Shown piece by piece: positions 1 to 64,000 of a stretch of 64,000 nt of DNA (its first letter is position 1; each line of letters opens with the position of its first letter). The DNA lies in IMG/VR virus record IMGVR_UViG_3300007352_000001, positions 1 through 64,000 of that record; one strand, written 5' to 3'. The notes beneath the pieces are model-generated. The model made no database searches and was not told where the DNA came from. It worked only from the letters and a program-made list of their open reading frames with translations. The translations under genes and the position numbers were made by a program.

Positions 1-1
1 C

Positions 2-415
2 GCCTGGCGCAAGATGCACGAGCTGGCGCACGCGATCACCAAGCCGATCGTCAACGCGAAGTACGGCGAGGCGCAGCGCATCGGCAAGCTCGGCCACCAC
101 CGCTCGATCCACGAGGCAGAGCGTTCGGTGGAGTGGGAGTGGCACGCCGCGCACAAGCAGCGCGAACTGTCGGCGCAGATCGGGGTGCACGTCCCGGATC
201 ACGTCTTCCACAAGGAGCTGAATACGGTCATGCACGACGCAGTGCACCGCGCCGTGACCGGGAAGTTCACCAACCCGGAGCAGGAAGGCTACGTGCCGCA
301 CAGCCACAAGGTGCCGCTGGCGACGGCGCTCGGGTTGATTCGTCACCACGCGCAGCGCATGGGCTTGACCGACCGCCACCAGACGTTCAAGAACTCGGCG
401 CGTGTCACGGCCTGA
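2..415 (+). CDS. His-rich hypothetical protein, 5'-truncated by window edge; HExxH motif
   Basis: Frame is open from the window start (AWRKMHELAH); about 17 His in the last 133 aa; HELAH motif. Confidence 0.6.
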   Translation, partial: AWRKMHELAHAITKPIVNAKYGEAQRIGKLGHHRSIHEAERSVEWEWHAAHKQRELSAQIGVHVPDHVFHKELNTVMHDAVHRAVTGKFTNPEQEGYVPHSHKVPLATALGLIRHHAQRMGLTDRHQTFKNSARVTA

Positions 416-571
416 ACTCCTGATCGAGAACGGTAAGGCGTGGGTGACCAAGGACGCGTGGTCGCTCGCCTGGCAGAGCGCACGAGGCCACTACCACGGC
501 GTCCACGAGGCGTGGCTCACGCTCGGCTGGGCGTGGTGTGGCCTCTACCGCATCCCGGTCTACATCGTCGG

Positions 572-898
572 ATGAGCCCACGGCGGACGGACCACGTCAG
601 CCTCTCTGATCCGGACTGGGTCGAGTACGTCTGCCGGAACACTGTCGGCCTGATGTTCTGCGACGCCTGCGGGCAGCAGCTCATCAACTACGCTGCAACG
701 CTTGGGCACAAGGGGCGGATCCAGCTGATCGGCATGACGAGAGGTCATGCACTGCTTGCACACCACGCGGCGCATAACCGGAGCCCACCGGCAACGCTCA
801 GTGTCCACGTTGCCGGTGGGGCGGTCCTGTGGGAATCAGGGCAACCGTGGCGGCGGGTTGGCTTCGCTAGCCGCCCCGGCGTCCCTGGGGTGGACTGA
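572..898 (+). CDS. hypothetical protein with CxxC and C-terminal VLWESG...RVGFASR module
   Basis: ATG at 572 inside the 440..898 ORF; CDAC; C-terminal module also found in 6130..6834. Confidence 0.55.
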   Translation: MSPRRTDHVSLSDPDWVEYVCRNTVGLMFCDACGQQLINYAATLGHKGRIQLIGMTRGHALLAHHAAHNRSPPATLSVHVAGGAVLWESGQPWRRVGFASRPGVPGVD

Positions 899-899
899 C

Positions 900-2564
900 T
901 TAGCTCTCCTCGTCGAGCTGCGCGCCGTTGCTGCGGCGCCGGGTGCCACTGCGCGCGGCGATGAACGCCCCGCTGCGCTCGATCAGCTCGGTGATACCGT
1001 CTCTGTGGCGCTCATCGAGCCGGCCGTCGCTGAACGCTGCCTGTGCTCCGCGCTGCAGCGCCGCGATGAGGTACGGCCCCGCGAAGGCCATGAACTCCTC
1101 GAACGGGTTGAACTCGTCCTTGCGCATCCGATCTTCCATGATCTGGCGGTGCTGCAGCATGGAGTCGGCGGCGACCAGGAGGTCGGTCGCGTTGACGAGC
1201 AGCGGCTGGTCGTCCTGGACGTAGCGAATCGCCGAGAGCTTCGCGCGCGTGATGATCTCGGAGATCATGGCCGGGATGATGCCGGTCAACCGCTCGCCGA
1301 CCTCGGTGAGGTCCGCGTCATCGGCGATGAGGCCGGCGCCGTAGGTGCGCACGAGGCGAATGGCTGCCTCGGCGTCCGGCGGCTCGATCTCGATGATGTC
1401 GTCGAAGCGGCCGGGGCGCAGCGCCGCCTCGTGGATCAGGTCGATGTTGTTGGTGGTGAGCACGGTGACGACCTTCGTGCCCTTCGAGCCGACGCCGTCC
1501 ATGATCTCCAGCAGCTGGTTGCCGTCGTCGTCGCGCTCTTCCATGTCGCGGTCGATGTCCTCGAAGAACACCATCGCCGGCTGGTACTGCTGCGCGAACT
1601 GCAGCGCCTTGGCCAGGTTGTCGCGGGCGTAGATGAACGTCCACCCGTGCTCGACCGCGATGATCGCCGCCTTGTAGGCGGTCATGGTCTTGCCGGTGCC
1701 GTAGGTGCCGTGCAGCAGCACGCCGCGCTTCAGGCCGACGCCCTCGCGCTCGCAGCGCGCGGTGTTGCGCAGCACGGTGAAGAGCGAGGCGTCGATGCGG
1801 TCCTCGATCCGCGTCGGCAGGACGAGGTGGGCGGGGTTGATGCCCTTCAGGTCGAGGAACTGCGGCCGGCGCATGATGTCGCGCTTCCTCGGGTCCGGGT
1901 CCTCGACGAACGAGATCTGGATCGCCCGGCCGCGGTAGATGCTGTTGCGCTGCAGCTCGATCGCCACCAGGTCGGCGATCGCCTTCACGATCGCAGCGTC
2001 GACGCGCTTGAACGAGCCCGAGAGCACGAACACGGTGCGGTCGGGCTTGATGGCGAGGCTCGTCTGCAGGACGGCCGTCGTGTCGGGCAGCTTGAACTTG
2101 CCCCAGATGACGTCACGCGTCTCGGTCGGGCTGACCTCGACGCCGACCGACGCGTTCTGGTTCTCCCACCAGAAGGCCTTCTCGGTCGAGGTGTAGCCGA
2201 ACTCGCGCTGGAGCACGGCCGCGAGCGCGTGCGCCCCGTCGTACGGGTGCGCGTTGTACTCGCGGTTGATCTCCAGCTCCTCGTCGTCGAGGTGCAGCCG
2301 GCGCGTGAGGATCTCGATGCCGGTCGCGTACGACATCCCTTCGGGCAGCGTGACGATCTTCTTGTCGGTCTGCGTGAACTGCACGTCGGTGTGCCCCGCA
2401 TCCGCTTCCGCCTGGAGATCCTCCAAGAGGGCCTGCAAGACGGCGCCTTTGCGGCGCGACTTGAACACGGCCCCGACGTCGGGCATGCCCTCCACGCCCT
2501 CGGCGCCGTCCATGCTCTCCATGGCACGTACCATCATCGGCTTCTTCCGTGCTGCTGTTGCCAT
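900..2564 (-). CDS. AAA+ ATPase (classical AAA clade)
   Basis: Walker A HGTYGTGKT, Walker B MVFFEDID, SRH TTNNIDLIHEAALRPGRFD; ATG at 2564 with purine-rich RBS. Confidence 0.92.
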   Translation of the reverse strand: MATAARKKPMMVRAMESMDGAEGVEGMPDVGAVFKSRRKGAVLQALLEDLQAEADAGHTDVQFTQTDKKIVTLPEGMSYATGIEILTRRLHLDDEELEINREYNAHPYDGAHALAAVLQREFGYTSTEKAFWWENQNASVGVEVSPTETRDVIWGKFKLPDTTAVLQTSLAIKPDRTVFVLSGSFKRVDAAIVKAIADLVAIELQRNSIYRGRAIQISFVEDPDPRKRDIMRRPQFLDLKGINPAHLVLPTRIEDRIDASLFTVLRNTARCEREGVGLKRGVLLHGTYGTGKTMTAYKAAIIAVEHGWTFIYARDNLAKALQFAQQYQPAMVFFEDIDRDMEERDDDGNQLLEIMDGVGSKGTKVVTVLTTNNIDLIHEAALRPGRFDDIIEIEPPDAEAAIRLVRTYGAGLIADDADLTEVGERLTGIIPAMISEIITRAKLSAIRYVQDDQPLLVNATDLLVAADSMLQHRQIMEDRMRKDEFNPFEEFMAFAGPYLIAALQRGAQAAFSDGRLDERHRDGITELIERSGAFIAARSGTRRRSNGAQLDEES

Positions 2565-2619
2565 TCGTTTCCCACCTTTCACCACAGGATAAGGCTCCCA
2601 GCCCCATGCCGGGAGACGG

Positions 2620-2997
2620 TTACGCGGCTGCGTCCTGAGACCGCACGATCGCGATGGCGAAGCCCGCGTCGCGTAGTGCGGCAATGATGTCGTCCGCTGA
2701 GCGCTTGCGCGCGTAGTTCACCTGCAAGAGCGCCCGCGTCGCTGCGTCCTGGCTGAGGATGTCGCCGCCGGTCTCGACCTGCTCGGCGGGGGCCTCGGTC
2801 GCGAGCCACTTGCTGCCCGACTCCCCCACCACGAGCTTGCTGCTGCAGAGCAGCCGGTTGTACTGCCGCACCCGCTCGATGATCTTCGTTTCTGTCTGCT
2901 GCGCGTGCTTGGGACAGAACTGCGGCGGGATGTCCGAGTAGATCGCGTAGACCGCGTGCGCGGTGCAGCCGTTGTAGCAGCAGGTGTACGTGGTCAC
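2620..2997 (-). CDS. small Cys/His zinc-finger-like hypothetical protein
   Basis: GTG overlaps the stop of the upstream gene (GTGA); CCYNGC...FCPKH. Confidence 0.55.
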   Translation of the reverse strand: MTTYTCCYNGCTAHAVYAIYSDIPPQFCPKHAQQTETKIIERVRQYNRLLCSSKLVVGESGSKWLATEAPAEQVETGGDILSQDAATRALLQVNYARKRSADDIIAALRDAGFAIAIVRSQDAAA

Positions 2998-3695
2998 GCG
3001 GCCACCGGCGTCGGCATGAGGCGCTCGAACGCGAGATTCCAAAACGCGCGCCAGAAGCCCATGACGTCGGTGAACCCGCGCACGGCCTCCACGCGCGTGT
3101 GCCGGTCGCGGATGTAGGGCAGGCACTTGCCGTGCGCCCAGATGATGTGCGACGGCTCGACCTGCACGTGGATGCGCAGGTACGGGTCGGTGTCGAGCAG
3201 CTCAGGGAAGCCGGCTTTCTTCACGACCTCCATGAGGATGAGCGTGATATCGAGCGCCGGGTGCTCGAAGCCGCTGACGAAACCGGTCGCTCGCGCCTCG
3301 GACATGCCCGGCAGCAACGACATGAAGTGCTCGATGATGGACTCGGCGCGCTCGTTCAGCACCAACGTCCCGCCCATCTTCTCGATCAGGTGCACGAGCA
3401 GATCGTAGTGGGGCTCGTGTCCCTCACCGGTCAGGCCGTCCTCTTCGAGGTAGTTCGCCATGAGCTGCTTGCGTGAGGGCTGGTCCGGGTACGCCGCAGC
3501 ACAGCTCAGCAAGATCTGCGGCGTCCGTCTGGAGAAGCTGTACCAGATGCAGAGGAACTCCAGCGCGCGATCGCGCGAGAGGGTCTGGACACCGTTCAGG
3601 CGAGCGAGGTATGGGTTCTGCTCCCCGTGCTGGTAGTCCGTGTACTGCGCGAAGGTGTCGAGGAACTGCGCTGCCTGTGCTTCGAGGTCCCGCAT
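2994..3695 (-). CDS. heme-oxygenase-like (PqqC/TenA/CADD-type) diiron enzyme
   Basis: All-helical, about 233 aa; ligand-like motifs NYLEEDG..EPHY, GFEH, YLRIHVQVEPSH. Confidence 0.7.
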   Translation of the reverse strand: MRDLEAQAAQFLDTFAQYTDYQHGEQNPYLARLNGVQTLSRDRALEFLCIWYSFSRRTPQILLSCAAAYPDQPSRKQLMANYLEEDGLTGEGHEPHYDLLVHLIEKMGGTLVLNERAESIIEHFMSLLPGMSEARATGFVSGFEHPALDITLILMEVVKKAGFPELLDTDPYLRIHVQVEPSHIIWAHGKCLPYIRDRHTRVEAVRGFTDVMGFWRAFWNLAFERLMPTPVAA

Positions 3696-3802
3696 GGTTG
3701 GTTCCCTTTCCCACAGAGTAGAGGTGATTGACCGGTGACGCGCGCGACAGGGCCAGCTAGCAGAGTTCTGCATCGGTTGTCCATCTTTTTCGGACTTGCG
3801 TT

Positions 3803-4042
3803 GTGACTTCTCCGACCTACACCCTGCAGGACCCCAACACGCAGACCGGGGAACTGGAGGCCTGCGTCGCCTTCCTGCAGTGGCAAGGGCTCCCCTGTCA
3901 GACCTTCTGCACCACCCAGGCGCTCAAGCACAGCAAGGGAGTGCGCCGACCGGTGTTACTTGACCGCAAGGGGAAACCCGTAGCGGTCGGCTTCTTCGAG
4001 ATCGTCAAGTGGATCACCGGCCAGGGCCTCGTACATTGCTAG
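3803..4042 (+). CDS. small glutaredoxin-like hypothetical protein
   Basis: 79 aa; RRPVLL..GKPVAVGFFEI resembles a glutaredoxin C-terminus, but no CxxC at the usual position. Confidence 0.4.
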   Translation: MTSPTYTLQDPNTQTGELEACVAFLQWQGLPCQTFCTTQALKHSKGVRRPVLLDRKGKPVAVGFFEIVKWITGQGLVHC

Positions 4043-4225
4043 ACCCCGGCAGTGAGTTTCGCTGGTGGCTGGCCTTCGGGTGTTGGGCCGTCTTCGCAGC
4101 CATCGTCTTGTGGAGACAGTGGCGGTAACGTGCGCGCCGCGCGGGCGCGCGACGACTCGGACCAACGGGCCGGCGACCTCCCGCCGAGTTGGTAGCAACG
4201 GCCGGACGGTCCGGCTGCCGCCCCT

Positions 4226-4246
4226 TTCTCCACAAGGTTGTCCACA
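4226..4246 (+). promoter_or_regulatory. two tandem DnaA-box-like 9-mers (TTCTCCACA, TTGTCCACA)
   Basis: Match to the high-GC DnaA box TT(G/C)TCCACA; 3-nt spacer; intergenic. Confidence 0.45.
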
Positions 4247-4295
4247 GGTTGATGCCGCCCACGTCCTGCGCGATAACCAGGGGCTGGAGGTGGTG

Positions 4296-4775
4296 ATGGA
4301 CGATGAGGGTCGGGTCTCCGCAGTCGAGTACCGCAAGCTCCCCACGCACGATTTTCTGATCTACTCGCGCGCGGCGCTGGAAGCATCGCACCCGCCCACG
4401 GTGCCGCACGTGGTCATCTCGATCACGGGCTACGACGAGAAGGTCGGGCACAAGGCGAACGTGCCGACCAACGAGCACACGTTGGGTATCCACCGGGAAG
4501 TCTTCGCTGACGTCTCACGCACCATGGGCGAGTGGGTGCGGATGACGCCGGAACAAGCCGAGCGGATCGTCGACTTCGTGCGCTCGCATCAGGAGCAGGT
4601 GCAGCTCGTGATCGTGCATTGCCAGGCGGGCATCTCCCGGTCCTCGGCGATTGCACTCGGGCTCCAGCTCCTGCTCGACAATCACATTCACACGGACTTC
4701 CGCGATCGCTACGTGCCGAACCTGCACGTGCTGCGGCTGATTCTGAATGCCGGACTCCGGCATCTCGACCGATGA
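4296..4775 (+). CDS. protein-tyrosine/dual-specificity phosphatase-like protein
   Basis: HCQAGISRS CX5R motif, VVISIT and C-terminal PN motif; GGAGG before ATG 4296. Confidence 0.88.
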   Translation: MDDEGRVSAVEYRKLPTHDFLIYSRAALEASHPPTVPHVVISITGYDEKVGHKANVPTNEHTLGIHREVFADVSRTMGEWVRMTPEQAERIVDFVRSHQEQVQLVIVHCQAGISRSSAIALGLQLLLDNHIHTDFRDRYVPNLHVLRLILNAGLRHLDR

Positions 4776-4785
4776 GGAGGTGAGG

Positions 4786-5139
4786 ATGATGAGTGCTTCG
4801 ATCTACACAGTACCAGGAGCCACGCCCGTTGCGGGCTCGGCCATGGGGAAGGCACCGGACGACTACCTGGCGCCGCTGCTGGGTCAACTCGATTCGGTGT
4901 TGTCGATGAGCGGGTACCTGCACGCGGAAGTGAGCTTGCTGGAACGCAGCATCGGCGTACTGGCCCCCGACGTGGTCAGCACCGGGGCGAAGGACGCGGC
5001 AGCCGCGCCGTCGGCCAGTGACTTCGCCGCCATGGTGGCGCAGAACCTGAGCCTGCTGTTGCTGCGCTTGCAGGCGGTGAACACGCGCATCTCTGGAGAC
5101 AGCGCGCCCCGTGTGGTTGGGCAGGGGCCGCAAGGCTGA
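4786..5139 (+). CDS. hypothetical protein
   Basis: GAGGAGG RBS; follows the phosphatase gene. Confidence 0.55.
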   Translation: MMSASIYTVPGATPVAGSAMGKAPDDYLAPLLGQLDSVLSMSGYLHAEVSLLERSIGVLAPDVVSTGAKDAAAAPSASDFAAMVAQNLSLLLLRLQAVNTRISGDSAPRVVGQGPQG

Positions 5140-5311
5140 GCCCAGCGCTGCACGCTGTTCTAGCCACGGATCCGCAGGCGCTGTGTCGCGGGTGCTGGCT
5201 GAAGATCAACATCCCCGCGGAGGAGTGGGACGCCATCCTCCGCGGGGACGTCGACGACACGATTGACCCCGAGGCGTTTCTGCACTGGCTCCGCACTGGT
5301 GAGGGTGATCC

Positions 5312-5839
5312 ATGCACATCAACGCCATCTTCCAGGCGCTCGTAGAAGCGCAGGCGAAGCCGCCATGCTGTGCCAAGATCTCGGATCCGCACGCATTGGA
5401 CGCACACATGATTCGTTTCCACCTCGGGAAGTCTCGCCACCAGACCTTCGAGCCTGATGCGGACTGGCGCACGGACAAGATGGGCAAGACCGCACCGGGA
5501 GCGCGCCAAGCACTCGACCGGTCCGAGCTAGGCGCCCCGTGGAAGCGCGCCCACGTGCCGATCGCGCAGTTCATGGATCGGCCTGCGCACGCACCGTCGT
5601 GTTGCACGCGCCCGAGCGATCACAGCTTTCGCATCAACGGTATCGACCACTGGGTGCGTCGCCGGCACAAGGGCGACGTCCAGCAAGCGTTGCGTCAGAA
5701 CCCTGTCGTGCTGGCCCAGAAGCCGGATGGGCAGCTCGACCTCGTCGACGGGTACCATCGCACGTTGCACGCCCAGGCCAAGGGGCACACGCACGTGCCA
5801 GCCGTCATCGTCCGCTCCACTGTCAACCGGTCATGGTGA
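5312..5839 (+). CDS. ParB/sulfiredoxin-like domain protein, His-rich
   Basis: NPVVL...LVDGYHR....AKG.THVPAVIV; N-terminal FQALVEA. Confidence 0.75.
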   Translation: MHINAIFQALVEAQAKPPCCAKISDPHALDAHMIRFHLGKSRHQTFEPDADWRTDKMGKTAPGARQALDRSELGAPWKRAHVPIAQFMDRPAHAPSCCTRPSDHSFRINGIDHWVRRRHKGDVQQALRQNPVVLAQKPDGQLDLVDGYHRTLHAQAKGHTHVPAVIVRSTVNRSW

Positions 5840-5842
5840 CGA

Positions 5843-6133
5843 ATGCCTGCCTCGGTGAGCTACATGGCCCTGGAGCGGGATAACCCGCGCCAATGGGATC
5901 CCGCGCAGTTGCTGCGCAAGCTGCTCGAAGACATCGAAGACGGGGAGTTCCACCCCGACAAGATGGTGATCGTCTGGAACGAGCAGCCGAAGGACGGCCC
6001 GTCCGGGATCCGGCCGCGCGTTGCGTACGCCGGCACCGAAGGGTATGAGGCTCTCGGCGTGATGCGGCTCGCCATGTGCGACATGGAGCACGGGCTGCTC
6101 GCGCAACAGCAAGCCAGTGAGGATGACGAGTGA
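5843..6133 (+). CDS. hypothetical protein
   Basis: Tightly packed ORF, overlaps the next gene. Confidence 0.6.
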   Translation: MPASVSYMALERDNPRQWDPAQLLRKLLEDIEDGEFHPDKMVIVWNEQPKDGPSGIRPRVAYAGTEGYEALGVMRLAMCDMEHGLLAQQQASEDDE

Positions 6134-6834
6134 GGGTGTCGTTCACGACATCATGGCCGATCACCACGAAGTCGGCGGCGGCGAACTACATGGCGCAAGC
6201 GCTGCGGGCCGAAGAGGACCTGAGCCTGTTCCAGCGTGGACTGCAGTTCTGGCTCACGCTCGGTAGTCCGTACAAGTCCACGCGCATGCCGACCATCACG
6301 CCGATCCAACGCGGCAGCACCGTCACGCCCGACGCGATCGAACAGTTCATCCGGCACGTCGAGTGCACCAAGGGTCAAGAGCGCCTCGCCGATGATGAGC
6401 CGTACGGCAACGCCACCAAGCCCAGTACGCCGCGCGCGTCGGCGGGGACGGTGGACCTGCGCGAGTGTGCCGGACCCAACCCGACGATCGCGATCCGCAT
6501 CGAGCACGGCCCCGTCTTGTGGGAGACCGGCTGGTACGAAGGCCGCGTCGGCTACACGAGCCGCAAAGAGCACCGGTGGGACAAAGGACTCACTGGGGAA
6601 GACGTCAGAGTCTCGCGCCGCCGGCAAGGGGTGGTCTACAACTTCGCGTGCCCCTCGTGCAGCGCTCCGGCCGATCCTTGCCAGACGCTTCGCAACGGTG
6701 GGCACCAGGGCGCGTGCATGAACCGGCACCTCTACCAGGTCTGTCGTCTGCACTTGCGGGCCGAGGCCGGCCACTCGATCACCGAGTTCGATGCGGACAC
6801 GTGCTCGTGCTGGATGCCGCGGCGCTACGCGTGA
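6130..6834 (+). CDS. hypothetical protein with C-terminal Cys/His cluster and VLWETG...GRVGYTSR module
   Basis: GTGA overlap; CPSC..C..C..C..H..C.C. Confidence 0.55.
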   Translation: MRVSFTTSWPITTKSAAANYMAQALRAEEDLSLFQRGLQFWLTLGSPYKSTRMPTITPIQRGSTVTPDAIEQFIRHVECTKGQERLADDEPYGNATKPSTPRASAGTVDLRECAGPNPTIAIRIEHGPVLWETGWYEGRVGYTSRKEHRWDKGLTGEDVRVSRRRQGVVYNFACPSCSAPADPCQTLRNGGHQGACMNRHLYQVCRLHLRAEAGHSITEFDADTCSCWMPRRYA

Positions 6835-7004
6835 TGACGCACCCCACCACCGTCTGCGACCAGGCGTCGCACGTGAACTGCGGTTGCCTGCTCTCTACTC
6901 CAACACGGGGTGAAGAGCCGAGCTTCATGGCCGAGATCCGAGCGGTAGACGCGTACTTCGATCGGCCGCGCTGGTGGCATCGCTTCTGGCCATGCCGTCG
7001 CTGA
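6834..7004 (+). CDS. small hypothetical protein
   Basis: TGATG coupling with the upstream gene. Confidence 0.35.
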   Translation: MTHPTTVCDQASHVNCGCLLSTPTRGEEPSFMAEIRAVDAYFDRPRWWHRFWPCRR

Positions 7005-7558
7005 ACCTCGGCGCGGCGAACACGCGCATCGCCGGCTTCCTCAACGTCGACGCCGACCCGCGCTGGCGCCCAGACGTCTGTGCGCTTCTGACCGAGGTCG
7101 AGTTCCACTCCTGCTCGATCGACCGGGTCTACTGCTCGCACACACTCGAACACCTGCCCTACCCCGAGGCGATCGCAGTGCTGCACAAGATCGGCCGGTG
7201 GATGAAGCCGGGCGGTACGCTCTGGCTCGCTGTGCCAGACTTCGAGCGGTTGTGCCTGATCGTGGCGATCGGTGAGGGTGACAGCGACTACATCCGCAAC
7301 CACTTCTACGGCAACACGCTGGAGCCGTGGAACCCGCACCGCAGTGGATGGACGCGACCCTACCTGACGCAGTGTCTTTCTGACGCCGGCTTCGAGGTCA
7401 TTCGAGACTTCGAGCCGTGGGTTCGCAACGTCGACGACTCGGGGGCAGACGCGTCCGGTGCCTGGTTCGAGTTGAGTAGCGGAGAGCGCGGCCCGCTCTC
7501 GCTCAATCTGGAGTGCCGGCGGCGGGAGGGCGAGGATGCGGGTGGACGCGAACCATGA
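6992..7558 (+). CDS. class I SAM-dependent methyltransferase (paralog of 15167..15748)
   Basis: LNLGA motif I, YCSHTLEH, MKPGGTLWLAVPD. Confidence 0.88.
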   Translation: MPSLNLGAANTRIAGFLNVDADPRWRPDVCALLTEVEFHSCSIDRVYCSHTLEHLPYPEAIAVLHKIGRWMKPGGTLWLAVPDFERLCLIVAIGEGDSDYIRNHFYGNTLEPWNPHRSGWTRPYLTQCLSDAGFEVIRDFEPWVRNVDDSGADASGAWFELSSGERGPLSLNLECRRREGEDAGGREP

Positions 7559-7799
7559 GCTGGCCAAGCACGTCGACATCTACTGCAACGGCCAGCTGCT
7601 CGATCATGTCGCCTGGGCCGACGACGTCGAGGGCGTCGTGAGCCAGTTCAAGTTGACCGCCGCGGGCCTGATCGACACCGCCTATGGCGAGCCCATCAAG
7701 CAGCGCACGGAAGGCACCGTTGAGATCTACCTGCGGCCGAACGCTCCGGATGCCGCGCGCAAGCTCTACTTCCGAGTCGCTGGGCTCTTGAAGGAGTGA
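7536..7799 (+). CDS. hypothetical protein
   Basis: GAGG RBS; beta-rich 87 aa. Confidence 0.6.
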   Translation: MRVDANHELAKHVDIYCNGQLLDHVAWADDVEGVVSQFKLTAAGLIDTAYGEPIKQRTEGTVEIYLRPNAPDAARKLYFRVAGLLKE

Positions 7800-7803
7800 C
7801 GTG

Positions 7804-8613
7804 ATGATACCGCGCGGACGCGCCGGCTACGAGTCGACCCCACGCCCCACGCCAGAAGGCAAAGCGGTGCGGCGCTTCGGCGCTCGGATGGCGAAGACCG
7901 ACCGGTGGGCAAACAAGCCCAGCAACAAGGTCGCCTATCAGTACGGCGACGGGATGGCGAAGCACTTCGAGCGGCCGGCACCCTACTTCCAGCATCAGCC
8001 GACCGGCCTCTACGTCCAGCAGCATTCCACGGTGATGGGCACCGACACGCGCCTGACCGGTGACGTGCAGTACTCGGTGCCGGGCATGGGACGCCTCGCG
8101 GTGATCAAACACGACGAGCTGCGTCCCGCCCCGCATGGCATGGACGTGCTGGCGGCGGCTCGGCACAACCGCACGATGACGCGTGGCGCGAAGTGGCCGG
8201 GGCCGGTTGGCCGGCTGGACTATCTCACGCGCAAGCACGAAGGGATCAACGTGCGCTGGGACGACATCCTCGCCGAGGCGTTGAAGAAGTCCTCACCGCT
8301 GCTCGGCAAGACCACCAACATGTTCGGGCCGACCTCGCAGAGCCCCGATGTCCACCAGCGCCTGCGCGCGGTCCTCAGCAACCCGACGCACGACACCTGG
8401 GACAACGCCCACGGCATCGTCGTCTCGCAACATGGAGGCCTCGGCGGCACGACCCTCTGGCAAGCGGTGCTGGCGGTCGACCCGAGCTTCCCGAACGTCG
8501 GTCCCCGGTCCGATGCGTCTGGTCGACGGTTGAAGGGGTGGGATCGAATCCCGGATCAAATGACGTTGGCGCGAGCGATCAAGCACGCCACGTCGCTCAA
8601 GCCGCGGCGCTAG
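7804..8613 (+). CDS. two-domain hypothetical protein
   Basis: AAGGAG RBS; N-terminal IPRGRAGYES; internal WDDILAEA linker. Confidence 0.65.
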   Translation: MIPRGRAGYESTPRPTPEGKAVRRFGARMAKTDRWANKPSNKVAYQYGDGMAKHFERPAPYFQHQPTGLYVQQHSTVMGTDTRLTGDVQYSVPGMGRLAVIKHDELRPAPHGMDVLAAARHNRTMTRGAKWPGPVGRLDYLTRKHEGINVRWDDILAEALKKSSPLLGKTTNMFGPTSQSPDVHQRLRAVLSNPTHDTWDNAHGIVVSQHGGLGGTTLWQAVLAVDPSFPNVGPRSDASGRRLKGWDRIPDQMTLARAIKHATSLKPRR

Positions 8614-8757
8614 TCGCGGCGGGTCTCACTGCGGTCTCTGCGGCGAAAACGTCACCGCACGATCACCGGCAGTTCACGGGTGCGGTGCTACCGACGGGAG
8701 AGGTACGCGCATGCAGCCGGGAGAAAGGGGGTTGGTCGCGAGTCTGCGGAGTGAGCG

Positions 8758-9126
8758 ATGAGATTCACGCTCCCGCCGCCGAAGCTCCTCGCCGAGATCA
8801 ACGGGCATCTCGAAGACTTCTTCACGGAGCACGACGAGGCCGATCTCACCAGCGCGCTCGATCTGCTCTGTGCGTTCTACGACGTCGCCCACCCCCGCGT
8901 ACTGTGGCGCCGCACGATCGACCGTGGGGTCACCCTCGGGATCACCTACCACCACAACACGCTCCACCTGATTCGCCCCGCGGTGTGGGTCACGCGCAAG
9001 CGCGACAACACCGAAGAGGAGTGGATCGAGACGTTCTGGCACGAGTGGTACCACGTCGTGCACTACGTCGATGACGAGACCAAGGCGGACCAGTTCGCGC
9101 GCCTCTGCATGGAGGTCGCCGCCTGA
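8758..9126 (+). CDS. minimal zincin-like HExxH metalloprotein
   Basis: ETFWHEWYH followed by E..ADQFA. Confidence 0.65.
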   Translation: MRFTLPPPKLLAEINGHLEDFFTEHDEADLTSALDLLCAFYDVAHPRVLWRRTIDRGVTLGITYHHNTLHLIRPAVWVTRKRDNTEEEWIETFWHEWYHVVHYVDDETKADQFARLCMEVAA

Positions 9127-10562
9127 TGCCACAGGGAAAGTCCGAAGGGGTCGTCCAGTGCCGCAAGTGCGGCACCCACAAGAACCTCTGCACCGACCGC
9201 TCGAACCGCAGCGGCGTGCGCAGCATCTGCCGCAAGTGTCAGCGGCAGGAGTGCAAAGACGGCCGCGCCCGTCGACGCTCGACCAACGGCGGCACGATCA
9301 AGCCGGCGTACCACGCCGCGATCGACGCCGATCAGATCACGCAAGAGACCGAGGGCAACTACGAAGTCGTCACCACGGTCTCGAAGACGATCCGCACCGT
9401 TCCGCAGCTGCTCGACGCGATCAAGGTGCCGCGCAGTGCGTTGCTGGTGAACGGCAGCAGCGAGTGGGTCGTTGACGGCAAGGAAGCGCGCAAGTGGGAT
9501 CAGGGCGTCATCATCGACGGCGTCCACCGCGTGGTCGAACTCTGGTACGTGAAGGTGAATCTCAAGCGCCGCCGTGCGGTGCCGATCGCCTTCGAGCCCA
9601 TCCGGCCGCTGACGCTCACCATCCACATCCCGAGCCGCGCCGACACAGCCCCGCCCGCGAGCTTGCGCCGCGCGCTCATCGTCCCGGACTCCCAGCACGG
9701 CTTCGCCCGTGACGTGCAGGGGCGGCTCGATCCGCTCCACGATCGCCAGGCCTGGGCCTGCATGGTCGAGATCGCCCGCTACGCGAAGCCCAACCGCGTC
9801 GTGTTCCTGGGCGACATGCTCGACATGACCGACTGGTCCGAGAAGTTCATCACCGGACCGGAGTTTCGCTCGGTCACTCAGCCGGCGCTGGTCGAGCTGG
9901 CGTGGAACTTCGCGCAGGTGAAGGCGACGCTCGTGCCGTACAAGCGCGAGCAACCGCATGGGGACTGGCTCGCCGGCAATCACGAGTGGCGCATGGTGAA
10001 GGCGTTCTACCAGCACCTGCGCGCGGCAGCGGAACTCCGGCCGATCGACGAGCCCGACGGGCCACCGATCTATTCCTTCGAGCGGTTGATGAAGCTGACT
10101 GAGAAGTTCGGCATCACCTACCACGACAAGTACCCCCACGCCGAGCTGTGGCTGAACGACAACCTGCGCATTTCCCACGGGGAGCGGGTGCGTGGCGAGT
10201 CCGGCGAGACCGCCAAGTCGGTCATCCGCGATGCGCGCTGCTCGGAGATCTACGGCCACGTGCACCGCATCGAGCAGATCCACAAGACGGTGCACCCGCG
10301 CCATGGCGCGGTCAGCTACGTCGCGTTCTGCCCTGGTACGCTCGCTCGCATCGACGGGACGGTGCCCGCGGCAACCAGCCGGGTGAACTGGCAGCAAGGG
10401 TTCGCGATCGTCGACTACGAGCCTGGCAACGGCCGCTTCTGGATCCAGTCCGTGCCGATCCACCCCGGCGGGTGGGCGATCTACGACGGCAAGGTGTTCC
10501 GCGGGAAGTTCAGCATGGCGGCGCTGCGTGCCGGCACGCCAGGATGGCGATGGGCAGCCTAG
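9126..10562 (+). CDS. calcineurin-like metallophosphoesterase with N-terminal zinc finger
   Basis: PDSQHG, LGDMLD, AGNHE, SHG, GHVHR motifs; N-terminal CRKC...CRKC. Confidence 0.9.
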   Translation: MPQGKSEGVVQCRKCGTHKNLCTDRSNRSGVRSICRKCQRQECKDGRARRRSTNGGTIKPAYHAAIDADQITQETEGNYEVVTTVSKTIRTVPQLLDAIKVPRSALLVNGSSEWVVDGKEARKWDQGVIIDGVHRVVELWYVKVNLKRRRAVPIAFEPIRPLTLTIHIPSRADTAPPASLRRALIVPDSQHGFARDVQGRLDPLHDRQAWACMVEIARYAKPNRVVFLGDMLDMTDWSEKFITGPEFRSVTQPALVELAWNFAQVKATLVPYKREQPHGDWLAGNHEWRMVKAFYQHLRAAAELRPIDEPDGPPIYSFERLMKLTEKFGITYHDKYPHAELWLNDNLRISHGERVRGESGETAKSVIRDARCSEIYGHVHRIEQIHKTVHPRHGAVSYVAFCPGTLARIDGTVPAATSRVNWQQGFAIVDYEPGNGRFWIQSVPIHPGGWAIYDGKVFRGKFSMAALRAGTPGWRWAA

Positions 10563-10564
10563 AG

Positions 10565-10834
10565 ATGACACCGATCGGTGCCGGGCCTCGCCGCGGCCGG
10601 CCGCGTACGCGGGGCCTGTTCCAGGAACTGGTCCGTTCCGCGGACAACGGAACAGGCCCAAAACTGGAACAGGCCGTGGTCTGCCCGGTCTGCCGGTACA
10701 GCAGCTTCACCGTGTTCGAGCGCTACCGCATCCGGAAGGACGCGGTCGCGTGGGGCGAGTGGTGCCAGGCGTGCGTGGAGCAGTTTGAGACGCGGGGCTG
10801 GTTCGTGCTGTCGATCGTCCCCGATCAGCCGTAA
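10565..10834 (+). CDS. zinc-ribbon hypothetical protein
   Basis: CPVC...CQAC; ATG 3 nt after the upstream stop. Confidence 0.55.
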   Translation: MTPIGAGPRRGRPRTRGLFQELVRSADNGTGPKLEQAVVCPVCRYSSFTVFERYRIRKDAVAWGEWCQACVEQFETRGWFVLSIVPDQP

Positions 10835-10979
10835 GCCCAGCAGCGACGATCAGGCGTTGGAGATCCGCAAGGGAGCGCACACGGCATCGCTGATTGTTCG
10901 CGCGATCGCGCTGGGTGCGGGGTGATCGCGATGCGCGGCAGGCCGCGCAACGCAGGCGGAACGGGACGGTCGCGAAACG

Positions 10980-11276
10980 TCACAGGAACTCCTCTCCCCT
11001 GCCTTCATCTTCGATGAAGCGGTAGATGATCTCGACGTCCTCCTCGTTGCGGCTGTAGCGCGTGACGAAGACCGCGAGCACATGCCGGACGCGCAACAGC
11101 CGTTGGGCTGTGCGAGTCGCATCCCGTTTCTGCGGCGACGTCCAGCCGATGTCTCGCTCGCCGAAACCGATCCCGGACTGGCAGCAGCCGCCGGCAACCT
11201 TTTCGAGCACGTGATCGAGCGCTGGATAGTGCTCGGCCGAGTACATCGCCTCGATCAAGTAGTATGGTCGGCTCAT
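10980..11276 (-). CDS. hypothetical protein
   Basis: ATGA overlap within a minus-strand operon. Confidence 0.6.
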   Translation of the reverse strand: MSRPYYLIEAMYSAEHYPALDHVLEKVAGGCCQSGIGFGERDIGWTSPQKRDATRTAQRLLRVRHVLAVFVTRYSRNEEDVEIIYRFIEDEGRGEEFL

Positions 11277-12119
11277 GTGTGCTTCACGTCGGTGAGCCCG
11301 AGCGCCTCGACGACCAGCTGCCGCATGCGGCGCCCGAGCGCATCCACACTGCCGTCGTGAAAGGTGTAGCGTCCAGGGTGGTGCTGCTTCACCATCGTCG
11401 TCCACGCCGCCTTGGCGGTCTTGCAGACGTAGACGTGATCCGCGTCAGTCATCGTCGTGCGCATCGGCGCTTCCGGCGGGAAGGTGACCACTCGGGCCGG
11501 GACACCGTCGACCAAGTGCTTGATCCGCGCGGCCTGGTTGTCCGGCAGGCCGACGACGTAGAGCTTCAGCTCGGCCGGGCGGTGCTCGGTGATCTCGATC
11601 CGCGACGGCTTGATGATGCCCTTGTTCGCCAGCTCGCCGATGATCTGCGCGAGCAGCTGGCGGTTGCGTTCGACCCGCGCCCCGAGCGCCGTGTTCAGCA
11701 TCGACATCCATCAGCGTGCCGATCAGGCGCGTCACGACCGTGGCCACGAGCTGGTCGGTGGACAGCTCGGCGAGTAGTTCCTCTGGTGTCGGCGGTGGGG
11801 GCGGTGGCTCAGGCGGTGGGGGCGGCTCCGGTGCCGGCGCGTCCGCACGCGCGAGCTTCTCCTGCACACCGATTGCGGCCTCGACCAGGCCGTCGGTGAA
11901 CCACTTCTCGCCGACCACGGAGATGATGCCGTTGCGCTGACGCTCGGCAGGCATCACCTCGGCCTGGGCGCGCAGCAAGAGCTTCACCGGCCCCTGTAGA
12001 CTGATCGGATCGTCGAGCCAGATTGCGACCGCTCGCGCGAGCACCGCGGCACGTTCGTCAGCGGTCCAGTCGATGCGCCGCCGTTTCTTCGTCGGATCGT
12101 TAGGGACGCCCTTCGGCAT
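11273..12119 (-). pseudogene. frameshifted hypothetical protein (ORFs 11445..12122 and 11273..11707 joined)
   Basis: CATCCATC duplication at 11705-11712; removing 4 nt (or 1 nt) joins ...LIGTLM to SMLNTAL... Confidence 0.55.
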
Positions 12120-12676
12120 CACGGCCTCCTACTCAACTCGAACTTGATGGCGCGCACGACGTCGCGAATCTTCTGCTCGTCATCGAGTCGCACGCTGATC
12201 CTGACCCCGGTCCCGTTGCCTAACGCCTCGACCTCGACTTTGTTGCTGCCAATCTCGCTGCCGAGCTGCTTCCACTTGCCGCGGGCGCGCTCACGCTCTC
12301 GGCGCTTCTCCGCGTCGACCTTCGCCGCCGCAATCCAGGTATCGAGGCGATCGAGCACGGCGTCGATCGGCACCGCGGCGAACGGATAGACCGCGCGGTA
12401 CTTCGGCCGGTCGGTGCTCCCGCCCCACTCGATCGCGACCCGCCACCGCTCGGGCAGCTCGATGTTGCGCTGTACGCGCGGCGGGTACACACGGTGCGTT
12501 GACAGCCGGAGCCGTAGGCGCTCCCCATCAACCGGATCGCTGACGTCGAGCCCGGAGAAGAGGGTTGGGTGGCCTTGCATCAGCTTGTGCCCGCGTCGGC
12601 GCAGGCCTTTGTTGAGCGCGTCGAGCACCTTGCCGGGCGCATTGGCGTTGAAAGCGACTGTCGGGCGACGGGCCAT
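12119..12676 (-). CDS. hypothetical protein
   Basis: Overlapping start/stop in the operon. Confidence 0.6.
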   Translation of the reverse strand: MARRPTVAFNANAPGKVLDALNKGLRRRGHKLMQGHPTLFSGLDVSDPVDGERLRLRLSTHRVYPPRVQRNIELPERWRVAIEWGGSTDRPKYRAVYPFAAVPIDAVLDRLDTWIAAAKVDAEKRRERERARGKWKQLGSEIGSNKVEVEALGNGTGVRISVRLDDEQKIRDVVRAIKFELSRRP

Positions 12677-12930
12677 CAGAAAATGATCTCCCCTGCGTCC
12701 TCGATCGGCATGCACTGCAGATGCGAGGTCTCGTAGCGGAGCACGACCTCGTGCTCGCGTTGCTCCGTGATCAGCACCACCTTGCCGTCGCGGATGAGCT
12801 TGTAGATGTGCGTGACCAAACGGACGCGGTACGCTCCATCGCCTGAGAGGAACGCATACGGCGGTTCCTCTGGCTGGCGATGATCCGGCACCATGATGAG
12901 GCGGGGCCGGCCTGCGTAGTCGCGTTCCAT
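12676..12930 (-). CDS. hypothetical protein
   Basis: ATG 12930; TGATG overlap downstream. Confidence 0.55.
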   Translation of the reverse strand: MERDYAGRPRLIMVPDHRQPEEPPYAFLSGDGAYRVRLVTHIYKLIRDGKVVLITEQREHEVVLRYETSHLQCMPIEDAGEIIF

Positions 12931-13087
12931 GTCGTCACGGGAGGTGGGTGAGAATCCAGGTCTGGTGCGTTGGCGACCAGTAGAGCGCGATGTGGTCGTG
13001 GATCTCGATGGGGTCACCATCCTTGAGCGTCGCTTCGTTGTGCAGGACGGTGTCCTGCGCGTAGAGGAAGGCCAGCAGTTCCACCTT

Positions 13088-13372
13088 TCAAGGCTGGACG
13101 CGCCGAAGCACGTCCAGGTCCCGTTCCGCGCCCTGTGTGATCAGCTCCCCTTTGCGCTTCTCGGCTTCGAGGCGCGCTTTGAGCAGCGCCACCGCCTCCG
13201 CGGGCGTCTCGCTGTAGAGCGTGTCGAAGTACGCCCGTGCGTAGTTGGTCAGCGGGCCGTCGTTCGAGCGGATCCGAGCATTCCCCTCGGTGAGCCCGAC
13301 CACGACGGCTTCGCTGATCGTCACCCGACCCTCGGTGATGAACGCGATGTAGACGACCTGTCCCTTCTTCAT
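13088..13372 (-). CDS. hypothetical protein (small beta-barrel plus coiled coil)
   Basis: MKKGQVVYI start; ATGA overlap. Confidence 0.6.
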   Translation of the reverse strand: MKKGQVVYIAFITEGRVTISEAVVVGLTEGNARIRSNDGPLTNYARAYFDTLYSETPAEAVALLKARLEAEKRKGELITQGAERDLDVLRRVQP

Positions 13373-13857
13373 GACCGCAGCCCGAGCCGCTTGGCGTGGT
13401 CGAGGTCGTGCACCGGGATCGGGATGGTCTCTCCTGTCGGCGTCGGGAGGAATACCACGCGCTTCAGGCTGCTAGCCTGCGCCGCCGGCACGTCGGTGAA
13501 CACCGACGCGTCGTCCGGTTCGTGGACCCGGATGGAGAGCACGGAGGAGACCGCGCGCAGCGGCAGCGTGATCTCCTGGCCCGGCTGGAACGTCAGGTTG
13601 GCGCGGGCGCCGATCACGGTGTCGGCCGCGACGCGCAGCCGCAAGGTGCCGCGCTCGTCGACGGCGAGCACCTCGGCGGTCGCCAGGATCTCGCTGGTGA
13701 CCTCGACGACCTGGTTGGCCGGGTAGTAGCCGATCTGGATCTGGACCTGGTCGCCCACAGCCGGCTCGTCGAACCGCTCGTAGAGGTAGCGGTAGCCGAC
13801 GACGTAGGCGCTGAACGGGAACGACGTGCGGTTGGCAGTGATCTCTACGCGTCTCAT
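13369..13857 (-). CDS. hypothetical protein
   Basis: AGGAGG RBS upstream of ATG 13857. Confidence 0.65.
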   Translation of the reverse strand: MRRVEITANRTSFPFSAYVVGYRYLYERFDEPAVGDQVQIQIGYYPANQVVEVTSEILATAEVLAVDERGTLRLRVAADTVIGARANLTFQPGQEITLPLRAVSSVLSIRVHEPDDASVFTDVPAAQASSLKRVVFLPTPTGETIPIPVHDLDHAKRLGLRS

Positions 13858-13892
13858 TGGGTTCCTCCTACCGGGACAAAAGTGCGAGAACT

Positions 13893-14237
13893 ATGCCATT
13901 AACGGTCCGCGATTGGAACGACGATGCGTCCGGATTCTACGCCGTAGATCACCGTCATCCCTTTGCCGCACCGTCCTACGTCGCTCGGGACGCACCACCG
14001 CCCGCCGGCTACGCCGCCCGGCACGTGCTGTCCTTCATGCGAGATGCTCAGATCGTGGCCACGGCCGAGCTGACCGTGGCCGAAGGCGTCTGCCATATCA
14101 GCTTCCTGACGTCCAGCGTGGGCGTCCAGCCGCTCCTGCGGCGCTTCCGTCAACTCTTCCCCGATGTTCGGACCTTCCGCGGCACGCGCAGCGGTGGGAT
14201 CCGCACGGGCTACCACGAGGTCCTTGCGCATGCGTGA
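13893..14237 (+). CDS. hypothetical protein
   Basis: Divergent from the minus operon; overlaps the next gene. Confidence 0.5.
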   Translation: MPLTVRDWNDDASGFYAVDHRHPFAAPSYVARDAPPPAGYAARHVLSFMRDAQIVATAELTVAEGVCHISFLTSSVGVQPLLRRFRQLFPDVRTFRGTRSGGIRTGYHEVLAHA

Positions 14238-14949
14238 TTGGCTCACCGAGGCGCGCCAGTTCCTGCCCTCGCGGGAGCGGCCCGTCGTGAACATGGAGAA
14301 GGGCGATACCTTCTTGCACCCGAAGCACGGCCAGCTGACGCGCCGGGAGACCGACGCGCTGCAGTTCCGCGGGGCGGACGCGATCCAGCAGATCCGCCGA
14401 AGCCCTGACGTGCACGGCAAGACGGGCAACGTCGACTGGATGGCGCTGCACAAGACGGCCACTGACTTCGGCTACCGCACCCGCTCGGTTTCCAAGGGGG
14501 TGCGCGCTTACGAGCATCCGCAGCTGCGCCACTCGCTCAAGATCTTCTACAACGACCCCTCGAACGACGCCTGGGCGTTCATCGCGGGCCGGCACCGGGT
14601 CGATCACAAGCGCGGCGCTGACGCCTGCCAGATTGGGTACTCGAACGAGGACCTCGGCACCTACCTCGCGCACGTGCACACGGCCCACGCTGAGGGCGGC
14701 AACCACCCCGAACTCTGCCAGCACACCGACCCACGCAAGCGGGGGATTCGGATCGACGTCGGCGAGTCGCGCTTCGCGCACCTGATCGACGCCGTGCTGA
14801 TCGAGCGCAGCCGCCACGGTGTCGGTGATGCGAAGCTCCACCACCAACACTCGCGGTGGTACGCCGCGCGCCCAACGCGCACCCGCGCACACCCCCTGCA
14901 GCAGTCCGACGCGTACCACAGCGGCTACGGGTACGGCGATGCACACTAA
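14230..14949 (+). CDS. His-rich hypothetical protein (candidate internal head protein)
   Basis: N-terminal MRDWLTEA; internal FAHLIDAVLIE; many His. Confidence 0.6.
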   Translation: MRDWLTEARQFLPSRERPVVNMEKGDTFLHPKHGQLTRRETDALQFRGADAIQQIRRSPDVHGKTGNVDWMALHKTATDFGYRTRSVSKGVRAYEHPQLRHSLKIFYNDPSNDAWAFIAGRHRVDHKRGADACQIGYSNEDLGTYLAHVHTAHAEGGNHPELCQHTDPRKRGIRIDVGESRFAHLIDAVLIERSRHGVGDAKLHHQHSRWYAARPTRTRAHPLQQSDAYHSGYGYGDAH

Positions 14950-14961
14950 GGAACTCTGGTG

Positions 14962-15144
14962 ATGGCGAGCAAAGAGCAGATCAACGCCGCAATCGAGCTG
15001 GTCATGCGCAAGGCGCCGATCGACCAAGTCACGGCTGCGCTGATCGAGGATCGCACCTTCCACGTCCGCGCGATCGGACAGGCGAAGGGACCGGGCGAGC
15101 CGCGTGCCGCGTCCGGGCTCAAGCGCACGCGCAAGCTCTGCTGA
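14962..15144 (+). CDS. small protein made mostly of the helical tag
   Basis: AAGGA RBS; INAAIELVMRKAPIDQVTAALIE. Confidence 0.6.
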   Translation: MASKEQINAAIELVMRKAPIDQVTAALIEDRTFHVRAIGQAKGPGEPRAASGLKRTRKLC

Positions 15145-15166
15145 AGCGCTGCCTGAACTGTGGATC

Positions 15167-15748
15167 GTGAAGCTGAACCTCGGCGCGCACGGTACGCGTC
15201 TCCCTGGCTTCCTCAGCGTCGATCTCCTGCCGGACACGCAGCCGGACATCGTTGGGAATCTCCTCACCATCGAGTTCGCCGACGCCTCGATCGAGGAGAT
15301 CTACTGCTCGCACACGCTGGAGCACTTCACGTACCTGCAGGCCTTCGCCCTACTGGAGAAGTTCGAGCGCTGGTTGATGCCCGAGGGCATTCTCTGGCTC
15401 GCCGTGCCGGACTTCGAGGCGCTCTGTCAGATCGTCACGGCCGGTGAAGGGCACAGCGCGCACATCCGCGGGCTCTTCTACGGCGGCGACCACTACGAGA
15501 CCGACGTGCACAAGAGCGGCTGGACCCGCCGCTTCCTGCGCGAGGTCCTCGAAGCACGAGGCTACGAGATCATCGGAGACTGGAACGCGTTCGTCACCAA
15601 CGCCGAAGGCGATGGCAGCGATGCGGCTGGGGTCTGGTTCGAGTGGAGTGACGGCCGGCGCCAAACGCTCTCGCTCAACTGGCGATGTCGGAAGGTGGGT
15701 GGCGGTGGCGCATCGAGAGCAGGCGGACTTCCTACACCGGGTGCGTGA
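15167..15748 (+). CDS. class I SAM-dependent methyltransferase (paralog of 6992..7558)
   Basis: KLNLGA, YCSHTLEH, ILWLAVPD. Confidence 0.88.
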   Translation: MKLNLGAHGTRLPGFLSVDLLPDTQPDIVGNLLTIEFADASIEEIYCSHTLEHFTYLQAFALLEKFERWLMPEGILWLAVPDFEALCQIVTAGEGHSAHIRGLFYGGDHYETDVHKSGWTRRFLREVLEARGYEIIGDWNAFVTNAEGDGSDAAGVWFEWSDGRRQTLSLNWRCRKVGGGGASRAGGLPTPGA

Positions 15749-16286
15749 GAAGTTCCCCGAGAGCTTCCGCGGCACGCGCGTCCTGGAGATTGGCTCCTAC
15801 AACGTCAACGGCACCCCGCGTGCCTTCTTCGAGCAGTGCGAGTACACCGGCCTCGATCTGCTGCCAGGGCCGGGCGTCGACGTCGTCGGCGTCGCACACG
15901 AGTACGATCTGCCGGACGCCAGCGTCGACGTCGTGCTCTCGTGCGAGTGCTTCGAGCACAACCCGTACTGGGCCGAGACGCTTGGCTGGATGGTGCGCGT
16001 CCTGCGCCCCGGCGGGCTCTGTGTCATCACCTGCGCTACCACCGGCCGTCCAGTGCACGGCACGTGGTCGACGGACGCCGACGGGCGGGCGGCACACGAG
16101 CAGTGGGTGACGTTGCCGAACGCGCAGTGCGAGCGGCCAGGGTGGGACCGCGACTACTACCGCAATCTCACCGAGGCCGACTTCCGCTCTGTGCTTTCGA
16201 TCGGCGGCGCGTTCACCGAGTACGTGTTCGAGATCGACACCAACCACTGTGACCTCTTCTTCTGGGGTCGGAAACGAGTCCGCTGA
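15705..16286 (+). CDS. class I SAM-dependent methyltransferase
   Basis: VLEIGSYNVNG, GLD..PGPGVD, SCECFEH, LRPGG. Confidence 0.88.
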   Translation: MAHREQADFLHRVREKFPESFRGTRVLEIGSYNVNGTPRAFFEQCEYTGLDLLPGPGVDVVGVAHEYDLPDASVDVVLSCECFEHNPYWAETLGWMVRVLRPGGLCVITCATTGRPVHGTWSTDADGRAAHEQWVTLPNAQCERPGWDRDYYRNLTEADFRSVLSIGGAFTEYVFEIDTNHCDLFFWGRKRVR

Positions 16287-17161
16287 TGCAAGTCGCCATT
16301 GGGGTTCCCAGCTGCATCTACCCAGAGGGGCTGTTCCACTTGGGGCGTTCGATTGCGGCGGCAACCCAGCACGATCACTACCGTTTGACGGTACTCCTCG
16401 ACGGCAACCGCGACTGGCAGCGGCTCGATCGCATGCCGGAGTATCAGGCGCGGTTCACCACGCTGAAGCTCCACGACGATCCCGAGACCGACCACCAGCG
16501 GATCGAGCGCAACAACCCGAACGTCGGCGACTACGCGTTCCTGCAGGGCTGGCATGCGGCCGGCACTGAAGTGATCCGTCACGCGGAGCGTCGCGGCGTC
16601 ATCGCGGCTTGGAACACGCTGGCGATGCATCTCCTCCAGACCGATGCCGACTACATCGTGATCATGAACGACGACGTGGTCGTGCAGCCTGGCTGGCTGA
16701 ACTACCTGCTGGGCTGCGCCAACAAGGGCTACCCGAAGGGCATCATGTTCGGCTTCGGCAGCGCCGGCACGCCGTCGCATCCTGGTCCGGCATGGCCGGG
16801 GCTGAAGGAAGAGAACTTCTGGGGGCCGTGTCTGTTCCTGCGCGCGAGCTGTGTGCGCGAGCTGATCGGCGATCGCGGCTGGGTGTTCAACCCCGAGTTC
16901 ACCGTCTTCAACTCCGACGGCTGGTTCATCCAAGAAGCCCTCGGCCGCGGCTTCGACATCGTCTCGATCGCCGACCCGCTGAAGCTGAGCACTGTCTGGC
17001 ACCGCTCGCTCGGGCACTGGGTGTACGACGAGGTCATGCGCGACCGTGCCCGCGTCGACGAGTACCACCGCGTCGGCAACTACCCGGCGGCGAACGGCAA
17101 GCTCTTCACCTACGTGCGGATGAACGACGCGTACGACGTCATCGACGAGAAGCTCCTCTAG
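16286..17161 (+). CDS. GT-A fold (GT2-like) glycosyltransferase
   Basis: GVIAAWN...DYIVIMNDDVVVQPGWL. Confidence 0.75.
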   Translation: MQVAIGVPSCIYPEGLFHLGRSIAAATQHDHYRLTVLLDGNRDWQRLDRMPEYQARFTTLKLHDDPETDHQRIERNNPNVGDYAFLQGWHAAGTEVIRHAERRGVIAAWNTLAMHLLQTDADYIVIMNDDVVVQPGWLNYLLGCANKGYPKGIMFGFGSAGTPSHPGPAWPGLKEENFWGPCLFLRASCVRELIGDRGWVFNPEFTVFNSDGWFIQEALGRGFDIVSIADPLKLSTVWHRSLGHWVYDEVMRDRARVDEYHRVGNYPAANGKLFTYVRMNDAYDVIDEKLL

Positions 17162-17198
17162 TTGACAAACTCCACAGATCCCTGCTGAATGGCAGACG

Positions 17199-17720
17199 AT
17201 GTCTGTCGCTCGGCGCCGCTTCCGCGCCCAAGTGGTTTGCTACGCGGTGATGTCGCACGTTGGCGGACCGTCCGCGAACCCGAAGCGGTTCGCTAATCTC
17301 ATGCAACGGCAGCTGAACGGCTGGTCGTCCGACACCGCAGCCAACCTTTATCTGCGCCCGATTGGTCTCGATCGCCGTGGCTGGCGGCAACGCGCGCAGG
17401 CGCCGCGGCGCTTTCTCCTTCGGCGCTACCAGCAGGTCGGGGTCAATCTCTCAGTGTACCGGGATCCCGCCAACGGCATCGCTTGGGTCGAGGACCACGA
17501 CACGGGCTTGCAGTATGGCGCCCACCCGTTCATTGAGATGCCACACGATGACCAATCGTTCCACGAACGGATCTTCTCGAAGCGCCAAGTCGAAAAGGCG
17601 TGGAACAAGCACTACGTCATCGGATACGTCCGCACCGATGACGCGCTCGCGACGATTGCGCGGCTCTACTGCCGCTGCAAAGGCAACCACGATGTCGACC
17701 CGCGCGCAGCGGCGGCGTAG
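17199..17720 (+). CDS. hypothetical protein
   Basis: 173-aa ORF; TTGACA upstream at 17162. Confidence 0.5.
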   Translation: MSVARRRFRAQVVCYAVMSHVGGPSANPKRFANLMQRQLNGWSSDTAANLYLRPIGLDRRGWRQRAQAPRRFLLRRYQQVGVNLSVYRDPANGIAWVEDHDTGLQYGAHPFIEMPHDDQSFHERIFSKRQVEKAWNKHYVIGYVRTDDALATIARLYCRCKGNHDVDPRAAAA

Positions 17721-18345
17721 GCGCACCCAGGGGCTGATGCCCGCCAAGCACCTGTCGGTTGTCGGCGGGGTCTACATCGGCAACGGGAAGTCGATCCCTG
17801 TGCGGCTGGTGGATTTCGACGGCGAGCGGCGTGAGCTGACGGTCGAGATCGTGGCGGACACCGACCACGAGATCAAACCGTTGAAGATGCTCTACATCGA
17901 CGGCCGCGCGTTCACGTACTTGCTGACGCAGCCGCACTTCCGGACCGACGGTGGTACGATTCGGTTCGTCTACCTCGAACACGTGGCCGGGACGTCGCTC
18001 ATCGACCAGCCGCGTAACTTCGCAGTGCAATACTGGCCCGCTCCGATTGCTGTCGCACAAGAGCTTGGGGTGCGCGGCACGCTCTACTGCGTTGCCGGCA
18101 CGCCACATCGCCAAGGGGGTACGTTGCCGCACAACGTGCACGACGAACACGAGGGCAAGCTCGAAGTCATGGGCTACGACCCGAGCCGCCAGATCACGCT
18201 CTACTTGAACAGCTCGCTGAACGTCTCGTGGCAATCACCCAGTGCCGCCCGTTTGTCCGCGTTGCTGCTGGACCGCCCGCAGCCTGGTCAGCTCGTGCTG
18301 CCGAGCACGCAGCTCCAGTACCAGCTCCCCATCGCCCATGAGTGA
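17692..18345 (+). CDS. hypothetical protein
   Basis: ORF with plausible composition; start uncertain. Confidence 0.55.
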   Translation: MSTRAQRRRRRTQGLMPAKHLSVVGGVYIGNGKSIPVRLVDFDGERRELTVEIVADTDHEIKPLKMLYIDGRAFTYLLTQPHFRTDGGTIRFVYLEHVAGTSLIDQPRNFAVQYWPAPIAVAQELGVRGTLYCVAGTPHRQGGTLPHNVHDEHEGKLEVMGYDPSRQITLYLNSSLNVSWQSPSAARLSALLLDRPQPGQLVLPSTQLQYQLPIAHE

Positions 18346-19180
18346 CGAGTACGACGACGTCGGCTTCGTGGCGCACCACACGCGGTTCCGGCACACCCCG
18401 AGTCTCGACCAGCACCGCACCCTTTTCCAATCGCTCCTCCGGCTCCCTGGCGTCGTGCCGTACCGGCAGAAGATGCAAGTCGGCCGCGATGAACAACACG
18501 GCTTGGGCGCCCTCGTGCAAGACCAGGCACGCCGCCGTGAGATCCTCGCGGAGATCCGGGCGATCGCAACTGACCACAAGGTCGGCATCGACCTCGTGCA
18601 GCGGCGCACCAGCGAGTACGTCGATCGCGTCTTGAAGGGCGAACTGCCCGGTCAGTACTCCGACGATCTCGCCGTGCAGAAGGCATGCGTCGGCTGCTCA
18701 GACATCGGCTACTTGGACGACGACGGGCTCTGCGCGAAGTGCATCGCGCGCGTGACCTACCACGTCGTCGACCACGAGACAGCCACCGACCGCTTCCACG
18801 TGGTGAATCAACTCTACGGCGTGCGTGTGTTCGCCTCGAACAACAAGGGCGAGGCCGACAGCGCGGCGCGTGACTGGACCGCCGGCCGGCGCGCGAAGGC
18901 CCGCCAGGGCATCTTCATGAACGCGGGCGAGGCGATCGACGCCGTCGCCCACGGGCAGCCGGTCCGCGGCGCCGCGAAGACGCTCACCAAGAAGACCTTC
19001 GTCCGCAATGACGTCGTCGAGTTCACTGATGGTGCGGGGATCCTGCAACGCGGAGTGGTCCTCCGTGCCCACCGTACGGTGCATGGGCTTGGGTATGTTG
19101 TCCAGGTCACCCGGACGCAGCACAATGTCTGGGTGGTGGCCGCGGATCTCCGCAAAGCGAACCCCGAGCACTGGCAATGA
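18338..19180 (+). CDS. multi-module hypothetical protein (zinc ribbon, internal helical tag, C-terminal SH3-like barrel)
   Basis: CVGC...CAKC; MNAGEAIDAVAHGQPV at 18917. Confidence 0.65.
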   Translation: MSDEYDDVGFVAHHTRFRHTPSLDQHRTLFQSLLRLPGVVPYRQKMQVGRDEQHGLGALVQDQARRREILAEIRAIATDHKVGIDLVQRRTSEYVDRVLKGELPGQYSDDLAVQKACVGCSDIGYLDDDGLCAKCIARVTYHVVDHETATDRFHVVNQLYGVRVFASNNKGEADSAARDWTAGRRAKARQGIFMNAGEAIDAVAHGQPVRGAAKTLTKKTFVRNDVVEFTDGAGILQRGVVLRAHRTVHGLGYVVQVTRTQHNVWVVAADLRKANPEHWQ

Positions 19181-19184
19181 TCCG

Positions 19185-19421
19185 GTGACCACGGAGCTGA
19201 AACGGAGCCGGTGCACGGTGCCTACCACCATCCACACCACCGCAGGCCAGTGCCACTTCGTCATGATCCCTGGCGGGTTCGTCGCCATCGTCCCTGGCCG
19301 GGTGGGTTGGTACTCGGTGCACTCTCGACAGTGCCCGGAGCCCACCGTGGATGAGCCGAACCGAGCCAGCCGATTCGCCCACGTCGACCGCGTTAGTCGC
19401 CGACTCGCCCGCAAGCGCTGA
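19185..19421 (+). CDS. small hypothetical protein with GRVGWYS motif
   Basis: GTG just after the upstream stop; motif at 19296. Confidence 0.4.
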   Translation: MTTELKRSRCTVPTTIHTTAGQCHFVMIPGGFVAIVPGRVGWYSVHSRQCPEPTVDEPNRASRFAHVDRVSRRLARKR

Positions 19422-19533
19422 CGCCACGTTGTACTGTCCTGCGTGCGGGCATCGCGGAGAGGCCCGTCGATGCAAACTCGTGTGCGCCAACCCCGCGTGC
19501 AGCGTGCAGATCATCCTGACGTGCGCGGACTGA
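19351..19533 (+). CDS. small zinc-ribbon protein
   Basis: CPACG...CKLVC....C......C. Confidence 0.5.
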   Translation: MSRTEPADSPTSTALVADSPASADATLYCPACGHRGEARRCKLVCANPACSVQIILTCAD

Positions 19534-19652
19534 TCCGCCACGAACCTGAAGTCGATCGGTCGTGCGCCGGCTGCGGGCGCATCGCCAAGAGCTGGGCACG
19601 GATGCCTCAGCCGAGCTACTGTGTCGTCTGCGCGGCACGATGGAGTGACTGA

Positions 19653-20243
19653 ATGAACCTGGCATTGGACGAGGGGCGTCAGCCCGGCCACTTCAACACC
19701 GCCAAGCGCAACGCGCGCAATGACGCGACGCGCCGCGGCCACAACCTCGGCACGTGGAACAACACGGGCTTCGGTGCGCACGTGGCGGTGTGCAAGGACT
19801 GCAACGCACAGGTGCGCGTGCGGATCACGCCCGACCAGAAGGAATCGTGGATCGAGTCGAAGCCGGCCCTGGCGACCGATTGGTCCGAGGGACAGCCAGA
19901 AGGTGGCGTCTGCCGCACGCGCAAGCCGACCTACGGCGGTGGTGGCCGCGGTGGAATGGCCGAGCACGTCATCGACGCCGTCATGAACGGCGCGGGGGTG
20001 CTCGAAGCGATCAAGGACTTCCGCACGGCCTATCCAGACGGTACCAAGGTGCCGATGACCGCCGACGATCACCGGCCGATCGGCCAGCGTCCACGTGGGC
20101 TCAACTACTCGCACCGCAAAGTGTTGAAGCAGATGCGGGCCACGGGCCGCACCGCGTACGACGACCTGCAGGCGCAGCAGAACCCTCGCCCGCATCTTCC
20201 GTGCGGAGGCTGCGGTCACCCGAACTGCGGCTACTGCGCCTGA
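19653..20243 (+). CDS. hypothetical protein with zinc ribbons and internal helical tag
   Basis: CKDC, CGGC..PNCGYC; MAEHVIDAVMNGAGV at 19956. Confidence 0.65.
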   Translation: MNLALDEGRQPGHFNTAKRNARNDATRRGHNLGTWNNTGFGAHVAVCKDCNAQVRVRITPDQKESWIESKPALATDWSEGQPEGGVCRTRKPTYGGGGRGGMAEHVIDAVMNGAGVLEAIKDFRTAYPDGTKVPMTADDHRPIGQRPRGLNYSHRKVLKQMRATGRTAYDDLQAQQNPRPHLPCGGCGHPNCGYCA

Positions 20244-20249
20244 AGGAGG

Positions 20250-20639
20250 TTGATCGTGCCGGTCAGTGACATCCGCAAGAATCACAAGGGGCACTTCTTC
20301 GATCGCGACACGATGCGGTTCTTCAAGAGCCGCGCCCATGACCGTTCGTACGAAGGCCCCGGTGGGCACTACTTCGTGACCAGCGAGCAGCAGCCGCGCT
20401 GGGGCGGTGGCCACCAGCGCCGGCACTACAAGGTGCGCAGCTACGACTCTGCGGCTGACCGCATCACCTCCGCGGGCGAGTTCCTCGGCTACAAGACCGC
20501 GCGCCGCGCGCATCGCGCTGCCTCGAAGCTCGCACTCACGCCGCGCAAGATGAAAGTCGCCGAGGCAGCCACTGCGTTGCTTGCCGGGACGCCTGTCGCC
20601 GAAGCGATTACGGCGATCGTCGAGGGCGAGCGCGAGTAG
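20250..20639 (+). CDS. conserved phage protein (HFF...TMRFF.SR type) with C-terminal helical tag
   Basis: AAGGAGG RBS; HFFDRDTMRFFKSR...YFVTSE recalled as a widespread uncharacterised phage domain. Confidence 0.7.
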   Translation: MIVPVSDIRKNHKGHFFDRDTMRFFKSRAHDRSYEGPGGHYFVTSEQQPRWGGGHQRRHYKVRSYDSAADRITSAGEFLGYKTARRAHRAASKLALTPRKMKVAEAATALLAGTPVAEAITAIVEGERE

Positions 20640-20640
20640 C

Positions 20641-22344
20641 ATGTCACTCTTTCGTAGGGCGGGGCACGCTGCCTGGATCGCTCCGTCCGGCGAAGTGCAC
20701 CCGCTCGACACCAACGAAGGCCACTGGCTCTGGGTGGAGAAGAATCGGCACCGGATTCCGGAGTCGCTCCATCGCCCGACCGCGGAGCAGACCGGCTACA
20801 ACATGATCCAGCGCGGCTGGATTCGTCAGGCAGCGCCGAACGCGTACCACATCGGCCGGCCGCAGGACGTCCGCCGCGTGCGCGATCACGTGCTCATGCA
20901 CCATCCGAAGCTGAAGACGGTCTTCGTCGATCAGATGGGCGGGCCGTCACGTGAGGTGGATGTGCACGAAGATCTCGAAGGGCTTGCTCAAGCGCGTGCC
21001 GCCACGCACCCGGCGCCGAGCGAGGCGCAGAAGCGCGCGGGCAACTACGCCAAGGGCAAGGTGCAGCTGCACGGGATGACGATCGCCATCGAGAACGCCA
21101 GGGGCTCGCTGCGCACCGGCGTCTCGAAGGCCGGAGTGCGCTGGTCGAACCGGATGAAGCACGACTACGGCTACATCCTGGGCACGCTCGGCAAGGACAA
21201 GGATCATCTCGACGCGTTCGTCGGACCGCACCACGAGTCGGAGCTGGTGCACGTCATCGACCAGTACCGTCCCGACAGCGGCGCCTTCGACGAGCACAAG
21301 ATCGTCTTCGGGGCGCGGTCAACAGCTGAGGCCAAGGACATCTACCACTCCAACTACGCGAAGGGGTGGAAAGGGCTGGGACACATCACGCCGATGCACG
21401 TCACCGAGTTCAAGGCCTGGTTGGCGCACCACAACACGATGAGCCCGATGCACGCACAGCGCCGCGCGCCGCACGACACCTTCCGCACGGTGCGCGAGGC
21501 GATCGCCGCCGTCGCGGACGGTGTCGCCCCGGCCGACGTCATCGAGTCAGGTTGGGACGATGCGGTCTATCTGCGTGGCCGGCACGGCGCGTGGCTGAGC
21601 CCGCGCGGGAACTTCCACCCGCTCCAGCGTGGCGAGCTACACAAGGACTGGGTGCACTCGCACGCCAAAGAGCTGGGCGTGAAGGTCCCCAAGCGTCCGG
21701 GCCGCACCGCACCAGGCATGGGCGACACCACCGAGGTCGAGCATGATCTTCTGCGCTCGGGCTGGGTGAAGAAGTCCGACGCCACGACGTACGAGGCGCA
21801 CTCGGCTGAGCCGCGCGTGCTGCGCAGTATCCGGCAGCACATGCGCGAGTATCACCCCGACGAGTCGCACTTCGCGTTGCAGGTCGGCAAGGTCGGGGCC
21901 GGCGCCACCGGTCACTACCTGCCGGTCTGGGAAGGCCTCGACGAGGGCGACGTCATCCGTCCGCCGGTGGCCTGGTGGAACGATCCAGTGCGCATCAAGT
22001 TGCCGATGAAGGGACAGGTGGTGCCGATCAGTCACGGCGTGCATGGCCGGACGCCCCGGCCGACCGCGACCCCCATTGACCCCGTTGCGTTCGAGAAGGG
22101 CGTTGCCAAGCTCCGCGGAGTCCGTGCGGCGCTCGACCACACTGAGCTGAGCCACCGCTCGAAGCTGCCGTGCCCGCAGTGCAAGGGGCCGACCTCCATG
22201 CGCGTGACGCGCCGCGCCACGATCCACACGTGCAAAGACGGGTGGTGCAAGCACGAGTTCACCAAGCCGCTCGCGGAAGAGCGCGAGCGCGATGCTGTCG
22301 CCGAGTGGCATCGTCGCCTCAAGCAAGCTCTCGGACAGGAGTGA
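20641..22344 (+). CDS. polyvalent-type multidomain protein: W-x-x-P-x-G domain, inorganic-pyrophosphatase-like domain, helical tag, second W-x-x-P-x-G domain, zinc ribbon
   Basis: PSEAQKRAGNYAKG...IEN..GS.R.G...DYGYI.GT.G.D.DHLD.F...FDEHK matches the polyvalent-protein InPase domain. Confidence 0.8.
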   Translation: MSLFRRAGHAAWIAPSGEVHPLDTNEGHWLWVEKNRHRIPESLHRPTAEQTGYNMIQRGWIRQAAPNAYHIGRPQDVRRVRDHVLMHHPKLKTVFVDQMGGPSREVDVHEDLEGLAQARAATHPAPSEAQKRAGNYAKGKVQLHGMTIAIENARGSLRTGVSKAGVRWSNRMKHDYGYILGTLGKDKDHLDAFVGPHHESELVHVIDQYRPDSGAFDEHKIVFGARSTAEAKDIYHSNYAKGWKGLGHITPMHVTEFKAWLAHHNTMSPMHAQRRAPHDTFRTVREAIAAVADGVAPADVIESGWDDAVYLRGRHGAWLSPRGNFHPLQRGELHKDWVHSHAKELGVKVPKRPGRTAPGMGDTTEVEHDLLRSGWVKKSDATTYEAHSAEPRVLRSIRQHMREYHPDESHFALQVGKVGAGATGHYLPVWEGLDEGDVIRPPVAWWNDPVRIKLPMKGQVVPISHGVHGRTPRPTATPIDPVAFEKGVAKLRGVRAALDHTELSHRSKLPCPQCKGPTSMRVTRRATIHTCKDGWCKHEFTKPLAEERERDAVAEWHRRLKQALGQE

Positions 22345-22346
22345 TC

Positions 22347-23822
22347 GTGAACCCAGGAGTGCGCCTCGCCATCGACTTCGCCACGCAAGGCACGCCGGTG
22401 AGCGTGCTCGCCGAGGCGCTCATCAACGAGATCACCAAGGGCCATCTGAGCGCCCTCATGGCGCACGACCCGCACGCCCTCATCTACCACCCGCAGATCG
22501 AGCAGGGCGGGGAGCGCGAGACGATCGACTGGCACACGCGCAAGAAGCGCAACCCCGGCGAGGACGTCACCCGCTACACTGACGATCTCCGTCCCGAGGT
22601 CCGTGCGCAGTTCCGCTCGCCGAAGGAAGGGGCGTACCGCAAGACCGACCTGACGGTGGTGAAGGCGCACATGGGCCACCCGCTCTACTCGCGTTCCGCG
22701 GTGGCCCCCAACCTCCACGGCAAGCCGAGCGGCCGGCCGGCGCCGTCGATCTCCGGGGAGCACCTCGACTTGATGACGCACGCGGCCAAGGGCCAGGCGG
22801 AATCGCGTCACTGGTACGAGCACATCGCGCCACACGTGCAGCGGATCTTCGACTCTCCGCACTACAAGGACTCACACATGATCATGGGCCTGCTGGCGGC
22901 GTACTCGCCGCAGACCCACCCGCACCCGAACGTCCACAAGGCACTGCGTGGCTGGCGCGATCTGATCCAGGGCAAGCCGCTGATCGGCTCGCACTCGGAC
23001 AACACCAACGCGCTGCGCGCCGCGCATGGGATGCACCTCTCGGGGCCGAAGGTCCACTGGTACAACCGCAACATGCAGCACGGCATCACGCCGACGGCGA
23101 CGACGCCGACCGGGGATCCGATCGGCTCGGTCGACCACCCGACCAACGATCGGCACATGAAGTACGCCTTCCTGCGCGACTACGACGACGAGACGGTGCA
23201 CCCAGAGCAGCACGTCGCGATCACGCAGGCGACGCGGCACGTCGCCAACAAGCTCGGCTGGGGCCAGCACCAGGCGCAGGCCGCGGTGTGGGCGCACGAC
23301 ATCCGTACCACGGGCCTGAACGATCCGTCGTTCCACACGCCGGGCTCGCCGTTCAAGAAGCTCTCGCAGCGCTACGGGGGCTACCTGCCGGTTGTCGACG
23401 ACAAGAAGCCGATCCAGGACTACGGCCAGTTCTTCCGCGAGAACGAGCACGCGCTGCGCGGCATGAAGCACGAGATGGATCAGTACCGCATGTACCACCC
23501 GAACTACCGTGAGCACGCTGGCAAGGGGACGCCGTTCCTCTTCCACCCGGCAGGTATTCGCGGCGCGGCGATCAAGTACGGCCACGAAGTCTCGGCCGAG
23601 CACTTGTCGAACGCGCGCGAGGGGAAAGCGGTCCTCACCGATCTGAAGAATCGCGACATCACCCGCACCGATCCCAAGTCGGGATGGGAGATCGGCCCGA
23701 CTTCCGGCGCCTTCACCGGTCGGAAGAAGGATGTCGTGCGGCCGAACGTGTCGTTCGTGCACCCGACGCAGAAGCGCGTCACCCGCAAGGACCTCAAGAA
23801 CCTGGAACCGGCACCGTTCTGA
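22347..23822 (+). CDS. His-rich protein with N-terminal helical tag and HhH-glycosylase-like (DUF7178-like) domain
   Basis: HWYE, LLAAYSPQ, LSGPKV, DRHM, AQAAVW motifs in order. Confidence 0.6.
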   Translation: MNPGVRLAIDFATQGTPVSVLAEALINEITKGHLSALMAHDPHALIYHPQIEQGGERETIDWHTRKKRNPGEDVTRYTDDLRPEVRAQFRSPKEGAYRKTDLTVVKAHMGHPLYSRSAVAPNLHGKPSGRPAPSISGEHLDLMTHAAKGQAESRHWYEHIAPHVQRIFDSPHYKDSHMIMGLLAAYSPQTHPHPNVHKALRGWRDLIQGKPLIGSHSDNTNALRAAHGMHLSGPKVHWYNRNMQHGITPTATTPTGDPIGSVDHPTNDRHMKYAFLRDYDDETVHPEQHVAITQATRHVANKLGWGQHQAQAAVWAHDIRTTGLNDPSFHTPGSPFKKLSQRYGGYLPVVDDKKPIQDYGQFFRENEHALRGMKHEMDQYRMYHPNYREHAGKGTPFLFHPAGIRGAAIKYGHEVSAEHLSNAREGKAVLTDLKNRDITRTDPKSGWEIGPTSGAFTGRKKDVVRPNVSFVHPTQKRVTRKDLKNLEPAPF

Positions 23823-24217
23823 TGGCCGAGTGGGAGCCGCTTCGCAAACACTGCTGGTCGATTGAGGGCCTGCCGGATGACCTCACGCTCAGTCTCGCGT
23901 GGATCAAGTCCGAACCAGGCCGCTGTGTCATCGGCTTCCGCAGCTGGGTGGATAAGCCGTCCGCGATGTTCGCCTTGCTGAAGGACTTCGCCCGCAAGCC
24001 GCTCATCATCGTGCAGTACGGGCCGTGGATGAGCGATGACCCTGACGGGGCGGTGGTGCGCCGCACGAAGGTGGCGTTCGACGAGATGAAACCGATGCCC
24101 TTCGACCTCGACTACGGTGCCGACCCACAGGCGCCGGACAAAGGTCAAACGTTCGAGTGCGTCCTGTTGACGCGCCCCGAATACACGCTCCTGCCCAATG
24201 CGCGCTCCGCGACCTGA
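23822..24217 (+). CDS. hypothetical protein
   Basis: TGATG coupling. Confidence 0.55.
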   Translation: MAEWEPLRKHCWSIEGLPDDLTLSLAWIKSEPGRCVIGFRSWVDKPSAMFALLKDFARKPLIIVQYGPWMSDDPDGAVVRRTKVAFDEMKPMPFDLDYGADPQAPDKGQTFECVLLTRPEYTLLPNARSAT

Positions 24218-24398
24218 GCAGGTCCTGCACGGCACGCTGCTCTTGCAGCGCCGGGTCACCATCGACCCACCGCTCCACGACGACGAGCCGTGGCAGATCC
24301 GTCTTCCGAACGGGAAACGGATCGCGGTCAGCGAGGAGACACTCCGTGCCTACGGCTTCGAGACACGGGCGCGTATCCCTGCCGTTGAACGCTGGTAG
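24198..24398 (+). CDS. small hypothetical protein
   Basis: 66-aa ORF in the operon. Confidence 0.45.
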   Translation: MRAPRPEQVLHGTLLLQRRVTIDPPLHDDEPWQIRLPNGKRIAVSEETLRAYGFETRARIPAVERW

Positions 24399-24427
24399 TT
24401 CGGCCCGTCCTGTGTCAGCGTCGGGCT

Positions 24428-24862
24428 ATGCCCGCCGCTGACGATCTCCAGGACTCACTCTCCACGACCAAGCGGTTGATGGAAGAGTTCGGGTTCACCA
24501 AAGAAGAGGTCCGGCAGCACTTCGAGAACGTGCAGGCGGACATGCAGCGCATGGGTGAGTCGAACGGGGAGCTTGCGGAGGCCGCTCGCTACCTCGTCGA
24601 CGAACTGCGGAAGGCGTACCCCAAGCGGGTCGGCGACTTCTCGCAGCACGGCCCCGCGTTGCCGGACGACCAGTTGCGGAAGGGGCGAGGGGATGGCGGG
24701 GCGGTACGACTGGTACAGCATTCCGAAGACGATCATTTACCACAACAACTGCCCGGACGGATTCACCGCCGCCTGGGTCGCTCACTCGAAGTTTGGCGAC
24801 CACGACGTCCAGTTCCACCCAGCCAACTTCGGCGAACCGCCGCCCGACGTCGCTGGCCATGA
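24428..24862 (+). CDS. hypothetical protein carrying the RVGDFSQHGPA tag
   Basis: Helical N-terminus; motif at about 24626; 3' part overlaps the DHH gene. Confidence 0.55.
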   Translation: MPAADDLQDSLSTTKRLMEEFGFTKEEVRQHFENVQADMQRMGESNGELAEAARYLVDELRKAYPKRVGDFSQHGPALPDDQLRKGRGDGGAVRLVQHSEDDHLPQQLPGRIHRRLGRSLEVWRPRRPVPPSQLRRTAARRRWP

Positions 24863-25520
24863 CGTCCTGATCGCGGACTTCAGCTACGCGCGCGACGTGC
24901 TCCAACTCTTGCACGGGCGCGCGAACTCGCTGCAGGTCCTCGATCACCACTTCAGCGCGGAGCAAGATCTGCGTGGCCTGCCGTTCTGTGTCTTCGACAT
25001 GGAGCGCAGTGGCGCGGGCCTCACCTGGGACACGCTCTTCCCGGACACGCCGCGGCCGTGGATCGTCGACTACATCGAAGATCACGACCTCTGGCGGTTC
25101 AAGCTGCCAGACTCCAGCGCCGTCCGTGGCTACCTCGGCAGCGTGCCGCGCACCTTCGAGGCCTACGACGCGCTGGTGCAGGTGCCACTCACCGAGGTGA
25201 TCGAGCACGGCCGCACGGTCGAGCGCTACGTCGCCAACCACGTCCGCGAGCTGGTCGACATGTTCGCCCGCCAGGTCGAGTTCGAGGGCATGCGCGTGTG
25301 GGCGATCAACCTGGGCGGACGCCTGGTGAGTGAGACCCTGCATGCGCTGAACGAGCGCTCGGCGGTGTCGGTGGCGTGGTGCCAGAAGCAAGACGGCAAG
25401 TACCTCTACTCGCTGCGGTCCAACGGAGACGTGGACGTGAGCGAACTCGCCCGCCACTACGGCGGCGGGGGCCACCGAACGGCTGCGGGCTTCCGCACAG
25501 ATCGGTGCCTCTGGCTGTAA
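24693..25520 (+). CDS. DHH/DHHA1 phosphoesterase
   Basis: YHNNCPDG, ADFS, LDHH, DHDLW, SLRS, GGGGHRTAAG. Confidence 0.93.
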   Translation: MAGRYDWYSIPKTIIYHNNCPDGFTAAWVAHSKFGDHDVQFHPANFGEPPPDVAGHDVLIADFSYARDVLQLLHGRANSLQVLDHHFSAEQDLRGLPFCVFDMERSGAGLTWDTLFPDTPRPWIVDYIEDHDLWRFKLPDSSAVRGYLGSVPRTFEAYDALVQVPLTEVIEHGRTVERYVANHVRELVDMFARQVEFEGMRVWAINLGGRLVSETLHALNERSAVSVAWCQKQDGKYLYSLRSNGDVDVSELARHYGGGGHRTAAGFRTDRCLWL

Positions 25521-25536
25521 CCCCCAAGGAGATTCG

Positions 25537-25719
25537 ATGCCCACCACGCATGAGCTAGCCGACCAGCTGCTCGACGCCATCGACAACGGCATGCCCGTCG
25601 ACGAAGCGGTCGAGGCCGCGATCAACGAAGCGCCCGCCAAGGGTCCGCGTATGATCCGGTTCGGCACGAGCAAAGAGCGCCTCGGCGCTCGCCCGATCGC
25701 ACAAGCACGCCAGCAGTAA
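25537..25719 (+). CDS. small protein made mostly of the helical tag
   Basis: AAGGAG RBS; LLDAIDNGMPVDEAVEAAINE. Confidence 0.65.
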   Translation: MPTTHELADQLLDAIDNGMPVDEAVEAAINEAPAKGPRMIRFGTSKERLGARPIAQARQQ

Positions 25720-25729
25720 GACGCAGGAG

Positions 25730-26314
25730 GTGGCGGTGGTGTGGCGGCGGTTTCTCATTCTTGCGCTACTCGTGTGCCCACGGCTCGCCCTGGGTGGTGA
25801 GCTGTACTTCGACCCGGCTGGTGCGATCCTCGACGACTGCGCCACGACGCTGAAGGGCGCGTCTACAGCCGCGCGCATCGCCGCCGTCGACTGTCCGTAC
25901 GTCAACGGCACGCAGCGCACGTTTTACTACGCCACCTGGTGGCCGGCCGGCGCGGGCGTGAACTGGACGCCGAAGGTCACCCACCAGACCAGCGCCACCG
26001 GGCGCGTGTGCTGGCGAGTACAGGCGACGGCACTGGCCGGTGCAGGCGCCTCGGGAAAGAGCCTCAACGACCTCACCTTCAGCGGCGGCGCGCTCTTCAA
26101 CACGAACTTCGCCTCGGCGAACGTATCGCTGGCAGTGACCGGCTCGTCGTTCACTCCGAAGCAGGGCGACGGGACCACCGACTGCAGCACGGTCACCTGC
26201 GCGGGCGCGCGAGTGCTGGTCAAGGTGCAGCGCGAGATGGACGACGGCAGCTGTGCGGCGACGCAGTCTGCGGTCACCGCGAACTTCCAAGGGCTGCTGC
26301 TCACGCATGACTAA
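25730..26314 (+). CDS. Cys-rich beta protein with signal peptide (paralog of the next gene)
   Basis: RRFLILALL..ALG signal; GELYFDP..CP..FYY..WT..GRVC. Confidence 0.7.
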   Translation: MAVVWRRFLILALLVCPRLALGGELYFDPAGAILDDCATTLKGASTAARIAAVDCPYVNGTQRTFYYATWWPAGAGVNWTPKVTHQTSATGRVCWRVQATALAGAGASGKSLNDLTFSGGALFNTNFASANVSLAVTGSSFTPKQGDGTTDCSTVTCAGARVLVKVQREMDDGSCAATQSAVTANFQGLLLTHD

Positions 26315-26897
26315 GTGGGCAGCGCTCGCCGTGTTCCTCTGGGCGAGCGCCGCGGGAGCGGGCGAGTACTACTTCGAGCCCGGCCAAGGACTCGTTGACG
26401 GCACGTGCAGCCGGAATGTTCGCGGCACTGGCGCCGAGCCGCGCACGCTGGTCCTCACCTGCCCCGACCATACCAGCAGCAACTTCTTCTACTACAACTT
26501 CTCGTACCCCGAGTCGGTCGGGGCTGGGTGGTCGCACATCTGGACTGGATCCTTGCAGTTTGAAGCCGTGGCACCTGGCCGCGTGTGCTTCTCGTTCTCC
26601 TTGTGGGTCATTGACGAGACGGTGCAGTCGCTCAGCAACCTGTCCCCGACGACGTTTGTGTCCTTCGCGACGCGGACCGTCTCGGCCGGTGAGGTGAACC
26701 AGACGCTCAGTGTGCCGATTGCGACGCTGCTCACCACGTTCGGTCAGAACTCCATCCCGGTTGGCTGCAACACGAACGATTGCCGCCGCCGTCGCGCCGT
26801 ATTGCGCATCGGCCGCGCGCCCAGCGCGTCGTGTGCGCCTGGACCAGCGAACACCGGTGCCATCGACCTTCAAGGGATTCGCTTGCGGTTCGACTGA
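26307..26897 (+). CDS. Cys-rich beta protein with signal peptide (paralog of the previous gene)
   Basis: MTKWAALAVFLWASAAGA signal; GEYYFEP..CP..FYY..WT..GRVC. Confidence 0.7.
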   Translation: MTKWAALAVFLWASAAGAGEYYFEPGQGLVDGTCSRNVRGTGAEPRTLVLTCPDHTSSNFFYYNFSYPESVGAGWSHIWTGSLQFEAVAPGRVCFSFSLWVIDETVQSLSNLSPTTFVSFATRTVSAGEVNQTLSVPIATLLTTFGQNSIPVGCNTNDCRRRRAVLRIGRAPSASCAPGPANTGAIDLQGIRLRFD

Positions 26898-27271
26898 TGA
26901 ACGAGGCGCGTAAGCCGCGGCGTCAGTTCCAGGTCAACGTCAACAGCCTCTGGCAGCCAGATGACTGGCAGACCGGTGCGTCGTTCTCCGTCGGCGGCAC
27001 CGGACCCGGCAAAGCCGCGCTGCAACGGATCCTGCGGGATCTCACGCCGCGCCCGAAGGGGAAGAAGAAGATGAACAACGAGAGCGCCGCAGAGGTGGTC
27101 ATCGCGCGCGTGATGAACGGCGAGCTGATCGAAGACGTGGTCGCCGAGATGACGCACTGGCCGGCAGTGCCGACCTATCGCGTTGTCCCCAAGCCGAAGC
27201 CGGCGCCGCAACCGAAGCCGCAAGTGAGTCCCAGCGCGCACGCGTCGATGCCGAAGTCGTGGGGCAAGTGA
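26897..27271 (+). CDS. hypothetical protein with internal helical tag
   Basis: TGATG coupling; MNNESAAEVVIARVMNGELIEDVVAE at 27071. Confidence 0.6.
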   Translation: MNEARKPRRQFQVNVNSLWQPDDWQTGASFSVGGTGPGKAALQRILRDLTPRPKGKKKMNNESAAEVVIARVMNGELIEDVVAEMTHWPAVPTYRVVPKPKPAPQPKPQVSPSAHASMPKSWGK

Positions 27272-27299
27272 GCGGCATCCAAGAAAGTGAGGTGGTGGG

Positions 27300-29036
27300 A
27301 TGATGCGGAAGTTGGTTCTGATCGTCGCAACGCTCCTGATTGCGAACACAGTCAGCGCGGAAAACTGGACGCAGTTCCGGCGCGATGAGCGCCACTCTGG
27401 CTGGGCCACGCTGACGCTCGATACGCCGCTGCATCTCGTCTACGACGGCACGCTGCGCTGGTACAAAAGCGGATGGGTGCCGTCCCCGGCCGTGCAGGTC
27501 GACAACCTGACGATCCGCAACGACACGGTGATGCTGATGGGCTCGGTCGCGGGCGGTGACCCCAAGCAAGCGCACGGCGCCGCGCGGTGGGCCGCGTACC
27601 TCTCGCGCTCGAAGAACTTCGCCAACGCCAAGCCAGGCGGACAGGCTGCCTACCGGCCGTCGCTCTATTTCCTGGAGAGCATCACCCCGAAAGCGGGCAT
27701 CGAGACGGACTCGGGGCACCACCCGTGCCAGTTCTCCATGGGCCTCACCGATGCCGGCGGCTGGATGATGGAGTCGGGCTTCCTGAAGTTCAGCGGCAAC
27801 GTCGTCAGCACGCGCATGCAGTCGGACATCTTCGGCCCGTCGATCTGTCGCGATGACGACTCCGAGGGCCTCTTCATCTCGCGCCAGCAGTGGCATGGCG
27901 GCGGCATGTACGCCCGCCGGCAACCTATGCGGAGCCAGGCCACGGGCACGGGGACGCTCTGGGCGCAGTGGGGCGCGGTCCCTGACGGCGACAACAGCGG
28001 CGACGTCCTCGGCTACACCATCGCCTACGATGCGGTGTACGCCGGCCAGTACCTCGTCAGCAACTTCGTCACCTCGGTCGGCAACCCGAAGAACCTGCCC
28101 AAGAACTACGAGTTCGCCCCAGAGGTCTCCGGCCTTTGCAGCTGGCAGCTGAATCCGCAGCAGCGCCTCTCGTGCCGGCCGGGCTCGTGGGGGCAACTGG
28201 CGACCGACGGGATCCGCCTGTGGACCTACGAGCAGACGCCGTACGAGCGCATCCCCGACGGCTACTGGCAGGTTGGCGGGGCCTCGCGAAAGCTCGTCGC
28301 GCTCAGCATCCCTGACCTGGTCACGATCTTCGAGGCGGATGTCGGCAACATCCCGCTGAACGTGCAGGACGCGCCGCTGGTCGGCCCGTCAGTGATCGCT
28401 ACGATCGCCTACCACAACGATCAGCCGTTCATCGAAGCGTACGACCAGGTGACGTTCACGAAGCTCTGGTCGCGCACCGTGCCGATAGTGCCGCGCTCGG
28501 GCGGCTGCGCCTACTGGCCGGCCCGTGGCACAGAGCAGGTCGTGCTTGCTGCCTCCGGCGACACCATCGTCGTCGCCTCCAACGGCATCAGCGTGCTCGA
28601 CGCCACCACGGGCGAGCTGCTCTTCCAGGACAAGCTCGGCACCACCTACTTCAATCCAGTCATCGCCGACGGGCAACTGTTCGTGCTCCGCGATGATTCT
28701 GGACCGGGGCAAGATCCGGTGACCAACAACTGCTCGGGCAATGCGCTGGAGGTGTGGGCGGGGGTCAACGTTCCGACCATCCCACTCACCCCGCCACCGA
28801 CCGCCAAGCCGACGCTCACCGGAACAGCCACGCGGATCCCGACGCGGACCGCCACGGAGACGCGCACGGCCACGCGTACACGGACGCCGAGGCCTACACG
28901 GACACCGACCACGACGCGCACGGGTACGCGCACCGCTTCACCGACGCGCACACCAAGCGCAGCGCCAGCGTCTCCCACGCCGACCGAGTGCACGTGTCCG
29001 TGTCCGTGCCCGCCGACGGCAATCGGAGCGCAGTGA
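27300..29036 (+). CDS. secreted PQQ-like beta-propeller protein with Pro/Thr-rich tail
   Basis: Signal peptide; NWTQFRRDERHSG; VLDATTGELLF; PVIADGQLFV; PT/RT repeats. Confidence 0.75.
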   Translation: MMRKLVLIVATLLIANTVSAENWTQFRRDERHSGWATLTLDTPLHLVYDGTLRWYKSGWVPSPAVQVDNLTIRNDTVMLMGSVAGGDPKQAHGAARWAAYLSRSKNFANAKPGGQAAYRPSLYFLESITPKAGIETDSGHHPCQFSMGLTDAGGWMMESGFLKFSGNVVSTRMQSDIFGPSICRDDDSEGLFISRQQWHGGGMYARRQPMRSQATGTGTLWAQWGAVPDGDNSGDVLGYTIAYDAVYAGQYLVSNFVTSVGNPKNLPKNYEFAPEVSGLCSWQLNPQQRLSCRPGSWGQLATDGIRLWTYEQTPYERIPDGYWQVGGASRKLVALSIPDLVTIFEADVGNIPLNVQDAPLVGPSVIATIAYHNDQPFIEAYDQVTFTKLWSRTVPIVPRSGGCAYWPARGTEQVVLAASGDTIVVASNGISVLDATTGELLFQDKLGTTYFNPVIADGQLFVLRDDSGPGQDPVTNNCSGNALEVWAGVNVPTIPLTPPPTAKPTLTGTATRIPTRTATETRTATRTRTPRPTRTPTTTRTGTRTASPTRTPSAAPASPTPTECTCPCPCPPTAIGAQ

Positions 29037-29395
29037 TGCCAGTCCTCGAAGACGGCACTGGCATTCTGTTCGATCCGCCGGAAGAGGACCCGTCTTTCGA
29101 TCAGGACCTGAAGGAAGAGGAAGCGATTCGCCCGAAGGAGGCGAACGTCTTCCAGTTGCAGATGGACAGCTTCGACTACTTCCAAGTGTTCTGGGTCGAT
29201 GCCCAGGGCGGCAAGCACTGGCAGGAGTTCGCAGACTACGCCGTGCTCGAACGGTGGGTGAAGCGCCAGGTCCGTGATGAGTGGCTCGCCGAGCAGGGGC
29301 TCACGATGATGTCGAACTTCCGACTCGCCGAGATCAACCTGCGTGACCGCACCGCCTTTCCGGTGCGCGGTTACAACAAGGTTGGCCAACTCTGA
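29036..29395 (+). CDS. hypothetical protein
   Basis: TGATG coupling; acidic. Confidence 0.6.
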   Translation: MPVLEDGTGILFDPPEEDPSFDQDLKEEEAIRPKEANVFQLQMDSFDYFQVFWVDAQGGKHWQEFADYAVLERWVKRQVRDEWLAEQGLTMMSNFRLAEINLRDRTAFPVRGYNKVGQL

Positions 29396-29439
29396 GCCTC
29401 GCGCGTCTGGGAAAGGAGTTTTGGCTCGGAGGTATCACG

Positions 29440-31660
29440 GTGAAAACGTCCCTACGTGGTTGCGCGCTCGCGCTCATGATCGTCGTCGCGCTGGCACAGG
29501 CTGCAGCAGGCGTGACGTACACCGTCACCAGCACCTGCGATACGGGCGACGCCTCTCCGGATGGGACGTGCAGTGACCCGTGCTGTCTGCGCGAATCCAT
29601 CGACGAGGTGAACGCTGGCAGTGGCGGCGACACCATCGCGTTCGCCATCCCCGGCGCCGGCCCGCACACCATCACGCTCGGCTCGGCCTTGCCGACGATC
29701 AGCAAGGCGAACACCGTCATTGACGGCACCACCCAGAGTGGGACGGTGTGCTGCACAGGCTGGGACTGTTCGGCCGCGGTGTGGAAGATCCGCATCGACG
29801 CGAACGGCGGGGACTTCAACATCATCGAGTTCACCCTGGGTGCGACCGACGCGATCGTGCGCGGTCTGGAACTGATCAACGACGACCCAGACGCAGAATA
29901 CGGTCTGACGTTCGACACGGTCGAGTCGGTCACCTGCAACAGCATCCACGGCGGGCGCGGCGGCATTGCGATGTCGAACGGCGGGACCATCGGTGGCGTT
30001 GGGGTCAACGACGCGAACGTCGTCTACGACACCGGGGAGTTTGGCCTCACCTCTCGCGGCACCACCGGCACGAACGTCATCACCGGCAACGTCGTCTGCT
30101 TGGCGCCCGACGGGGAGACCGACGGCGGGCCGATGAACTACGGCATCTACGCTGAAGACTCCGTCGACTTGGTGATCACCAACAATCTCGCCGCCAGCTG
30201 TGATGTGGCCGGCATTCTCACTCGCAGCAGCGGGACGGTCGACACGGTAGTGACCGAGAACACGCTAGGGCCGACGCGCAGTGGCGCAACCACCCACTGC
30301 TTCGGATTCACGGTGATCGAGGACAACGGCACCGGCACCAGCCTGAGCGACAACACGCTCTGCCCACAAATCGGCTGCTGCAACGTGACCGGACTCGAAG
30401 AGTTCGACGTGACCTGCGTCGACCACACCCTCGGCTCAGGCAATCCCTACTCTCAAGCGGACTGTCTGGAGATTGTGGGTGGGGTTGGCGGGGTGCCGAC
30501 GAGTTTCAACCCTGACGCTGTCTGCGACCCGGATGTGAGTGGTACCTGTCCGGCAGCGGTACCGACCGCCACGCCGACTGTCACGGCGACCGCCACCGCC
30601 ACGGCAACGCCCACGTCTGGAGGCCTGACCGACGTCGTTGTCGTGCCGGGCTCGCAAGAATGCCCATCACCGTACGAGACGTTGCTCGCCGGCCACGTGC
30701 CGTACGCGAGCATCGCCCAGCAGTTGCGCGGCGCGTGCCTGCAGCAGCCGCGCAACGAGTTCACGATCGGCCCGTGCGCGGTCTGTGGCAGCGCGCAGCA
30801 CGTCGCCATGGTGCTCGGACGCCAGACGTGCCCTGCCGGGTCCGCGACAGTGTCCGGCTCGATCTACACTTGGGCGGGCCTCTCGGATCAGTTGTGTTGG
30901 CCGACCCCGCCCGACGAAGTCGCGACGGCCGCGGGATCCTGTGTGCTGTGTCAGACGGACGACCCAGTGTTCTCGGTGCACGGGGCGGCAACCTGCCCCC
31001 AGCCCATTCACCGCCTACACCACCGGCAACGTCTACCAGTGGCCGTTGAAGCACCAGGCTGACGGGCTCTGCTGGACGTCCGCTCCGCAAGGGCTCGCCA
31101 CCACGGTCGGCCCGTGCGCCCTGTGCACCAACAGCGTGCGGCCGTTCACTGTGTACGGCACCAGCGCGTGCCCCGACGGCACAACGCAGGTCTACGCGGG
31201 AGGCATCTACCAGTACGGCCTCGGCCCGAAGGTCGATCGCGAGTGCTGGAAGAACCCACCGTCGGCGAGCGCCCTGCAGGTCGGCCCGTGTGCGCGGTGC
31301 GTGGGCAACGGCAAGGAAGTCACCATCAACGGACAGTACGGCTGCCCTGGTGGGTGGACGAAGCTCGCCGACGGGCAAGCCTACTCGTGGAGTCCTGCCC
31401 AGCGGCCGTCAGACCAGTGCTGGCAGCGCGCCCCGACGAACGTCCTGTCACAGCCGGTCGGCCCGTGCTCGCTCTGCCAGCCGTCGACCGACGTCGTCTC
31501 GCTGCTCGGCGCGACGCGCTGCCCCGACACCGCCATCACTACGATCTCCGGCAACGTGTACTTCTGGCCCGGAGGACTCGTCGACAACGCCTGCTGGGTA
31601 CAGCCGGCGTACGACACGACGATGTCCTACATGCCCTGCCAGCTGTGCGTGCTGCCGTAG
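29440..31660 (+). pseudogene. secreted CSLREA-domain/beta-helix protein with six Cys-rich repeats, interrupted by a +1 frameshift
   Basis: Signal peptide, YTVTS..D..D..PDGTC...CCLRESI, PT linker; C5 run at 30996-31000 splits repeat 3. Confidence 0.7.
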
Positions 31661-31679
31661 GTTCAAGAGGGAGCCTCAC

Positions 31680-31964
31680 ATGCTCGATCCGTCCGGAAGC
31701 CGCGACTTCCTCGTCATCGACGCGGTGCCTCGCATCGGCGGCGATCTTCCCGGTGCGGATGACACCGGGGTGCCGCGCGCGGCCGGCCCTATCTCCATCG
31801 CGCATCCGCTTCAGGCTGGGGAGCGCGTTCGTACCCTGTCCGGCATGGCTGTCGTGCTGGGCGTCACCGGATCCCGCGCAACCCTGCGACTGGATCATAC
31901 CTTCGACGAGATCGTCGTGAACGCCAGCGGCTCCTCCGGTAGCCACTGGAGCACCTCGGTCTAA
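31680..31964 (+). CDS. small SH3-like hypothetical protein
   Basis: GAGGGAG RBS; LQAGERVRT..G.AVV. Confidence 0.55.
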   Translation: MLDPSGSRDFLVIDAVPRIGGDLPGADDTGVPRAAGPISIAHPLQAGERVRTLSGMAVVLGVTGSRATLRLDHTFDEIVVNASGSSGSHWSTSV

Positions 31965-31988
31965 CAACCCCACAGGAGGGAACGCACC

Positions 31989-32402
31989 ATGAGTGGAGCG
32001 ACTTCGTTCGCCCAGCTGGTCGCGGCCCACATGGACGGGATGCACCCGACGTCTGTCGTCGAGAGCATGCTGGGTCCGGATCGCACGGACGACTTCACCA
32101 GTGACGACGTGCGAGCCCGCGAGTTCACCCGCATCGCCTCGCAAGCAGCGTCGGCCTTCCCGTACATCGGGCCGGACTGGATCGGCACGATCGCGCAGGC
32201 AGTCCGCCAGGCTGATGCGCAGGGCATGCAGGAACTCGTCCGCATGTCTACCCAGAACCGTGATCAGTATGCGGGCACCGCCCGCATCGACTCTGACGGG
32301 TCGTTCGCGCTCTGGGACGCGATTCTCAAGGGGCTGCTCGCGGTGCCGACCACCCAGCTGCCGCCGCCCGCCCCGCCGCTGAACACGGCCCCGCTTCCGT
32401 AA
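31989..32402 (+). CDS. hypothetical protein with N-terminal helical tag
   Basis: AGGAGG RBS; FAQLVAAHMDGMHPTSVVES. Confidence 0.7.
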   Translation: MSGATSFAQLVAAHMDGMHPTSVVESMLGPDRTDDFTSDDVRAREFTRIASQAASAFPYIGPDWIGTIAQAVRQADAQGMQELVRMSTQNRDQYAGTARIDSDGSFALWDAILKGLLAVPTTQLPPPAPPLNTAPLP

Positions 32403-32406
32403 GGTC

Positions 32407-32631
32407 GTGGCGATCTACCCGGATACCTCGGAGTTCGAGCATCCGGAGTTCACTGAAGCGGATCTCCCTGCGCTGCGTACGCACCTCGAAAACGCCGCGC
32501 AGCAGTTGGAGCTAGCGCTCCGACTGACCACCCACACGTCCAACCACAACCTGCGCGCCTGGCAATCGCGGATCGCGAATCTGCGCCACGGCGTGCACGG
32601 GCTGCTGAACCAGCTCCGGCATCGGTTCTAG
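32407..32631 (+). CDS. small helical hypothetical protein
   Basis: 74-aa ORF. Confidence 0.5.
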   Translation: MAIYPDTSEFEHPEFTEADLPALRTHLENAAQQLELALRLTTHTSNHNLRAWQSRIANLRHGVHGLLNQLRHRF

Positions 32632-32655
32632 CCCGACTTTCCCAGGAGGTTCATC

Positions 32656-33528
32656 ATGCAGAGTTCCGGTCGCCGGCAGCTGTCGGCACCCAAGGGGACT
32701 GCGTTCACCGGCACGGGTGTGATGGCGGCTTCGACGTCGGCTACGGTCTACGCCAACGCCAACACCACGCTCACGGCCAACGCGGCAAAGGCAGCGACGA
32801 GCATCGCCGTCGCCGAACGCCGCGGCATCCAGGCGTCGCAGTCGCTGATCGTCGGCTTCGGAGCCGATTCGCAAGAAGTCGTCACCGTCGACGGTGGGTA
32901 CTCGCCGGCCACCGGCGCGGGCTCGGTCACGGTGTCGGCGCTCAAGAAGGCACACCTCGACAACGAGACGGTCGTCGAGCAGCTGTCGAACACCCCGGTC
33001 ATGCCGGGCACGGTGGTCGTGAAGTCCGGCTCGGATGTCGCTGGCGTCGACGACGGCGCTGGCAACCTGGTCGCCAGCGGCGTTGCCGACCCGATCAGCA
33101 CCGGCACGATCGACTACACCAGCGGCGCGGTCAGCGTGACGTTCGGTGGGTCGTCGTCGCGCACCATGACCTACAACGGCGACAAGTTCTCCGACCAGGG
33201 CGCGATCGACTCGCTCGACGGCTCGGGGTTCTACCGCAACTTCCAGGTCCTGCAGTACACGCGCTTCGACGCGCCGGACAACGTCGCGCTCAAGAACCTC
33301 GGCACCACCACGGTCAGCTGGCTCGTCGAGAAGTCGCTGAACGGTGGCAAGTCGTTCAAGAGCGCGGGCAAGTCGGGCACGCTCAGCTCGCTCGCCAAGG
33401 CCGTGTCGATGCTCAACTCGGGCGCCGGCACGGACATGGTGCGCATCCGCGCTGGCGCTGCGTCCACGGGTTCGTCGTCGGTCCTCGAAGTCGACACGTA
33501 CTCGGACATCTCGGACAACGGCCAGTAA
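32656..33528 (+). CDS. putative virion structural protein
   Basis: AGGAGG RBS; Ser/Thr/Gly/Ala-rich beta protein; shares a domain with the capsid-protein insertion. Confidence 0.65.
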   Translation: MQSSGRRQLSAPKGTAFTGTGVMAASTSATVYANANTTLTANAAKAATSIAVAERRGIQASQSLIVGFGADSQEVVTVDGGYSPATGAGSVTVSALKKAHLDNETVVEQLSNTPVMPGTVVVKSGSDVAGVDDGAGNLVASGVADPISTGTIDYTSGAVSVTFGGSSSRTMTYNGDKFSDQGAIDSLDGSGFYRNFQVLQYTRFDAPDNVALKNLGTTTVSWLVEKSLNGGKSFKSAGKSGTLSSLAKAVSMLNSGAGTDMVRIRAGAASTGSSSVLEVDTYSDISDNGQ

Positions 33529-33564
33529 GCCGGCGTCCGCCCAACTCACAGGTCACGATCGCCG

Positions 33565-34377
33565 ATGCCTGGTCCGGATTTCGCCGTCGACGGCTTGTCT
33601 CCCACTCAAGTGCCGGGGCTGGGTCTCCAGCCCCGGTCACTCGGGAGCTGCAACAAGTGCCGCTACTACGGCGAGCCGGCGTTCGACGATCGCTGCCCTC
33701 AGTGCGGAGATCCTATGGAACTGAAGACGCCTGCAAATCCTGCTGCCGACACGCGTACCAACGCGCCAGGCAGTCAGCCGCAGGCGCCCGCGGCGCTCAC
33801 CTCGTCCGCCGACCAATCGACCATGGAATCCATGGTCGAGGGGGCTGACGGACTGGAGTGCGCCTTCTGCGGGTTGGTCATGGGCCTCGAAGAGGAGTGC
33901 TGCCCGCGGTGCGGGCTCACGGTGGAAAACACCGAGAGTTCTTTCGCAGCCAGTGCCTCCTCGCCGAAGTCCTACCAGCCTGGCGGGCTCCTGCCTTCCG
34001 AAGATCATCCCATGAACTGCGCAGCCTGCGGCATGCCCGTGGGTGAGTCGCTCTGCAACAACTGCGGCTTCCGTGCAGTCAGCGAAGACGAGGACCTCTC
34101 GTGGTCCGACATCGTCTCGCCGGCTGTCCACGCGAACTCCCGCTTCGCGGTCTCGGCCGCGATGCAGTGCGACGAGCAGGGACTGAAGCAGCTGGCCAAC
34201 TCGCTCGTCTGGGGCGAGGACGGTCAGCGGCAGCTCGACCCGGAACAGCTGGCCGGCGAGCCGCCCAAGTGGCTCCCAGCACAGCACGAGTCGCTCTGGC
34301 GCGATCTCGTCACGGACCACTCGTACACCACGTACCGTGACGCGGTCTTCGCGCTCAAGCGCGAACTCCTGGCCTGA
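33565..34377 (+). CDS. multi-zinc-ribbon protein
   Basis: Three CxxC...CxxCG ribbons. Confidence 0.65.
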   Translation: MPGPDFAVDGLSPTQVPGLGLQPRSLGSCNKCRYYGEPAFDDRCPQCGDPMELKTPANPAADTRTNAPGSQPQAPAALTSSADQSTMESMVEGADGLECAFCGLVMGLEEECCPRCGLTVENTESSFAASASSPKSYQPGGLLPSEDHPMNCAACGMPVGESLCNNCGFRAVSEDEDLSWSDIVSPAVHANSRFAVSAAMQCDEQGLKQLANSLVWGEDGQRQLDPEQLAGEPPKWLPAQHESLWRDLVTDHSYTTYRDAVFALKRELLA

Positions 34378-34391
34378 CGGAGGGAACGGCG

Positions 34392-34679
34392 ATGGCAACC
34401 ATTCTCGTTCCCGGACAAGTTCCGAAGCGCGCGACCGACGGCCAGCCGCTGGCGTCGTCGAGCGACCTGAAGCCGCGATCGGAGGGGCCAGTCACGCCCT
34501 CCCAGCCGCTGCAGGTCGGCGACATCGTCGACACCAAGGACAACCGTCGTGCGCAAGTCGTCGCTGTGTCTGGGCAGCGCGCGACGCTGCTCTTCGAGCA
34601 CCTCGACCACACCGGCTACGGCGACGGCTTGATCACCGTCGACGCGTCCGGCTCGACCGGTTCGACGGGGCCGCTGTAA
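34392..34679 (+). CDS. small KOW/SH3-like protein
   Basis: GGAGG RBS; LQVGDIVDT...RAQVVAV. Confidence 0.6.
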   Translation: MATILVPGQVPKRATDGQPLASSSDLKPRSEGPVTPSQPLQVGDIVDTKDNRRAQVVAVSGQRATLLFEHLDHTGYGDGLITVDASGSTGSTGPL

Positions 34680-34683
34680 GCCC

Positions 34684-36294
34684 ATGTCGGATCCCGTTAC
34701 CTCCCCGCTCCTGCTGGAGGAGACGCGCATCTTCACGCCCCAGATCGTGGAGCGCGCAACGCCCGGTGGTCGTCTGCGACTGCAAGGCATCTACCAGCTC
34801 GGCGAGGTCGTCAACCAGAACAAGCGTCGGTACCCGAACCCGCTCTGGGATCGGTTGCTGGGGGAAGGTTCCGCGTTTCAGAACCGCGTCCGCGCTCGCC
34901 GTGTACTCGGCGAACTCGGGCACCCCAAGGACGGCAAGACGCTCCTCGAACGCGTCTCGCACCTGATCACCAAGACCTGGATCGACCCCAACGGGCGGCG
35001 TGACTGTCTCGCCTGCGAGCAGAGCCTCAACCCCGGCCACTACCACGTCATGGCCGAGGAAGAGGTGCTCAACACGCCGCACGGGAAGATCCTGGGCGAA
35101 CTCTACGAAGCTCAGGTCGAAACCGGCGTTTCCTCGCGTGGCCGCGGCACGCTCGTCCCGATGGGCGAGTACTCCAACGTCAACGACGACTACGCCATGG
35201 AGACCTTTGACCACGTGCTCGATCCGAGCACGCCTGGTGCGATGCCGCGCGTCGTGTCCGAGAACGTCGTCGGCGTCATCTCCCGCTTCGCCAACTGCGA
35301 CGCCACCCCTGCGGAACTGCAGGGGTACCGTTCCATCCTGGCTGAGGTGACCGAATCGGCCGCGCCCGAGATCCGTTCCAACGCCCACGCGGTGATGGAA
35401 GCGATCGAGGTGCGTCTTGCCAACGCGAGTCGTGGACAGGTGCAGTGCTCGGTGCCGGCGTCGGCACCCCTGCTGCACATGTCCGACAGTGATTCTCGCG
35501 TCGAGTCCCCTCTCGCCGCAACCCCAACCCTGGAGGCACGCATGACCATCACCAAGGACCTGCCCGAGGTCCGTGCGATTGTCGCCGAGGCCGTCCGCGA
35601 GCACGAGGCATCGCTCCGCACGCAGTTTGACACCGCCATGTCCGAGATGGTCGCGACGGTGGAGAGCCTGCAGCAGGAGCTGCTCGCGTCGCAGCAGCGC
35701 AATGAGGCTGCTGACCTCGTCGGCAATGAGCTGGTCTCCCAGCTCAAGGAAACGAATCTGAAGCTCACGGCGTACTCGACCGCGAACAGCGGTGGGCATG
35801 ACGTGCTGCAGAAGTTCGACACCGCCAAGGGCGTGATCGAGGAACTCATCGAGCACGTCCGCAGCCTGCGCTACGCCGAGGCCCGCGCCGATGCGGCCGA
35901 GCGTCTCCTCTCCGAGGTGGTCGCTCGCACGCAGCGCGAGCATCTGATGGCGCACGTCGACCGCCTGCTCCAGGTGGTCCCCGAAGAGCACGTCGGCCGC
36001 GTGAAGCCGTTCCTCACCGAGGCGAGCAGCATCGCCGAGGCGAACCGTCGCTTCTCCACCGTCACCGCCGCGCTCATCACCGAGGCGCCGGAGACCGAAC
36101 AGCCGGCCGCGGTGCGTACCGACGGCGCACTCCCGCCGACCGCGGGACACCACGCCGCCGCCCTCACCGAGTCGACCACGCTCGTCGGCACTCCTACCCA
36201 GGGGACGCAGGCCGGGCAGCAGGTCAACGAGAGCGTGAACATCACCCGCGCGATGGTGCGCCGGCTGTCCGGCCGCACCGCCGTCGGCGCGTAA
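34684..36294 (+). CDS. gp21: T4 gp21-type prohead protease fused to a scaffold-like coiled coil
   Basis: NQNKRRYP, GELGHP, LNTPHGKI, GVSSRGRG, FDHVLDPST; coiled-coil C-terminal half; directly upstream of the capsid gene. Confidence 0.9.
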   Translation: MSDPVTSPLLLEETRIFTPQIVERATPGGRLRLQGIYQLGEVVNQNKRRYPNPLWDRLLGEGSAFQNRVRARRVLGELGHPKDGKTLLERVSHLITKTWIDPNGRRDCLACEQSLNPGHYHVMAEEEVLNTPHGKILGELYEAQVETGVSSRGRGTLVPMGEYSNVNDDYAMETFDHVLDPSTPGAMPRVVSENVVGVISRFANCDATPAELQGYRSILAEVTESAAPEIRSNAHAVMEAIEVRLANASRGQVQCSVPASAPLLHMSDSDSRVESPLAATPTLEARMTITKDLPEVRAIVAEAVREHEASLRTQFDTAMSEMVATVESLQQELLASQQRNEAADLVGNELVSQLKETNLKLTAYSTANSGGHDVLQKFDTAKGVIEELIEHVRSLRYAEARADAAERLLSEVVARTQREHLMAHVDRLLQVVPEEHVGRVKPFLTEASSIAEANRRFSTVTAALITEAPETEQPAAVRTDGALPPTAGHHAAALTESTTLVGTPTQGTQAGQQVNESVNITRAMVRRLSGRTAVGA

Positions 36295-36333
36295 GCGCCA
36301 GGTGCGTTCACCCAACCCCCAACGAGGTACTAC

Positions 36334-37860
36334 ATGATCACTGCCAATCTGGTGGAACAGACGAGTGGTCGTGGCCTGAGCGACAACTTCCTGTCGCTGG
36401 GTCGCGTCCTCTCCGAGGAGCGCTGGGCCGACTACTGCAACGACCCCGAGATCCCCATCGCAGAAGACGCGACCCGCTACGGTCTCGCGTGCATGCTGGA
36501 GAATCTCGATCGCTTCCTCGGTCAACTCGACGAGACCACGCGCGCGGTCGCGATCGGCGACTTCCAGAAGTACGCCTTCCCCCTCGTCCGCGCCATCTTC
36601 CCTGAACTCGTCGCGAACAGCCTGGTGTCGGTGCAGCCGATGCTCGGCCCCACGAGCCTGATCTTCTACCTGGACTTCGTCTACGGGACGAACAAGGGCT
36701 CGGTGCGTCGCGGTGACACCGCCTTCTCGGCGGTGGCGCGCGGCCCGAACAACCCATCGTACACCTCGCCGAACGTCGACGAGGAGCAGGTCGCGACTGG
36801 CGACGGCACCACGGTGGCGTTCACCGCGAACATCTCCTTCACCCCGATCGTTCCGTCCTCGATCGTCATCACCGACGGCATCCAGGTCGTGACCGACAAC
36901 GGGGCGGGCGGTGTGACCGGCGACGCGTCGGCCGGCTCGGTCAACTACGCCAACGGGTCGCTGGCCGTCACCTTCAGCTCGGCGCCGTCGTCGGGCACCC
37001 CGATCACCGTGTCGTACACGTACGACATGGAAGCCAACCCCCTCCTGCCGGAGATGGACCTGGTGCTGCAGAGCACCCCGGTCATGGCCCGGCCGCGCAA
37101 GCTCAAGACCAAGTGGTCGCTGGAGGCGGCGTTCAACCTCCGCTCGCTGCATGGTCTGGAGGCTGAGGTCGAGTTGACTTCGGCCGTCGGCAGCGAGATC
37201 CGCTTCGAGATCGACCGCGAGGTCATTCTCGATCTGCAGAAGCTCGCGGGCGCGGGCTCGGTGTTCTGGAACAAGGACCTGCCGCAGGGCGTGTCCTTCA
37301 CCGAGCAGAAGCTGTCGATCATCGACACCTTCGTCACCGCCTCGAACCTCATCCACAAGACGACTGGTCGCGGCACCGCCACCTGGATCCTCGGTGGCGA
37401 GGGCGTGGCCAACGTCATCGAGACTCTGCCCGGCTTCGTGCCGACGCCGGGTCTCCCGAGCGGTCTCGTCAAGGGCGTGTACCGCGCGGGCCGTCTGAAC
37501 GGGCGCTGGGACTTCTTCAAGGACCCGTTCTACACGGACAACTTCTTCATGATGGGCTACAAGGGCATGAGCTTCCTGGAAGCCGGCTACGTGTACGCCC
37601 CGTACATCCCGCTCTACACCACGCCGACGATCGTCCTGGACGACTTCATCGCGCGCAAGGGTCTCGCCACGCAGTACGGCAAGAAGGCGGTGAACCCGCT
37701 CTTCTACGTCACCGGTGAGGTCGACCGCGGTCTCGCTCTGGAGACCAAGGCTGGTGTCGCCGCGGGCACCATCTCGTCGAGCGGTCAGGCCGTCCTGACC
37801 CACGGTTCGGCGAAGGAAGACCTCGGCCTGGCAACGGGCCGCGGCGTCTTCGGCATCTGA
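36334..37860 (+). CDS. gp23: T4 gp23-type major capsid protein
   Basis: LVSVQPMLGPTSLIF, RKLKTKWSLEAA, EIRFEIDREVI, AGYVYAPYIPL, KGLATQYG. Confidence 0.96.
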   Translation: MITANLVEQTSGRGLSDNFLSLGRVLSEERWADYCNDPEIPIAEDATRYGLACMLENLDRFLGQLDETTRAVAIGDFQKYAFPLVRAIFPELVANSLVSVQPMLGPTSLIFYLDFVYGTNKGSVRRGDTAFSAVARGPNNPSYTSPNVDEEQVATGDGTTVAFTANISFTPIVPSSIVITDGIQVVTDNGAGGVTGDASAGSVNYANGSLAVTFSSAPSSGTPITVSYTYDMEANPLLPEMDLVLQSTPVMARPRKLKTKWSLEAAFNLRSLHGLEAEVELTSAVGSEIRFEIDREVILDLQKLAGAGSVFWNKDLPQGVSFTEQKLSIIDTFVTASNLIHKTTGRGTATWILGGEGVANVIETLPGFVPTPGLPSGLVKGVYRAGRLNGRWDFFKDPFYTDNFFMMGYKGMSFLEAGYVYAPYIPLYTTPTIVLDDFIARKGLATQYGKKAVNPLFYVTGEVDRGLALETKAGVAAGTISSSGQAVLTHGSAKEDLGLATGRGVFGI

Positions 37861-37862
37861 TC

Positions 37863-37885
37863 GAAGCGGGAGGTGGGCTCGCTTC
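37863..37885 (+). terminator. hairpin after the capsid gene (possible terminator or stability element)
   Basis: GAAGCGGG...CTCGCTTC stem; no U-tract. Confidence 0.35.
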
Positions 37886-37925
37886 GGTGAGTCCACCTCC
37901 GTCCTTCCCCACCACGGAGGATTAC

Positions 37926-38264
37926 ATGGATCCAAGCAACAGCGGCGAGTGGATCAAGCTCTTCTCCACGCTCGACATGGGCGTGATGGTCGCCATCGGC
38001 ATCATCGCTCTGATCTGCGAGCGCGCCTCGAAGGTCAACGACGCCATGGCCCTCCTGATCCCGCTCGCTCTCGGCACCGCCTGGGGCATGCTCGAAGCGT
38101 CGCAGCAAGGCTGGGGAGAACCGTACGTGATCGCCAAGGGGGCGCTCATGAACGGCGCCGGTGCCTCAGTCGCCGCGCAGCTCGTCAGCCAGGGCTGGGA
38201 CAAGTTCATCGAGAAGGTCTCAGGCAGCAAGACGACTCCTCCACCGCCACCGCCTGGCGCGTAA
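37926..38264 (+). CDS. holin-like small membrane protein
   Basis: GGAGG RBS; about 3 hydrophobic segments and a charged/Pro tail. Confidence 0.5.
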   Translation: MDPSNSGEWIKLFSTLDMGVMVAIGIIALICERASKVNDAMALLIPLALGTAWGMLEASQQGWGEPYVIAKGALMNGAGASVAAQLVSQGWDKFIEKVSGSKTTPPPPPPGA

Positions 38265-38277
38265 CACCGGACGACCC

Positions 38278-38796
38278 ATGTCGTTCATCAACTGGCTATT
38301 CCAGTCCGACTGGATGCCGCACCGCTACTGTGTGCTCGGCAACCCGTGGCTGGTGTGGCCGCAGGTGATCGCGGACGCCATCATCGCCTTGTCGTTCATC
38401 ACGATGCCCTTCGCGATTGCCCAGTTCGTCAACAAGAACCATGAGAAGCTCGTGGCAGCGGGCATCGGGTTCGTCCGGCTCTTCGCGCTGCTGGAACTGT
38501 TCATGTTCTGTTGCGGCGTCCGGCACCTCGTGCAGGTCTACACCATGTTCGTCGGCGCCTACGTGCTCGATGAGATGGTCACCCTCGTCACCGCCTGCTT
38601 CGCACTCCCCACAGCGGTCGCCGTGTTCTGGGGCGTCTCACGGGCCAACTTCATGTGGGCGGACTCGCTCGTCATCGAGCGGTTGGAACGGGCCATGACC
38701 CGATTGGCGGGGATCATCGTGCGCATTCGTCCGAAGAGCACCATCATTCCACAACCCGACACCATCATCACCCATGAGACGGCCCCCTCCCCATGA
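38278..38796 (+). CDS. stand-alone ethylene-receptor-like membrane sensor domain
   Basis: WMPHRYC..PWLVW..IADAIIALSF..MP; FMFCCGVRHL; 3 TM segments; no kinase domain. Confidence 0.75.
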   Translation: MSFINWLFQSDWMPHRYCVLGNPWLVWPQVIADAIIALSFITMPFAIAQFVNKNHEKLVAAGIGFVRLFALLELFMFCCGVRHLVQVYTMFVGAYVLDEMVTLVTACFALPTAVAVFWGVSRANFMWADSLVIERLERAMTRLAGIIVRIRPKSTIIPQPDTIITHETAPSP

Positions 38797-39269
38797 CCGA
38801 GCAGTCGTCGACCGACCTGGAGTTGGTCGAGGACTTCGCCATCGTCGCCCAGGACTTGCGCGAGGCTGTGACGCAGCTGCGCCGGCTGAACGCCTCTCCT
38901 CCCCCACCGGCCGAGGAGAAGACCTGGAAGCAAGTGATGGTGAACGTCCTCGGCACCATCATCGCGTCGCTGCTCTCCGCAGCGTTCGGCGCCTACCTCG
39001 GGCTCGCCGTGAAGATGGGACAGATCGACCGTATCCTTGAAGATCTCGCCAAGACCGACACGCGTCACGCCGAGGAAGCGGAGCAGTTCGAGCAGCGCGC
39101 TTCGCGCGACCAAGAAGACACCCAACGCATCATCGACGACCTGCGCTCCAAGCAACAGGACCTTGTCGCTGAGGTGGTGGGATTGAAGTCCACTGACCGG
39201 CTGCACGAGCGGGAACTCGACTCGTATGAGCGCCGGCTCGCCACCGTGGAGTCCCGGCCGCACAAATGA
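38793..39269 (+). CDS. single-TM coiled-coil protein (lysis-accessory-like)
   Basis: One TM segment then a long coiled coil; ATGA coupling. Confidence 0.55.
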   Translation: MTEQSSTDLELVEDFAIVAQDLREAVTQLRRLNASPPPPAEEKTWKQVMVNVLGTIIASLLSAAFGAYLGLAVKMGQIDRILEDLAKTDTRHAEEAEQFEQRASRDQEDTQRIIDDLRSKQQDLVAEVVGLKSTDRLHERELDSYERRLATVESRPHK

Positions 39270-40003
39270 CCGACGTTCAGCCGCTCCTCCAACCGAAGAA
39301 GCTCGTCGAGGACGACCTCAAGACCTACGTCTTGCACATGCTCGGTGCGCCGTTCGTCACCGTCGAGGTCAAGCCCGAGCAGATCACCACGTTCATCACG
39401 AGCGGCCTGGAGCGGTACTCGCGCCTGATGCCCAAGCTCCGCTACTTCTCGATCCCAGCGTTTGCCGGCATCCAGGAGTACGAGCTGCCGCGCGACACCA
39501 TCGGCTTCGGTGTGTGCGACGTGATGATCCCGCGCCTCGATCCGATCGCGCCATTGCTGCTGAGCAGCGGCCCGCGCCTCGACATTTTCGGCTACCGGTA
39601 CTCCTACCCCTACCGCGACATCTCCGAGCTGTACATCGACTACTTCTACTTCAAGGAAGCCACGCGCATCCTCTCGGCCGACTTCGACTGGGAGTACCTC
39701 GATGGCGCAATCCGCATCCATCCGAAGCCTGACGAGCCGTTCCCGCTGACCTACGTGAGCGCGTTCCCGCGCGACCTCGACTCGTTTCCCGCGGACGACT
39801 TCGACTGGTTGAAGGACTACGTGCTCGGCAGCGTGAAGGTGGCCGTCGGTCATGCGCGCCGGAAGTTCGGCACGATTCCTGGTGCGCAGACCGGGCAACA
39901 GCTCGACGGCGCGCAGATGATCAGCGAAGGCATGCAGATGGTGAAGGACGCGGAAGAAGACCTGCTGCTCCGTACGCCGCCCTTCCCGCTGTGGCGTACC
40001 TGA
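39266..40003 (+). CDS. gp13: neck/head-completion protein (T4 gp13-like)
   Basis: LKTYVLHMLGAPFVTVEV..EQI; WLKDY...K..G..RRKF..IPG...LDG. Confidence 0.85.
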   Translation: MTDVQPLLQPKKLVEDDLKTYVLHMLGAPFVTVEVKPEQITTFITSGLERYSRLMPKLRYFSIPAFAGIQEYELPRDTIGFGVCDVMIPRLDPIAPLLLSSGPRLDIFGYRYSYPYRDISELYIDYFYFKEATRILSADFDWEYLDGAIRIHPKPDEPFPLTYVSAFPRDLDSFPADDFDWLKDYVLGSVKVAVGHARRKFGTIPGAQTGQQLDGAQMISEGMQMVKDAEEDLLLRTPPFPLWRT

Positions 40004-40470
40004 TGCCGCCGATCGAAGAGACGCCGCAAAGCGTTCCCACCCAGGACGTGCCGCTGGCCGGTGGCCGGCAAGACCTGGAGTTCGTCATCACCACCAACGC
40101 CGAGCAGTTCACCTACCTCTACCCGGCACTGCGCTTCTTGCCGCTCGACCGCACGCGCGACTCCGACCCGCTCTACCGTGAGAAGGTGAAGCCGGTCTTC
40201 CTCGACCCGGTCACAATCCCGACCTACGTCGAGCTGCAGCCGCAGCTGAAGCTGCTCAAGCGCTTCGGGATCGAAGAAGAGCAGGAAGCGATCGCTGTGT
40301 GGTCCTGCCGGCACCTGAACCAGTACAAGCTCGATCCGAAGACGGGTGACCGCCTGCAGTACTTCAACATCCTCTTCGAGCTGTTGACCGTGAAGCTCAC
40401 CGACTACTTCCTCTCAACCCAGGTGCCGCTGAACAAGGTGGCGACCCTGAAGCAGGTGGCGCAACGATGA
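40003..40470 (+). CDS. neck protein (T4 gp14-like)
   Basis: Follows gp13; DPLYRE, LKRFGIE, PKTGDRL. Confidence 0.65.
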   Translation: MPPIEETPQSVPTQDVPLAGGRQDLEFVITTNAEQFTYLYPALRFLPLDRTRDSDPLYREKVKPVFLDPVTIPTYVELQPQLKLLKRFGIEEEQEAIAVWSCRHLNQYKLDPKTGDRLQYFNILFELLTVKLTDYFLSTQVPLNKVATLKQVAQR

Positions 40471-41729
40471 CGAATCCTCTCCGCGCGGTTGTGGATGCGA
40501 TCGCCAAGGACTACACGGCGTACTCGACCGGCGACGTCGACCGGATCAGCGGCGTGATTCGTCAACGGCTGGAGCGCACCCATCCGCACTTGGTGAGCGG
40601 GGCCACGAGCGGTTCTGTCGATGTGCACGTGCATGACCACTTCCGTGAGCGCGACGCGCGCCACCGCCGGCAGTTCTATCGCGAGGAGTTCGAGGGTATG
40701 GTGAGCCCGATCTGGGAAGGTGTGCTCAGCGAGATGCCGATCATCGGCGGGACCAGCTACAGCGACCATCCGCACCCCGAGGTGTACACGCACCTGGAGA
40801 ACGCGCGCCTGCGCGGCACGCGGCTGAAGATCACCTACGGCGACGTGAAGACTGGCCGTTCGTGGGAAGATCCCAGCGAGACCGAGCAGCTGAAGCGCCG
40901 GCCTGGCTGGATCCGCGCCTACGGCGCCCTCGGCAAGATCGGTCGGTCGATGGGACCGACGAAGATCCCTCTGGAGATCCCCACCGCGCGCTCGATGGGT
41001 GGCGGTGGGTTGCTCGTCAGCAACATCGTCAAGATCGAGCACGCCAACAAGAAGCACGGTGGTCTGATCTGGCAGCACCCCAAGTACCATGTCGGCAGCA
41101 ATCGCGTCGGCGACGCCAGCGCGGGCGGACCGCCAACGTCGGTGGGCGAAGCGATCCTACAGCGCATCATGTACGCACACGAGGACGTGCGCGACGTGAT
41201 CGAACAGCTGACGCGTCCCGACCTCGACGAGGCTGAGAAGCCGGCCGCGCGGTTGATCGACAGCGTGCGTCCGCACGATCGCGTCACCTATCTGATCCAC
41301 GCCGGCACCGGCCGCAACGGGCCGGAGTGGAAGCAGCACACCGGCCGGGTCGTCATGGTGAAGCCGAGCGGGCACGATCACCTGGTCGTCAACGGTGGTG
41401 GGCGCCACGGGACACCGCACGTGGTCACGCACGACACGCTGCTGAAGGTGCACACGCGCAAGGTCGACGGGCCGAGGCCGTTACCAGCCACTGCCAAGCG
41501 CGACCCACACGGCTTCAGCGAAGCCAAGGTGCGCGACACGGCCAACGAGCTGGGCTGCGAGCACTGCGGTGGGCGGGCGAAGTTCTCCTACGGCACCGCC
41601 GGCAAGATGCACTACGCGTGCACCACGCCAACATGTGGCAAGATCACCAGCAAGCGCGTGCTCGGGAGCGCAGGCGCGACCGCGGACCCGTACGGCTCGC
41701 GCTTCCTCGTCCCACCGTCGCGCCGATGA
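40467..41729 (+). CDS. His-rich multidomain protein carrying both the RVG tag and the helical tag
   Basis: RVGDASAGGPP at 41103 followed by GEAILQRIM..EDVRDVIE; SH3-like and zinc-ribbon modules. Confidence 0.7.
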   Translation: MTNPLRAVVDAIAKDYTAYSTGDVDRISGVIRQRLERTHPHLVSGATSGSVDVHVHDHFRERDARHRRQFYREEFEGMVSPIWEGVLSEMPIIGGTSYSDHPHPEVYTHLENARLRGTRLKITYGDVKTGRSWEDPSETEQLKRRPGWIRAYGALGKIGRSMGPTKIPLEIPTARSMGGGGLLVSNIVKIEHANKKHGGLIWQHPKYHVGSNRVGDASAGGPPTSVGEAILQRIMYAHEDVRDVIEQLTRPDLDEAEKPAARLIDSVRPHDRVTYLIHAGTGRNGPEWKQHTGRVVMVKPSGHDHLVVNGGGRHGTPHVVTHDTLLKVHTRKVDGPRPLPATAKRDPHGFSEAKVRDTANELGCEHCGGRAKFSYGTAGKMHYACTTPTCGKITSKRVLGSAGATADPYGSRFLVPPSRR

Positions 41730-41920
41730 TGGTTCCCGACGCACCAGAACTCATTGACCAGTTGCTCTCAGTCGCACTGCGACTCGGCTGGCGCGTCGCG
41801 GTGCTGCCCAATCACCCCGGCGGCATGATCATGGGCACCGACGCGTACATGAACGCGGTGCAGGACGAACTCACCGGCGAGAAGCTCCAAGTCTACGAGC
41901 AAGTCGCCGGGCTCTGCTAG
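41726..41920 (+). CDS. small hypothetical protein
   Basis: ATGA coupling. Confidence 0.5.
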   Translation: MMVPDAPELIDQLLSVALRLGWRVAVLPNHPGGMIMGTDAYMNAVQDELTGEKLQVYEQVAGLC

Positions 41921-41928
41921 GAGGATCC

Positions 41929-42132
41929 ATGGCCGGCCACGTCTACATGACGACGCAGTTCGCTCTGAGCGCACGGGTGCCGGGGATGCTGATCACCGAC
42001 GACCCCATCCGCGCAGGGTTCGACTGGCATCACCTCTACCGGGACCAGGTGAACCCTCGGCTGCGCCGGCTGCGCGAGCCCGAACGAACCCGCGAGTCCC
42101 TCGACCGTCTGCCCTACTACCAACGGGCGTGA
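41929..42132 (+). CDS. small hypothetical protein
   Basis: AGGAGG RBS. Confidence 0.55.
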   Translation: MAGHVYMTTQFALSARVPGMLITDDPIRAGFDWHHLYRDQVNPRLRRLREPERTRESLDRLPYYQRA

Positions 42133-42163
42133 GCAGAACAGGCCGAGACTGCGGGCACCCTTG

Positions 42164-42442
42164 CTACGAAGCGAGTAGCGAGCAGAAAAACTCGCGCTGT
42201 GGCTGGTCCAACTCCTGGACCTGGTCGTAGAGCGAGACGACTTGCGCAAGCCGCGGCGGCTGGTGGGCAACCCTCGGTTCGGTCCGGACCGTCGGCTTGA
42301 CCGTGAGCCGCCGCGCGGTCGCGCGCTTCGGCCCAGCTCCGTTGCCGGCGGTAGCCGCTGCCGCGCGACGTTTCGCGTGGCGCTCGGTGGCGAGCTTGCT
42401 CAAGTGCGCTCGCATCTCCTTGCTCATCCTGCGTCGTGCCAT
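42164..42442 (-). CDS. small basic, probably nucleic-acid-binding protein
   Basis: AAGGAGG RBS; RRRMSKEMRAHLSKLATERHAKRRA. Confidence 0.65.
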   Translation of the reverse strand: MARRRMSKEMRAHLSKLATERHAKRRAAAATAGNGAGPKRATARRLTVKPTVRTEPRVAHQPPRLAQVVSLYDQVQELDQPQREFFCSLLAS

Positions 42443-42506
42443 GTTTCCTCCTTCGCTGTGAGGTCCTAGTGCAGACCTCTTCAGCCTATGTCTTGGCTAG
42501 GTGATC

Positions 42507-42809
42507 ATGCCAACTACGGTTCCGCAAGCCATCCAAGCGGTTTTGGACGGACATTCCACAAAAAGTCTGGTGGAAGCCCTCCTCGAAGGCCGCAAAATCA
42601 CCCGGTGGTGGCAGGCGCATGCTGGGGACCTCGTGACCGACATCACGATGGGACAACCGGCCGGCGTCGGGCGCGTGAAGCGCCAAGACAAGAATGCCCG
42701 CGTGGAAGTCGAGTGGCTGTCTCACCCGCACTACAAGGGCAGGACGTTCACGCACACCCAAGGGGAACTGCGGAAGCTGCGCAAGCCTGGGGAAGGGAGC
42801 CAGCAATGA
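42507..42809 (+). CDS. helical tag plus SH3-like domain protein
   Basis: QAIQAVLDGHSTKSLVEALLE, then AGDLV...GRV...VEVEW. Confidence 0.7.
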   Translation: MPTTVPQAIQAVLDGHSTKSLVEALLEGRKITRWWQAHAGDLVTDITMGQPAGVGRVKRQDKNARVEVEWLSHPHYKGRTFTHTQGELRKLRKPGEGSQQ

Positions 42810-43234
42810 CCGATACCAACCGCGTGAAGTACGTCGGCCTCGGAGATCTCATCCGACTGACGACGAAGTCCATCGACGATGGCATGAAGGTCGGTCTGCG
42901 ACACAAGCTGACGCAGACCTCCGAGCAGCTCACCACTCAGGTCCTCGACGAGGAGCAGGTGCGAGCGGTGCTCGACGACCTGCAAGCCTTCGCGCCGTTG
43001 CGCGAGACGATCGACGCCGTCCGTCACGCGATCCGCACTTCCCGCGACCTGCAAACCTTCTGCTCGACGATGCTGCGCTACGTCGAGGAACAGGGCGAGA
43101 TGGCGGCGCAGACGATGCGCTCGATGCCGGACCGTCCACAGGGCAACAACCCACAGACTGCGAGCGGTGAGCACTACCACCGCGCGCAGGACGAGATGGA
43201 GCGCCTGGCGTGGGACTTGATCAACCAGTCGTAA
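42806..43234 (+). CDS. hypothetical protein
   Basis: ATGA coupling; helical. Confidence 0.6.
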   Translation: MTDTNRVKYVGLGDLIRLTTKSIDDGMKVGLRHKLTQTSEQLTTQVLDEEQVRAVLDDLQAFAPLRETIDAVRHAIRTSRDLQTFCSTMLRYVEEQGEMAAQTMRSMPDRPQGNNPQTASGEHYHRAQDEMERLAWDLINQS

Positions 43235-43238
43235 GCCA

Positions 43239-43859
43239 ATGGCGATCCCGGACATCACAGCGATGGGCATCTACGTAGATCACGGGCGCAACCTCCGCGG
43301 AAAGCTGATGGTCGAGCACGGCGCGTGGATCGCGCTCGGCCGTACCAAGTTCGACACGGTCGACTACCCGTGGTCGAACGAAGGCGCGCCGCCGGCCGAG
43401 AGCGCCACCGACGACGAGTTCACCATCGACAACGAGATGACCTCACCGCTCGGCAGTCAGGTGATGGTGCCGTTCAAGAAGGCGACCATCTGCGCGATGG
43501 TGAAGCAGGACGCGGAAGGAACCATCGAGTTCGGTTCGCAGACCTGGAAGGTGTCGACCGAGGCGGACGCCAAGCACATCTACTTCAAGTTCATCATCGA
43601 GCCCGAGGACTTCGAGCCGCTGTCGGGGACACCGCACCAAGGTTTCCCAGCCATCCTCGGCTATCGCCGGCTCGAAGTGCATCTCGGCACGGTGCAGAAC
43701 GCGCAGTTCGCGAGCGATCTCACCTCGCGGCGCAAGCTCGTGCTCGCGACGACTCCTGGCGGCAGTGATCTCGGCCGACTCTTGTTCGTGTCGAATGAGG
43801 TCTTGCAGAACCGACTGCCGGAAGAGCGGCACGTCATCGAGATTCTCCTCCTCGCATGA
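43239..43859 (+). CDS. baseplate wedge-like structural protein (T4 gp8-like N-terminus)
   Basis: WIALGRT...PWSNEGAPP. Confidence 0.55.
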   Translation: MAIPDITAMGIYVDHGRNLRGKLMVEHGAWIALGRTKFDTVDYPWSNEGAPPAESATDDEFTIDNEMTSPLGSQVMVPFKKATICAMVKQDAEGTIEFGSQTWKVSTEADAKHIYFKFIIEPEDFEPLSGTPHQGFPAILGYRRLEVHLGTVQNAQFASDLTSRRKLVLATTPGGSDLGRLLFVSNEVLQNRLPEERHVIEILLLA

Positions 43860-44194
43860 GCACGCTGCTGACGTTGAGCGGAACGATCATCCGCACCACC
43901 GACATCGAGAACCGCGCCTACCTGCCGGTCTCGGCCCAGGACACGATCACCGCCGACGAGTTGAGCACGGTGGGCATCGCGCCGACCGGTTCGTTCGTTG
44001 CCTCGTTCGTCCAGGTGCCGACCGGCTCGTTCGTCGCCTTGCAAGCGGACCGTCCGGTCGACCTCACGCTGAACGGCTTGGAGCCGCTGCGCGTGCGCGA
44101 GATCTATCTCAGCGGCACGCGGGTCCTTGGCATCACGATCTCGAACCCTGACGCCCAGAATCCGGTGAAGGTCCGGCTGCTGGTGGGAGGCTGA
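43856..44194 (+). CDS. small beta-rich putative structural protein
   Basis: ATGA coupling; resembles the next gene (VKVRLLVGG end). Confidence 0.6.
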   Translation: MSTLLTLSGTIIRTTDIENRAYLPVSAQDTITADELSTVGIAPTGSFVASFVQVPTGSFVALQADRPVDLTLNGLEPLRVREIYLSGTRVLGITISNPDAQNPVKVRLLVGG

Positions 44195-44196
44195 CC

Positions 44197-44550
44197 ATGG
44201 CGCGGTTTCGCACCCGCACGGAGATCTACCGCGCGGACACGCGCGACCTTGTCAAGCTCGCCATCTGGCAAGGCTTCGCAGAAGTCGACCAGACGCAGGA
44301 TCTGCAGCTGGTGCTCCCGATGTCGGGCAGCACCGTCACGCTCGACCCGGCCAACTACGGCATGACGCGGTTCGAGGAAGTGTACCTGGAGAGCGAGCAG
44401 GAGATCACCGTCACGCTCGAAGGGACCACGACCGCCGAGCTGCAGCTCGAACAGATGCTCATCCTGCGCGGCACCGACATCGCCTCGATCACGCTGTTCA
44501 GCGCGTGGCCGGTCGAGACCAGGGTGCACGTCATCCTGGGAGGCAGCTGA
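44197..44550 (+). CDS. small beta-rich putative structural protein
   Basis: GGAGG RBS; TRVHVILGGS end. Confidence 0.6.
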   Translation: MARFRTRTEIYRADTRDLVKLAIWQGFAEVDQTQDLQLVLPMSGSTVTLDPANYGMTRFEEVYLESEQEITVTLEGTTTAELQLEQMLILRGTDIASITLFSAWPVETRVHVILGGS

Positions 44551-45107
44551 TGTACACGCCCCAGGGCCTCACCTGGGTCTCGGCAGGCCAGCGTGATGCC
44601 CAAGGGCGCCTGCGCCGCGGCACGGTGCCGTGGGATTCCGTGAAGCCGATTCGGTACAAGAACCCGATCGGCCCCCACACCACCGCTGTGCGGCACACGA
44701 TCTTGATCCGCGATCATCACTTCGGTGGTCCTACCGGGACACCTAACACGCTCGGGTTCGGCGGGAGCCTTGGCCCGGTGACGCGCAAGGACATTGGCCG
44801 AACCCTCACCGTCGACAAGCTGCCTGACGGGCGGTGGATCGACCACATCAGCACGGAGAAAGCTGTGGCACAAACCCGAGTTGGTGACGCGAGTCGCCGT
44901 GGTTCCGATTGGAAGAAGCGCAACGAGGCAGTCGAAGAGAACTTCGGCGCGATCTATCACCACCACTTCGCCGTCCCGGCCACGGGCATCTCGGCGCAGC
45001 GGCCGTGGTCGCGTCAGGACTTTCGCGACTACTACCAACAGCACCCCGATCTGCCGCAGCTCGTCGGTGACGAACTCGCAGAGCAGATCCGGAAGGTCTT
45101 CGAGTAA
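44550..45107 (+). CDS. hypothetical protein with RVGDASRRG motif
   Basis: TGATG coupling; motif at 44877. Confidence 0.6.
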   Translation: MYTPQGLTWVSAGQRDAQGRLRRGTVPWDSVKPIRYKNPIGPHTTAVRHTILIRDHHFGGPTGTPNTLGFGGSLGPVTRKDIGRTLTVDKLPDGRWIDHISTEKAVAQTRVGDASRRGSDWKKRNEAVEENFGAIYHHHFAVPATGISAQRPWSRQDFRDYYQQHPDLPQLVGDELAEQIRKVFE

Positions 45108-45124
45108 GCCTTCCCTGACGGAGG

Positions 45125-47773
45125 ATGAGCATGAGCAACTGGTACACGGACCGCCTGAACGACGTGTCGGCGATTCGCCAGGCACACTACGGGCGCACCG
45201 ATCACGGCCGGCCGTTTCAGGTGAACGAGTCGGTGCAGCTCACCGCACGTGTGGTCACTGAGAGCGCAACGCTGCCACCCTACATCACCGGCCGCGTCAC
45301 GTCGCTCGATGAACACGGCGTGACGGTCGACTTCAGTGGCTACGGCAAGCAGCGTCTCGGCGAGGCCGTCGCGCGCGACTTCCTGGTCGGCTACCGGAAC
45401 CACACCCCGGTCGACGTCCTGTCGCGCATGATGGGCAAGGGGCCGAACAAGCTCCACGAGTTCAAGGTTGGCGACACGGTCACCGACCGCCACGGGGCGG
45501 CGTTGGTGATCGAGCGCATCGACCCGAACACGCAGACGGCGATGCTGACCGACGGCTCGCACCTCTACCCGCGGCCGATCCGCGAGTTGAAGCTGGCGGG
45601 AGGCGGCGCCGCGATCGGCGGCGGCAAGGTGGTCGCCGAGCGTGGCAAGCAGGGCAACGGCAAGCAAGGCACTCTGCAGGAAGAGGGCGAGCGCCAGACC
45701 GTTGGGTCCGACGGGATCGCGCCAGGCACGAAGGTGCGCGTCACGAGCATCGACCCGATGTTCAACCAGTGGCGCCGGTTCGCTGTGCAGCAAGGCGAAG
45801 CGGAAGGCATCGTCGGCCAGGAAGGCACCGTGATCGCCGCGATGTACCCGACGGGCGTCGGGGCCGGTGGGCAGTCGCAGGGCGAGACGATGTACCGCGT
45901 ACTCTTCCCGTTCGGCGGCAAGAAGGACCTCTCGGCGAAGGAACTCGCCATGGGGGGAATGGGCGGTGACGGCCTCGTTCGCGAGTCCGTGAACCGGGGG
46001 TTGCTTCGGCGCCCCGGCCAGCGCCCGATCGACGAATCGCTCCTAGAGGAAGGATCGGCGTTCAGTCGCCGGCACTACGAGCGCATCGCGGACCTGATCC
46101 GCGAGTCGAGCATCCCCGAGAACGATCGACACGAGATCGTGCAGAGCTTCGGCCGCACGTTCATGAACGACAATCCCTACTACGACCACGCGCGGTTCGC
46201 CTCGCGCGTGCACAACGACATGGAAGGGGCCGGTCGGCAGTCGCGCCAGGGCATCACGGCGACGCCGACGCAGCGCCACTTCGTCGAGGTGGCGCGCACG
46301 CTGCGCGAGGCGCACATCAACCAGGACTCGCGCAACAAGCTGGTCCAGGCGTTCGGTCGGCACTTCAGCGGCCTCAACGAGCGCTACAAGCACCACGTCT
46401 TCCACAAAGCCGCTGGTGGGGTCGGGGATCCGATGGCCGGGCTGCACGAGGCCGGTGGGGTGACCCAAGGCTCAGTCATTCGCCAGCCGAAGCCGGTGAC
46501 CGACAAGTCGGTCAAGGCGGCGACCAAGCCGCGGGCAATGGCGTCGAAGATCGGGCAGACCGTCAAGACCGGCGGCACGGGCGGGGTCGTGGTCGGCGAA
46601 GAGAAGGGGCTGCTCAAGGTGCTGACCGACGATGGGCGGCAGGTCTTCGTCAACGAGTCGGTGCTGATGGCGCCGGCCGGTGGCCAGGCTCGCTGGACCC
46701 CTCCGCAGACCGAGTACAACGCGCCGCCCATCGCGCTCGCGGTCGGCTCGACCATCAACTTCGATGGCCGCTCGGGCGTCGTGGTCGAGGCCGGTCCCGC
46801 CTCGTGCCGCGTCCTGATGGACAACGGTGAGGACCTCCGTGTCGCCACCCGCTCGCTCGCCCTCGCCGAGGGTGAGAAGCCGGCGTTCTTGAAGGACAAG
46901 GACGACGACAACGACGACTCGGGTTCCAAGAAGAAGGACGAGAAGTCGGGGTCCAAGGACAAGTCCGGCTCCAAGGACAAGGACGACGACGAAGACGAGG
47001 ATGAGGACGACGACAAGAAGGACGAGAGCGTCGGCATGATGGCGCCGCAGTCGATGGGCCTCACCGCACCGTCGCTCGCACGTCCGGCTGGCGCCGCCCA
47101 AGCCCTCGAAGGTCAGACGATCGACGTCGCTGGGCAGCCGGCGATGATCCTCGGATTCACCAAGTTCAACCAGGCCGGGCAACCGACCGAGGCCCGCGTC
47201 GCCTACGAAGGCGGCAAGGAAGGGCTCGTCACGCTCGCAGAGAAGCGCGTGGACGAGTCGATGCAACTCGCCAAAGGGCTGACTCGCCGGCTCATGCGGG
47301 CGGACAACGCTGCGCGTGTGAGCGCGCAGAGCGGCACGGTCGACCGCCAGGTCGCCCAGGTCGCCGCCCGTCTGCGCCCAGTCAGCGAGAACAACCATCG
47401 CGCCCGCGCGGTCGACCTCGACCAGAGCAACGCGCTGGCGATGTCCGCGATCCAGCCGAACGGCCAGATCGTGAACCCGGAGATGGCCCAAGCGCTCGCC
47501 ATGGTGCAAACCAAGCTCGGCAACTCGCCGGCCGTCAAGCAGGCGGAAGGTGTCCTCGCTGGCGTGCGCCAGCCGGGCGCGGCATCGCCCAAGGCGATGA
47601 GCGAGGAGCAACTCAGCGAGGAGCGTCGCCGCGCGCTCACACGCGGCCTCGTGCGCAGCGTGAAGGAAGGCAAGGGCTTCAGCCCCTCGCGGCCGATCGT
47701 CACCTCGACGGGCACGGCCGTCACCGAAGACGTGCTCGCCGGGGCGCAGTTTGTCCCGAACACCGAGATCTGA
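45125..47773 (+). CDS. large multi-module protein (several KOW/SH3-like barrels, a duplicated helical domain, many hydrophobic-x-E sites); candidate prohead-core polyprotein
   Basis: GGAGG RBS; FKVGDTV, IAPGTKVRV, KIGQTV, LAVGSTI, LEGQTI starts; VNES/VTES/VRES/IDES/VDES; D/K-rich stretch. Confidence 0.75.
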   Translation: MSMSNWYTDRLNDVSAIRQAHYGRTDHGRPFQVNESVQLTARVVTESATLPPYITGRVTSLDEHGVTVDFSGYGKQRLGEAVARDFLVGYRNHTPVDVLSRMMGKGPNKLHEFKVGDTVTDRHGAALVIERIDPNTQTAMLTDGSHLYPRPIRELKLAGGGAAIGGGKVVAERGKQGNGKQGTLQEEGERQTVGSDGIAPGTKVRVTSIDPMFNQWRRFAVQQGEAEGIVGQEGTVIAAMYPTGVGAGGQSQGETMYRVLFPFGGKKDLSAKELAMGGMGGDGLVRESVNRGLLRRPGQRPIDESLLEEGSAFSRRHYERIADLIRESSIPENDRHEIVQSFGRTFMNDNPYYDHARFASRVHNDMEGAGRQSRQGITATPTQRHFVEVARTLREAHINQDSRNKLVQAFGRHFSGLNERYKHHVFHKAAGGVGDPMAGLHEAGGVTQGSVIRQPKPVTDKSVKAATKPRAMASKIGQTVKTGGTGGVVVGEEKGLLKVLTDDGRQVFVNESVLMAPAGGQARWTPPQTEYNAPPIALAVGSTINFDGRSGVVVEAGPASCRVLMDNGEDLRVATRSLALAEGEKPAFLKDKDDDNDDSGSKKKDEKSGSKDKSGSKDKDDDEDEDEDDDKKDESVGMMAPQSMGLTAPSLARPAGAAQALEGQTIDVAGQPAMILGFTKFNQAGQPTEARVAYEGGKEGLVTLAEKRVDESMQLAKGLTRRLMRADNAARVSAQSGTVDRQVAQVAARLRPVSENNHRARAVDLDQSNALAMSAIQPNGQIVNPEMAQALAMVQTKLGNSPAVKQAEGVLAGVRQPGAASPKAMSEEQLSEERRRALTRGLVRSVKEGKGFSPSRPIVTSTGTAVTEDVLAGAQFVPNTEI

Positions 47774-47831
47774 TCACTCGGCCGCTCACCCGCGGCCAAC
47801 AGCAACCCCTGATGTGGGGAGGAGGTGGGTC

Positions 47832-48209
47832 ATGTTGAAGGCCACTCGGGATCGCTCACTGGTGGCGGTCCTCCTGGTGCTGCTGGCGTTTGCGAACGCC
47901 AGCTGTTCGGCCATGCCCTCGTGGCTCGGCGGCACGACGCCGCAGACGCTCGATGAGGGGATTGCCACCGGCTACGTCACCCTGACGGCAGCCAATCGGA
48001 CGTTCGCCACGCTGGTCCAGTCCAAGGTGTTCAGCCCTGAAGACGCGCAGTCCGTGTCGAAGGAGTTGGACAACGCCGGCTTGTACCTGCGCCAGGCGAA
48101 GGGCGCGCTCGCCAACAAGGATCCGGACTCCGCAGAGGAGTATCTGAGCCTGGCGACGCAGATTCTCCAGCTCGTGAACAACGAGCTGGCCAAGCGGTCG
48201 GCGAAGTAG
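47832..48209 (+). CDS. putative lipoprotein
   Basis: GGAGG RBS; hydrophobic signal ending ANAS-C. Confidence 0.65.
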   Translation: MLKATRDRSLVAVLLVLLAFANASCSAMPSWLGGTTPQTLDEGIATGYVTLTAANRTFATLVQSKVFSPEDAQSVSKELDNAGLYLRQAKGALANKDPDSAEEYLSLATQILQLVNNELAKRSAK

Positions 48210-48246
48210 TTCACCCGGAACGTTGGGTGGTGGAGGAGGTGAGGTC

Positions 48247-48468
48247 ATGAATCCGGAAATGATCGCGCAGATCATTCAGTACATCCTGCTCGGGATCCAG
48301 GTCTCCGAGCAGCTGCTGAAGGCGTCCGCAGAGTTGAAGGACGTCCTGGCAACCGCTCGCGCCGCGGGCGGGGTCACCGACGAGCAGTGGGCTGAACTGG
48401 AAGCCAAGCTCGCCGACGCGGAAGCGGCACGGCGCGCAGCCGTCGCACAGGCGGCGGACGGCCAGTAA
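48247..48468 (+). CDS. small helical protein, likely partner of the lipoprotein
   Basis: GGAGG RBS. Confidence 0.6.
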   Translation: MNPEMIAQIIQYILLGIQVSEQLLKASAELKDVLATARAAGGVTDEQWAELEAKLADAEAARRAAVAQAADGQ

Positions 48469-48470
48469 CC

Positions 48471-49079
48471 GTGTGGTTGCTGGGCCTCGCGGCCTGGTTC
48501 TTCCTGTGCGAGCCGGCGTGGGCACAAGAGCCTACGCCGGCTCCAACAGGTGCCGCCGCAGAATACGACCGCAGCGCGTGGCCGCTGTGGACTGATGAAG
48601 ATCGAGATCGGGAGGACGCGCGCACGGAGGTGCTGATTCGCGACTCACTGATCCCGCCGCGCGTGTTCGTGAACAACCGCGGCAACCGATTGGTCAGCGA
48701 GGGCGTGTGGGTCTGTCCCTACACTGGACAGGTCATGACCGACCCGCGCCAACTCGACATCGACCACATGGTACCGCTCGGCTACGCGTTCCACGCGGGC
48801 GGCAAGGACTGGACGCGTGAGCAGCGCCAGGCCTATGCGAACTGGCTCCAAGATCCGAATCACCTGAAAGCGGTGAGCGCCTCAGCCAATCGCTCGAAGA
48901 GCGATCAAGGTCCGGCCGAGTGGAAGCCGCCGCTGAAGACGACCTGGTGCGAGTACGCGATTGCGTTCGCGGAGGTCGCGACCACGTGGCACTTGACGTT
49001 GCCGCCGGCTGATGCGCATGCGATCGTCGAGATGATCGCGACCTGCCCGCTCTCCAACCGGTGGGATCTCCGCGAGTAA
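48471..49079 (+). CDS. secreted HNH-type nuclease (DUF1524-like)
   Basis: Signal peptide; CPYTG, DIDHMVPL, AVSASANRSKSDQGP.EW.PP..WCEYA. Confidence 0.85.
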   Translation: MWLLGLAAWFFLCEPAWAQEPTPAPTGAAAEYDRSAWPLWTDEDRDREDARTEVLIRDSLIPPRVFVNNRGNRLVSEGVWVCPYTGQVMTDPRQLDIDHMVPLGYAFHAGGKDWTREQRQAYANWLQDPNHLKAVSASANRSKSDQGPAEWKPPLKTTWCEYAIAFAEVATTWHLTLPPADAHAIVEMIATCPLSNRWDLRE

Positions 49080-49163
49080 CACGATCGACGAAGTGCCGGC
49101 TCTAGCTACGCCGCCGGCAAGCAGGTAGAGCAGAGCAGAGACGTCGCTCGGCCAGATGGAGAC

Positions 49164-49241
49164 CGGGGTGTAGGGCAGCCAGGCCAGCCCACCTGCCTTG
49201 GGAGCAGGTTGCCGCAGGTTCAAATCCTGCCACCCCGACCA
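49164..49241 (+). tRNA. tRNA-Pro(TGG), CCA encoded
   Basis: Acceptor CGGGGTG/CACCCCG; anticodon arm CCTGC-CTTGGGA-GCAGG; GGTTCAAATCC T-arm. Confidence 0.93.
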
Positions 49242-49242
49242 T

Positions 49243-50037
49243 CTAGGCGACGACCCGATCGACGCGCTTCACGGGCGCATCAACGGCGTAGAGCGGTGAC
49301 AAGTGCCGCGGCTTCATGGTCGCGATGAAGTGCTCGCGCCAGCCGCGGGCAAACGCATCGAGATCCTCGATCGACTGCACCACGAGCTGTCCGTGCGCCG
49401 CGTGCCGGATGCTGGTGCGCACCACCTGCTGCGCCAGCTCGTGCGCTTCGCTCCAGGTCGCCGTGCGGCCGAGGTAGGTGTCGATGCGCTCCCAGAGCTG
49501 CTCGCGCTTCTCGGGGGGAATCACCCGAGCGTGTCGATCCAAGGCTGAGGCCGACCGGATGGCCTTGCCGCGGGTGCGGTCCTCCTCGGAGACGTCCTCG
49601 ACCGGCGCGCCAGGCTTCGGGATGTTCAGTGCCGCGGCGATCTCACAGCGGCGCTGATGGGCGAGCTGCTCGTAGCGCTCGTGGCAGTCGACACAGAGCG
49701 CGACGACGTCGTACGAGTTTCGAGAGCCCAGGCGGTTGGGAAACCACCGCCGGTAGCAGTACGGCACGATGTGGTGCTTGGTGAGCCGCTCAGTGACTCC
49801 ACAGACGGCGCAGTGGTTCGCCCGCGGCAAGAGCATGTAGGCGTTGCCCTTGTCGCCCGGACCGTTCGGCTCGAAGGTGAGCCGGATCTGCTTGTCGCCG
49901 ACGTACTCGGCGAGGTTGTTGCGCAGGTAGAAGTTCACCTTGCGCTGTGATGCTCGACACAATGGCTCCCCCTCACGGGTGAGGATCAACCAGTTGTCGA
50001 ACAGGACCCCCCGCCTCGCCTTCAACCGCCACCGCAT
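49243..50037 (-). CDS. HNH-like protein resembling the EXD2 C-terminal domain
   Basis: G.PLC....K..FY, RLTFEP, CAVCG, HHIVPYCYRRWFP, NSYDVVALCVDCH, HG..VV, WREHF..MKPRHL. Confidence 0.75.
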   Translation of the reverse strand: MRWRLKARRGVLFDNWLILTREGEPLCRASQRKVNFYLRNNLAEYVGDKQIRLTFEPNGPGDKGNAYMLLPRANHCAVCGVTERLTKHHIVPYCYRRWFPNRLGSRNSYDVVALCVDCHERYEQLAHQRRCEIAAALNIPKPGAPVEDVSEEDRTRGKAIRSASALDRHARVIPPEKREQLWERIDTYLGRTATWSEAHELAQQVVRTSIRHAAHGQLVVQSIEDLDAFARGWREHFIATMKPRHLSPLYAVDAPVKRVDRVVA

Positions 50038-50057
50038 GGCACAGGAGAATAGGCACG

Positions 50058-50321
50058 ATGGCCGACCGCGTCCAGGTCCAGTCAGAAACGACCACCTCCG
50101 TCGGTGTTGGGCCTGGTCTGGTGCGCCCGTTGGCGCTGCAGCACAGCGGCCTCGCTGACGAGTTCTTCCACCGCTTCGGCCGCATGCACCCCGGCGGCAT
50201 CCAACAGGCCTTCTCCGACTTTGCCCACGCGCGCGACCTCTCCAGGGACGACGCCGAACAGTTGCGCACCCGGCTGCATCAGGTGTACGGTCTCACCGGC
50301 ATTGCGACGCGTGTCTGGTGA
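50058..50321 (+). CDS. hypothetical protein
   Basis: AGGAG upstream; first gene before the tag array. Confidence 0.55.
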   Translation: MADRVQVQSETTTSVGVGPGLVRPLALQHSGLADEFFHRFGRMHPGGIQQAFSDFAHARDLSRDDAEQLRTRLHQVYGLTGIATRVW

Positions 50322-50330
50322 GGTGAGGGC

Positions 50331-50555
50331 ATGGGTGAGGGTGGGGACTTTTCCTTTGTCGATCTAGGAGAGCAGTGCACCAGCGACCGCGCGCTGGCGA
50401 TCCGGTTCCTCTGGGAGAGCATGCAGGCCGGCCTCATGCAGCTAGACGAAGTGCGCGCCGGCCTCGACCTCCCACTGATCGGGCAGCCGCCTGGCCGTGT
50501 TGGTGACTTCTCGAAGAGCGGTCCAGCGCCGCTCAGCTTGCCAGGATACTGCTGA
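50331..50555 (+). CDS. tag-array protein 1 (tail GRVGDFSKSGPAPLSLPGYC)
   Basis: Shared C-terminal motif; TGATG coupling. Confidence 0.7.
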   Translation: MGEGGDFSFVDLGEQCTSDRALAIRFLWESMQAGLMQLDEVRAGLDLPLIGQPPGRVGDFSKSGPAPLSLPGYC

Positions 50556-50905
50556 TGCTCACGCGCAAGCGTCTGCTCGCCGCGGTGAAGTACCCGACCC
50601 GGTACGATGACCGCTGGCGTGAAGAGAGCTGGCCGGTCATCCGGTTCACGACCGACCAGATGTCCGAGCTGAAGCTAGGGGATCGCATCAGTGTCGACGT
50701 CGGCAAGGCGAGACAGAGCCGCATCTACGTCGTCGACTCGATCACGCACACCCCCGAGGGCGGGACCAACATCAGTGCCCACATGCCGATTCTCGGCGAC
50801 GCACCAGGTGAGAAGACCTACGACGTCTTGCTCGGGCCACCGAAAGGGCGTGTCGGGTTCTTCTCGAACGACGGCCCCGCGCCGAAGACTGCGAGCTGTC
50901 CGTGA
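50555..50905 (+). CDS. tag-array protein 2 (tail GRVGFFSNDGPAPKTASCP)
   Basis: Shared C-terminal motif. Confidence 0.75.
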   Translation: MLTRKRLLAAVKYPTRYDDRWREESWPVIRFTTDQMSELKLGDRISVDVGKARQSRIYVVDSITHTPEGGTNISAHMPILGDAPGEKTYDVLLGPPKGRVGFFSNDGPAPKTASCP

Positions 50906-51139
50906 ATGGGCGATCGCCTTCCAGATTTCTTCCACAACGGCACGTTCGACTTCGAGCCGCTGACGCGGCATCTCGACGAACTCGGTTGGCAGACCGAGGC
51001 CGCAATGCGTCAGTTCGCGCGATTGGCGGCGCTCGCTTTCCGTATTCCCGAGGAGTACCTCGTGCCGCCGATCCCGACTGGGAGAGTGGGGTCGTACTCG
51101 GAGGGTGGACCAGCGGCGCGCACAGCACTGCGGCCATGA
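50906..51139 (+). CDS. tag-array protein 3 (tail GRVGSYSEGGPAARTALRP)
   Basis: Shared motif; ATG directly after the previous stop. Confidence 0.75.
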   Translation: MGDRLPDFFHNGTFDFEPLTRHLDELGWQTEAAMRQFARLAALAFRIPEEYLVPPIPTGRVGSYSEGGPAARTALRP

Positions 51140-51366
51140 TCCCGAAGGGCGAGAAGCCGTTGACGCGCAACCAGCAACGCATCGTCAACGCGCTGAAGGT
51201 CATCGGTGAGAAGGGCCTCCTCGATCATCCAGTAGAAGATTTGACCGAGAGCGAAGACGTGCGCAGAGCTGTGGCAGTGCTCAAGAAGTTCTTGGTGCCG
51301 AAGAACGGCCGCGTCGGGTACTACTCGCAGCACGGACCGGCGAAGTCGACGAGTCGCTTCCCATGA
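51136..51366 (+). CDS. tag-array protein 4 (tail GRVGYYSQHGPAKSTSRFP)
   Basis: Shared motif; ATGA coupling. Confidence 0.75.
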   Translation: MIPKGEKPLTRNQQRIVNALKVIGEKGLLDHPVEDLTESEDVRRAVAVLKKFLVPKNGRVGYYSQHGPAKSTSRFP

Positions 51367-51635
51367 GCGGCAGCGGACCGGTGATGACGTGCGTCCAGTG
51401 CGGGAAGATCGGTCTGTTCCTACGCTCGGACAACCTCTGCGATCACTGCTGGAAGCAGCTCATGCACGCTCGTAACTACGGGATGACCGGCAGGCAGTTC
51501 CGAGACATCATCGAGGCGAGCCACATCGCGATGCCGGCGCCGATCCCTGACTGGATCACGGTGCTATTCCCAGCGGGGCGCGTCGGCTTCTTCTCGCAGT
51601 TCGGGCCGGCGCTGCGTACCGACACGCACCCATGA
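51363..51635 (+). CDS. tag-array protein 5, zinc ribbon (tail GRVGFFSQFGPALRTDTHP)
   Basis: CVQC...CDHC; shared motif; ATGA coupling. Confidence 0.75.
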   Translation: MSGSGPVMTCVQCGKIGLFLRSDNLCDHCWKQLMHARNYGMTGRQFRDIIEASHIAMPAPIPDWITVLFPAGRVGFFSQFGPALRTDTHP

Positions 51636-51904
51636 AAGACGCCCCGCCACCGAAAGGGGTCGTCTGGGTCGACCGGGAGGGCGTCCGCGTCCAGAACATC
51701 GAGGACTTCGAGTGGTACCGTGAGCACATCGAGAAGCCGCTGAAGGCTCTCATGGAACGCTCCGGCCAAGAGGTCATCCCCCTACGTGGATGGACGTTCA
51801 CGCCGGACGGCAAGTGGGCGATCAGCAAGAAGCTCCCTGTGCACGGAAGCGCCGGTTCCTATTCGATCAACGGTCCGGCAGACTCGACGAAGACATGTCC
51901 TTGA
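51632..51904 (+). CDS. tag-array protein 6 (tail GSAGSYSINGPADSTKTCP)
   Basis: Shared motif variant; ATGA coupling. Confidence 0.72.
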   Translation: MKDAPPPKGVVWVDREGVRVQNIEDFEWYREHIEKPLKALMERSGQEVIPLRGWTFTPDGKWAISKKLPVHGSAGSYSINGPADSTKTCP

Positions 51905-52194
51905 TCGACGAGTTCCCAGCCTTGCGCGGCTGGTACAAGATCACGCCACAGGCGGTCGAGTTGCGTGGCCGGGGAATCTCGCCGCTTGCGCCGATACATG
52001 TGTGTACCGGTCCGCCGGTGATCGAGTGCCAGTTTGACGACGATCGCTTGAAGCTCGAAGAATACCTGCGCCGGCAGATGAACGAGGAAGCCTGGCGGCT
52101 CGACATGCAGCTGCGACACTTCCGTGGGCGGCTAGGAAGCGTCGGCTCGTTTTCGCTCCAAGGACCTGCGCCGCGAACGGAGAACTACCCGTGA
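51895..52194 (+). CDS. tag-array protein 7 (tail GSVGSFSLQGPAPRTENYP)
   Basis: Shared motif variant; 10-nt overlap. Confidence 0.72.
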   Translation: MSLIDEFPALRGWYKITPQAVELRGRGISPLAPIHVCTGPPVIECQFDDDRLKLEEYLRRQMNEEAWRLDMQLRHFRGRLGSVGSFSLQGPAPRTENYP

Positions 52195-52379
52195 TGGACT
52201 CTGGGACGACCTATAAGCGTGGCCCTGCCCGCACCGGTGGTGAACAAGACGTGATCTCGCGCCGCTGGCGCAAGATGCTCTGCTACTGCGTCCGCACGGG
52301 CGTCACGGCGAAGATCAAGCGCGGCATCCGCCGCCGCGAACGCCGCGAGGGGCGGCACGAGGCACAGAGCGAATGGTAA
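52194..52379 (+). CDS. small basic hypothetical protein
   Basis: TGATG coupling; Arg-rich. Confidence 0.55.
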   Translation: MDSGTTYKRGPARTGGEQDVISRRWRKMLCYCVRTGVTAKIKRGIRRRERREGRHEAQSEW

Positions 52380-52966
52380 ACGAACGCTTCTTCGATCGCT
52401 CCGGGCCAGATGGGCTCGAAGGTGGGCAGGGCGGGGTCGCTGGCGGCTCTCCTAACTCCGAGTTCTCCGGTGGTGGCGCGAACAGCCAAGCCGGTCGTTG
52501 TCCGAGCTGCAACGCCAACTTCCCAGTCGACGATCCGAACCGGACGACGTTCTGCCCTGAGTGCGGGCAGCAGCGGCAGGGCGTGGTGGCGACGGCGGCA
52601 GCCCAGCAGCGCGGCGGGTGGGGCGTCTACGGCACTGGCCGGCCGGGCTATCTGCGTGTACCGGGCGGGCCGATCTCGACCAATGAAATGGCCGGCAAGC
52701 TCCGGCTCAAGTATCTCGGCGGCAATCTCTTCGAGATGGAGATGCAGGGCGCGACGCTCGAACACGCGCTCTCATCGTCGCACTCGGTGATGTCGCATCG
52801 CCTGCGGGCTCTTGGTATGAACCAGGATCGCGTGATGCAGACGCTGATCCACTGGCTCTTCAACGAGGCCAAGGCGGGACAGGAGTACGTGTGGGATCTC
52901 GCAGGCGGCACGCGTATGGTGGTCGACGAACGCGGTTTTCGTCGCCACGTCGAAGTTTCGGAATAA
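52373..52966 (+). CDS. zinc-ribbon hypothetical protein
   Basis: CPSC...CPECG. Confidence 0.65.
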   Translation: MVNERFFDRSGPDGLEGGQGGVAGGSPNSEFSGGGANSQAGRCPSCNANFPVDDPNRTTFCPECGQQRQGVVATAAAQQRGGWGVYGTGRPGYLRVPGGPISTNEMAGKLRLKYLGGNLFEMEMQGATLEHALSSSHSVMSHRLRALGMNQDRVMQTLIHWLFNEAKAGQEYVWDLAGGTRMVVDERGFRRHVEVSE

Positions 52967-53199
52967 CCGACGACTTCGACGACGTCCCGGAGTTGAACAG
53001 CCTCCCGAAGCTCGACATCGAGTTCGCCCCGCCGGTGAAGCGCCGCTCGCGGCGACTCGACGGCTGGACGCACCAAGACAGACCCTTGCGTGTCGAGGGC
53101 GTCGCCCCACCAGCAATCGACCGGCGCAAGCCGTTGCGCCGCGGACAAGTCGGCTACGCCTCGCGTGGCCGGCGCAAGAGGACGATCGACGATGCGTGA
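52963..53199 (+). CDS. small protein with GQVGYASR motif; apparent ATA start
   Basis: In-frame ATA overlaps the upstream TAA (ATAA); fills the gap exactly. Confidence 0.4.
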   Translation: MTDDFDDVPELNSLPKLDIEFAPPVKRRSRRLDGWTHQDRPLRVEGVAPPAIDRRKPLRRGQVGYASRGRRKRTIDDA

Positions 53200-53707
53200 T
53201 GTCTCCGCGGCGATCAGTGCGATTCTCGACGGCGCGGCCGTGCCGGTGATCGCCGAGGCGATGATGCGCATGGGCATGGGTGCCCCGCCGCCGGTCAACA
53301 CCGGCGCCACCGGCGAAGCCGAGGATCGCAAGCACGCCGCGTGGATCGAGCCCAACGGCCGTACGCACGTGCTCGGCAGGGAAGAGATTCACGGCGACTG
53401 GGCCACGGCACGGCCCGAGATGTGGCCCAAGCGAGCGTACGCGGTCTACCGCGCCGCGGCCGGCCGCGGCGACGACACCTACCACGACGAATCGCGGCAA
53501 ATGAGCCGCATGATGAAGGCCGGGTGGGTGCGCAAGGCTGGCGCCGCCGCGTACCACGTCCACGCCCGCGAGCAGATCCCACGGGTCCTCGCCCACGTGC
53601 GCCGCTGGCATCCAGACGTCGACGAGTTCCATGTCGACGTCGGCTCGCCGAAGATCAAGACGACGGTCACGATGAACGCGCACACCGGGTGGCCGGTGCG
53701 GAGGTAG
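53192..53707 (+). CDS. helical tag plus W-x-x-P-x-G domain protein
   Basis: AAISAILDGAAVPVIAEA; AWIEPNG...H..W...AGWVRK. Confidence 0.7.
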   Translation: MRDVSAAISAILDGAAVPVIAEAMMRMGMGAPPPVNTGATGEAEDRKHAAWIEPNGRTHVLGREEIHGDWATARPEMWPKRAYAVYRAAAGRGDDTYHDESRQMSRMMKAGWVRKAGAAAYHVHAREQIPRVLAHVRRWHPDVDEFHVDVGSPKIKTTVTMNAHTGWPVRR

Positions 53708-53715
53708 ACTGACTC

Positions 53716-55266
53716 ATGCCCATGGACGCTTCGCCCTACCAAGCTCAAGGACCGGGTGACCCGAGCGCAGGCGCGGGGCCTCCGGCGTCGCAGAATCCGC
53801 CGCCGCCAGGCCCACCACAGGTCCCTGGGGCGCCGGATCCGCGCATGCAGCCGTTTGGGCAGCAGGCGTCGCCCGGCAACTTCCTGCAGCAGATCCGACA
53901 GTTCTCGGCGGACTGTGCCCAGGTCGAAGAGATCGTCACCGAGCTGCAGAAGCTCCTGCTGCAGATCAAGATGTCGATGCCGCCCGATCGCGTCGAGGCC
54001 ACGACCCAGGCGATGGGGCAGCTGCTCGCGGCGCAGTCTGGGCTCACCGGTGCTCGCATGGTGCTGGAGATGGCCACGATGCCGCAGCAGCAAGCCGGTG
54101 CCGGCGGTGGCGGTGTGCGAGAGGACAAGACGCCCGAGCCGACGACGTTCACCGCGCTTGTCGAACAGGCGGGCAAAGCAAAGTTCGGCCTGCCTCATGC
54201 GCCGCGGCGCTACACCTGCCAGGACTGCGGCCAAGAGCAGAAGATCTCGACCAACCACACCGACGACGTATCGGACTACTGCCGCGGCTGTTCGTGGAAG
54301 CCGTCGTTCGGCAAGACGGGCCACAACATCCCCGCGCTCGGTGGGCATACCTACCGCCGCTTCTCCTACGTCGGTGAACTGAAGGAATCCGCCGATGACA
54401 TCGAGCGCACGCTCGGGGTTGGTCGCTACGCTCGGCCGCAGACCGCCGCTGATCGCAAGCTCATCCGCGACTTCCTGGCGCCGAACACGACGGCAACGGC
54501 AGATGCATGGGCACGCCGGCCGGCCGGTCCGGTGACCACGCACGCCCGCTCGCCGTTCCAGCTGTCGATCCAGAAGACCGCCCTCGGGAAGAAAGGCGGC
54601 GTGCACGAAGCGCTCGCGACGACCTCGCACCACATGAGCGGGGGCGGTGGCACCGCGACGCAGACGCTCACCATCCCTGAGCGCGAGTACCAGATCCGCG
54701 AGTTCACTGACGGGCCGGTCACCCGTTACGAGCTGTCGCGCATCGGCAATGACCTACGGGCGCAGGTGCCGATCTACGTGTTCCATGACCAGAAGACCGG
54801 CGCGTGGAAGTCGACGCTTTTCCAGGAAGACGACGGAGGCGGCGATCGCCACGCCGAGCTGGTGAAGCGCTGGCTCTTCCAGGGCCGGCCGGCACGCATC
54901 ACCGACGCCATGGAACCGGTTGGCGGCTCGCCGCCAGCGTGGCCGTTCATGGACAACGACGGCTACGAGCGGCCAGGCTTCCACTCGACCCAGCGGCCGG
55001 TGGGAATCCCCGATCCAGGTCCGGGCCAGGGGCACTATGCCGAGTCGTCGTTCGGCGCGCTTGTTGACGAGACCAAGCGGTTCTCGAAGAGCGAGGTGGT
55101 GGCGTCGCTGCGCCAGCACGCACAGGACATCCGCGACGGCAAGATCAAGACGCGCTCGCCGAACGATGAGCCGCACACCATCATTGGCCCCGACGGCAAG
55201 CCGCACATCCCTCGTGGCCGTGTCGGGGCTGCCTCGCGCGTGCGCGTGAAGAAAGGCCGCGTATGA
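53716..55266 (+). CDS. multi-module protein (Pro/Gln-rich N-terminus, zinc ribbon, FxALV[DE] linkers, C-terminal GRVGAASR)
   Basis: GGAGG RBS; CQDC...CRGC; VRED, LKES, VHEA linkers. Confidence 0.7.
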   Translation: MPMDASPYQAQGPGDPSAGAGPPASQNPPPPGPPQVPGAPDPRMQPFGQQASPGNFLQQIRQFSADCAQVEEIVTELQKLLLQIKMSMPPDRVEATTQAMGQLLAAQSGLTGARMVLEMATMPQQQAGAGGGGVREDKTPEPTTFTALVEQAGKAKFGLPHAPRRYTCQDCGQEQKISTNHTDDVSDYCRGCSWKPSFGKTGHNIPALGGHTYRRFSYVGELKESADDIERTLGVGRYARPQTAADRKLIRDFLAPNTTATADAWARRPAGPVTTHARSPFQLSIQKTALGKKGGVHEALATTSHHMSGGGGTATQTLTIPEREYQIREFTDGPVTRYELSRIGNDLRAQVPIYVFHDQKTGAWKSTLFQEDDGGGDRHAELVKRWLFQGRPARITDAMEPVGGSPPAWPFMDNDGYERPGFHSTQRPVGIPDPGPGQGHYAESSFGALVDETKRFSKSEVVASLRQHAQDIRDGKIKTRSPNDEPHTIIGPDGKPHIPRGRVGAASRVRVKKGRV

Positions 55267-55631
55267 GCTTCCAACGGCTCGTCGACCAAGTCATCGAGTC
55301 TGACAAGGACCCGTCGCACGCCAAGGCGCCGTCGCTCGGGCAGATGAGCAGTCAGTTCTCCTCGCGCTTGCGGATGCCAGGGAAGATGCCACGGCTCGGC
55401 AGCCTCCGGCCTGGTACGGGCCGCGCGCTCCCGCTCGCCAACCTCCGACCACAGTTGCACCAGGGCCAGCACGCGATCCACGGCCCTGGGGACCTCAAGC
55501 CGAAGTTCCGTTTCCACTCGCAAGCGATCGCCGGGCGCGTCGCGCAACTCCTCTCGATGCGCTCGAAACAGAAGCACGAAGTCCGGTTGAGTCCAGTGGC
55601 GCAGCGCCATCCTTTCGCGCCAACGGGCTAA
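55263..55631 (+). CDS. basic protein with N-terminal MSFQRLVDQVIES
   Basis: ATGA coupling. Confidence 0.6.
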   Translation: MSFQRLVDQVIESDKDPSHAKAPSLGQMSSQFSSRLRMPGKMPRLGSLRPGTGRALPLANLRPQLHQGQHAIHGPGDLKPKFRFHSQAIAGRVAQLLSMRSKQKHEVRLSPVAQRHPFAPTG

Positions 55632-55768
55632 CCACCAGCCGACGGCCTGCTCTGCCCAGCTCGCCGACCCGGCGCGTCCTGCGGGAGCGCCCTCCCCCGG
55701 CGCTCCCGTAGTCGACCTGTTCAGCACGGGAGGCTTACCCGTGCGGCAGCACCAACGGAGACAAGCAC

Positions 55769-56662
55769 ATGGCGCTGCTGGACATCTTCCGTATCTACGA
55801 TCGGCACGTGGTCGACTTCGTTCGACACACCGTGAATCCGATCATCACGCAGTTGGACGTCGATGTCAGTGACGACGTCTCCTTCGCTTCGCCCGAGCGT
55901 CCCTACGCGGCTCGCGGCAACAATCCCCAATCTCGTGAACAAGCAGAACGCACCAAGCACGTCTCCGGCCTGATCGGAGACTTCCAATACGACGACCTGG
56001 TCGGCCAGACCGAGACGACGATCGACGAGCAGCGCGGCGTGCAGACCTTTGCCACGCCACGAGTGTCAGTCACGCGGCTCACCTGGCAGTTCTCCTCCGC
56101 ACGCAACAACACCGTGCCGGTCCGCCGGCTCCGGGTGTGGGATGCGGACGGCAAGCAGAACTTCTACCTGCAGACCGCCAAGGGCATCCGTCCGTGGGAT
56201 CTGCACTACCAGCTCGACTTCCAGACGCGCTTTCGCGAGGACATGAACCAGCTCCTGCGCTGGTACCTGTACCACCCGGACCAGACCTACTCGATCCAGG
56301 TGGACTTCCGGTACCCGTGGGGCTTCAAGTCCATCCCGCTGCAGTTCGATCAGATCGTCGACAACTCCGACATCGAGACCGGCGAGAAGGAACGCGCGAT
56401 CCGCTACACCATCCCCATGACCGTTGAGGGGTGGATGCTCGAAGCGTACGAGACCGAGCGGGACATTCCGTTCGACTCGGTCGCGCCGAACTTCTGGCTC
56501 ACGCAGAAGACCCGCATCGCCAAGACGGTCTGCATTCAGCACGCGCTGGCGTCGTTCGACGCCGCCGGCAACGTGCGCTCCTCCACCATCATCGAGCTGC
56601 CCGAGACGTGTTTCTCCGGAAGCACCATCGCGCTCCAAGGCAGTGGGAGCACGACGATCTAA
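55769..56662 (+). CDS. tail terminator/sheath stabilizer (T4 gp15-like)
   Basis: FASPER, PRVSVTR, PWDLHYQLDF, DMNQL, RYTIPMTVEGW. Confidence 0.7.
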   Translation: MALLDIFRIYDRHVVDFVRHTVNPIITQLDVDVSDDVSFASPERPYAARGNNPQSREQAERTKHVSGLIGDFQYDDLVGQTETTIDEQRGVQTFATPRVSVTRLTWQFSSARNNTVPVRRLRVWDADGKQNFYLQTAKGIRPWDLHYQLDFQTRFREDMNQLLRWYLYHPDQTYSIQVDFRYPWGFKSIPLQFDQIVDNSDIETGEKERAIRYTIPMTVEGWMLEAYETERDIPFDSVAPNFWLTQKTRIAKTVCIQHALASFDAAGNVRSSTIIELPETCFSGSTIALQGSGSTTI

Positions 56663-57162
56663 TGCGCCCCTCCGATCTCACCAAACAGGTCCACCGTGCG
56701 CTCAAGGAAGAGTGGGACCGGTTGAAGGAGCAAGAAGGGAAGAAGCTCGCGCGCGAGTTCAAGAATGACCTGCGCACGCGCATCAAGCTCCAGGCCTTCA
56801 CCAGCTGGGTGCCTCTCTCACCCGAATACAAGAAGCGCAAGGAGAAGCTCGGGCTCGACCCGCGCACGCTGATGGCACGGGGCGACTACGTCAACTCGAT
56901 CCGGATCCGCCGCACAACCGAGAACACCTACGTCGTCGACGTGCCGCAGACCGTCAAGCACTACTCCGGTCTCACCTACAAGGAGCTGGCGGCGGTGCAC
57001 GAGTACGGCAGCAAGAAGGCGCACATCCCGGCTCGGCCGCATTGGCGTCCCACCATCCGTCGCTACCAGGCTCGCAAGCGCGAGCTGGAGAAGGCGATGC
57101 AGGAGAAGCTCGTGCAGCGGGTCGAGAAGCGCGTGAAGGCCTCGCTCAGCGGTGGGAGCTAG
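56662..57162 (+). CDS. tail completion/neck protein (HK97 gp10 / virion morphogenesis-like)
   Basis: WVPLSP.Y..RK, AAVHEYG...HIPARPHWRP. Confidence 0.75.
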   Translation: MRPSDLTKQVHRALKEEWDRLKEQEGKKLAREFKNDLRTRIKLQAFTSWVPLSPEYKKRKEKLGLDPRTLMARGDYVNSIRIRRTTENTYVVDVPQTVKHYSGLTYKELAAVHEYGSKKAHIPARPHWRPTIRRYQARKRELEKAMQEKLVQRVEKRVKASLSGGS

Positions 57163-57737
57163 AGCGCGACCAGGAGCCCGGTAGAGACGATCAGGATCAA
57201 CACGAAGAGCATCACCCAACGGGTTGCAATGATCCGAATGCTGATGTCCTGGCCGAAAAACTCCGTGCTCTTCTTGCGACGACGCTGCCCGTCGACCGGC
57301 TCTAAGACGATGCTCTTGATCAGGCACATGCGCCGGAAGAAGTAGACCCACATCGGCACGAAGGTCGCCAAGAACAGGACGCCAATCACGACGTGCAAGA
57401 TGTCCTCGCCCGCCACCTTCCAGACGATCAGGGCGAGCGTGACCTTGCCGGTTGTCGAGGCTAAGAACTGGTCCGCGGCCACGCCCAACTCTTTCGCCAC
57501 CGTGGTGAAAGCGAGAGCGATGTCCTTGCCGAGCTGTGCCCAGTCGCTCACGCGTTCAGGGGTCAGTGCGCCGAGCGCGTTGGGGTCTACAGTCGGGGTG
57601 GAACGCATCCGCTCAGCCTGCTGGGCCAGGTCCAGCTTCTGCATCTCTGACAGCCCGCTCGTGTCAACGGTGACAGCAGCGAATGCTCCACTGCTGAACA
57701 CCAGGGCTCCTACGACGATCGCCACCGTCATCCTCAT
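57159..57737 (-). CDS. membrane protein with signal peptide
   Basis: Signal peptide plus 2-3 TM segments; ATGA coupling to pyrE. Confidence 0.7.
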   Translation of the reverse strand: MRMTVAIVVGALVFSSGAFAAVTVDTSGLSEMQKLDLAQQAERMRSTPTVDPNALGALTPERVSDWAQLGKDIALAFTTVAKELGVAADQFLASTTGKVTLALIVWKVAGEDILHVVIGVLFLATFVPMWVYFFRRMCLIKSIVLEPVDGQRRRKKSTEFFGQDISIRIIATRWVMLFVLILIVSTGLLVAL

Positions 57738-58294
57738 CGCTGTCCTCCATCCTCTTCTCGGCGAAACGCTTCGATGTCGCTCTTCGTCACAAGCGCGGTG
57801 CAGGGGACGTCCAGCTCGTCCTCGATCCGGCGTCGCCCACCTTCCTCGCGGTCAACGCACGCGAGCACCATCAAGACCTTCAGTTGCGCGGCTTTGCATG
57901 CTGCCGCCGCTCGTAGCACGCTTCCACCGGTGGTGATCACGTCCTCAACGAGGATCACGCGGTCGTTCGGTCGTGTCGGGCCGGTGATGACGCTGGTGTC
58001 GAGCCCGTGGTCCTTGGGCTCGCGGCGTACGCTGAACCAGTAGAGGTCCGGGCACAGTGCGAGCACCGCAACTGCCATCGGGTCCGCACCGAGCGCCGGC
58101 CCGCCAACGCCATGGGCAGAGCCAGGGAGTGGACCAATCAGGTCGACCAGCGCCGGCATGATGTCCCCGCGGCGCAGCGCCTTGCTGGCGTCAATCAAGA
58201 CGGGGCTACGTCCACCCGAGGACAGCTTGAAGTCGCCCGTGCGGTAGGAGAACGCGGCGAGTGCTGCCAGGAGTCGTCTTCGGCTCGGATTCAT
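57734..58294 (-). CDS. pyrE: orotate phosphoribosyltransferase
   Basis: GDFKLSSG, VRREPKDHG loop, VILVEDVITTGGS PRPP motif, VDREEG; GAGGAG RBS before ATG 58294. Confidence 0.88.
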   Translation of the reverse strand: MNPSRRRLLAALAAFSYRTGDFKLSSGGRSPVLIDASKALRRGDIMPALVDLIGPLPGSAHGVGGPALGADPMAVAVLALCPDLYWFSVRREPKDHGLDTSVITGPTRPNDRVILVEDVITTGGSVLRAAAACKAAQLKVLMVLACVDREEGGRRRIEDELDVPCTALVTKSDIEAFRREEDGGQR

Positions 58295-58306
58295 GGCTCC
58301 TCGAAA

Positions 58307-58379
58307 TGTCCCCGACGGGAATCGAACCCGTGTTGCCGACGTGAAAGGCCGGTGTCCTAGACCGCTAGACGACGGGGAC
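58307..58379 (-). tRNA. tRNA-Glu(TTC), no encoded CCA
   Basis: GTCCCCG/CGGGGAC acceptor; CCGGC-CTTTCAC-GTCGG anticodon arm; GGTTCGATTCC. Confidence 0.92.
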
Positions 58380-58384
58380 TGAAG

Positions 58385-58466
58385 TGCGAAGAGGGGGAGT
58401 CGAACCCCCACGGATTGCTCCACTAGGCCCTCGACCTAGCGCGTCTGCCAGTTCCGCCATCCTCGC
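58385..58466 (-). tRNA. tRNA-Leu(GAG), long variable arm, C at position 33
   Basis: GCGAGGA/TCTTCGC acceptor; CTAGG-TCGAGGG-CCTAG. Confidence 0.88.
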
Positions 58467-58507
58467 CAATGCTGTCAGAAAACTGTGCTGGTTTTTCTGA
58501 CAAGGAG

Positions 58508-58592
58508 TGCGCGGAGAGGGACTTGAACCCCCACGCCGTGTGGCCGGCAACAGGTTTTGAGCCTGCCGTGTCTGCGATTCCACCATCCGCGC
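58508..58592 (-). tRNA. tRNA-Leu(CAA), long variable arm
   Basis: GCGCGGA/TCCGCGC acceptor; GCAGG-CTCAAAA-CCTGT. Confidence 0.92.
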
Positions 58593-59150
58593 TTACTGTC
58601 CATTCCACCCGGCCGCAGTGATCTCGCCGCGGTGTTCGTGCAACATCTCGTTGAGCGGGAGGATCGGCTCTTCTCCCACCAGCTGCCGTTTCATCAGTCG
58701 ATCGTACAACAGCACGTTCACCGCTGCACTCAAGTTCAAGCAGTGGAAGCTCGGGATGTGGACGAAGCGGTGACAGAGTGTGCGGTACGCTGGCGGCACG
58801 GCGCCGTCTTCCGGACCAAACACGTAGACTGGGCGCGCCGGATGCTCGAAAGTCGTCAGCGGCTCTGAGTGCTCAAAGAGATCGACGCACACCGGCGTGC
58901 AGTCCACCGGCAAGGCGTCGAACGGCCGCTCACTACGCTGCCAGTTCACGGCTGCGTACCCTTTCATGCGTTCCTCACGTGGCAGGCGTTCGTACTCATC
59001 GCCGGTCACACGAGTGCCGGTCCAGAAGAGGGTCGATACGCCGAAGCACGACAGCGCGCGGATCGCTGCGCCAACGTTGTGCGAGTACTTCGGGTCGACC
59101 AGGACGACCGCAGGAACCTCCAACCGTTTCATCGTCACACCAGCGGACAT
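58593..59150 (-). CDS. SPOUT (SpoU/TrmL-like) RNA 2'-O-methyltransferase
   Basis: VVLVDPKYSHNVGAAIR, FGPEDGA, VHIP..CLNLSAAV..LLYD; single domain; start at 59132, 59150 or 59159. Confidence 0.88.
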   Translation of the reverse strand: MSAGVTMKRLEVPAVVLVDPKYSHNVGAAIRALSCFGVSTLFWTGTRVTGDEYERLPREERMKGYAAVNWQRSERPFDALPVDCTPVCVDLFEHSEPLTTFEHPARPVYVFGPEDGAVPPAYRTLCHRFVHIPSFHCLNLSAAVNVLLYDRLMKRQLVGEEPILPLNEMLHEHRGEITAAGWNGQ

Positions 59151-59313
59151 CGTTCGCATAGCTCTGTGTTGGTTGTCAACGCTGAGCTTCCGCCCGTCCC
59201 CTAACCTTCGCGCTCTCTCATTCGACTCCATGTGACCGAACCATCCTTGGGCGGATGGGTCGGCCTGCCCTGATGGCGTTGGGAGAGGCGACCACCACAG
59301 GAGGGGTGCGCCT

Positions 59314-61068
59314 ATGGCCACCGCATTCGTCTCTCCCGGTGTGTTTGTCCGGGAGATCGACCAATCCCTGTACGTCCGGCAGCTGTCGGATACGTCTTTG
59401 GGAGTGGTCGGTACCGCCAGCTGGGGTCCGGTCAACGAACCGCAGCTGATCACCAGTGTCAACCAGCTGCTCAACACCTTCGGTCCACCACTCGGACTCG
59501 ACACGAGCAACGCCTACGGCACCGCCGTCCACCCGATGATCAACACGGTCATGCGCTACCTGCGCAAGGGTCGTCGCGCGTGGGTCGTACGTGTCGAGGG
59601 GTCGGGCAGCAACTCGGCCGTGGAAGCCAACGTCGATCTCTACGCGATCGCCGGATCGGGCTCGGGGCCGTCGATTGCAGTGAACGCCAAGCACGGCGGC
59701 ACCTACGGCAACCAGATCCGCCTGCGGATCTCGAACGGCACGATCACTGGCCGCAAGAAGCTGACCGTCTACCTCGGCTCGCCGAACGACGCCGCGGTCC
59801 TGCAACAGGTCGAGACGTTCGACAACCTGAAGAAGACCAACGAGGCGGCCACCGCGACGACGTCGACCGACGTCGACTCATGGCTGACCAAGATCAACGG
59901 CGTCTCGGCGTACATCGAGGTCGCGCAGGGTGGTGACATCACCAACCAGCCCGACAACGTGAACCAGTCCGAGCCGGCGTCGGCGGGTCTCCAAGACGCG
60001 TCCGATCTCACCAACTCGGCCGATCAGCTCGACACCAACGACACGTTCTACAGCTTCGCGAACGGCGCCGACGGTGTGGGGCAGGTCTCGGACTCCGACT
60101 TCATCGGCACGCCGACGGGCGGGCCGAACGGGCAACCGTCTGGTCTGCACTGCTTCGACAACGCGGAAGCGTTCGTCGTCAACGTGCTGGCCGTGCCGGG
60201 CGCCCAGAAGCACTTCAACTCGACCGAGCACATCCGGCCGGGGCACACGTCGGCCATCGTCAACGCCCTCCAGTCCGTCTGCCTGATCCGGCAGGACTCG
60301 ATGGCACTGGTCGACCCACCGATCGCGCTCACGCCGACGCAGGTCGCGCACTGGCACAACGGCGACTTCAACCTCGACGGCACCGACGAGTCGGCGGCGT
60401 TCAACTCGAACCTCCTGGCGCTCCACTACCCGTGGGTCCAGGTGTTCGACGAGTTCACCGGCACCAACGTCTACCTCCCGCCATCGGCGTTCGTCGCCGA
60501 GGCGATCGCCAACACGGACTTCGTCTCGGATCCGTGGTTCGCACCGGCTGGTCTCAACCGTGCCCGGATCGAGGCGGCGATCAAGGCCGAGCGCACGCTC
60601 ACCCAGGGCGAGCGCGACTTCCTCTACTCGGGCGGCAACGTCATCAACCCGATCGCCACGTTCCAGGGCACCGGGCTGGTGATCTGGGGACAGCGCACGA
60701 TGCAGCGGCAAGCCACCGCGCTCGACCGCATCAACGTGCGCCGCATGCTGCTCATCCTCCGCAAGCTGATCGCCACGGCGTGTCAGTCGCTCGTCTTCGA
60801 GCCGAACGACGCGACGCTCTGGCGGCGTTTCCGTGGCCTCGTCTCGCCGTTCTTGGAGGCGGTGCAGAACCGCCGCGGCATCACGCAGTTCCGTGTGATC
60901 TGCGACGAGACCACCAACACCCCTGACGTCATCGAGCAGAACCAGATGATCGGGAAGATCTTCATTCAGCCGACCAAGACGGCTGAGATCCTGGTCATCG
61001 ACTTCGTGCTGACGCCACAGGGGGCGCAGTTCCAAGAGATCGTCCAGTCGCTCGGCGGCTCGGTCTGA
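59314..61068 (+). CDS. gp18: tail sheath protein (T4 gp18-like)
   Basis: FVSPGVFVREID, WGPVNEP, PWFAPAGLNR, WGQRT, RINVRR, FEPND, PTKTAE. Confidence 0.97.
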   Translation: MATAFVSPGVFVREIDQSLYVRQLSDTSLGVVGTASWGPVNEPQLITSVNQLLNTFGPPLGLDTSNAYGTAVHPMINTVMRYLRKGRRAWVVRVEGSGSNSAVEANVDLYAIAGSGSGPSIAVNAKHGGTYGNQIRLRISNGTITGRKKLTVYLGSPNDAAVLQQVETFDNLKKTNEAATATTSTDVDSWLTKINGVSAYIEVAQGGDITNQPDNVNQSEPASAGLQDASDLTNSADQLDTNDTFYSFANGADGVGQVSDSDFIGTPTGGPNGQPSGLHCFDNAEAFVVNVLAVPGAQKHFNSTEHIRPGHTSAIVNALQSVCLIRQDSMALVDPPIALTPTQVAHWHNGDFNLDGTDESAAFNSNLLALHYPWVQVFDEFTGTNVYLPPSAFVAEAIANTDFVSDPWFAPAGLNRARIEAAIKAERTLTQGERDFLYSGGNVINPIATFQGTGLVIWGQRTMQRQATALDRINVRRMLLILRKLIATACQSLVFEPNDATLWRRFRGLVSPFLEAVQNRRGITQFRVICDETTNTPDVIEQNQMIGKIFIQPTKTAEILVIDFVLTPQGAQFQEIVQSLGGSV

Positions 61069-61076
61069 TCTCAGTC

Positions 61077-61121
61077 GGCCCCGGCGTCGGTTACCGCAAC
61101 GACGCCGGGGCCTCTCCCTTC
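61077..61121 (+). terminator. intrinsic terminator-like hairpin between convergent genes
   Basis: 13-bp perfect stem GGCCCCGGCGTCG/CGACGCCGGGGCC followed by a pyrimidine tract. Confidence 0.7.
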
Positions 61122-61124
61122 ACG

Positions 61125-61649
61125 TCACGGTGTACAGAAGCCGAAGTCCTCGCTGCACTTCGCCTTCACGCGCCCACGGACCTGCACCTGACGTCCCAAC
61201 CCGTCGCGGTAGGAGTAGAAGAAGTCACCGTCGCTGCTGGTGAAGCGAAGCGACGGCCCGGACCCACTGAATCGCCACTCTTCGGCCATGCCGCCGACGA
61301 GCACGTTCTGGGTGGAGAGATCGACGGTGTCACTGCCCAGGACACCGGTGAACAGGAAGCGCCGCGTGAGTCCGGCTTCCTGCTCGCGGCCACGGAACGT
61401 GACCGTGTCCGCATCAGCATTGAGCGGGCAGTTCACGTCGAAGTCGATGATGCGCAAGGACTCGGGGTCGCCGCCGGCCGGCGGAACCCACTCGATCAGG
61501 TTCAGTCCGCCGTGGCACGAGATGGTCTCGCGGTTGCCGTCGATCACCCGAGTGCCCTTGATCTTCGCCGTACCGATGAACTGCGCGCTGGCCGTGCTAG
61601 CCGCGGTCAGAACGAGCGCGGCGAGTACGAGTTTCTGCAGTCGATACAT
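61125..61649 (-). CDS. secreted beta-rich protein
   Basis: MYRLQKLVLAALVLTAASTASA signal peptide; 4 Cys. Confidence 0.7.
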   Translation of the reverse strand: MYRLQKLVLAALVLTAASTASAQFIGTAKIKGTRVIDGNRETISCHGGLNLIEWVPPAGGDPESLRIIDFDVNCPLNADADTVTFRGREQEAGLTRRFLFTGVLGSDTVDLSTQNVLVGGMAEEWRFSGSGPSLRFTSSDGDFFYSYRDGLGRQVQVRGRVKAKCSEDFGFCTP

Positions 61650-61741
61650 TGTGGTTTCCCCCCACAAAGCTGAGGTGCATTGGCATTCGCACACGATAGC
61701 CCCCACGTGTGCGAGGGGGACCACGACAGTTCATCAGGGTG

Positions 61742-63313
61742 TCACTCGGTCAAATACGCACGGAAGCGTATGCGATCGCCGTACACCACTTCGAGTTCGT
61801 GCCCGTCGGGCCAGCGCTCTTCTGCGCGCGGTGCCCACGGCAGATACCGACCGAGGAAGAAGAACGCCGCTGGCGGGGTGACATCGCCCCAGGCGCCATC
61901 CTCGGCCGCACGAAACTCGCGCGATCGGTCCCGTGCATCCAAATCCCCAGCAAGGAAGCGGAGCGTCTCGTAGTGCACGCTCCAGCGGTCGGAGAAGAAG
62001 TTGACCTGCGTGCCCGCCGGCAAGGTGACCACCTGCTCGGCGAAGAGCCGCAGTTCGGGTGCAAAGACGTGCTCGGCCTCTTCGGTCTTGAGCGACGCCG
62101 GGTAACGCAAGATGTCCACCGCGGCACTGAGAGCGAGAATCGCCCCGAGCGCGGCCGTCCACTGGTAGCGCTTGGAGTGCCACAAGGCGCCGAGCGGCAG
62201 CGCCGCCAGGAACGCGATGAACGGCGCGAGCGCCAGCGTGCGTCGGAAGTCGCCGTTGCCAGTGGTCAGGATCGCTCCCCACGGGAAGATCAAGACAGCT
62301 GCGCAGCAGACGGCGCACGCCCAGTCGAACCGGCGATGCCAAGCCAGCACGAAGCCGACAGCGGCGGCGATCGAGATCAGTGGGTTGATCGGTGGGAAGC
62401 CTGGACTGGACAGGCCGTCACCGAAGTCTGGGCGCCCGCCAGCGAGAAGCCCAACAACGAACTTCCCTAGCTCGGCGATGATGAGCGCCACGCGCTCCCA
62501 CCAGTGCGCCGCGGCCAGCCACTCCTCGGACGTGAAGATCATCAGGCCGGAAGCGCGGTTGAAGTACTGCTGTGGGTTCTCGACCGCATACAAGATCATC
62601 GGCACCACCGCGGTGCTCACCGCCACCGCGAAAATGGTCGCCCGCGCCAGGTAGCGATCAGACGGCTCACGGATTTTCGCCAGCACGAACATAGCCGCGT
62701 AGAGCGCAAAGGTGAGTGGATAGGCGTTGTACGTGTAGATCCCCAAGCCTGCGAGGAACCCCGCGGCCAGGGACAGCCCTGGGTGCGCACGGGTACGCAG
62801 CGCGTAGGTGAGCACGATGCAGGTCGCCAGCATCACCAGCGGCCAACTCGCCACCATGTAGCCGGTGCGGCTCAGGTGGAAGTGCCACGGCATGCACGCC
62901 AGCAGGAAGGCGGCGATGGTCGCCTGTGGGCGTGAGAACCAGAGCAACCCGAGCACGTAGGTGAGCACCACCGTGGCGATACCGAGGACCGCGATCGCCC
63001 CACGCAGCGTCGTCATCGAGACACCGAAGACAGAGAAGACGGCGGCGACCCAGTAGAGCGGCCCGGCCGGTTGCCCCAGTCCGCTGGGGTAGACGTAGGG
63101 ACCGATCCAGCCTTCGTCGAGGATGCGCTGGGCATCGAGCCCGGTGAGCGCCTCATCGCCGTGGAGACCGAACGGCACGTCGCCGATCCCCACCAAGCGG
63201 ACCAGTGCGGCGAAGACCGCCACCACCAGCCCCAGGCTGATGGTCAGCGCCCGCTCCCGCGTCGCCGTCGCCACCCCTGCCTGCGCCGGGGCGGCGGCAA
63301 CCCGAAACATCAT
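61742..63313 (-). CDS. GT-C fold membrane glycosyltransferase (GT39/ArnT-like)
   Basis: LVRL..G.VP.GLHGDEA, many TM segments, PWHFHLSR, GIYTY. Confidence 0.85.
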   Translation of the reverse strand: MMFRVAAAPAQAGVATATRERALTISLGLVVAVFAALVRLVGIGDVPFGLHGDEALTGLDAQRILDEGWIGPYVYPSGLGQPAGPLYWVAAVFSVFGVSMTTLRGAIAVLGIATVVLTYVLGLLWFSRPQATIAAFLLACMPWHFHLSRTGYMVASWPLVMLATCIVLTYALRTRAHPGLSLAAGFLAGLGIYTYNAYPLTFALYAAMFVLAKIREPSDRYLARATIFAVAVSTAVVPMILYAVENPQQYFNRASGLMIFTSEEWLAAAHWWERVALIIAELGKFVVGLLAGGRPDFGDGLSSPGFPPINPLISIAAAVGFVLAWHRRFDWACAVCCAAVLIFPWGAILTTGNGDFRRTLALAPFIAFLAALPLGALWHSKRYQWTAALGAILALSAAVDILRYPASLKTEEAEHVFAPELRLFAEQVVTLPAGTQVNFFSDRWSVHYETLRFLAGDLDARDRSREFRAAEDGAWGDVTPPAAFFFLGRYLPWAPRAEERWPDGHELEVVYGDRIRFRAYLTE

Positions 63314-63435
63314 GGTCGGCGCGTAGCATACCTCTTCAGCTTTTGTCCAGCACCACCTCACCACCCCACCACACTGACGGCACCGGTCGTCATTAACCGC
63401 GGCCTTTTTGTGAGCCGCGAAGCGAGGTCACCCGC

Positions 63436-64000
63436 ATGGGTATCCATGTCTTGGCAACGAACCTGGCGCAGCAGAATGGGTTCTTCGAGCCCCAGCGCCA
63501 GCACAACTGGAACCTGGAGATCACGGGTATCGGCGACGGCAACGACGCCGAGATCATCTCGCTCTCGCTCGCCAACGGATTCATTCCCCAGGTGGCGAAC
63601 GAAGAGGTCGAGATCCCGTACGGCAACGAGCGCGTGTACGTCGCCGGCAAGGCTGTCTGGGCAGCCGGTACGGTGACGGTGCGCGACTGGGTGGACCGTC
63701 GCACGGCGGCAGTGCTCTACAACTGGCGTCTGCAGGTCTACAACCCGGTCACCGGTCGCATCGGTCTGGCGAGCCAGTACAAGAAGAAGGCCTTCGTGGT
63801 CCTCTTCGGCCCGAACCAGGACGAGATCGGCGGCGTAGTTTCCAACCCGAAGATGGAACGGGAATGGGAGCTGATCGGCTGCTGGCCGCAGACGGTCAAC
63901 TACGCCGCGAACGGACTCGACATGTCGTCCAGCGGACAGGTCATGATCGAGCTGAACCTGCGCTACGACAAGGCCATCGCAACGCAGATCGAGTCGGCTG
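63436..64000 (+). CDS. gp19: tail tube protein (T4 gp19-like), 3'-truncated by window end
   Basis: Not in the ORF track because no stop is reached; MGIHVL..FEPQRQHNW..EIPYGN..YVAGK..YNW...VYNPVTG..G....YKK..W.LIGCWP..LRYDKA. Confidence 0.9.
   Translation, partial: MGIHVLATNLAQQNGFFEPQRQHNWNLEITGIGDGNDAEIISLSLANGFIPQVANEEVEIPYGNERVYVAGKAVWAAGTVTVRDWVDRRTAAVLYNWRLQVYNPVTGRIGLASQYKKKAFVVLFGPNQDEIGGVVSNPKMEREWELIGCWPQTVNYAANGLDMSSSGQVMIELNLRYDKAIATQIESA

What the first reader, a model, noticed from the sequence alone, without database searches (positions are those of the whole stretch)
854..55236. The RVG-x-x-S core recurs on about nine more unrelated proteins across the window
Seen, all in the coding frame: RVGFASRPG (854), GRVGYTSR (6541), GRAGYES (7816), GRVGWYS (19296), KRVGDFSQHGPA (24623), RVGDASAGGPP (41103), RVGDASRRG (44877), GQVGYASR (53143) and GRVGAASR (55216). 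Four keep the Gly three residues after Ser, two of them as GP. Several lie near protein termini or in linkers. A rough composition estimate gives about one chance RVGxxS in this much coding sequence; 12 exact copies are seen counting the array. Inference: a genome-wide short linear motif of which the 50.3-52.2 kb array is the full form.
Basis: partly seen in the sequence, partly recalled or inferred. Interest (0 to 1): 0.8.

Follow-up and report, generated by a model that had tools for sequence, protein, structure and literature searches.

The report
Shared peptide tag on phage proteins
An uncultivated 241-kb phage carries one short peptide signal (core R-V-G-x-x-S) at the ends or domain junctions of many otherwise unrelated proteins, including an operon of seven small genes. 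It is most likely a common docking tag, and nothing like its full form exists elsewhere in public sequence data.

Summary
All nine peptides are at the stated coordinates. Outside the array, exact RVG..S occurs 5 times in frame in well-supported genes, against 0.5 expected. None of 2000 residue shuffles reached that count, the five other reading frames show no excess, and 47 permuted patterns reach at most 2. Two sites (854, 19296) lie in ORFs with marginal coding support, two are inexact (RAG, QVG), and two are paralogous.

The window is bases 1-64000 of a novel 66% GC myophage with a T4-like capsid protein. The array is seven translationally coupled small genes. Their N-terminal parts show no detectable similarity, but all end in the same 19-20 residue tail. 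An eighth full copy lies at 24.6 kb. A profile search of 1.84 billion proteins found this tail nowhere else.

The short core is older than the array. Three related phages carry [RQK][VI]GD[VA]S at three conserved places in the two large proteins that flank the array (3 observed, 0.012 expected).

The motif is not genome-wide. The next 44 kb, which encodes tail and baseplate genes, has no copy.

The motif sits at C-termini or module junctions, after proline-rich linkers, with synonymous codon variation at conserved residues. The best reading is a shared docking or targeting peptide, analogous to the T4 capsid targeting sequence or encapsulin targeting peptides. No receptor was identified.

The parts
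50331..52194 (+). Array of seven small genes, with ATGA/GTGA stop-start overlaps: a1 50331-50555, a2 50555-50905, a3 50906-51139, a4 51136-51366, a5 51363-51635, a6 51632-51904, a7 51895-52194. Each protein has a different N-terminal part and the same C-terminal tail.
   Evidence: ORFs and overlaps. The JGI calls give the same seven genes of 74, 116, 77, 76, 90, 90 and 99 aa. The N-terminal parts show no significant similarity. There are no Pfam or PHROG hits, no Rfam family and no + strand terminator inside the array.
50493..50552 (+). Full tail of a1 (GRVGDFSKSGPA plus 8 aa)
50846..50902 (+). Full tail of a2 (GRVGFFSNDGPA plus 7 aa ending in P)
   Evidence: In the AF2 single-sequence model, residues 77-116 are the least confident part.
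51080..51136 (+). Full tail of a3 (GRVGSYSEGGPA plus 7 aa ending in P); Arg is coded AGA
51307..51363 (+). Full tail of a4 (GRVGYYSQHGPA plus 7 aa ending in P)
51576..51632 (+). Full tail of a5 (GRVGFFSQFGPA plus 7 aa ending in P); the N-terminal part has a CxxC...CxxC zinc ribbon
51845..51901 (+). Full tail of a6 (GSAGSYSINGPA plus 7 aa ending in P)
52135..52191 (+). Full tail of a7 (GSVGSFSLQGPA plus 7 aa ending in P)
24428..24679 (+). Eighth full-form copy: a small ORF whose tail KRVGDFSQHGPA lies at 24623-24658. There is no stop after the tail, so the frame runs on to 24862, out of frame through the start of the DHH/DHHA1 gene (24693-25520).
   Evidence: Codon scores are +19.6 for 24428-24679 and -34 for the run-on. 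Profile score 50.8 bits.
55216..55236 (+). Short copy GRVGAAS, 15 aa (counted from the R) before the C-terminus of the 516/473-aa protein (53716/53845-55266). Homologues in relatives carry the motif at or near their C-termini: two end exactly in ..VGDVSR or ..VGDASR, one has ..RIGDVSGG 14 aa before its end, and a 38% GC relative has ..YIGDVIG.
53143..53163 (+). Short copy GQVGYAS, 17 aa (counted from the Q) before the stop of a 68-aa ORF (52993-53199). Coding signal in this frame starts directly after the stop of gene 52373-52966.
44877..44894 (+). Short copy RVGDAS at residue 110 of the 185-aa protein 44550-45107, at the junction between an N-terminal module unique to this phage and a C-terminal part that is a separate gene start in relative L024.
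41103..41120 (+). Copy RVGDAS(AGGPP), directly after the end of the conserved N-terminal domain of protein 40491-41729, at the start of a lineage-specific insertion.
6541..6561 (+). Copy GRVGYTS inside protein 6136-6834. It is part of a 30-aa segment paralogous to the 854 ORF.
854..871 (+). Copy RVGFAS, 14 aa (counted from the R) before the stop of ORF 533-898. Coding status is doubtful.
   Evidence: JGI did not call this ORF.
7816..7836 (+). Inexact copy GRAGYES at residues 5-11 of protein 7804-8613, whose N-terminus reads MIPRGRAGYES.
19296..19316 (+). Copy GRVGWYS in an uncalled small ORF in the gap 19180-19653, possibly starting at MIPGG. Coding status is doubtful. It is the best in-window hit to the tail profile outside the eight full copies (9.5 bits).
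45125..47773 (+). The 882-aa protein that flanks the array upstream. In relatives its homologue carries E[KR][VI]GDVS in a disordered linker. In this phage that copy has degenerated to GGVGDPMAG.

Best explanation
This is a lineage-specific short linear peptide signal. Its core is [RQK]-[VI]-G-x-(hydrophobic or Ala)-S, usually preceded by a Pro-rich stretch. It is kept by selection on the protein and sits at C-termini or module junctions of otherwise unrelated phage proteins.

The short core is ancestral in this phage clade. It occurs on the two large proteins that flank the array, the 882-aa and 516-aa families. In this phage it has spread in three ways:
- a translationally coupled operon of seven small genes with no detectable similarity between their N-terminal parts, each ending in an extended tail, G[RS][VA]Gx[FY]SxxGPAx[KRS]TxxxP-COOH;
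- an eighth full copy at 24.6 kb;
- several short copies.

Inferred mechanism: the peptide is a docking tag that brings many different cargo proteins to one common receptor. The most likely purpose is incorporation into the prohead or virion, possibly followed by trimming. That would make it a functional analogue of the T4 capsid targeting sequence on the diverse T-even internal proteins, and of the C-terminal targeting peptides that load cargo into HK97-fold encapsulin shells.

Shown: the recurrence, the protein-level conservation, the position at termini and junctions, the conservation in relatives, and the uniqueness of the long tail. Inferred: that it binds something, and what it binds.
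For: Enrichment:
- In-frame enrichment with clean off-frame, shuffle and permutation controls.
- In a related phage, [RQK][VI]GD[VA]S occurs 3 times against 0.012 expected. The same three positions recur in a second relative, and two of them in a third, short contig.

Protein-level selection:
- Synonymous codon variation at every conserved residue.
- DNA identity of the array repeats is only 62-78%.

Diverse carriers:
- The N-terminal parts are unrelated, with no Pfam or PHROG family.

Position:
- The sites lie at C-termini or junctions.
- They sit in disorder-prone context, at a median around the 89th percentile of the proteome.
- The tail is the least confident part of the a2 model (a weak model).

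Genomic context:
- The phage has a T4-like capsid protein and an S77 prohead protease fused to a scaffold-like coiled coil.
- The array lies between the head-tail adaptor and the tail terminator.
- An InPase-domain protein of the kind predicted to be packaged into virions, and a paralogue of its C-terminal domain, lie nearby (PMC5512222).

Precedents:
- T-even internal proteins are diverse and share only a capsid targeting sequence (PMC3012670).
- Encapsulin targeting peptides such as TVGSLRR and GSLxIGSLK are short, C-terminal and follow linkers (PMC10960027).
- No copy occurs on tail or baseplate proteins, which fits a head or non-tail destination.
Against: - No receptor is known. The one complex prediction (capsid protein, scaffold part and a2 tail) gave 'no answer' and counts neither way.
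- Several carriers (533-898, 6136-6834, 7804-8613, 24428, and the copy 4.7 kb upstream of the window) lie among non-structural-looking genes.
- The T4 capsid targeting sequence is N-terminal and ends in a protease site. This motif is C-terminal or internal and has no L/I-x-E.
- The full-tail profile does not recognise the short sites, so the long and short forms may not share a partner.
- The low-GC relative, whose capsid protein is 67% identical, keeps only IGDVI at one C-terminus.
Confidence: 0.4

Rival explanations
1. Processing site. The motif marks where a phage protease cuts fused modules apart or trims C-terminal propeptides, as in polyprotein or polyvalent-protein maturation.
For: - The motif lies at module junctions. 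In 44550-45107 it lies five residues upstream of the part aligned to a separate gene of relative L024.
- In 40491-41729 it follows the conserved domain directly.
- The internal site of the 516-aa family and the linker site of the 882-aa family fit the same pattern.
- Two relatives' proteins end exactly at ..VGD[VA]SR, as if already cut.
- Polyvalent virion proteins are thought to be processed (PMC5512222).
Against: - The only protease seen is of the T4 gp21 type. The capsid protein keeps a T4-like L/M-[DT]-E site across relatives, whereas the motif has no conserved Glu.
- No other peptidase domain was found on the proteins scanned.
- A motif at the extreme C-terminus leaves nothing to remove.
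Confidence: 0.15
2. The array is a real paralogous tail family, but the short RVGxxS sites elsewhere share no function with it. They reflect chance, local paralogy and a separate conserved C-terminal element of the 516-aa family.
For: - The tail profile separates the 8 full copies (41-57 bits) from everything else (10 bits or less).
- The 854 and 6541 sites are paralogous.
- 854 and 19296 have doubtful coding status.
- There is no enrichment in the next 44 kb.
Against: - Even without the full copy at 24626 there are 4 in-frame hits against 0.5 expected (P about 0.002), and the off-frame controls are clean.
- The prefix is shared: P-x-I-P-x-G-R-V-G-x-x-S in both a3 and the 55216 site.
- RVGDAS at 41103 and 44877 is identical to the C-terminal motif of relative P0003.
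- There is a further in-frame GRVGAWSIGG 4.7 kb upstream of the window.
Confidence: 0.2
3. Modification sequon. The conserved Ser is the acceptor for a phage-encoded modifying enzyme, by glycosylation or phosphorylation.
For: - Ser and the preceding Gly are the most constant residues.
- The phage encodes a GT2 glycosyltransferase, a PMT_2-like GT-C enzyme, several methyltransferases and a weak dual-specificity phosphatase hit.
Against: - The low-GC relative has Ile in place of Ser at the conserved C-terminal site.
- The degenerate copy in the 882-aa protein lost Ser but kept VGD.
- GT-C enzymes act outside the cytoplasm (general knowledge).
- No kinase was seen.
Confidence: 0.1
4. Translational element. 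The nascent tail, at a fixed 18 codons before a Pro-UGA stop that overlaps the next start, modulates termination and reinitiation along the operon.
For: - The distance from R to the stop is exactly 18 codons in six of seven array genes.
- The last residue is Pro in six of seven.
- All stops are TGA and overlap or abut the next start.
Against: - The short copies are internal, N-terminal, or at 14 to 17 codons (counted from the R or Q of the core) from a stop.
- The 24626 copy has no stop after it.
- The constant spacing is equally explained by common descent.
Confidence: 0.05
5. DNA-level element. The repeat is a recombination or cassette boundary that shuffles small ORFs, like the PeSL cassettes of T4-type phages.
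For: The small ORFs look inserted relative to the relatives. L024 has one 93-aa gene where this phage has seven.
Against: - Third codon positions vary freely while the amino acids are kept.
- DNA identity is 62-78%, with no extended exact repeats or hairpins.
- No Rfam match and no promoter or terminator pattern.
Confidence: 0.03

Closest known systems
T4-type capsid targeting sequence (CTS) on the internal proteins of T-even phages
   Same: A short terminal peptide is the only thing shared by a set of small, fast-evolving, otherwise unrelated phage proteins, some of them clustered in a variable locus. The phage has a T4-like capsid protein and an S77 prohead protease (PMC3012670).
   Different: The CTS is an N-terminal leader of about 10 aa that ends in a gp21 cleavage site. 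Here the signal is C-terminal or at junctions, has a different sequence and has no L/I-x-E. Packaging into the head has not been shown.
Family 1 encapsulin cargo targeting peptides (GSLxIGSLK, TVGSLRR and similar)
   Same: Both are short C-terminal peptides that follow a flexible linker and occur on unrelated cargo. Both have a core of [VI]-G, small or hydrophobic residues, then a basic residue. The presumed receptor shell has the HK97 fold (PMC10960027).
   Different: The spacing and residues differ (V-G-D-V-S-R against V-G-S-L-R). There is no encapsulin operon. The shell here is a phage capsid with portal-based packaging. Binding is untested.
Short linear motifs (SLiMs) of viral and cellular proteins, in the ELM sense
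   Same: The core has 4-6 constrained residues, lies in disorder-prone linkers or termini, recurs on non-homologous proteins and is conserved in orthologues.
   Different: No binding domain is known. Systematic SLiM use within a single phage proteome, with a dedicated gene array, is to my knowledge not a described pattern.
Polyvalent virion-packaged proteins of phages (Iyer et al. 2017)
   Same: There is an InPase-domain protein nearby, modules are fused and split differently between relatives, and the likely theme is delivering effectors with the DNA.
   Different: The motif carriers are mostly small single-module proteins. They have no MuF, portal or metallopeptidase domains.

Membership tests
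T4-type CTS-bearing internal proteins | N-terminal leader of about 10 aa | tested here: not met
   The motif is C-terminal in the array and at 24626, 53143, 55216 and 854, and internal at 6541, 41103 and 44877. Only 7816, and possibly 19296, are N-terminal.
T4-type CTS-bearing internal proteins | The leader ends in a gp21 cleavage site (L/I-x-E) | tested here: not met
   There is no conserved Glu in or next to the motif in this phage. The capsid protein does keep L/M-[DT]-E.
T4-type CTS-bearing internal proteins | Shared signal on otherwise unrelated small proteins in a variable locus | tested here: met
   The N-terminal parts are unrelated. The array is absent from syntenic relative L024.
T4-type CTS-bearing internal proteins | The proteins are present in the prohead core or virion | not testable with these tools
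   This needs virion proteomics. The complex prediction gave no answer.
Encapsulin Family 1 targeting peptide | Short C-terminal peptide after a flexible linker | tested here: met
   The array tails and the C-termini of the 516-aa family follow Pro/Gly-rich stretches.
Encapsulin Family 1 targeting peptide | Consensus of the GSLxIGSLK or TVGSLRR type | tested here: not met
   The resemblance is limited to [VI]-G...[KR], and the spacing differs.
Encapsulin Family 1 targeting peptide | Cargo gene lies next to an encapsulin shell gene | tested here: not met
   The shell here is a Gp23-type phage capsid protein with a prohead protease.
Short linear motif (ELM sense) | Few fixed residues within 3-10 positions, recurring on non-homologous proteins above chance | tested here: met
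Short linear motif (ELM sense) | Lies in accessible or disordered regions, not in folded cores | tested here: inconclusive
   Supporting: junction or terminal positions, the TOP-IDP percentile and a low-confidence tail in a weak AF2 model. Against: the 854 and 6541 sites sit in a longer conserved segment. No reliable structures are available.
Short linear motif (ELM sense) | Conserved in orthologues | tested here: met
   The C-terminal and internal sites of the 516-aa family and the linker site of the 882-aa family are conserved in L024 and L025; L031, which does not cover the 882-aa gene, shows the two 516-aa-family sites.
Short linear motif (ELM sense) | Bound by a defined partner domain | not testable with these tools
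S77 (T4 gp21) prohead protease substrates | Cleavage after Glu in L/I-x-E | tested here: not met
RiPP precursor arrays | Conserved leader, variable core and adjacent modifying enzymes | tested here: not met
   The conserved part is C-terminal, the variable parts are 50-92 aa, and no RiPP enzymes appear among the neighbours.
Polyvalent proteins | Two or more effector domains in one polypeptide, often with MuF, portal or metallopeptidase domains | tested here: not met
   The motif carriers have no Pfam domains. InPase is on a neighbouring protein that lacks the motif.

The most novel reading that the evidence does not exclude
A tailed phage uses an encapsulin-like cargo-loading code. A short C-terminal peptide docks on the inner surface of the HK97-fold capsid, or on its scaffold, and loads a fast-evolving set of small effector proteins into the head for injection. 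The seven-gene array would be the hyperplastic effector locus, and the tail a transferable packaging tag.
Probability: 0.2. Interest if true: 0.8.

Novelty: new variant of a known kind. Interest (0 to 1): 0.6.

Why it matters
If the tail is a common docking or packaging tag, it defines a new sequence-readable way to find the delivered or recruited proteins of a whole uncultivated jumbo-phage clade. It would be a C-terminal counterpart of the T4 capsid targeting sequence and could serve as a portable tag for loading proteins into capsids. It would also link phage cargo loading with encapsulin cargo loading. Even if that is wrong, this is a clean case of a short linear motif evolving and multiplying within one phage proteome. 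The ancestral short form and the derived long form are both visible.

Tried and rejected
Searches and tests that gave nothing:
- Pfam and PHROG scans of the array proteins, the motif carriers and their neighbours found nothing informative.
- A profile of the 32-aa tail against 1.84 billion proteins found only the seven array proteins, plus one weak repetitive protein, P0011 (PPPGRVGFFQIRPEDRA repeats), which I judge unrelated.
- Back-translated motif patterns scanned against IMG/VR matched the phage's own contig only in the array. The 17 other single hits are non-coding, out of context or chance.
- Homologue searches for the 516-aa and 412-aa proteins found very few relatives.
- The metagenome scan with the 516-aa family found nothing. 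The scan with the sheath gave four loci.
- ESM Atlas look-alikes for the 516-aa and 882-aa proteins were uninformative.
- The complex prediction of capsid protein, scaffold C-terminal part and a2 tail gave 'no answer'.
- No sequencing run was listed for the array.
- The AF2 model of a2 without an alignment had a mean pLDDT of 42, so it is only weak support for a disordered tail.

Explanations considered and rejected:
- gp21-type cleavage site: no L/I-x-E.
- RiPP precursors.
- Sliding-clamp or SSB-tail mimicry: the sequences are unlike the known consensus motifs (from memory, not tested).
- DNA-level cassette boundary: the wobble positions vary freely.
- RNA element: no Rfam match.

I also noted a faint likeness between the motif and two capsid protein segments, SLGRVLSE in the propeptide and AIGDFQ at the mature N-terminus. 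It is too thin to use.

Full report
**What the window is.** The window is 66% GC throughout. It is bases 1-64000 of a 241,426-bp viral contig, IMGVR_UViG_3300007352_000001. The same genome occurs in a second sample as a circular permutation. It encodes a Gp23-type major capsid protein (36334-37860), an S77 prohead protease fused to a long coiled-coil region (34684-36294) and a tail sheath (59314-61068). It also encodes a gp15-like tail terminator, a tail-completion protein and a head-tail adaptor. The best capsid protein identity among deposited phages is 38%, so this is a novel jumbo myophage. Nearly all genes are on the + strand.

**The array.** Positions 50331-52194 hold seven small genes of 74-116 aa, with ATGA or GTGA stop-start overlaps. 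The public JGI gene calls give the same seven genes. Their N-terminal parts show no significant similarity to one another and match no Pfam or PHROG family. All seven end in the same tail, G[RS][VA]Gx[FY]SxxGPAx[KRS]TxxxP followed by TGA. An eighth full copy, KRVGDFSQHGPA, lies at 24623 in a small ORF with strong coding signal. That ORF has no stop after the tail and runs out of frame into the next gene.

At every conserved residue the codons vary synonymously. For example, Arg is CGT, CGC, CGG or AGA, and Pro is CCA, CCC, CCG or CCT. The repeats are only 62-78% identical as DNA. The constraint is therefore on the peptide, not the DNA. No RNA family and no internal + strand terminator were found.

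A profile of the tail searched against 1.84 billion representative proteins found only the seven array proteins and one weak, repetitive, apparently unrelated protein. A back-translated pattern finds the tail in the 241-kb contig only in the array, and nowhere convincing in IMG/VR.

**The nine extra sites.**
- Five (6541, 7816, 41103, 44877, 55216) are in frame in genes called both by me and by JGI.
- 24623 is the eighth full copy.
- 53143 is in a 68-aa ORF that JGI calls, with positive codon score.
- 854 and 19296 are in ORFs with marginal support that JGI does not call.
- The 854 and 6541 sites belong to a 30-aa paralogous segment.

**Statistics.** Outside the array, exact RVG..S occurs 5 times in frame in about 18,700 residues. 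Composition predicts 0.48 and residue shuffling 0.50. None of 2000 shuffles reached 5, and the Poisson P is 1.7e-4. The five other reading frames of the same genes hold 4 in total, against 5.0 expected. The other 47 permuted patterns of the same four residues reach at most 2; the mean over all 48 is 0.50.

**Out-of-sample test.** I walked along the contig in both directions. The next 44 kb (64-108 kb), which encodes tail tube, baseplate and fibre-like genes, has no in-frame RVG..S against about 0.35 expected (my estimate), and only two QVG..S. The 14.4 kb upstream of the window start has one in-frame GRVGAWSIGG, in a 197-aa protein. The motif is therefore real but regional, not genome-wide.

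**Relatives.** Syntenic relatives were found at 40-80% protein identity. They are a 36.8-kb Logan contig (L024, L029, L030), a 7.5-kb contig (L031) and a JGI contig (L025).
- None has the array. L024 has a single 93-aa gene at that position.
- All carry the short motif E[RQK][VI]GD[VA]S at up to three conserved places. One is a disordered linker of the homologue of the 882-aa protein. The other two, in the homologue of the 516-aa protein, are an internal site and a site at or near the C-terminus. The C-terminal site ends the protein exactly in two relatives..AEQVGDVSR and ..AERVGDASR. L031 does not cover the 882-aa gene.
- In the Logan relative this is 3 observed against 0.012 expected.
- A 38% GC relative keeps ..YIGDVIGNNG at the same C-terminus.
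- In this phage the copy in the 882-aa protein has decayed to GGVGDPMAG. The C-terminal copy of the 516-aa protein reads GRVGAAS.

So the short core is ancestral, and it sits on exactly the two large proteins that flank the array. The long tail and the array are elaborations of this phage. The two forms are linked by the shared core and by a shared prefix: P-x-I-P-x-G-R-V-G-x-x-S in both a3 and the 55216 site. However, the tail profile alone does not pick up the short sites.

**Position in proteins.** The motif is at a C-terminus or a module junction.
- In 44550-45107 it separates a phage-specific N-terminal module from a part that starts a separate gene in L024.
- In 40491-41729 it starts immediately after the domain shared with homologues P0013 and P0014.
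- In the 882-aa family it lies between a helical region and a Pro/Lys/Ala-rich linker.
- Local composition is disorder-prone, with a median around the 89th percentile. The tail is the least confident part of an admittedly poor AF2 model.
- Many carriers have zinc ribbons.

**Mechanism.** The data fit a short linear docking motif that ties diverse proteins to one receptor. The closest functional precedents are two. One is the T4 capsid targeting sequence, the only feature shared by the diverse T-even internal proteins (PMC3012670). The other is the C-terminal targeting peptides of encapsulin cargo (PMC10960027). Several points make head or virion targeting the most likely specific version:
- the capsid protein and S77 protease-scaffold are of T4 type;
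- the array lies between head and tail genes;
- there is a nearby InPase-domain protein of the kind predicted to be virion-packaged (PMC5512222);
- tail and baseplate proteins carry no copies.

This version is still inference. The one complex prediction allowed returned 'no answer'.

**Rivals.**
- A processing site fits the junction positions but has no matching protease specificity. The capsid protein keeps a T4-like L/M-[DT]-E site.
- A Ser modification sequon is weakened by Ser being replaced by Ile in one relative.
- A translational role for the tail does not cover the internal copies.
- A DNA cassette boundary is contradicted by the freely varying wobble positions.
- A null reading holds that only the array is a real family.

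**Verdict.** The motif is lineage-wide rather than genome-wide. Its long form is unique in public data, and its receptor and function remain to be found.

Noticed in passing
window 24428-24862 and 24693-25520: The eighth tail-bearing ORF has no stop after its tail. It reads about 60 codons out of frame into the DHH/DHHA1 phosphoesterase gene. The public gene caller instead places a 64-aa minus-strand gene at 24455-24649. This could be a lost stop, an assembly error or a frameshift fusion.
   Followed up: partly
window 52966-53199: Coding signal in frame 0 begins right after the stop of gene 52373-52966, but the first canonical start is TTG at 52993. The ORF may be a -1 frameshift extension of the conserved 197-aa protein or a separate 68-aa gene. 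No classical slippery heptamer was seen.
   Followed up: partly
window 61742-63313 (-), 16286-17161, 6992-7558, 15167-16286: A weak PMT_2-like GT-C glycosyltransferase hit, a GT2 glycosyltransferase and at least three class I methyltransferase paralogues suggest that the phage modifies a glycan or a surface structure.
   Followed up: no
window 20695-22344 and 53192-53707: An InPase-domain protein matches PHROGs annotated as DarB-like, minor head or virion proteins. Its C-terminal domain has a stand-alone paralogue (34% identity over 157 aa) just downstream of the array.
   Followed up: partly
L004/L026 (WSSedA1B3DRAFT_1000004) against the window: A relative with 37-38% GC has a capsid protein 67% identical to this 66% GC phage and shares synteny from the neck to the tail tube. 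That is an unusually large GC divergence within one phage lineage.
   Followed up: no
window 49164-49241 (+) and 58307-58592 (-): There are four tRNA genes. tRNA-Pro(TGG) lies next to a minus-strand HNH endonuclease gene (49243-49938) just upstream of the array. A Glu(TTC), Leu(GAG), Leu(CAA) cluster lies before the sheath gene.
   Followed up: no
window 34684-36294: The S77 prohead protease domain (residues about 31-187) is fused to a coiled-coil region of about 350 aa that looks like a scaffold. The capsid protein keeps a T4-like L/M-[DT]-E site at about residue 67 in this phage and in three relatives.
   Followed up: partly
window 7804, 19236 (approx.), 51136: Three ORFs begin with M-I-P-x-G: MIPRG, MIPGG and MIPKG. 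In two of them the RVG-type motif follows within 15 residues.
   Followed up: no
window 2994-3695 (-), 4296-4775 (+), 900-2564 (-): A haem-oxygenase-like protein, a weak dual-specificity phosphatase hit and a 554-aa classical AAA ATPase sit at the start of the window. The doubtful 533-898 ORF converges on the ATPase gene.
   Followed up: no
P0011 (database protein, 199 aa): This protein has four tandem repeats of about 26 aa containing PPPG[SR]VGFFQIRPEDRA. It is the only outside hit to the tail profile (E = 7e-4). It is probably a translated DNA repeat and unrelated.
   Followed up: no

What the first reader, a model, noticed from the sequence alone, without database searches (positions are those of the whole stretch)
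5312..55301. Second, shorter F-x-x-L-[VI]-[DE] tag resembling the T4 capsid-targeting sequence
Seen: MHINAIFQALVEA (5312, before a ParB-like domain), VRWDDILAEA (about 8251), MRDWLTEA (14230), SRFAHLIDAVLIE (about 14767), TTFTALVEQA (about 54142), ESSFGALVDET (about 55042) and MSFQRLVDQVIES (55263). They sit at N-termini or between modules. Known: the T4 CTS is a 10-aa aromatic/hydrophobic helix ending in Glu (MKTYQEFIAE). Inference: a minimal variant of the packaging or cleavage tag.
Basis: partly seen in the sequence, partly recalled or inferred. Interest (0 to 1): 0.6.

Follow-up and report, generated by a model that had tools for sequence, protein, structure and literature searches.

The report
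N-terminal capsid-tag-like leader in jumbo phage
Most of the seven listed peptides are chance look-alikes, but one (the start of gene 5312-5839) belongs to a real 12-residue N-terminal leader shared by unrelated small basic proteins in a rare group of T4-like giant phages, and it most likely directs them into the capsid before being cut off, as T4's capsid-targeting sequence does.

Summary
The window is the first 64 kb of a complete 241-kb, 65% GC T4-like jumbo myovirus (gp23-type capsid protein, gp21-type S77 protease, sheath). All seven peptides exist, but as a set they are not a feature. Two do not fit the stated motif. Enrichment vanishes under multiple testing and motif relaxation. Internal copies score at shuffled-proteome level, and the two in g87 are not conserved in three homologues.

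One instance is real. The g9 N-terminus carries a leader, M-x-[IF]-N-x-[TSI]-[FWY]-x-x-L-[LVI]-E-[AGES], with Glu at residue 12. The same leader heads unrelated proteins: g344 (235 kb), a 93-aa protein in contig L003, and three clustered head/neck-module genes in relative G001 (37.5% GC, so conservation is in the peptide). Leave-one-family-out HMMs separate all of them from the null.

The cargoes are basic (pI 9.5-11) and diverse (ParB/Srx-like, 2H phosphodiesterase, orphans). The leader is a detached helix ending in L-x-E, the T4 gp21 cleavage rule. In both G000 and G001 the protease protein is the most [LI]-x-E-rich protein of the proteome, but not [LI]-x-D-rich.

Best reading: a CTS analogue, that is, a capsid-targeting propeptide. 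Packaging and cleavage are inferred, not shown.

The parts
5312..5350 (+). Leader of g9: residues 1-13, M-H-I-N-A-I-F-Q-A-L-V-E|A, with the putative cut after Glu-12. This is the one solid member inside the window.
   Evidence: The ATG is the first codon after a stop. The orthologue P0005 keeps the leader with substitutions and has a 24-residue indel right after it. PSSM score is 27.4 bits against an internal maximum of 13.4. Left out of the HMM, the family scores 9.1/13.9 bits against a null of 6.9. In the model the leader is a helix at 3-12, followed by about 60 residues of very low confidence.
5312..5839 (+). g9, 175 aa: leader + low-confidence linker + C-terminal ParB/Srx-like domain (DGYHR motif). 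Basic cargo, pI 10.0.
34684..36294 (+). g54: prohead protease (Peptidase_S77, T4 gp21 family) with a roughly 300-residue C-terminal extension. It has L-L-E at residues 10-12 and 19 [LI]-x-E sites in all.
   Evidence: PF03420 scores 46.7 bits, above its cut-off. phrog_207 E 1.8e-33. [LI]-x-E: 19 against 4.9 expected, rank 1 of 354. [LI]-x-D: 1 against 4.6.
36334..37860 (+). g55: major capsid protein (T4 gp23 family). The N-terminus MITANLVE has L-V-E at residues 6-8.
   Evidence: PF07068 E 1.7e-60. Relatives keep L-x-E near the N-terminus: G001 SLQE-9, G002 ALQE-11, distant relatives GELLE-G.
31989..32402 (+). g49: acidic 137-aa head-module protein. Its roughly 25-residue N-terminal module (F-x-x-L-V ... 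G-x-H-P-x-x-V-V-E|S) resembles the leader. It is a possible prohead-core protein with a propeptide.
   Evidence: Orthologues in G001 (52% identity) and L030 keep the module and the second Glu. The G001 orthologue is the best non-seed N-terminus for the leader HMM at 11-13 bits. g49 itself scores 7.7 bits.
55263..55301 (+). g88 N-terminus MSFQRLVDQVIES: a possible degenerate, shortened leader with V-I-E at residues 10-12. Cargo pI 12.
   Evidence: It scores only 1.2 bits by itself. Its orthologue P0007 in L003 starts M-I-N-D-T-Y-x-x-L-L and scores 7-11 bits, above the internal null in most runs.
54142..54171 (+). g87 residue 145 instance (TTFTALVEQA): chance-level and not conserved.
55042..55074 (+). 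g87 residue 446 instance (ends in Asp): chance-level and not conserved.
8251..8280 (+). g14 internal instance (VRWDDILAEA): it does not fit the stated motif and scores 5.0 bits, within the null.
   Evidence: No homologue was available.
14230..14253 (+). g26 N-terminus MRDWLTEA: it does not fit the motif or the leader (-15 bits).
14767..14805 (+). g26 residue 182 instance (ends in Asp): -5.5 bits, chance.

Best explanation
The seven peptides are not one feature. Five of them (g14, both g26 sites, both g87 sites) are ordinary amphipathic-helix fragments that resemble each other by chance.

The g9 N-terminus is a true member of a short N-terminal leader, and g88 and the unlisted g49 may be diverged members. 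The leader is M-x-[IF]-N-x-[TSI]-[FWY]-x-x-L-[LVI]-E-[AGES]. A rare clade of T4-like jumbo phages attaches it to otherwise unrelated, mostly small and basic proteins.

Proposed mechanism, by analogy with the T4 capsid-targeting sequence:
- The leader forms a short acidic amphipathic helix with an aromatic residue at position 7.
- This helix docks the protein onto the scaffolding core while the prohead assembles.
- The gp21-family protease g54 then cuts after Glu-12, at the L-x-E site.
- The basic cargo is freed inside the head and is delivered with the DNA at the next infection.

What is shown:
- The leader exists, is strictly N-terminal and is modular.
- It is conserved at the peptide level.
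- It ends in L-x-E.
- The phage has T4-type head genes.
- The protease protein is specifically loaded with aliphatic-x-Glu sites.

What is inferred: binding to the core, cleavage, presence in virions and injection.
For: (1) The leader is real. A pattern taken only from g9 and its orthologue P0005 has 8 constrained positions. It is matched at 6/8 or better by none of 66,520 internal positions, but at 7/8 by the N-terminus of the unrelated g344, where 1.8e-4 such matches are expected. Leave-one-family-out HMMs give 9.1-22.2 bits for every left-out family, against 5.2-9.1 for the best internal segment. PSSM scores are 27-33 bits, against a shuffled-proteome maximum of 11.6 +/- 2.4.

(2) Conservation is in the peptide, not the DNA. 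G001 is 37.5% GC against 65% for G000, with a 67%-identical MCP. It carries three leader genes written in different codons. Upstream DNA is not shared between leader genes.

(3) The leader is modular.
- Cargo parts are unrelated by BLAST.
- There is an indel directly after the leader in g9 versus P0005.
- The G001_32938 cargo is a 2H-phosphoesterase domain with 511 homologues, and the match starts after the leader in nearly all of them.
- In that protein's model (pLDDT 95) the domain begins at strand 13-19, and the leader is a separate helix at 3-10.
- Only its closest homologues have N-terminal extensions, and those also end in L-x-E-G.

(4) The T4 logic applies.
- Peptidase_S77 and gp23-family MCP are present.
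- All 8 core leaders end in L-[LVI]-E followed by a small or acidic residue.
- T4 gp21 cuts after L/I-X-E. The T4 CTS is a 10-residue N-terminal propeptide in which residues 4 and 7 drive targeting and residues 8 and 10 drive processing (PMC9026906).
- T4 Ip1-3 share only this leader (PMC12373910, PMC3012670).
- T4's own N-termini read LIE-6, LIE-9, IAE-9 and LRE-10.

(5) Protease specificity. g54 ranks 1 of 354 for [LI]-x-E (19 against 4.9). Its G001 orthologue ranks 1 of 110 (16 against 5.5). Both are also first for [VM]-x-E, but not for [LI]-x-D, [AGS]-x-E or the reversed motif.

(6) Cargo pI is 9.5-11.0, against a proteome median of 6.3. Published T4 internal proteins are also basic.

(7) G001's leader genes sit inside the head/neck module.
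Against: There is no experimental or proteomic evidence that any of these proteins is in a virion or is cleaved.

The leader has no sequence homology to the T4 CTS beyond an aromatic at residue 7 and a terminal Glu.

In G000 the two clear leader genes (g9 at 5.3 kb, g344 at 235.4 kb) lie among non-structural-looking genes, not in the head module. T4's ip genes are also scattered.

L-x-E is a short and common motif. N-terminal [LI]-x-E is only marginally enriched proteome-wide: 62 against 48.8, p=0.04.

Only four phage genomes or fragments carry the leader, so the number of independent cargo families is small: about 5 firm and 2-3 doubtful.

No late-promoter signal could be used to time expression.

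The complex prediction could not be run.
Confidence: 0.58

Rival explanations
1. The leader is a docking helix for some other shared partner and is not removed by the head protease. Candidate partners are a phage chaperone, a tail or baseplate site, a replication or nucleoid factor, or a host protein.
For: The leader is a detached amphipathic helix on diverse cargo. g9 and g344 lie outside the head module. Nothing shows cleavage.
Against: This does not explain why all eight leaders end exactly in L-[LVI]-E at residue 11-12 with a small residue after it. It also does not explain why the cargo is uniformly basic, or why three G001 copies sit in the head/neck module. The protease protein's specific [LIVM]-x-E load shows that this motif matters in these phages.
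Confidence: 0.2
2. The leader is a piece of shared ancestry without a targeting role. In this view a gene-start cassette was spread by recombination between phage genes and is retained because it is harmless or helps translation initiation.
For: Short N-terminal identities can arise by recombination at gene starts. g343 and g344 are adjacent and both carry a copy.
Against: Upstream DNA and ribosome-binding regions are not shared. Codons differ completely between the 65% and 37.5% GC genomes, while the peptide pattern is kept. That indicates selection on the peptide.
Confidence: 0.1
3. One reading: the short F-x-x-L-[VI]-[DE] unit acts as a packaging or cleavage tag both at N-termini and at internal module boundaries (g14, g26, g87).
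For: The strict motif count is 5 in the window against 0.75 expected. In g87 both copies follow Gly/Pro-rich linkers.
Against: The enrichment is not robust to multiple testing or motif relaxation. Internal scores are within the shuffled null. The g87 sites are not conserved in three homologues, although neighbouring blocks are invariant. Asp-ending copies are unlikely substrates (PMC9026906). Two listed peptides do not fit the motif.
Confidence: 0.06
4. Everything, including the N-terminal leader, is a chance resemblance of amphipathic helices.
For: Pairwise, g9 against g344 scores only about 17 by BLOSUM62 over 10 residues. That is unremarkable among all N-terminal pairs.
Against: The orthologue-derived pattern test gives 1.8e-4 expected. 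Leave-one-out HMMs pick out every family. The leader recurs in a 37.5% GC relative at the same position, three times.
Confidence: 0.03

Closest known systems
T4 capsid-targeting sequence (CTS) of internal proteins IPI/IPII/IPIII (MKTYQEFIAE; Mullaney and Black 1996, as reviewed in PMC9026906; PMC12373910)
   Same: Both sit at the extreme N-terminus and are 10-12 residues long. Both have an aromatic at residue 7 and end in the gp21 site L/I-x-Glu. Both are shared by otherwise unrelated small basic proteins. Both occur in a phage with a gp21-family protease and a gp23-family capsid protein.
   Different: There is no sequence homology. Here the leader has I-N at residues 3-4, is 12 residues rather than 10, and ends L-[LVI]-E rather than I-A-E. 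The clade is very distant from Tevenvirinae: sheath about 26-34% identical to any isolate, no nucleotide match in the phage collection. Cargo includes enzymes (ParB/Srx-like, 2H phosphodiesterase). Function is untested.
[quoted passage not shown]
   Same: The architecture and cleavage rule are the same. The MCP (LVE-8) and protease (LLE-12) of this phage have the same kind of N-terminus. T4 gp24 even shares the K-I-N-E string with the L003 leader.
   Different: Those T4 peptides belong to essential structural proteins and are not a shared transferable tag.
Propeptides of phiKZ / 201phi2-1 / SPN3US ejection and inner-body proteins (cleavage at S/A-x-E; SPN3US gp53/gp54 share an identical 15-residue N-terminus; PMC5694885, PMC10052503)
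   Same: These are giant phages with a gp21-related protease that cuts after Glu. Conserved N-termini occur on paralogous packaged proteins.
   Different: The P3 preference differs: small residues there, aliphatic here ([AGS]-x-E is not enriched in g54). Propeptides there are often over 100 residues long and occur on paralogues, not on unrelated cargo.

Membership tests
T4-type capsid-targeting sequence (functional class) | Located at the extreme N-terminus, about 10-20 residues long | tested here: met
   The leader starts at residue 2-3 of the first in-frame start codon in every member. Glu is at residue 11-12.
T4-type capsid-targeting sequence (functional class) | Shared by proteins that are otherwise unrelated | tested here: met
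   Cargo parts show no BLAST similarity between families. Folds differ: ParB/Srx-like against 2H phosphoesterase. The HMM recovers each family when it is left out.
T4-type capsid-targeting sequence (functional class) | Ends in the prohead-protease site (L/I-x-Glu, cut after Glu) | tested here: met
   8 of 8 core leaders end in L-[LVI]-E. The rule is taken from PMC9026906.
T4-type capsid-targeting sequence (functional class) | The phage encodes a gp21-family protease and a T4-type head | tested here: met
   PF03420 and PF07068 score above their cut-offs. The T4-type portal is at 173.7 kb.
T4-type capsid-targeting sequence (functional class) | Cargo are small basic internal proteins | tested here: met
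   Cargo proteins are 82-243 aa, with pI 9.5-11.0 after the leader, against a proteome median of 6.3.
T4-type capsid-targeting sequence (functional class) | Sequence homology to the T4 CTS MKTYQEFIAE | tested here: not met
   Only Met-1, an aromatic at residue 7 and a terminal Glu coincide. The T4 CTS was verified in NC_000866. This is therefore an analogue, not a homologue.
T4-type capsid-targeting sequence (functional class) | Necessary and sufficient for incorporation into proheads; removed in mature virions | not testable with these tools
   This needs virion N-terminomics or fusion experiments.
Peptidase_S77 (T4 gp21 prohead protease), for g54 | Match to the family profile above its curated cut-off | tested here: met
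   46.7 bits against a cut-off of 27. phrog_207 head maturation protease, E 1.8e-33.
ParB/Srx fold, for the g9 C-terminal domain | ParB N-terminal-domain fold with the DGxHR-type motif | tested here: inconclusive
   The top 50 Foldseek hits are ParB, Noc, sulfiredoxin, SbnI and KorB, but E is only 5e-3 and the domain pLDDT is about 70-80. A DGYHR motif is present. There is no Pfam hit at E<=1.

The most novel reading that the evidence does not exclude
The leader marks a set of pre-packaged, injected counter-defence proteins in an uncultivated clade of T4-like jumbo phages. These include a 2H phosphodiesterase of the Acb1 / phage-PDE type and a ParB/Srx-like protein. If so, the phage would deliver nucleotide-signal-degrading or DNA-directed enzymes together with its DNA, before any gene is expressed. 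The leader would then be a sequence handle for finding injected proteins in metagenomic phages, and a portable tag for loading foreign proteins into these capsids.
Probability: 0.25. Interest if true: 0.75.

Novelty: new variant of a known kind. Interest (0 to 1): 0.5.

Why it matters
T4's capsid-targeting sequence is the classic example of a portable peptide that loads arbitrary proteins into a phage head. It marks the injected anti-restriction proteins Ip1-3. Outside the T-even phages, such tags are hardly defined at the sequence level.

This report describes a second, unrelated leader that follows the same logic, in a very distant clade of T4-like jumbo phages spanning 37-65% GC. If it is confirmed:
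- The strategy would be shown to be old or recurrent.
- Packaged or injected proteins could be predicted directly from metagenomic sequence.
- Candidate early-acting counter-defence enzymes would be identified, including a 2H phosphodiesterase and a ParB/Srx-like protein.

The case also shows that a loose four-position motif picked by eye mixes one real signal with several chance matches.

Tried and rejected
- Nucleotide search of the phage collection found no match. Protein-level relatives of the sheath are 34% identical or less.
- Pfam and PHROGs gave no family for g9, g14, g26, g87, g88, g344 or P0006.
- The search for related loci with g87 and g9 in IMG/VR found nothing.
- An all-against-all comparison of N-terminal 10-mers showed no excess over internal segments. 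The leader is too short to be seen pairwise.
- The first IMG/VR DNA-pattern scan returned only internal Met sites in Mu-type portal genes, with Cys at the aromatic position.
- The second scan returned G001 (the positive control), one antisense ORF inside a sheath gene (L055), and a single conserved 102-aa family that is not modular.
- MCP-based metagenome loci at MCP identity of 49% or less, and L030, carry no leader within 10 kb of the MCP.
- The 'long N-terminal module' was tested as a possible parent of the short leader. The HMMs keep the two apart, and only about half of my hand-picked long-module seeds survive leave-one-out.
- The T4 late promoter TATAAATA is not enriched or positioned in G001: 12 on the plus strand against 17 on the minus strand, mostly inside genes. 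Expression timing could therefore not be inferred.
- N-terminal [LI]-x-E is only marginally enriched proteome-wide.
- A profile search of the 2H-like cargo against PDB sequences found nothing. Only the fold search identified it.
It was not run.

Full report
**What the window is**

The window is bases 1-64000 of a single 241,426-bp IMG/VR virus record. The record has direct terminal repeats and is judged complete. It is 65% GC.

A codon-usage/GC3 gene model gives 354 genes at 91% coding density, of which 97 lie in the window. The phage has these T4-type genes:
- a T4 gp23-family major capsid protein, g55, at 36334-37860 (PF07068, E 1.7e-60);
- a T4 gp21-family prohead protease domain at the start of g54, 34684-36294 (PF03420, 46.7 bits; phrog_207);
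- a T4-type portal far away at 173.7 kb;
- a gp15-like sheath stabiliser, a gpS-like tail-completion protein and a tail sheath.

No isolate is close. There is no nucleotide match in the phage collection, and the sheath is at most 34% identical to any isolate.

**The observation**

They lie in g9 (N-terminus), g14 (internal), g26 (N-terminus and residue 182), g87 (residues 145 and 446) and g88 (N-terminus). None of these proteins has a Pfam or PHROG family, and none is a paralogue of another.

The strict motif occurs 5 times in the window against 0.75 in shuffles, and 8 times in the genome against 3.0. This does not survive scrutiny:
- Among 1,128 motifs of the same architecture it ranks 4th in the window and 28th genome-wide.
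- Relaxing it to [FWY]..[LIVM][LIVM][DE] removes all window excess: 13 of 48 hits, exactly the window's share of residues.
- Only 2 of 14 F..[LI][VI][DE] hits are N-terminal.

**Conservation of the internal copies**

g87 has two syntenic homologues at about 40% identity (P0002 and P0003, with synteny) and a third in G001. Blocks next to the motif are invariant, but neither motif position is kept.

With a PSSM built from the true leaders (described below), the internal copies score 8.8, 5.0, -1.3 and -5.5 bits. Shuffled proteomes reach 11.6 +/- 2.4 bits. The numbers of windows above 8.8 and above 5.0 bits (4 and 19) match expectation (2.6 and 16).

The internal 'between-module' instances are therefore chance.

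**The real feature**

While mapping the related contig L003, I found a 93-aa gene whose N-terminus closely matches that of g9 at the same position. Further members followed:
- g9's only homologue, P0005 (62% identity), keeps the leader with conservative changes and has a 24-residue indel directly after it.
- A scan of every start codon in the genome found g344 at 235392-235652 with the same leader, plus an internal Met-led copy in the gene upstream, g343.
- g344's orthologue P0009 keeps the leader, and the L003 protein aligns with g344 at 29% identity.

The consensus is M-x-[IF]-N-x-[TSI]-[FWY]-x-x-L-[LVI]-E-[AGES], often followed by Pro 4-5 residues later.

Three tests avoid circular reasoning:
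1. I built a pattern from the g9/P0005 pair alone, with 8 constrained positions. It is matched at 6/8 or better by none of 66,520 internal positions, yet at 7/8 by g344's N-terminus, where 1.8e-4 such matches are expected.
2. In leave-one-family-out HMMs, every left-out family scores 9.1-22.2 bits. The best internal segment scores 5.2-9.1 bits.
3. All leader genes start at the first in-frame start codon of their ORF.

**A low-GC relative shows that the peptide is what is conserved**

An MCP search of IMG/VR found G001, an 81.8-kb fragment whose MCP is 67% identical but whose genome is only 37.5% GC. G001 has three leader genes (243, 135 and 95 aa) inside the head/neck module. It also has a leader-like N-terminus on the orthologue of window gene g49. 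The codons are entirely different while the peptide is kept. Upstream DNA is not shared between leader genes.

The leader was not found in these places:
- relatives with MCP identity of 49% or less, or the flanks of L030;
- anywhere else in IMG/VR, by two back-translated pattern scans.

It is therefore confined to a rare subclade.

**Modularity and cargo**

After the leader, the proteins are unrelated.

The g9 model is poor overall. It shows a helix at residues 3-12, then about 60 residues at pLDDT below 32, then a ParB/Srx-like domain.

G001_32938 is more informative:
- Its cargo matches phrog_36523 from residue 17 onward.
- It has 511 homologues in the 1.84-billion-protein library. The match begins at query residue 12-26 in nearly all of them.
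- Free-standing homologues start directly with the domain. Only the two closest have N-terminal extensions, and these also end in L-x-E-G.
- With a 40-sequence alignment the model reaches pLDDT 95. The domain starts at strand 13-19, and the leader is a separate helix at 3-10.
- The fold is 2H phosphoesterase: all top hits are of that class, including a phage phosphodiesterase and the anti-CBASS nuclease Acb1, and there are two conserved H-x-T motifs.

All core cargoes are basic after the leader (pI 9.5-11.0), against a proteome median of 6.3. The leader itself is acidic.

**Why a capsid-targeting propeptide is the best reading**

Published T4 work sets the criteria:
- gp21 cuts after Glu in L/I-X-E.
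- The CTS is the first 10 residues of IPIII. Residues 4 and 7 drive targeting, and residues 8 and 10 drive processing.
- Asp at P1 blocks processing.
- Diverse basic internal proteins share only this leader (PMC9026906, PMC3012670, PMC12373910).

T4's own record shows LIE-6 (gp67), LIE-9 (gp21), IAE-9 (gp22), LRE-10 (gp24) and LTE-65 (gp23). It also shows the CTS on three genes.

In this clade:
- every core leader ends in L-[LVI]-E at residue 11-12, with an aromatic at residue 7;
- the MCP starts with LVE-8 in G000, LQE-9 in G001 and LQE-11 in G002;
- the protease has LLE-12 in G000 and LTE-8 in G001.

The strongest indirect evidence on specificity is a proteome-wide ranking.
- g54 is the protein most enriched in [LI]-x-E out of 354, with 19 sites against 4.9 expected. 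That is 3.5 per 100 aa, against 3.3-3.75 for T4 gp21, gp67 and gp68.
- Its G001 orthologue ranks first of 110, with 16 against 5.5.
- Both also rank first for [VM]-x-E.
- Neither stands out for [LI]-x-D (1 against 4.6), [AGS]-x-E, aromatic-x-E or the reversed motif.

An aliphatic-x-Glu rule therefore appears to operate here.

**What remains inferred**

Nothing here shows that these proteins are in virions, are cut, or are injected. The leader is an analogue of the T4 CTS, not a homologue. In G000 the two clear leader genes lie outside the head module. L-x-E alone is a weak signal.

I put the CTS-like mechanism at about 0.55-0.6. That the leader is real is about 0.9 or higher. That the internal instances are chance is about 0.85.

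**Verdict**

The finding as written is mostly a false pattern. It did, however, touch one member of a real and previously undescribed N-terminal leader. That leader is a new variant of a known kind of system: T4-type capsid targeting and propeptide removal.

Noticed in passing
window 53192-53707 (g86), 25537-25719 (g41), 22347-23822 (g37); G001 17670, 19908; L003 4174-5613: A second, longer N-terminal module occurs on several otherwise different proteins. In leave-one-out HMM tests only about half of my hand-picked seeds pass (16-17.5 bits against a null of 10-13). It is distinct from the short leader.
   Followed up: partly
G000 234380-235315 (g343), residue 212; orthologue L010:1-432: An internal Met-led copy of the leader (M-K-E-D-V-N-A-T-W-x-Q-L-V-D-E) lies 100 residues before the end of g343, directly upstream of the leader gene g344. 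It has an AGGGG-like ribosome-site motif before the Met. This could be an internal start that makes a second tagged protein. By score alone (13.4 bits) it is within the shuffled null.
   Followed up: partly
window 34684-36294 (g54): The protease gene carries a roughly 300-residue C-terminal extension with 10 further [LI]-x-E sites. This looks like a fused, self-destructing scaffold or core segment. g54 is the most [LI]-x-E-rich protein of the proteome.
   Followed up: yes
G001 (IMGVR_UViG_3300000311_000002) versus G000: Two phages whose major capsid proteins are 67% identical differ by 27 points in GC content (37.5% against 65%). That is an unusually large compositional split within one phage lineage.
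   Followed up: no
G001 32938-33345 (L016:12938-13345): This leader-tagged cargo is a 2H phosphoesterase, with fold hits including Acb1 and a phage phosphodiesterase. The same domain also occurs embedded in giant 1,700-2,800-aa proteins in the protein library.
   Followed up: partly
window 20695-22344 (g36); 53192-53707 (g86); G000 239743-240864 (g353): g36 has an InPase domain (PF18823, E 8e-51). It matches PHROGs annotated as DarB-like antirestriction, minor head or virion proteins. A second region of g36 is paralogous to g86 and g353. These are candidates for large packaged proteins.
   Followed up: no
window 53716-55266 (g87) and homologues P0002/P0003: g87 has a Pro/Gln-rich N-terminus, a conserved helical segment and an invariant Cys-rich block (CxxC ... 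CxxC). It always sits just upstream of the gp15-like gene. Its longer homologues contain a twice-repeated unit, E-G-D-L-V-D-A-x-x-R-F-A-x-R-A, ahead of further CxxC modules. Function unknown.
   Followed up: partly
window 25736-26897, 27300-29036, 29440-31062; G000 220351-225226: Many phage proteins have signal-peptide-like N-termini. g42/g43 belong to a family of about eight tandem paralogues at 220-225 kb. g45 has a weak PQQ/beta-propeller hit, and g46 a weak beta-helix hit.
   Followed up: no
window 33565-34377 (g52): This head-module protein between the g51 (MCP-related) gene and the protease has several weak zinc-ribbon hits. That is unusual for a scaffold-region gene.
   Followed up: no
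IMG/VR loci L045-L096 (e.g. L073:6611-6916): A conserved 102-aa protein starting M-A-I-N-P-T-F-A-G-F-L-E-E-E-P is present in about 40 viral contigs of 35-57% GC. Its N-terminus resembles the leader, but it is one protein family and has no PHROG match. Any relation to the leader is unknown.
   Followed up: partly

What the first reader, a model, noticed from the sequence alone, without database searches (positions are those of the whole stretch)
14962..53270. A roughly 23-aa helix-Gly-helix tag on 12 unrelated proteins: candidate capsid-targeting and injection signal
Seen, aligning essentially without gaps: INAAIELVMRKAPIDQVTAALIE (14962), AGEAIDAVAHGQPVRGAAKTL (18917), AEHVIDAVMNGAGVLEAIKD (19956), VAEAATALLAGTPVAEAITAIVE (20550), VREAIAAVADGVAPADVIES (21490), VRLAIDFATQGTPVSVLAEALINE (22347), ADQLLDAIDNGMPVDEAVEAAINE (25537), AEVVIARVMNGELIEDVVAE (27071), FAQLVAAHMDGMHPTSVVES (31989), GEAILQRIMYAHEDVRDVIE (41142, one gap), VPQAIQAVLDGHSTKSLVEALLE (42507) and VSAAISAILDGAAVPVIAEA (53192). 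It is N-terminal in 6, internal in 5 and C-terminal in 1. Two 60-aa genes are almost only the tag, and four non-N-terminal copies start at an in-frame Met, as if tagged genes had fused. Known: T4 internal proteins carry a short capsid-targeting sequence removed by gp21 after (L/I)-x-E, and this window encodes a gp21 protease. Inference: a longer helical-hairpin packaging tag that loads many cargoes (pyrophosphatase-like, glycosylase-like, SH3, zinc ribbons) into the head for injection.
Basis: partly seen in the sequence, partly recalled or inferred. Interest (0 to 1): 0.9.

Follow-up and report, generated by a model that had tools for sequence, protein, structure and literature searches.

The report
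Shared helical-hairpin tag on phage proteins
A 241-kb uncultured phage with a T4-type head attaches the same ~24-residue acidic helix-turn-helix label to at least eleven otherwise unrelated proteins, and the evidence fits (but does not prove) a new kind of address tag that loads proteins into the phage head.

Summary
Eleven of the twelve listed copies form one gap-free motif family; 41142 is not supported and 14962 is the weakest. The core is h-I-[DE]-x-V-h-x-G-x-x-P-x-x-V-h-E.

- **Not generic helices.** A profile finds only these copies in all six frames of the window, and none in about 340 kb of other phage DNA (T4, LIS04 and Molly included).
- **Clade-wide.** It finds 42 further copies in relatives with 37-69% GC.
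- **Conserved and modular.** Orthologues keep the tag. It folds as a confident helical hairpin and is added on to complete known domains (DUF7447, InPase, 2H phosphoesterase).

Three lines support head targeting:
- In relatives, 22 of 25 copies lie just upstream of the major capsid gene.
- A blind search of 1.84 billion proteins recovered a two-tag protein two genes before an S77 protease and a Gp23 capsid gene.
- 81% of tags end in the [LIV]-x-E site typical of T4-type prohead proteases.

The tag has no sequence similarity to the T4 capsid-targeting sequence, and no Pfam or PHROG family covers it. Packaging, cleavage and injection are untested.

The parts
14971..15048 (+). Tag copy, N-terminal in the 61-aa gene 14959-15144 (tag plus a basic tail). 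Weakest member: Lys replaces the turn Gly.
   Evidence: Leave-one-out gives 0.3 bits and the external model 3.1 bits.
18914..18991 (+). Tag copy, internal (aa 193-218 of 280) in gene 18338-19180. An in-frame Met starts it.
   Evidence: Leave-one-out 9.4 bits; external model 8.2 bits.
19950..20027 (+). Tag copy, internal (aa 100-125 of 196) in gene 19653-20243, preceded by a Gly-rich linker and a Met.
   Evidence: Leave-one-out 11.6 bits; external model 6.4 bits.
20547..20624 (+). Tag copy, C-terminal (aa 100-125 of 129), following a complete DUF7447 domain in gene 20250-20639.
   Evidence: Pfam DUF7447 covers aa 5-91. Of 28 family members only this protein and its 73%-identical relative carry the tag; the relative's copy scores 13.7 bits with the external model. 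AlphaFold gives helices 100-111 and 116-128.
21481..21558 (+). Tag copy, internal (aa 263-288 of 549) in gene 20695-22344, between the InPase domain (aa 110-243) and a C-terminal region.
   Evidence: Pfam InPase, E = 8e-51. Leave-one-out 15.2 bits; external model 10.7 bits.
22350..22427 (+). Tag copy, N-terminal in the 493-aa DUF7178-family gene 22341-23822.
   Evidence: All five family members (37-57% identity) keep the tag, with an invariant Gly17 and an invariant Glu30 in [LIV]-x-E. The orthologue in L006 also carries it.
25549..25626 (+). Tag copy, N-terminal in the 60-aa gene 25537-25719 (tag plus a disordered basic tail).
   Evidence: Leave-one-out 15.2 bits. AlphaFold: helices 4-16 and 21-30 with pLDDT above 90; aa 31-60 have pLDDT about 60.
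27080..27157 (+). Tag copy, internal (aa 62-87 of 124) in gene 26897-27271, flanked by Lys-rich and Pro-rich linkers. The in-frame Met has a purine-rich stretch upstream.
   Evidence: External model 9.4 bits.
31998..32075 (+). Tag copy, N-terminal in the 137-aa gene 31989-32402, the first gene of the head-morphogenesis block.
   Evidence: Orthologues in L002 (52% identity) and L017 (43%) keep the tag and its V-V-E / I-I-E. External model 12.7 bits.
42510..42587 (+). Tag copy, N-terminal in the 100-aa gene 42507-42809, inside the neck/virion module.
   Evidence: Leave-one-out 12.3 bits; external model 8.6 bits. Neighbours are an adaptor-like protein and a virion structural protein.
53192..53269 (+). 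Tag copy, N-terminal in the 171-aa gene 53192-53707. This accessory gene is absent at the same place in relative L006.
   Evidence: Leave-one-out 11.6 bits. L006 lacks the gene between the orthologues of its neighbours.
34684..36294 (+). Prohead protease (Peptidase_S77, aa 31-187) fused to a ~340-aa helical tail. It is the presumed processing enzyme and scaffold, and the inferred docking partner of the tags.
   Evidence: Pfam and PHROG hits. [LIV]-x-E density is 5.0 per 100 aa against 1.44 in the proteome. No separate scaffold gene lies before the capsid gene.
36334..37860 (+). Gp23-type major capsid protein. The candidate maturation site L-D-E at aa 65-67 has an invariant Glu67.
   Evidence: Pfam Gp23, E = 4.8e-59. 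Four-sequence alignment A2; sequence.

Best explanation
The ~24-residue acidic helical hairpin is a portable prohead-targeting module. Its form is: helix 1, then a G-x-x-P turn, then helix 2 ending in [LIV]-x-E.

Proposed mechanism (all steps inferred):
1. Proteins carrying the hairpin dock through it onto the scaffolding core that forms before the shell closes. The likely partner is the long helical tail fused to the S77 protease.
2. They are trapped inside the prohead.
3. The gp21-type protease then cuts after the Glu at the end of the tag. N-terminal tags are removed, and internal tags act as cleavable linkers that split two-domain precursors.
4. The freed proteins stay with the DNA and can leave with it at infection. 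These are small basic proteins and enzymes such as the InPase, DUF7178 and DUF7447 proteins here, and 2H phosphoesterase, zincin and NUDIX proteins in relatives.

Shown: the motif family, its modular add-on nature, its fold, its conservation, its restriction to this clade, and its clustering at head genes.

Not shown: docking, cleavage, retention and injection.
For: **1. A real, specific, protein-level motif.**
- Members score at least 23.6 bits; the next best protein scores 2.4 bits.
- There are no off-frame hits in the window.
- The profile finds no hit of 6 bits or more in about 340 kb of phage DNA in which no tag was found: unrelated InPase phages (145 kb), T4 (90 kb), LIS04 (31 kb), Molly (31 kb) and the next ~48 kb of the same genome.
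- Clade loci hold 53 copies on the coding strand and 1 on the other.
- Similarity lies at codon positions 1 and 2, not 3, and persists from 37% to 69% GC.

**2. Modular.**
- It is appended to complete Pfam domains.
- Only 2 of 28 DUF7447 proteins carry it.
- It can be N-terminal, internal or C-terminal, and one family shows both N-terminal and internal positions.
- It is a confident hairpin next to a disordered tail or a folded domain.

**3. Link to the head.**
- In relatives, 22 copies lie upstream of the capsid gene and 3 downstream (p = 4e-4).
- Two or three tagged small genes sit just before the protease, where T4 has its core genes 67 and 68.
- A blind profile search of 1.84 billion proteins returned P0003 (two tags), which lies two genes upstream of Peptidase_S77 and Gp23 genes.
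- Within 0-101 kb of this genome, all copies lie at 14.9-53.3 kb, on the structural-gene strand.

**4. Protease logic.**
- [LIVMA]-x-E lies 5-14 residues after the Gly in 43 of 53 tags, against 17% in the background.
- That Glu is invariant in the two orthologue families examined.
- T4 gp21 cuts after L/I-x-E, and SPN3US gp245 cuts after A-x-E (PMC9026906; PMC10052503).
- The capsid protein has an invariant L-D-E at the expected maturation site.

**5. Cargo types.**
- InPase and 2H phosphoesterase domains are predicted to be packaged and injected when fused to MuF or portal domains in other phages (PMC5512222).
- The 30 residues after a tag are basic on average (+1.8 against -0.1, p = 3e-4) while the tag itself is acidic (-2.8). 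T4 internal proteins are described as basic in PMC9026906.
Against: - There is no direct evidence: no virion proteome, no observed cleavage, and no partner identified.
- The phage is uncultured and its host is unknown. No relative was found in 50,697 phage records or 185,579 genomes.
- The tag does not resemble the T4 capsid-targeting sequence. T4-type targeting sequences are N-terminal and 10-20 residues long, whereas five copies here are not N-terminal.
- Eight of the window's copies, and the eight in L033, sit among enzyme genes rather than recognised structural genes. The link to the head for those rests on strand and proximity alone.
- The conserved Glu could simply be part of an amphipathic helix.
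- Part of the relatives' tag set was found by iterating a profile seeded from this window. The strand and position statistics are therefore not fully independent of the seed, although the first, non-iterated pass already showed the pattern.
Confidence: 0.5

Rival explanations
1. The hairpin is a general docking or oligomerisation module for a hub that is not the capsid. Candidates are a host factor, a chaperone, or a phage replication or transcription factory. It would recruit many enzymes to one place inside the infected cell.
For: - Most tagged genes in the window (14.9-27 kb) and in L033 and L043 lie among enzyme genes: methyltransferase, glycosyltransferase, DHH, NT5C, endonuclease VII and NUDIX.
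- Several proteins carry two or three copies, which would suit avidity-based recruitment.
- Tags work in any position in the chain.
Against: - This does not explain the concentration just upstream of the protease and capsid genes.
- It does not explain the conserved protease-type site at the tag's end.
- It does not explain why the tag is restricted to one capsid lineage and absent from other phages carrying the same enzyme domains.
Confidence: 0.2
2. The tag marks assembly-only prohead-core proteins, functional counterparts of T4 gp67 and gp68. Hairpins would pack with each other or with the scaffold to build the core, and would then be degraded and expelled. Nothing would be delivered to the next host.
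For: - The conserved tagged genes (31989 and its orthologues; the family L019:3977 / L020:6047 / L028:982) sit where T4 has genes 67 and 68.
- The best, though very weak, T4 match of the profile is gp68 aa 37-63, which also ends in I-N-E.
- Multi-tag proteins could cross-link a core.
Against: - Enzymatic cargo domains (InPase, 2H, zincin, NUDIX) have no obvious role in a scaffold.
- Tagged genes vary between relatives like accessory genes.
- The gp68 resemblance is not significant (3.9 bits; hhalign P = 0.025, probability 1.9%).
Confidence: 0.15
3. The motif is the first two helices of a degenerate helix-turn-helix DNA-binding domain of the transposase type (HTH_Tnp_1).
For: The tag profile cross-hit a protein made of HTH_Tnp_1 repeats, P0004, at 41 bits over six stretches.
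Against: - No tagged protein matches any HTH family in Pfam, even at E = 1.
- The models show no third (recognition) helix; a disordered tail or the chain end follows.
- The tag is acidic (net -2.8).
Confidence: 0.05
4. It is chance or composition: generic Ala-rich amphipathic helices of a high-GC proteome picked out by eye, or a DNA-level repeat.
For: - Five copies score at decoy level in leave-one-out.
- PDB proteins such as type III RuBisCO reach 14 bits by chance.
Against: - A model built from other contigs ranks the claimed copies first.
- There are no hits in decoys, reversed sequences, other frames or control phages.
- Orthologues conserve the tag.
- The motif is present in 37% GC relatives.
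- Codon position 3 is no more alike than the background.
Confidence: 0.02

Closest known systems
Capsid-targeting sequence (CTS) of T4 internal proteins IPI, IPII, IPIII and Alt (Mullaney and Black 1996, as summarised in PMC9026906 and PMC3012670)
   Same: A short shared peptide sits on otherwise unrelated proteins, in a phage with a Gp23-type capsid and a gp21-type protease. It ends in a hydrophobic-x-Glu protease site. The cargoes are diverse and vary between relatives. Alt shows that propeptides at both ends of one protein occur.
   Different: - About 24 residues folded as a helical hairpin, against about 10 residues in T4.
- No sequence similarity: the tag models score below 3 bits on ipI, ipII and ipIII.
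- Five of the eleven supported copies in this window are internal or C-terminal.
- It is carried by enzymes of several hundred residues.
- Function is untested here.
T4 prohead core proteins gp67 (PF17634) and gp68 (PF26830)
   Same: Small proteins encoded directly upstream of the protease gene. The N-terminal part is helical and acidic, the tail (in gp68) is very basic, and gp21 cuts them. The tagged genes of this clade occupy the same genomic position.
   Different: Homology is not supported: 3.9 bits for gp68 aa 37-63, hhalign P = 0.025 with probability 1.9%. gp67 and gp68 are single genes, not a tag shared by many proteins.
Polyvalent proteins and MuF- or portal-fused effectors (Iyer et al. 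2017, PMC5512222)
   Same: They share cargo domains (InPase and 2H phosphoesterase; NUDIX is mentioned there only as a neighbour or fusion partner of InPase). The predicted logic is also the same: enzymes packed in the virion and delivered with the DNA.
   Different: There, targeting comes from covalent fusion to MuF or portal domains within giant multidomain chains. Here the domains are separate small or medium genes, each with its own short tag, and no MuF domain was detected in the tagged proteins.
N-terminal propeptides of giant-phage head proteins (SPN3US, phiKZ; PMC10052503, PMC5694885)
   Same: An S77-type protease removes propeptides after x-x-Glu. Two SPN3US propeptides are 20 and 24 residues long.
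   Different: The searches run here turned up no description of a common sequence motif shared by those propeptides, and most of them are 111-254 residues long.
Helix-turn-helix coat-binding domain at the C-terminus of the P22 scaffolding protein, and encapsulin cargo-loading peptides (from my own knowledge; not tested here)
   Same: A small helical hairpin or short peptide is enough to carry a fused protein into an HK97-fold shell.
   Different: - The P22 hairpin is basic and binds the coat protein, whereas this tag is acidic.
- Neither of the two is removed by a protease.
- No similarity was detected in the PDB searches.

Membership tests
T4-type capsid-targeting sequence (CTS) | One short peptide shared by otherwise unrelated proteins of one phage | tested here: met
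   Eleven proteins share it and have no other shared domain.
T4-type capsid-targeting sequence (CTS) | N-terminal propeptide of 10-20 residues | tested here: not met
   The tag is about 24 residues. Six copies are N-terminal, four internal and one C-terminal.
T4-type capsid-targeting sequence (CTS) | Ends at an L/I-x-E site for the gp21-type protease encoded by the same phage | tested here: met
   The motif is present in 43 of 53 tags against 17% in the background, and the Glu is invariant in two orthologue sets. The S77 protease is present. Actual cleavage was not testable.
T4-type capsid-targeting sequence (CTS) | Sequence similarity to the T4 IP propeptide | tested here: not met
   The three tag models give no hit of 3 bits or more on ipI, ipII or ipIII.
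T4-type capsid-targeting sequence (CTS) | Sufficient to carry a foreign protein into the prohead, and removed there | not testable with these tools
   Needs a packaging assay or virion proteomics.
T4 gp68 prohead core protein family (PF26830) | Detectable homology to gp68 | tested here: inconclusive
   The best T4 hit of the tag profile is gp68 aa 37-63, at only 3.9 bits. hhalign gives P = 0.025 and probability 1.9%.
Polyvalent proteins (Iyer et al. 2017) | Two to 15 disparate effector domains in one polypeptide, often with a MuF or portal domain | tested here: not met
   The tagged proteins have at most one recognised domain plus a tag. No MuF or portal domain was detected.
Polyvalent proteins (Iyer et al. 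2017) | Carries domains of the polyvalent repertoire (InPase, 2H) | tested here: met
   InPase at E = 8e-51 in gene 20695-22344. A 2H phosphoesterase with an N-terminal tag in L033.
HTH_Tnp_1-type helix-turn-helix domain | Three-helix bundle with a recognition helix, and a match to the family model | tested here: not met
   No HTH family matches at E up to 1. The models have only two helices.

The most novel reading that the evidence does not exclude
The hairpin is a universal, position-independent address label of a whole uncultured lineage of phages with T4-type capsids. Under this reading, any protein carrying it is loaded into the prohead, and internal copies double as protease-cleavable linkers. 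The full packaged and injected arsenal (counter-defence enzymes, small basic DNA-bound proteins) could then be read directly from genome sequence. New effectors would be recruited simply by acquiring the 24-residue cassette.
Probability: 0.35. Interest if true: 0.8.

Novelty: new variant of a known kind. Interest (0 to 1): 0.62.

Why it matters
Which proteins a phage carries in its head and delivers with its DNA is usually known only from virion proteomics of cultured phages.

If this tag is a packaging label, three things follow:
- The injected repertoire of an entire uncultured lineage becomes predictable from sequence.
- It becomes visible how new cargo is recruited: a portable cassette, gene fusion and loss.
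- A second capsid-targeting system, structurally different from the T4 one, becomes available for packing foreign proteins into phage heads.

It would also tie the "polyvalent protein" domains (InPase, 2H, NUDIX) to a different delivery solution: many separate tagged genes instead of one giant fusion.

Tried and rejected
- **Known families.** Pfam and PHROG scans of the tagged proteins and of the global hits found no family covering the tag.
- **Solved structures.** A PDB sequence-profile search gave only chance-level hits (a designed repeat protein, RuBisCO at 14 bits). Foldseek of the hairpin against the PDB gave nothing better than E = 2.
- **T4 as a relative.** No match to the IP targeting sequences. 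The gp68 resemblance is not significant. The N-terminus of gp67 looks alike by eye in helix 1 only and scores below 3 bits.
- **Ribosomal protein L7/L12.** I recalled from memory that its N-terminal hairpin looks similar. It did not appear in the PDB or Pfam searches, so I dropped it as anything more than an analogy.
- **DNA-level repeat.** Rejected from the codon-position analysis.
- **Internal translation starts.** Only 27071 has a plausible purine-rich stretch upstream. Met is enriched just before "internal" tags (12 of 25 against 17% expected), but the test is confounded by uncertain start sites in relatives.
- **Cultured relatives or prophages.** None found.
- **Whole-genome census.** Reached only 0-101 of 241 kb. 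Two contig look-ups failed, one because a GTG start gave a non-matching product and the other probably because of a different start call.
- **Copy at 41142.** Rejected.

Full report
**What the window is.** The window is the first 64 kb of a 241,426-bp viral contig, IMGVR_UViG_3300007352_000001. The same contig was assembled with a different origin in a second sample, so the genome is probably complete and circularly permuted. It has 66% GC and encodes a Gp23-type major capsid protein at 36334-37860 (Pfam E = 4.8e-59). It also encodes a Peptidase_S77 (gp21-type) prohead protease at 34684-36294, fused to a ~340-residue helical tail. No separate scaffold gene precedes the capsid gene. No cultured phage is close: the best capsid identity in 50,697 phage records is 38%.

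**Checking the observation.** All twelve strings are present at the stated coordinates and in the coding frame. My gene map and the independent JGI gene calls agree on the placements: six N-terminal, four internal (in proteins of 280, 196, 549 and 124 aa) and one C-terminal (129 aa).

- A profile of eleven copies scores its members 23.6-32.6 bits, while the next best of the 94 window proteins scores 2.4 bits.
- Across all six frames of the window, only these eleven sites reach 6 bits.
- Leave-one-out gives 9.4-15.2 bits for six copies, against at most about 6.5 bits among 4,700 shuffled decoys.
- A model built only from 42 copies found in other contigs ranks seven of the claimed copies as the top seven window proteins.
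- The copies at 22347 and 20550 score weakly, but their orthologues conserve the tag.
- 14962 has Lys at the turn position and is the weakest.
- 41142, the copy that needs a gap, scores below zero and I reject it.
- The similarity lies in codon positions 1 and 2 (0.43 and 0.47 against 0.27 and 0.26 in the background) and not in position 3 (0.42 against 0.39). Selection therefore acts on the protein, and this is not a DNA repeat.

**The motif outside the window.** Searches with the capsid protein and with tagged proteins found relatives in viral and metagenome collections, with capsid identity of 38-67% and GC of 37-69%.

- A profile seeded from the window found twelve new copies in about 130 kb of unseen relatives, all on the capsid-gene strand.
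- After iteration, the clade loci hold 53 copies on the coding strand and one on the other strand.
- The consensus, numbered from the Gly, is: -10 A/V, -9 E, -7 L/M/A, -6 I, -5 D/E, -3 V, -2 L/V, 0 G (52 of 53), +2 S/D, +3 P, +6 V, +7 I/L/V, +8 E/D.
- The profile gives no hit of 6 bits or more in 145 kb of unrelated phages carrying the same InPase domain, 90 kb of T4, 31 kb of Listeria phage LIS04 or 31 kb of Maribacter phage Molly. The last two are T4-capsid phages that also have protease-scaffold fusions. The next ~48 kb of this same genome also has none.

**Blind global search.** A profile search of 1.84 billion representative proteins gave 15 hits at E of 0.001 or better. One is low-complexity and one is an HTH_Tnp_1 repeat protein. 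The other 13 are small proteins with one to three clear copies, six of them at the extreme N-terminus.

**Modularity and fold.**
- AlphaFold, given the 36-copy alignment, predicts helix 4-16, a four-residue turn and helix 21-30 for the 60-aa protein, with pLDDT above 90. Residues 31-60 are disordered. By direct count from the sequence, that tail carries a net charge of about +5.
- In gene 20250-20639 the hairpin (helices 100-111 and 116-128) follows a complete, confidently modelled DUF7447 domain.
- Of 28 DUF7447 proteins, only this one and its 73%-identical relative carry the tag. In the relative, a Cys-rich domain follows the tag.
- In gene 20695-22344 the tag sits after a complete InPase domain.
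- In relative L033 it precedes a complete 2H phosphoesterase domain. In other contigs it is found on a zincin-like protein and inside a NUDIX protein.
- In the DUF7178 family (gene 22341-23822), all five members keep the tag, with an invariant Gly and an invariant Glu in [LIV]-x-E. One member has a 90-residue extension before the tag, so the N-terminal and internal positions interconvert.
- No Pfam or PHROG family covers the tag. PDB sequence and fold searches give only chance-level matches.

**Evidence on function.**

1. *Location.* In relatives, 22 copies lie upstream of the capsid gene (87 kb searched) and 3 lie downstream (72 kb searched), p = 4e-4. Typically two or three consecutive small tagged genes sit within a few kb of the protease gene. 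T4 has its prohead-core genes 67 and 68 in that position. P0003, recovered blindly from the global search, carries two tags and lies two genes before Peptidase_S77 and Gp23 genes. In this genome, every copy within 0-101 kb lies at 14.9-53.3 kb on the structural-gene strand. Gene 31989 opens the head block, and genes 42507 and 53192 lie among neck and tail-completion genes.

2. *Protease logic.* T4 gp21 cuts after L/I-x-E (PMC9026906) and SPN3US gp245 cuts after A-x-E (PMC10052503). Here 43 of 53 tags have [LIVMA]-x-E 5-14 residues after the Gly, against 17% for random spans of the same length. That Glu is invariant in both orthologue families examined. The capsid protein has an invariant L-D-E at the expected maturation site. 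The protease-scaffold protein has 5.0 [LIV]-x-E sites per 100 residues, against 1.44 in the proteome.

3. *Cargo.* Iyer et al. 2017 (PMC5512222) predict that InPase and 2H phosphoesterase domains are packaged and injected when fused to MuF or portal domains. The tags are acidic (-2.8), and the 30 residues after them are basic on average (+1.8 against -0.1, p = 3e-4). This charge pattern resembles T4 gp68. T4 internal proteins are described as basic in PMC9026906.

**Best explanation and its limits.** I conclude, at about 50% confidence, that the hairpin is a prohead-targeting module. It would dock onto the scaffolding core, most plausibly the helical tail of the protease, and then be cut by the S77 protease at its own end. 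This would release small basic proteins and enzymes that stay in the head. All of these steps are inferred; none is shown.

[quoted passage not shown] The present tag works like that system on paper but is not a member by sequence, by length or by position.

The main rivals are:
- a docking module for some other hub, because eight window copies and those of L033 and L043 sit among enzyme genes (confidence 0.2);
- an assembly-only core motif like gp67 and gp68, with no delivery to the next host (0.15);
- a degenerate HTH (0.05);
- chance (0.02).

**Caveats.**
- The relatives' tag set was enlarged by iterating a profile seeded from this window. The first, non-iterated pass and the blind global search already show the same pattern.
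- The census covers only 101 of 241 kb.
- Start sites in relatives are uncertain, which confounds the finding that Met is enriched just before internal tags (12 of 25 against 17% expected). That enrichment could reflect past gene fusions, nested translation starts, or mis-assigned N-termini.

Noticed in passing
window 25730-26314, 26307-26897, 27300-29036, 29440-31062 (+): Four untagged genes between the tag cluster and the head block begin with signal-peptide-like hydrophobic N-termini. Two have weak beta-propeller (PQQ_2) and beta-helix (NosD) matches, so the phage may encode secreted or envelope proteins.
   Followed up: no
window 34684-36294 (+): The prohead protease is fused to a ~340-aa helical tail, and there is no separate gp22-like scaffold gene. 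[LIV]-x-E sites are 3.5 times denser in this protein than in the proteome. The same fusion occurs in relatives and in Molly and LIS04.
   Followed up: partly
window 32656-33528 (aa 110-204) and 36334-37860 (aa 151-234): The 290-aa protein encoded upstream of the protease shares a ~90-residue segment with the capsid protein's insertion region. Both match the same stretch of a third gene in L017 and L019, and the 290-aa protein also matches inside the capsid gene of L020.
   Followed up: no
window 33610-34377 (+): A 255-aa protein with three zinc-ribbon-like Cys motifs is encoded between the head-block genes and the protease. It is conserved in L002 and L017.
   Followed up: no
window 53192-53707 versus L006 6877-7015: Tagged gene 53192 is missing between the orthologues of its two neighbours in relative L006, so tagged genes behave as accessory cassettes.
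   Followed up: partly
window 58593-59150 (-) and 61742-63313 (-): A SpoU-type RNA methylase and a PMT_2-like membrane glycosyltransferase are encoded on the opposite strand, inside the tail-gene region.
   Followed up: no
L033 1-10428 (JGI Ga0393273_0002535): A 10.4-kb contig with no detectable homology to the window carries eight tag copies on seven genes, including a 2H phosphoesterase. The tag system therefore extends beyond the relatives found through the capsid protein.
   Followed up: partly
L035 8024-8449 (T4 gene 68): The best T4 match of the tag profile falls in prohead-core protein gp68 (aa 37-63, ending in I-N-E), but at only 3.9 bits. It may hint at a very distant common origin.
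   Followed up: partly
window 1-64000: No portal or large-terminase gene was recognised by Pfam or PHROG among the proteins I tested. In relative L006 the tagged DUF7178 gene lies directly before the orthologue of the 882-aa gene 45125-47773, whose function is unknown.
   Followed up: no
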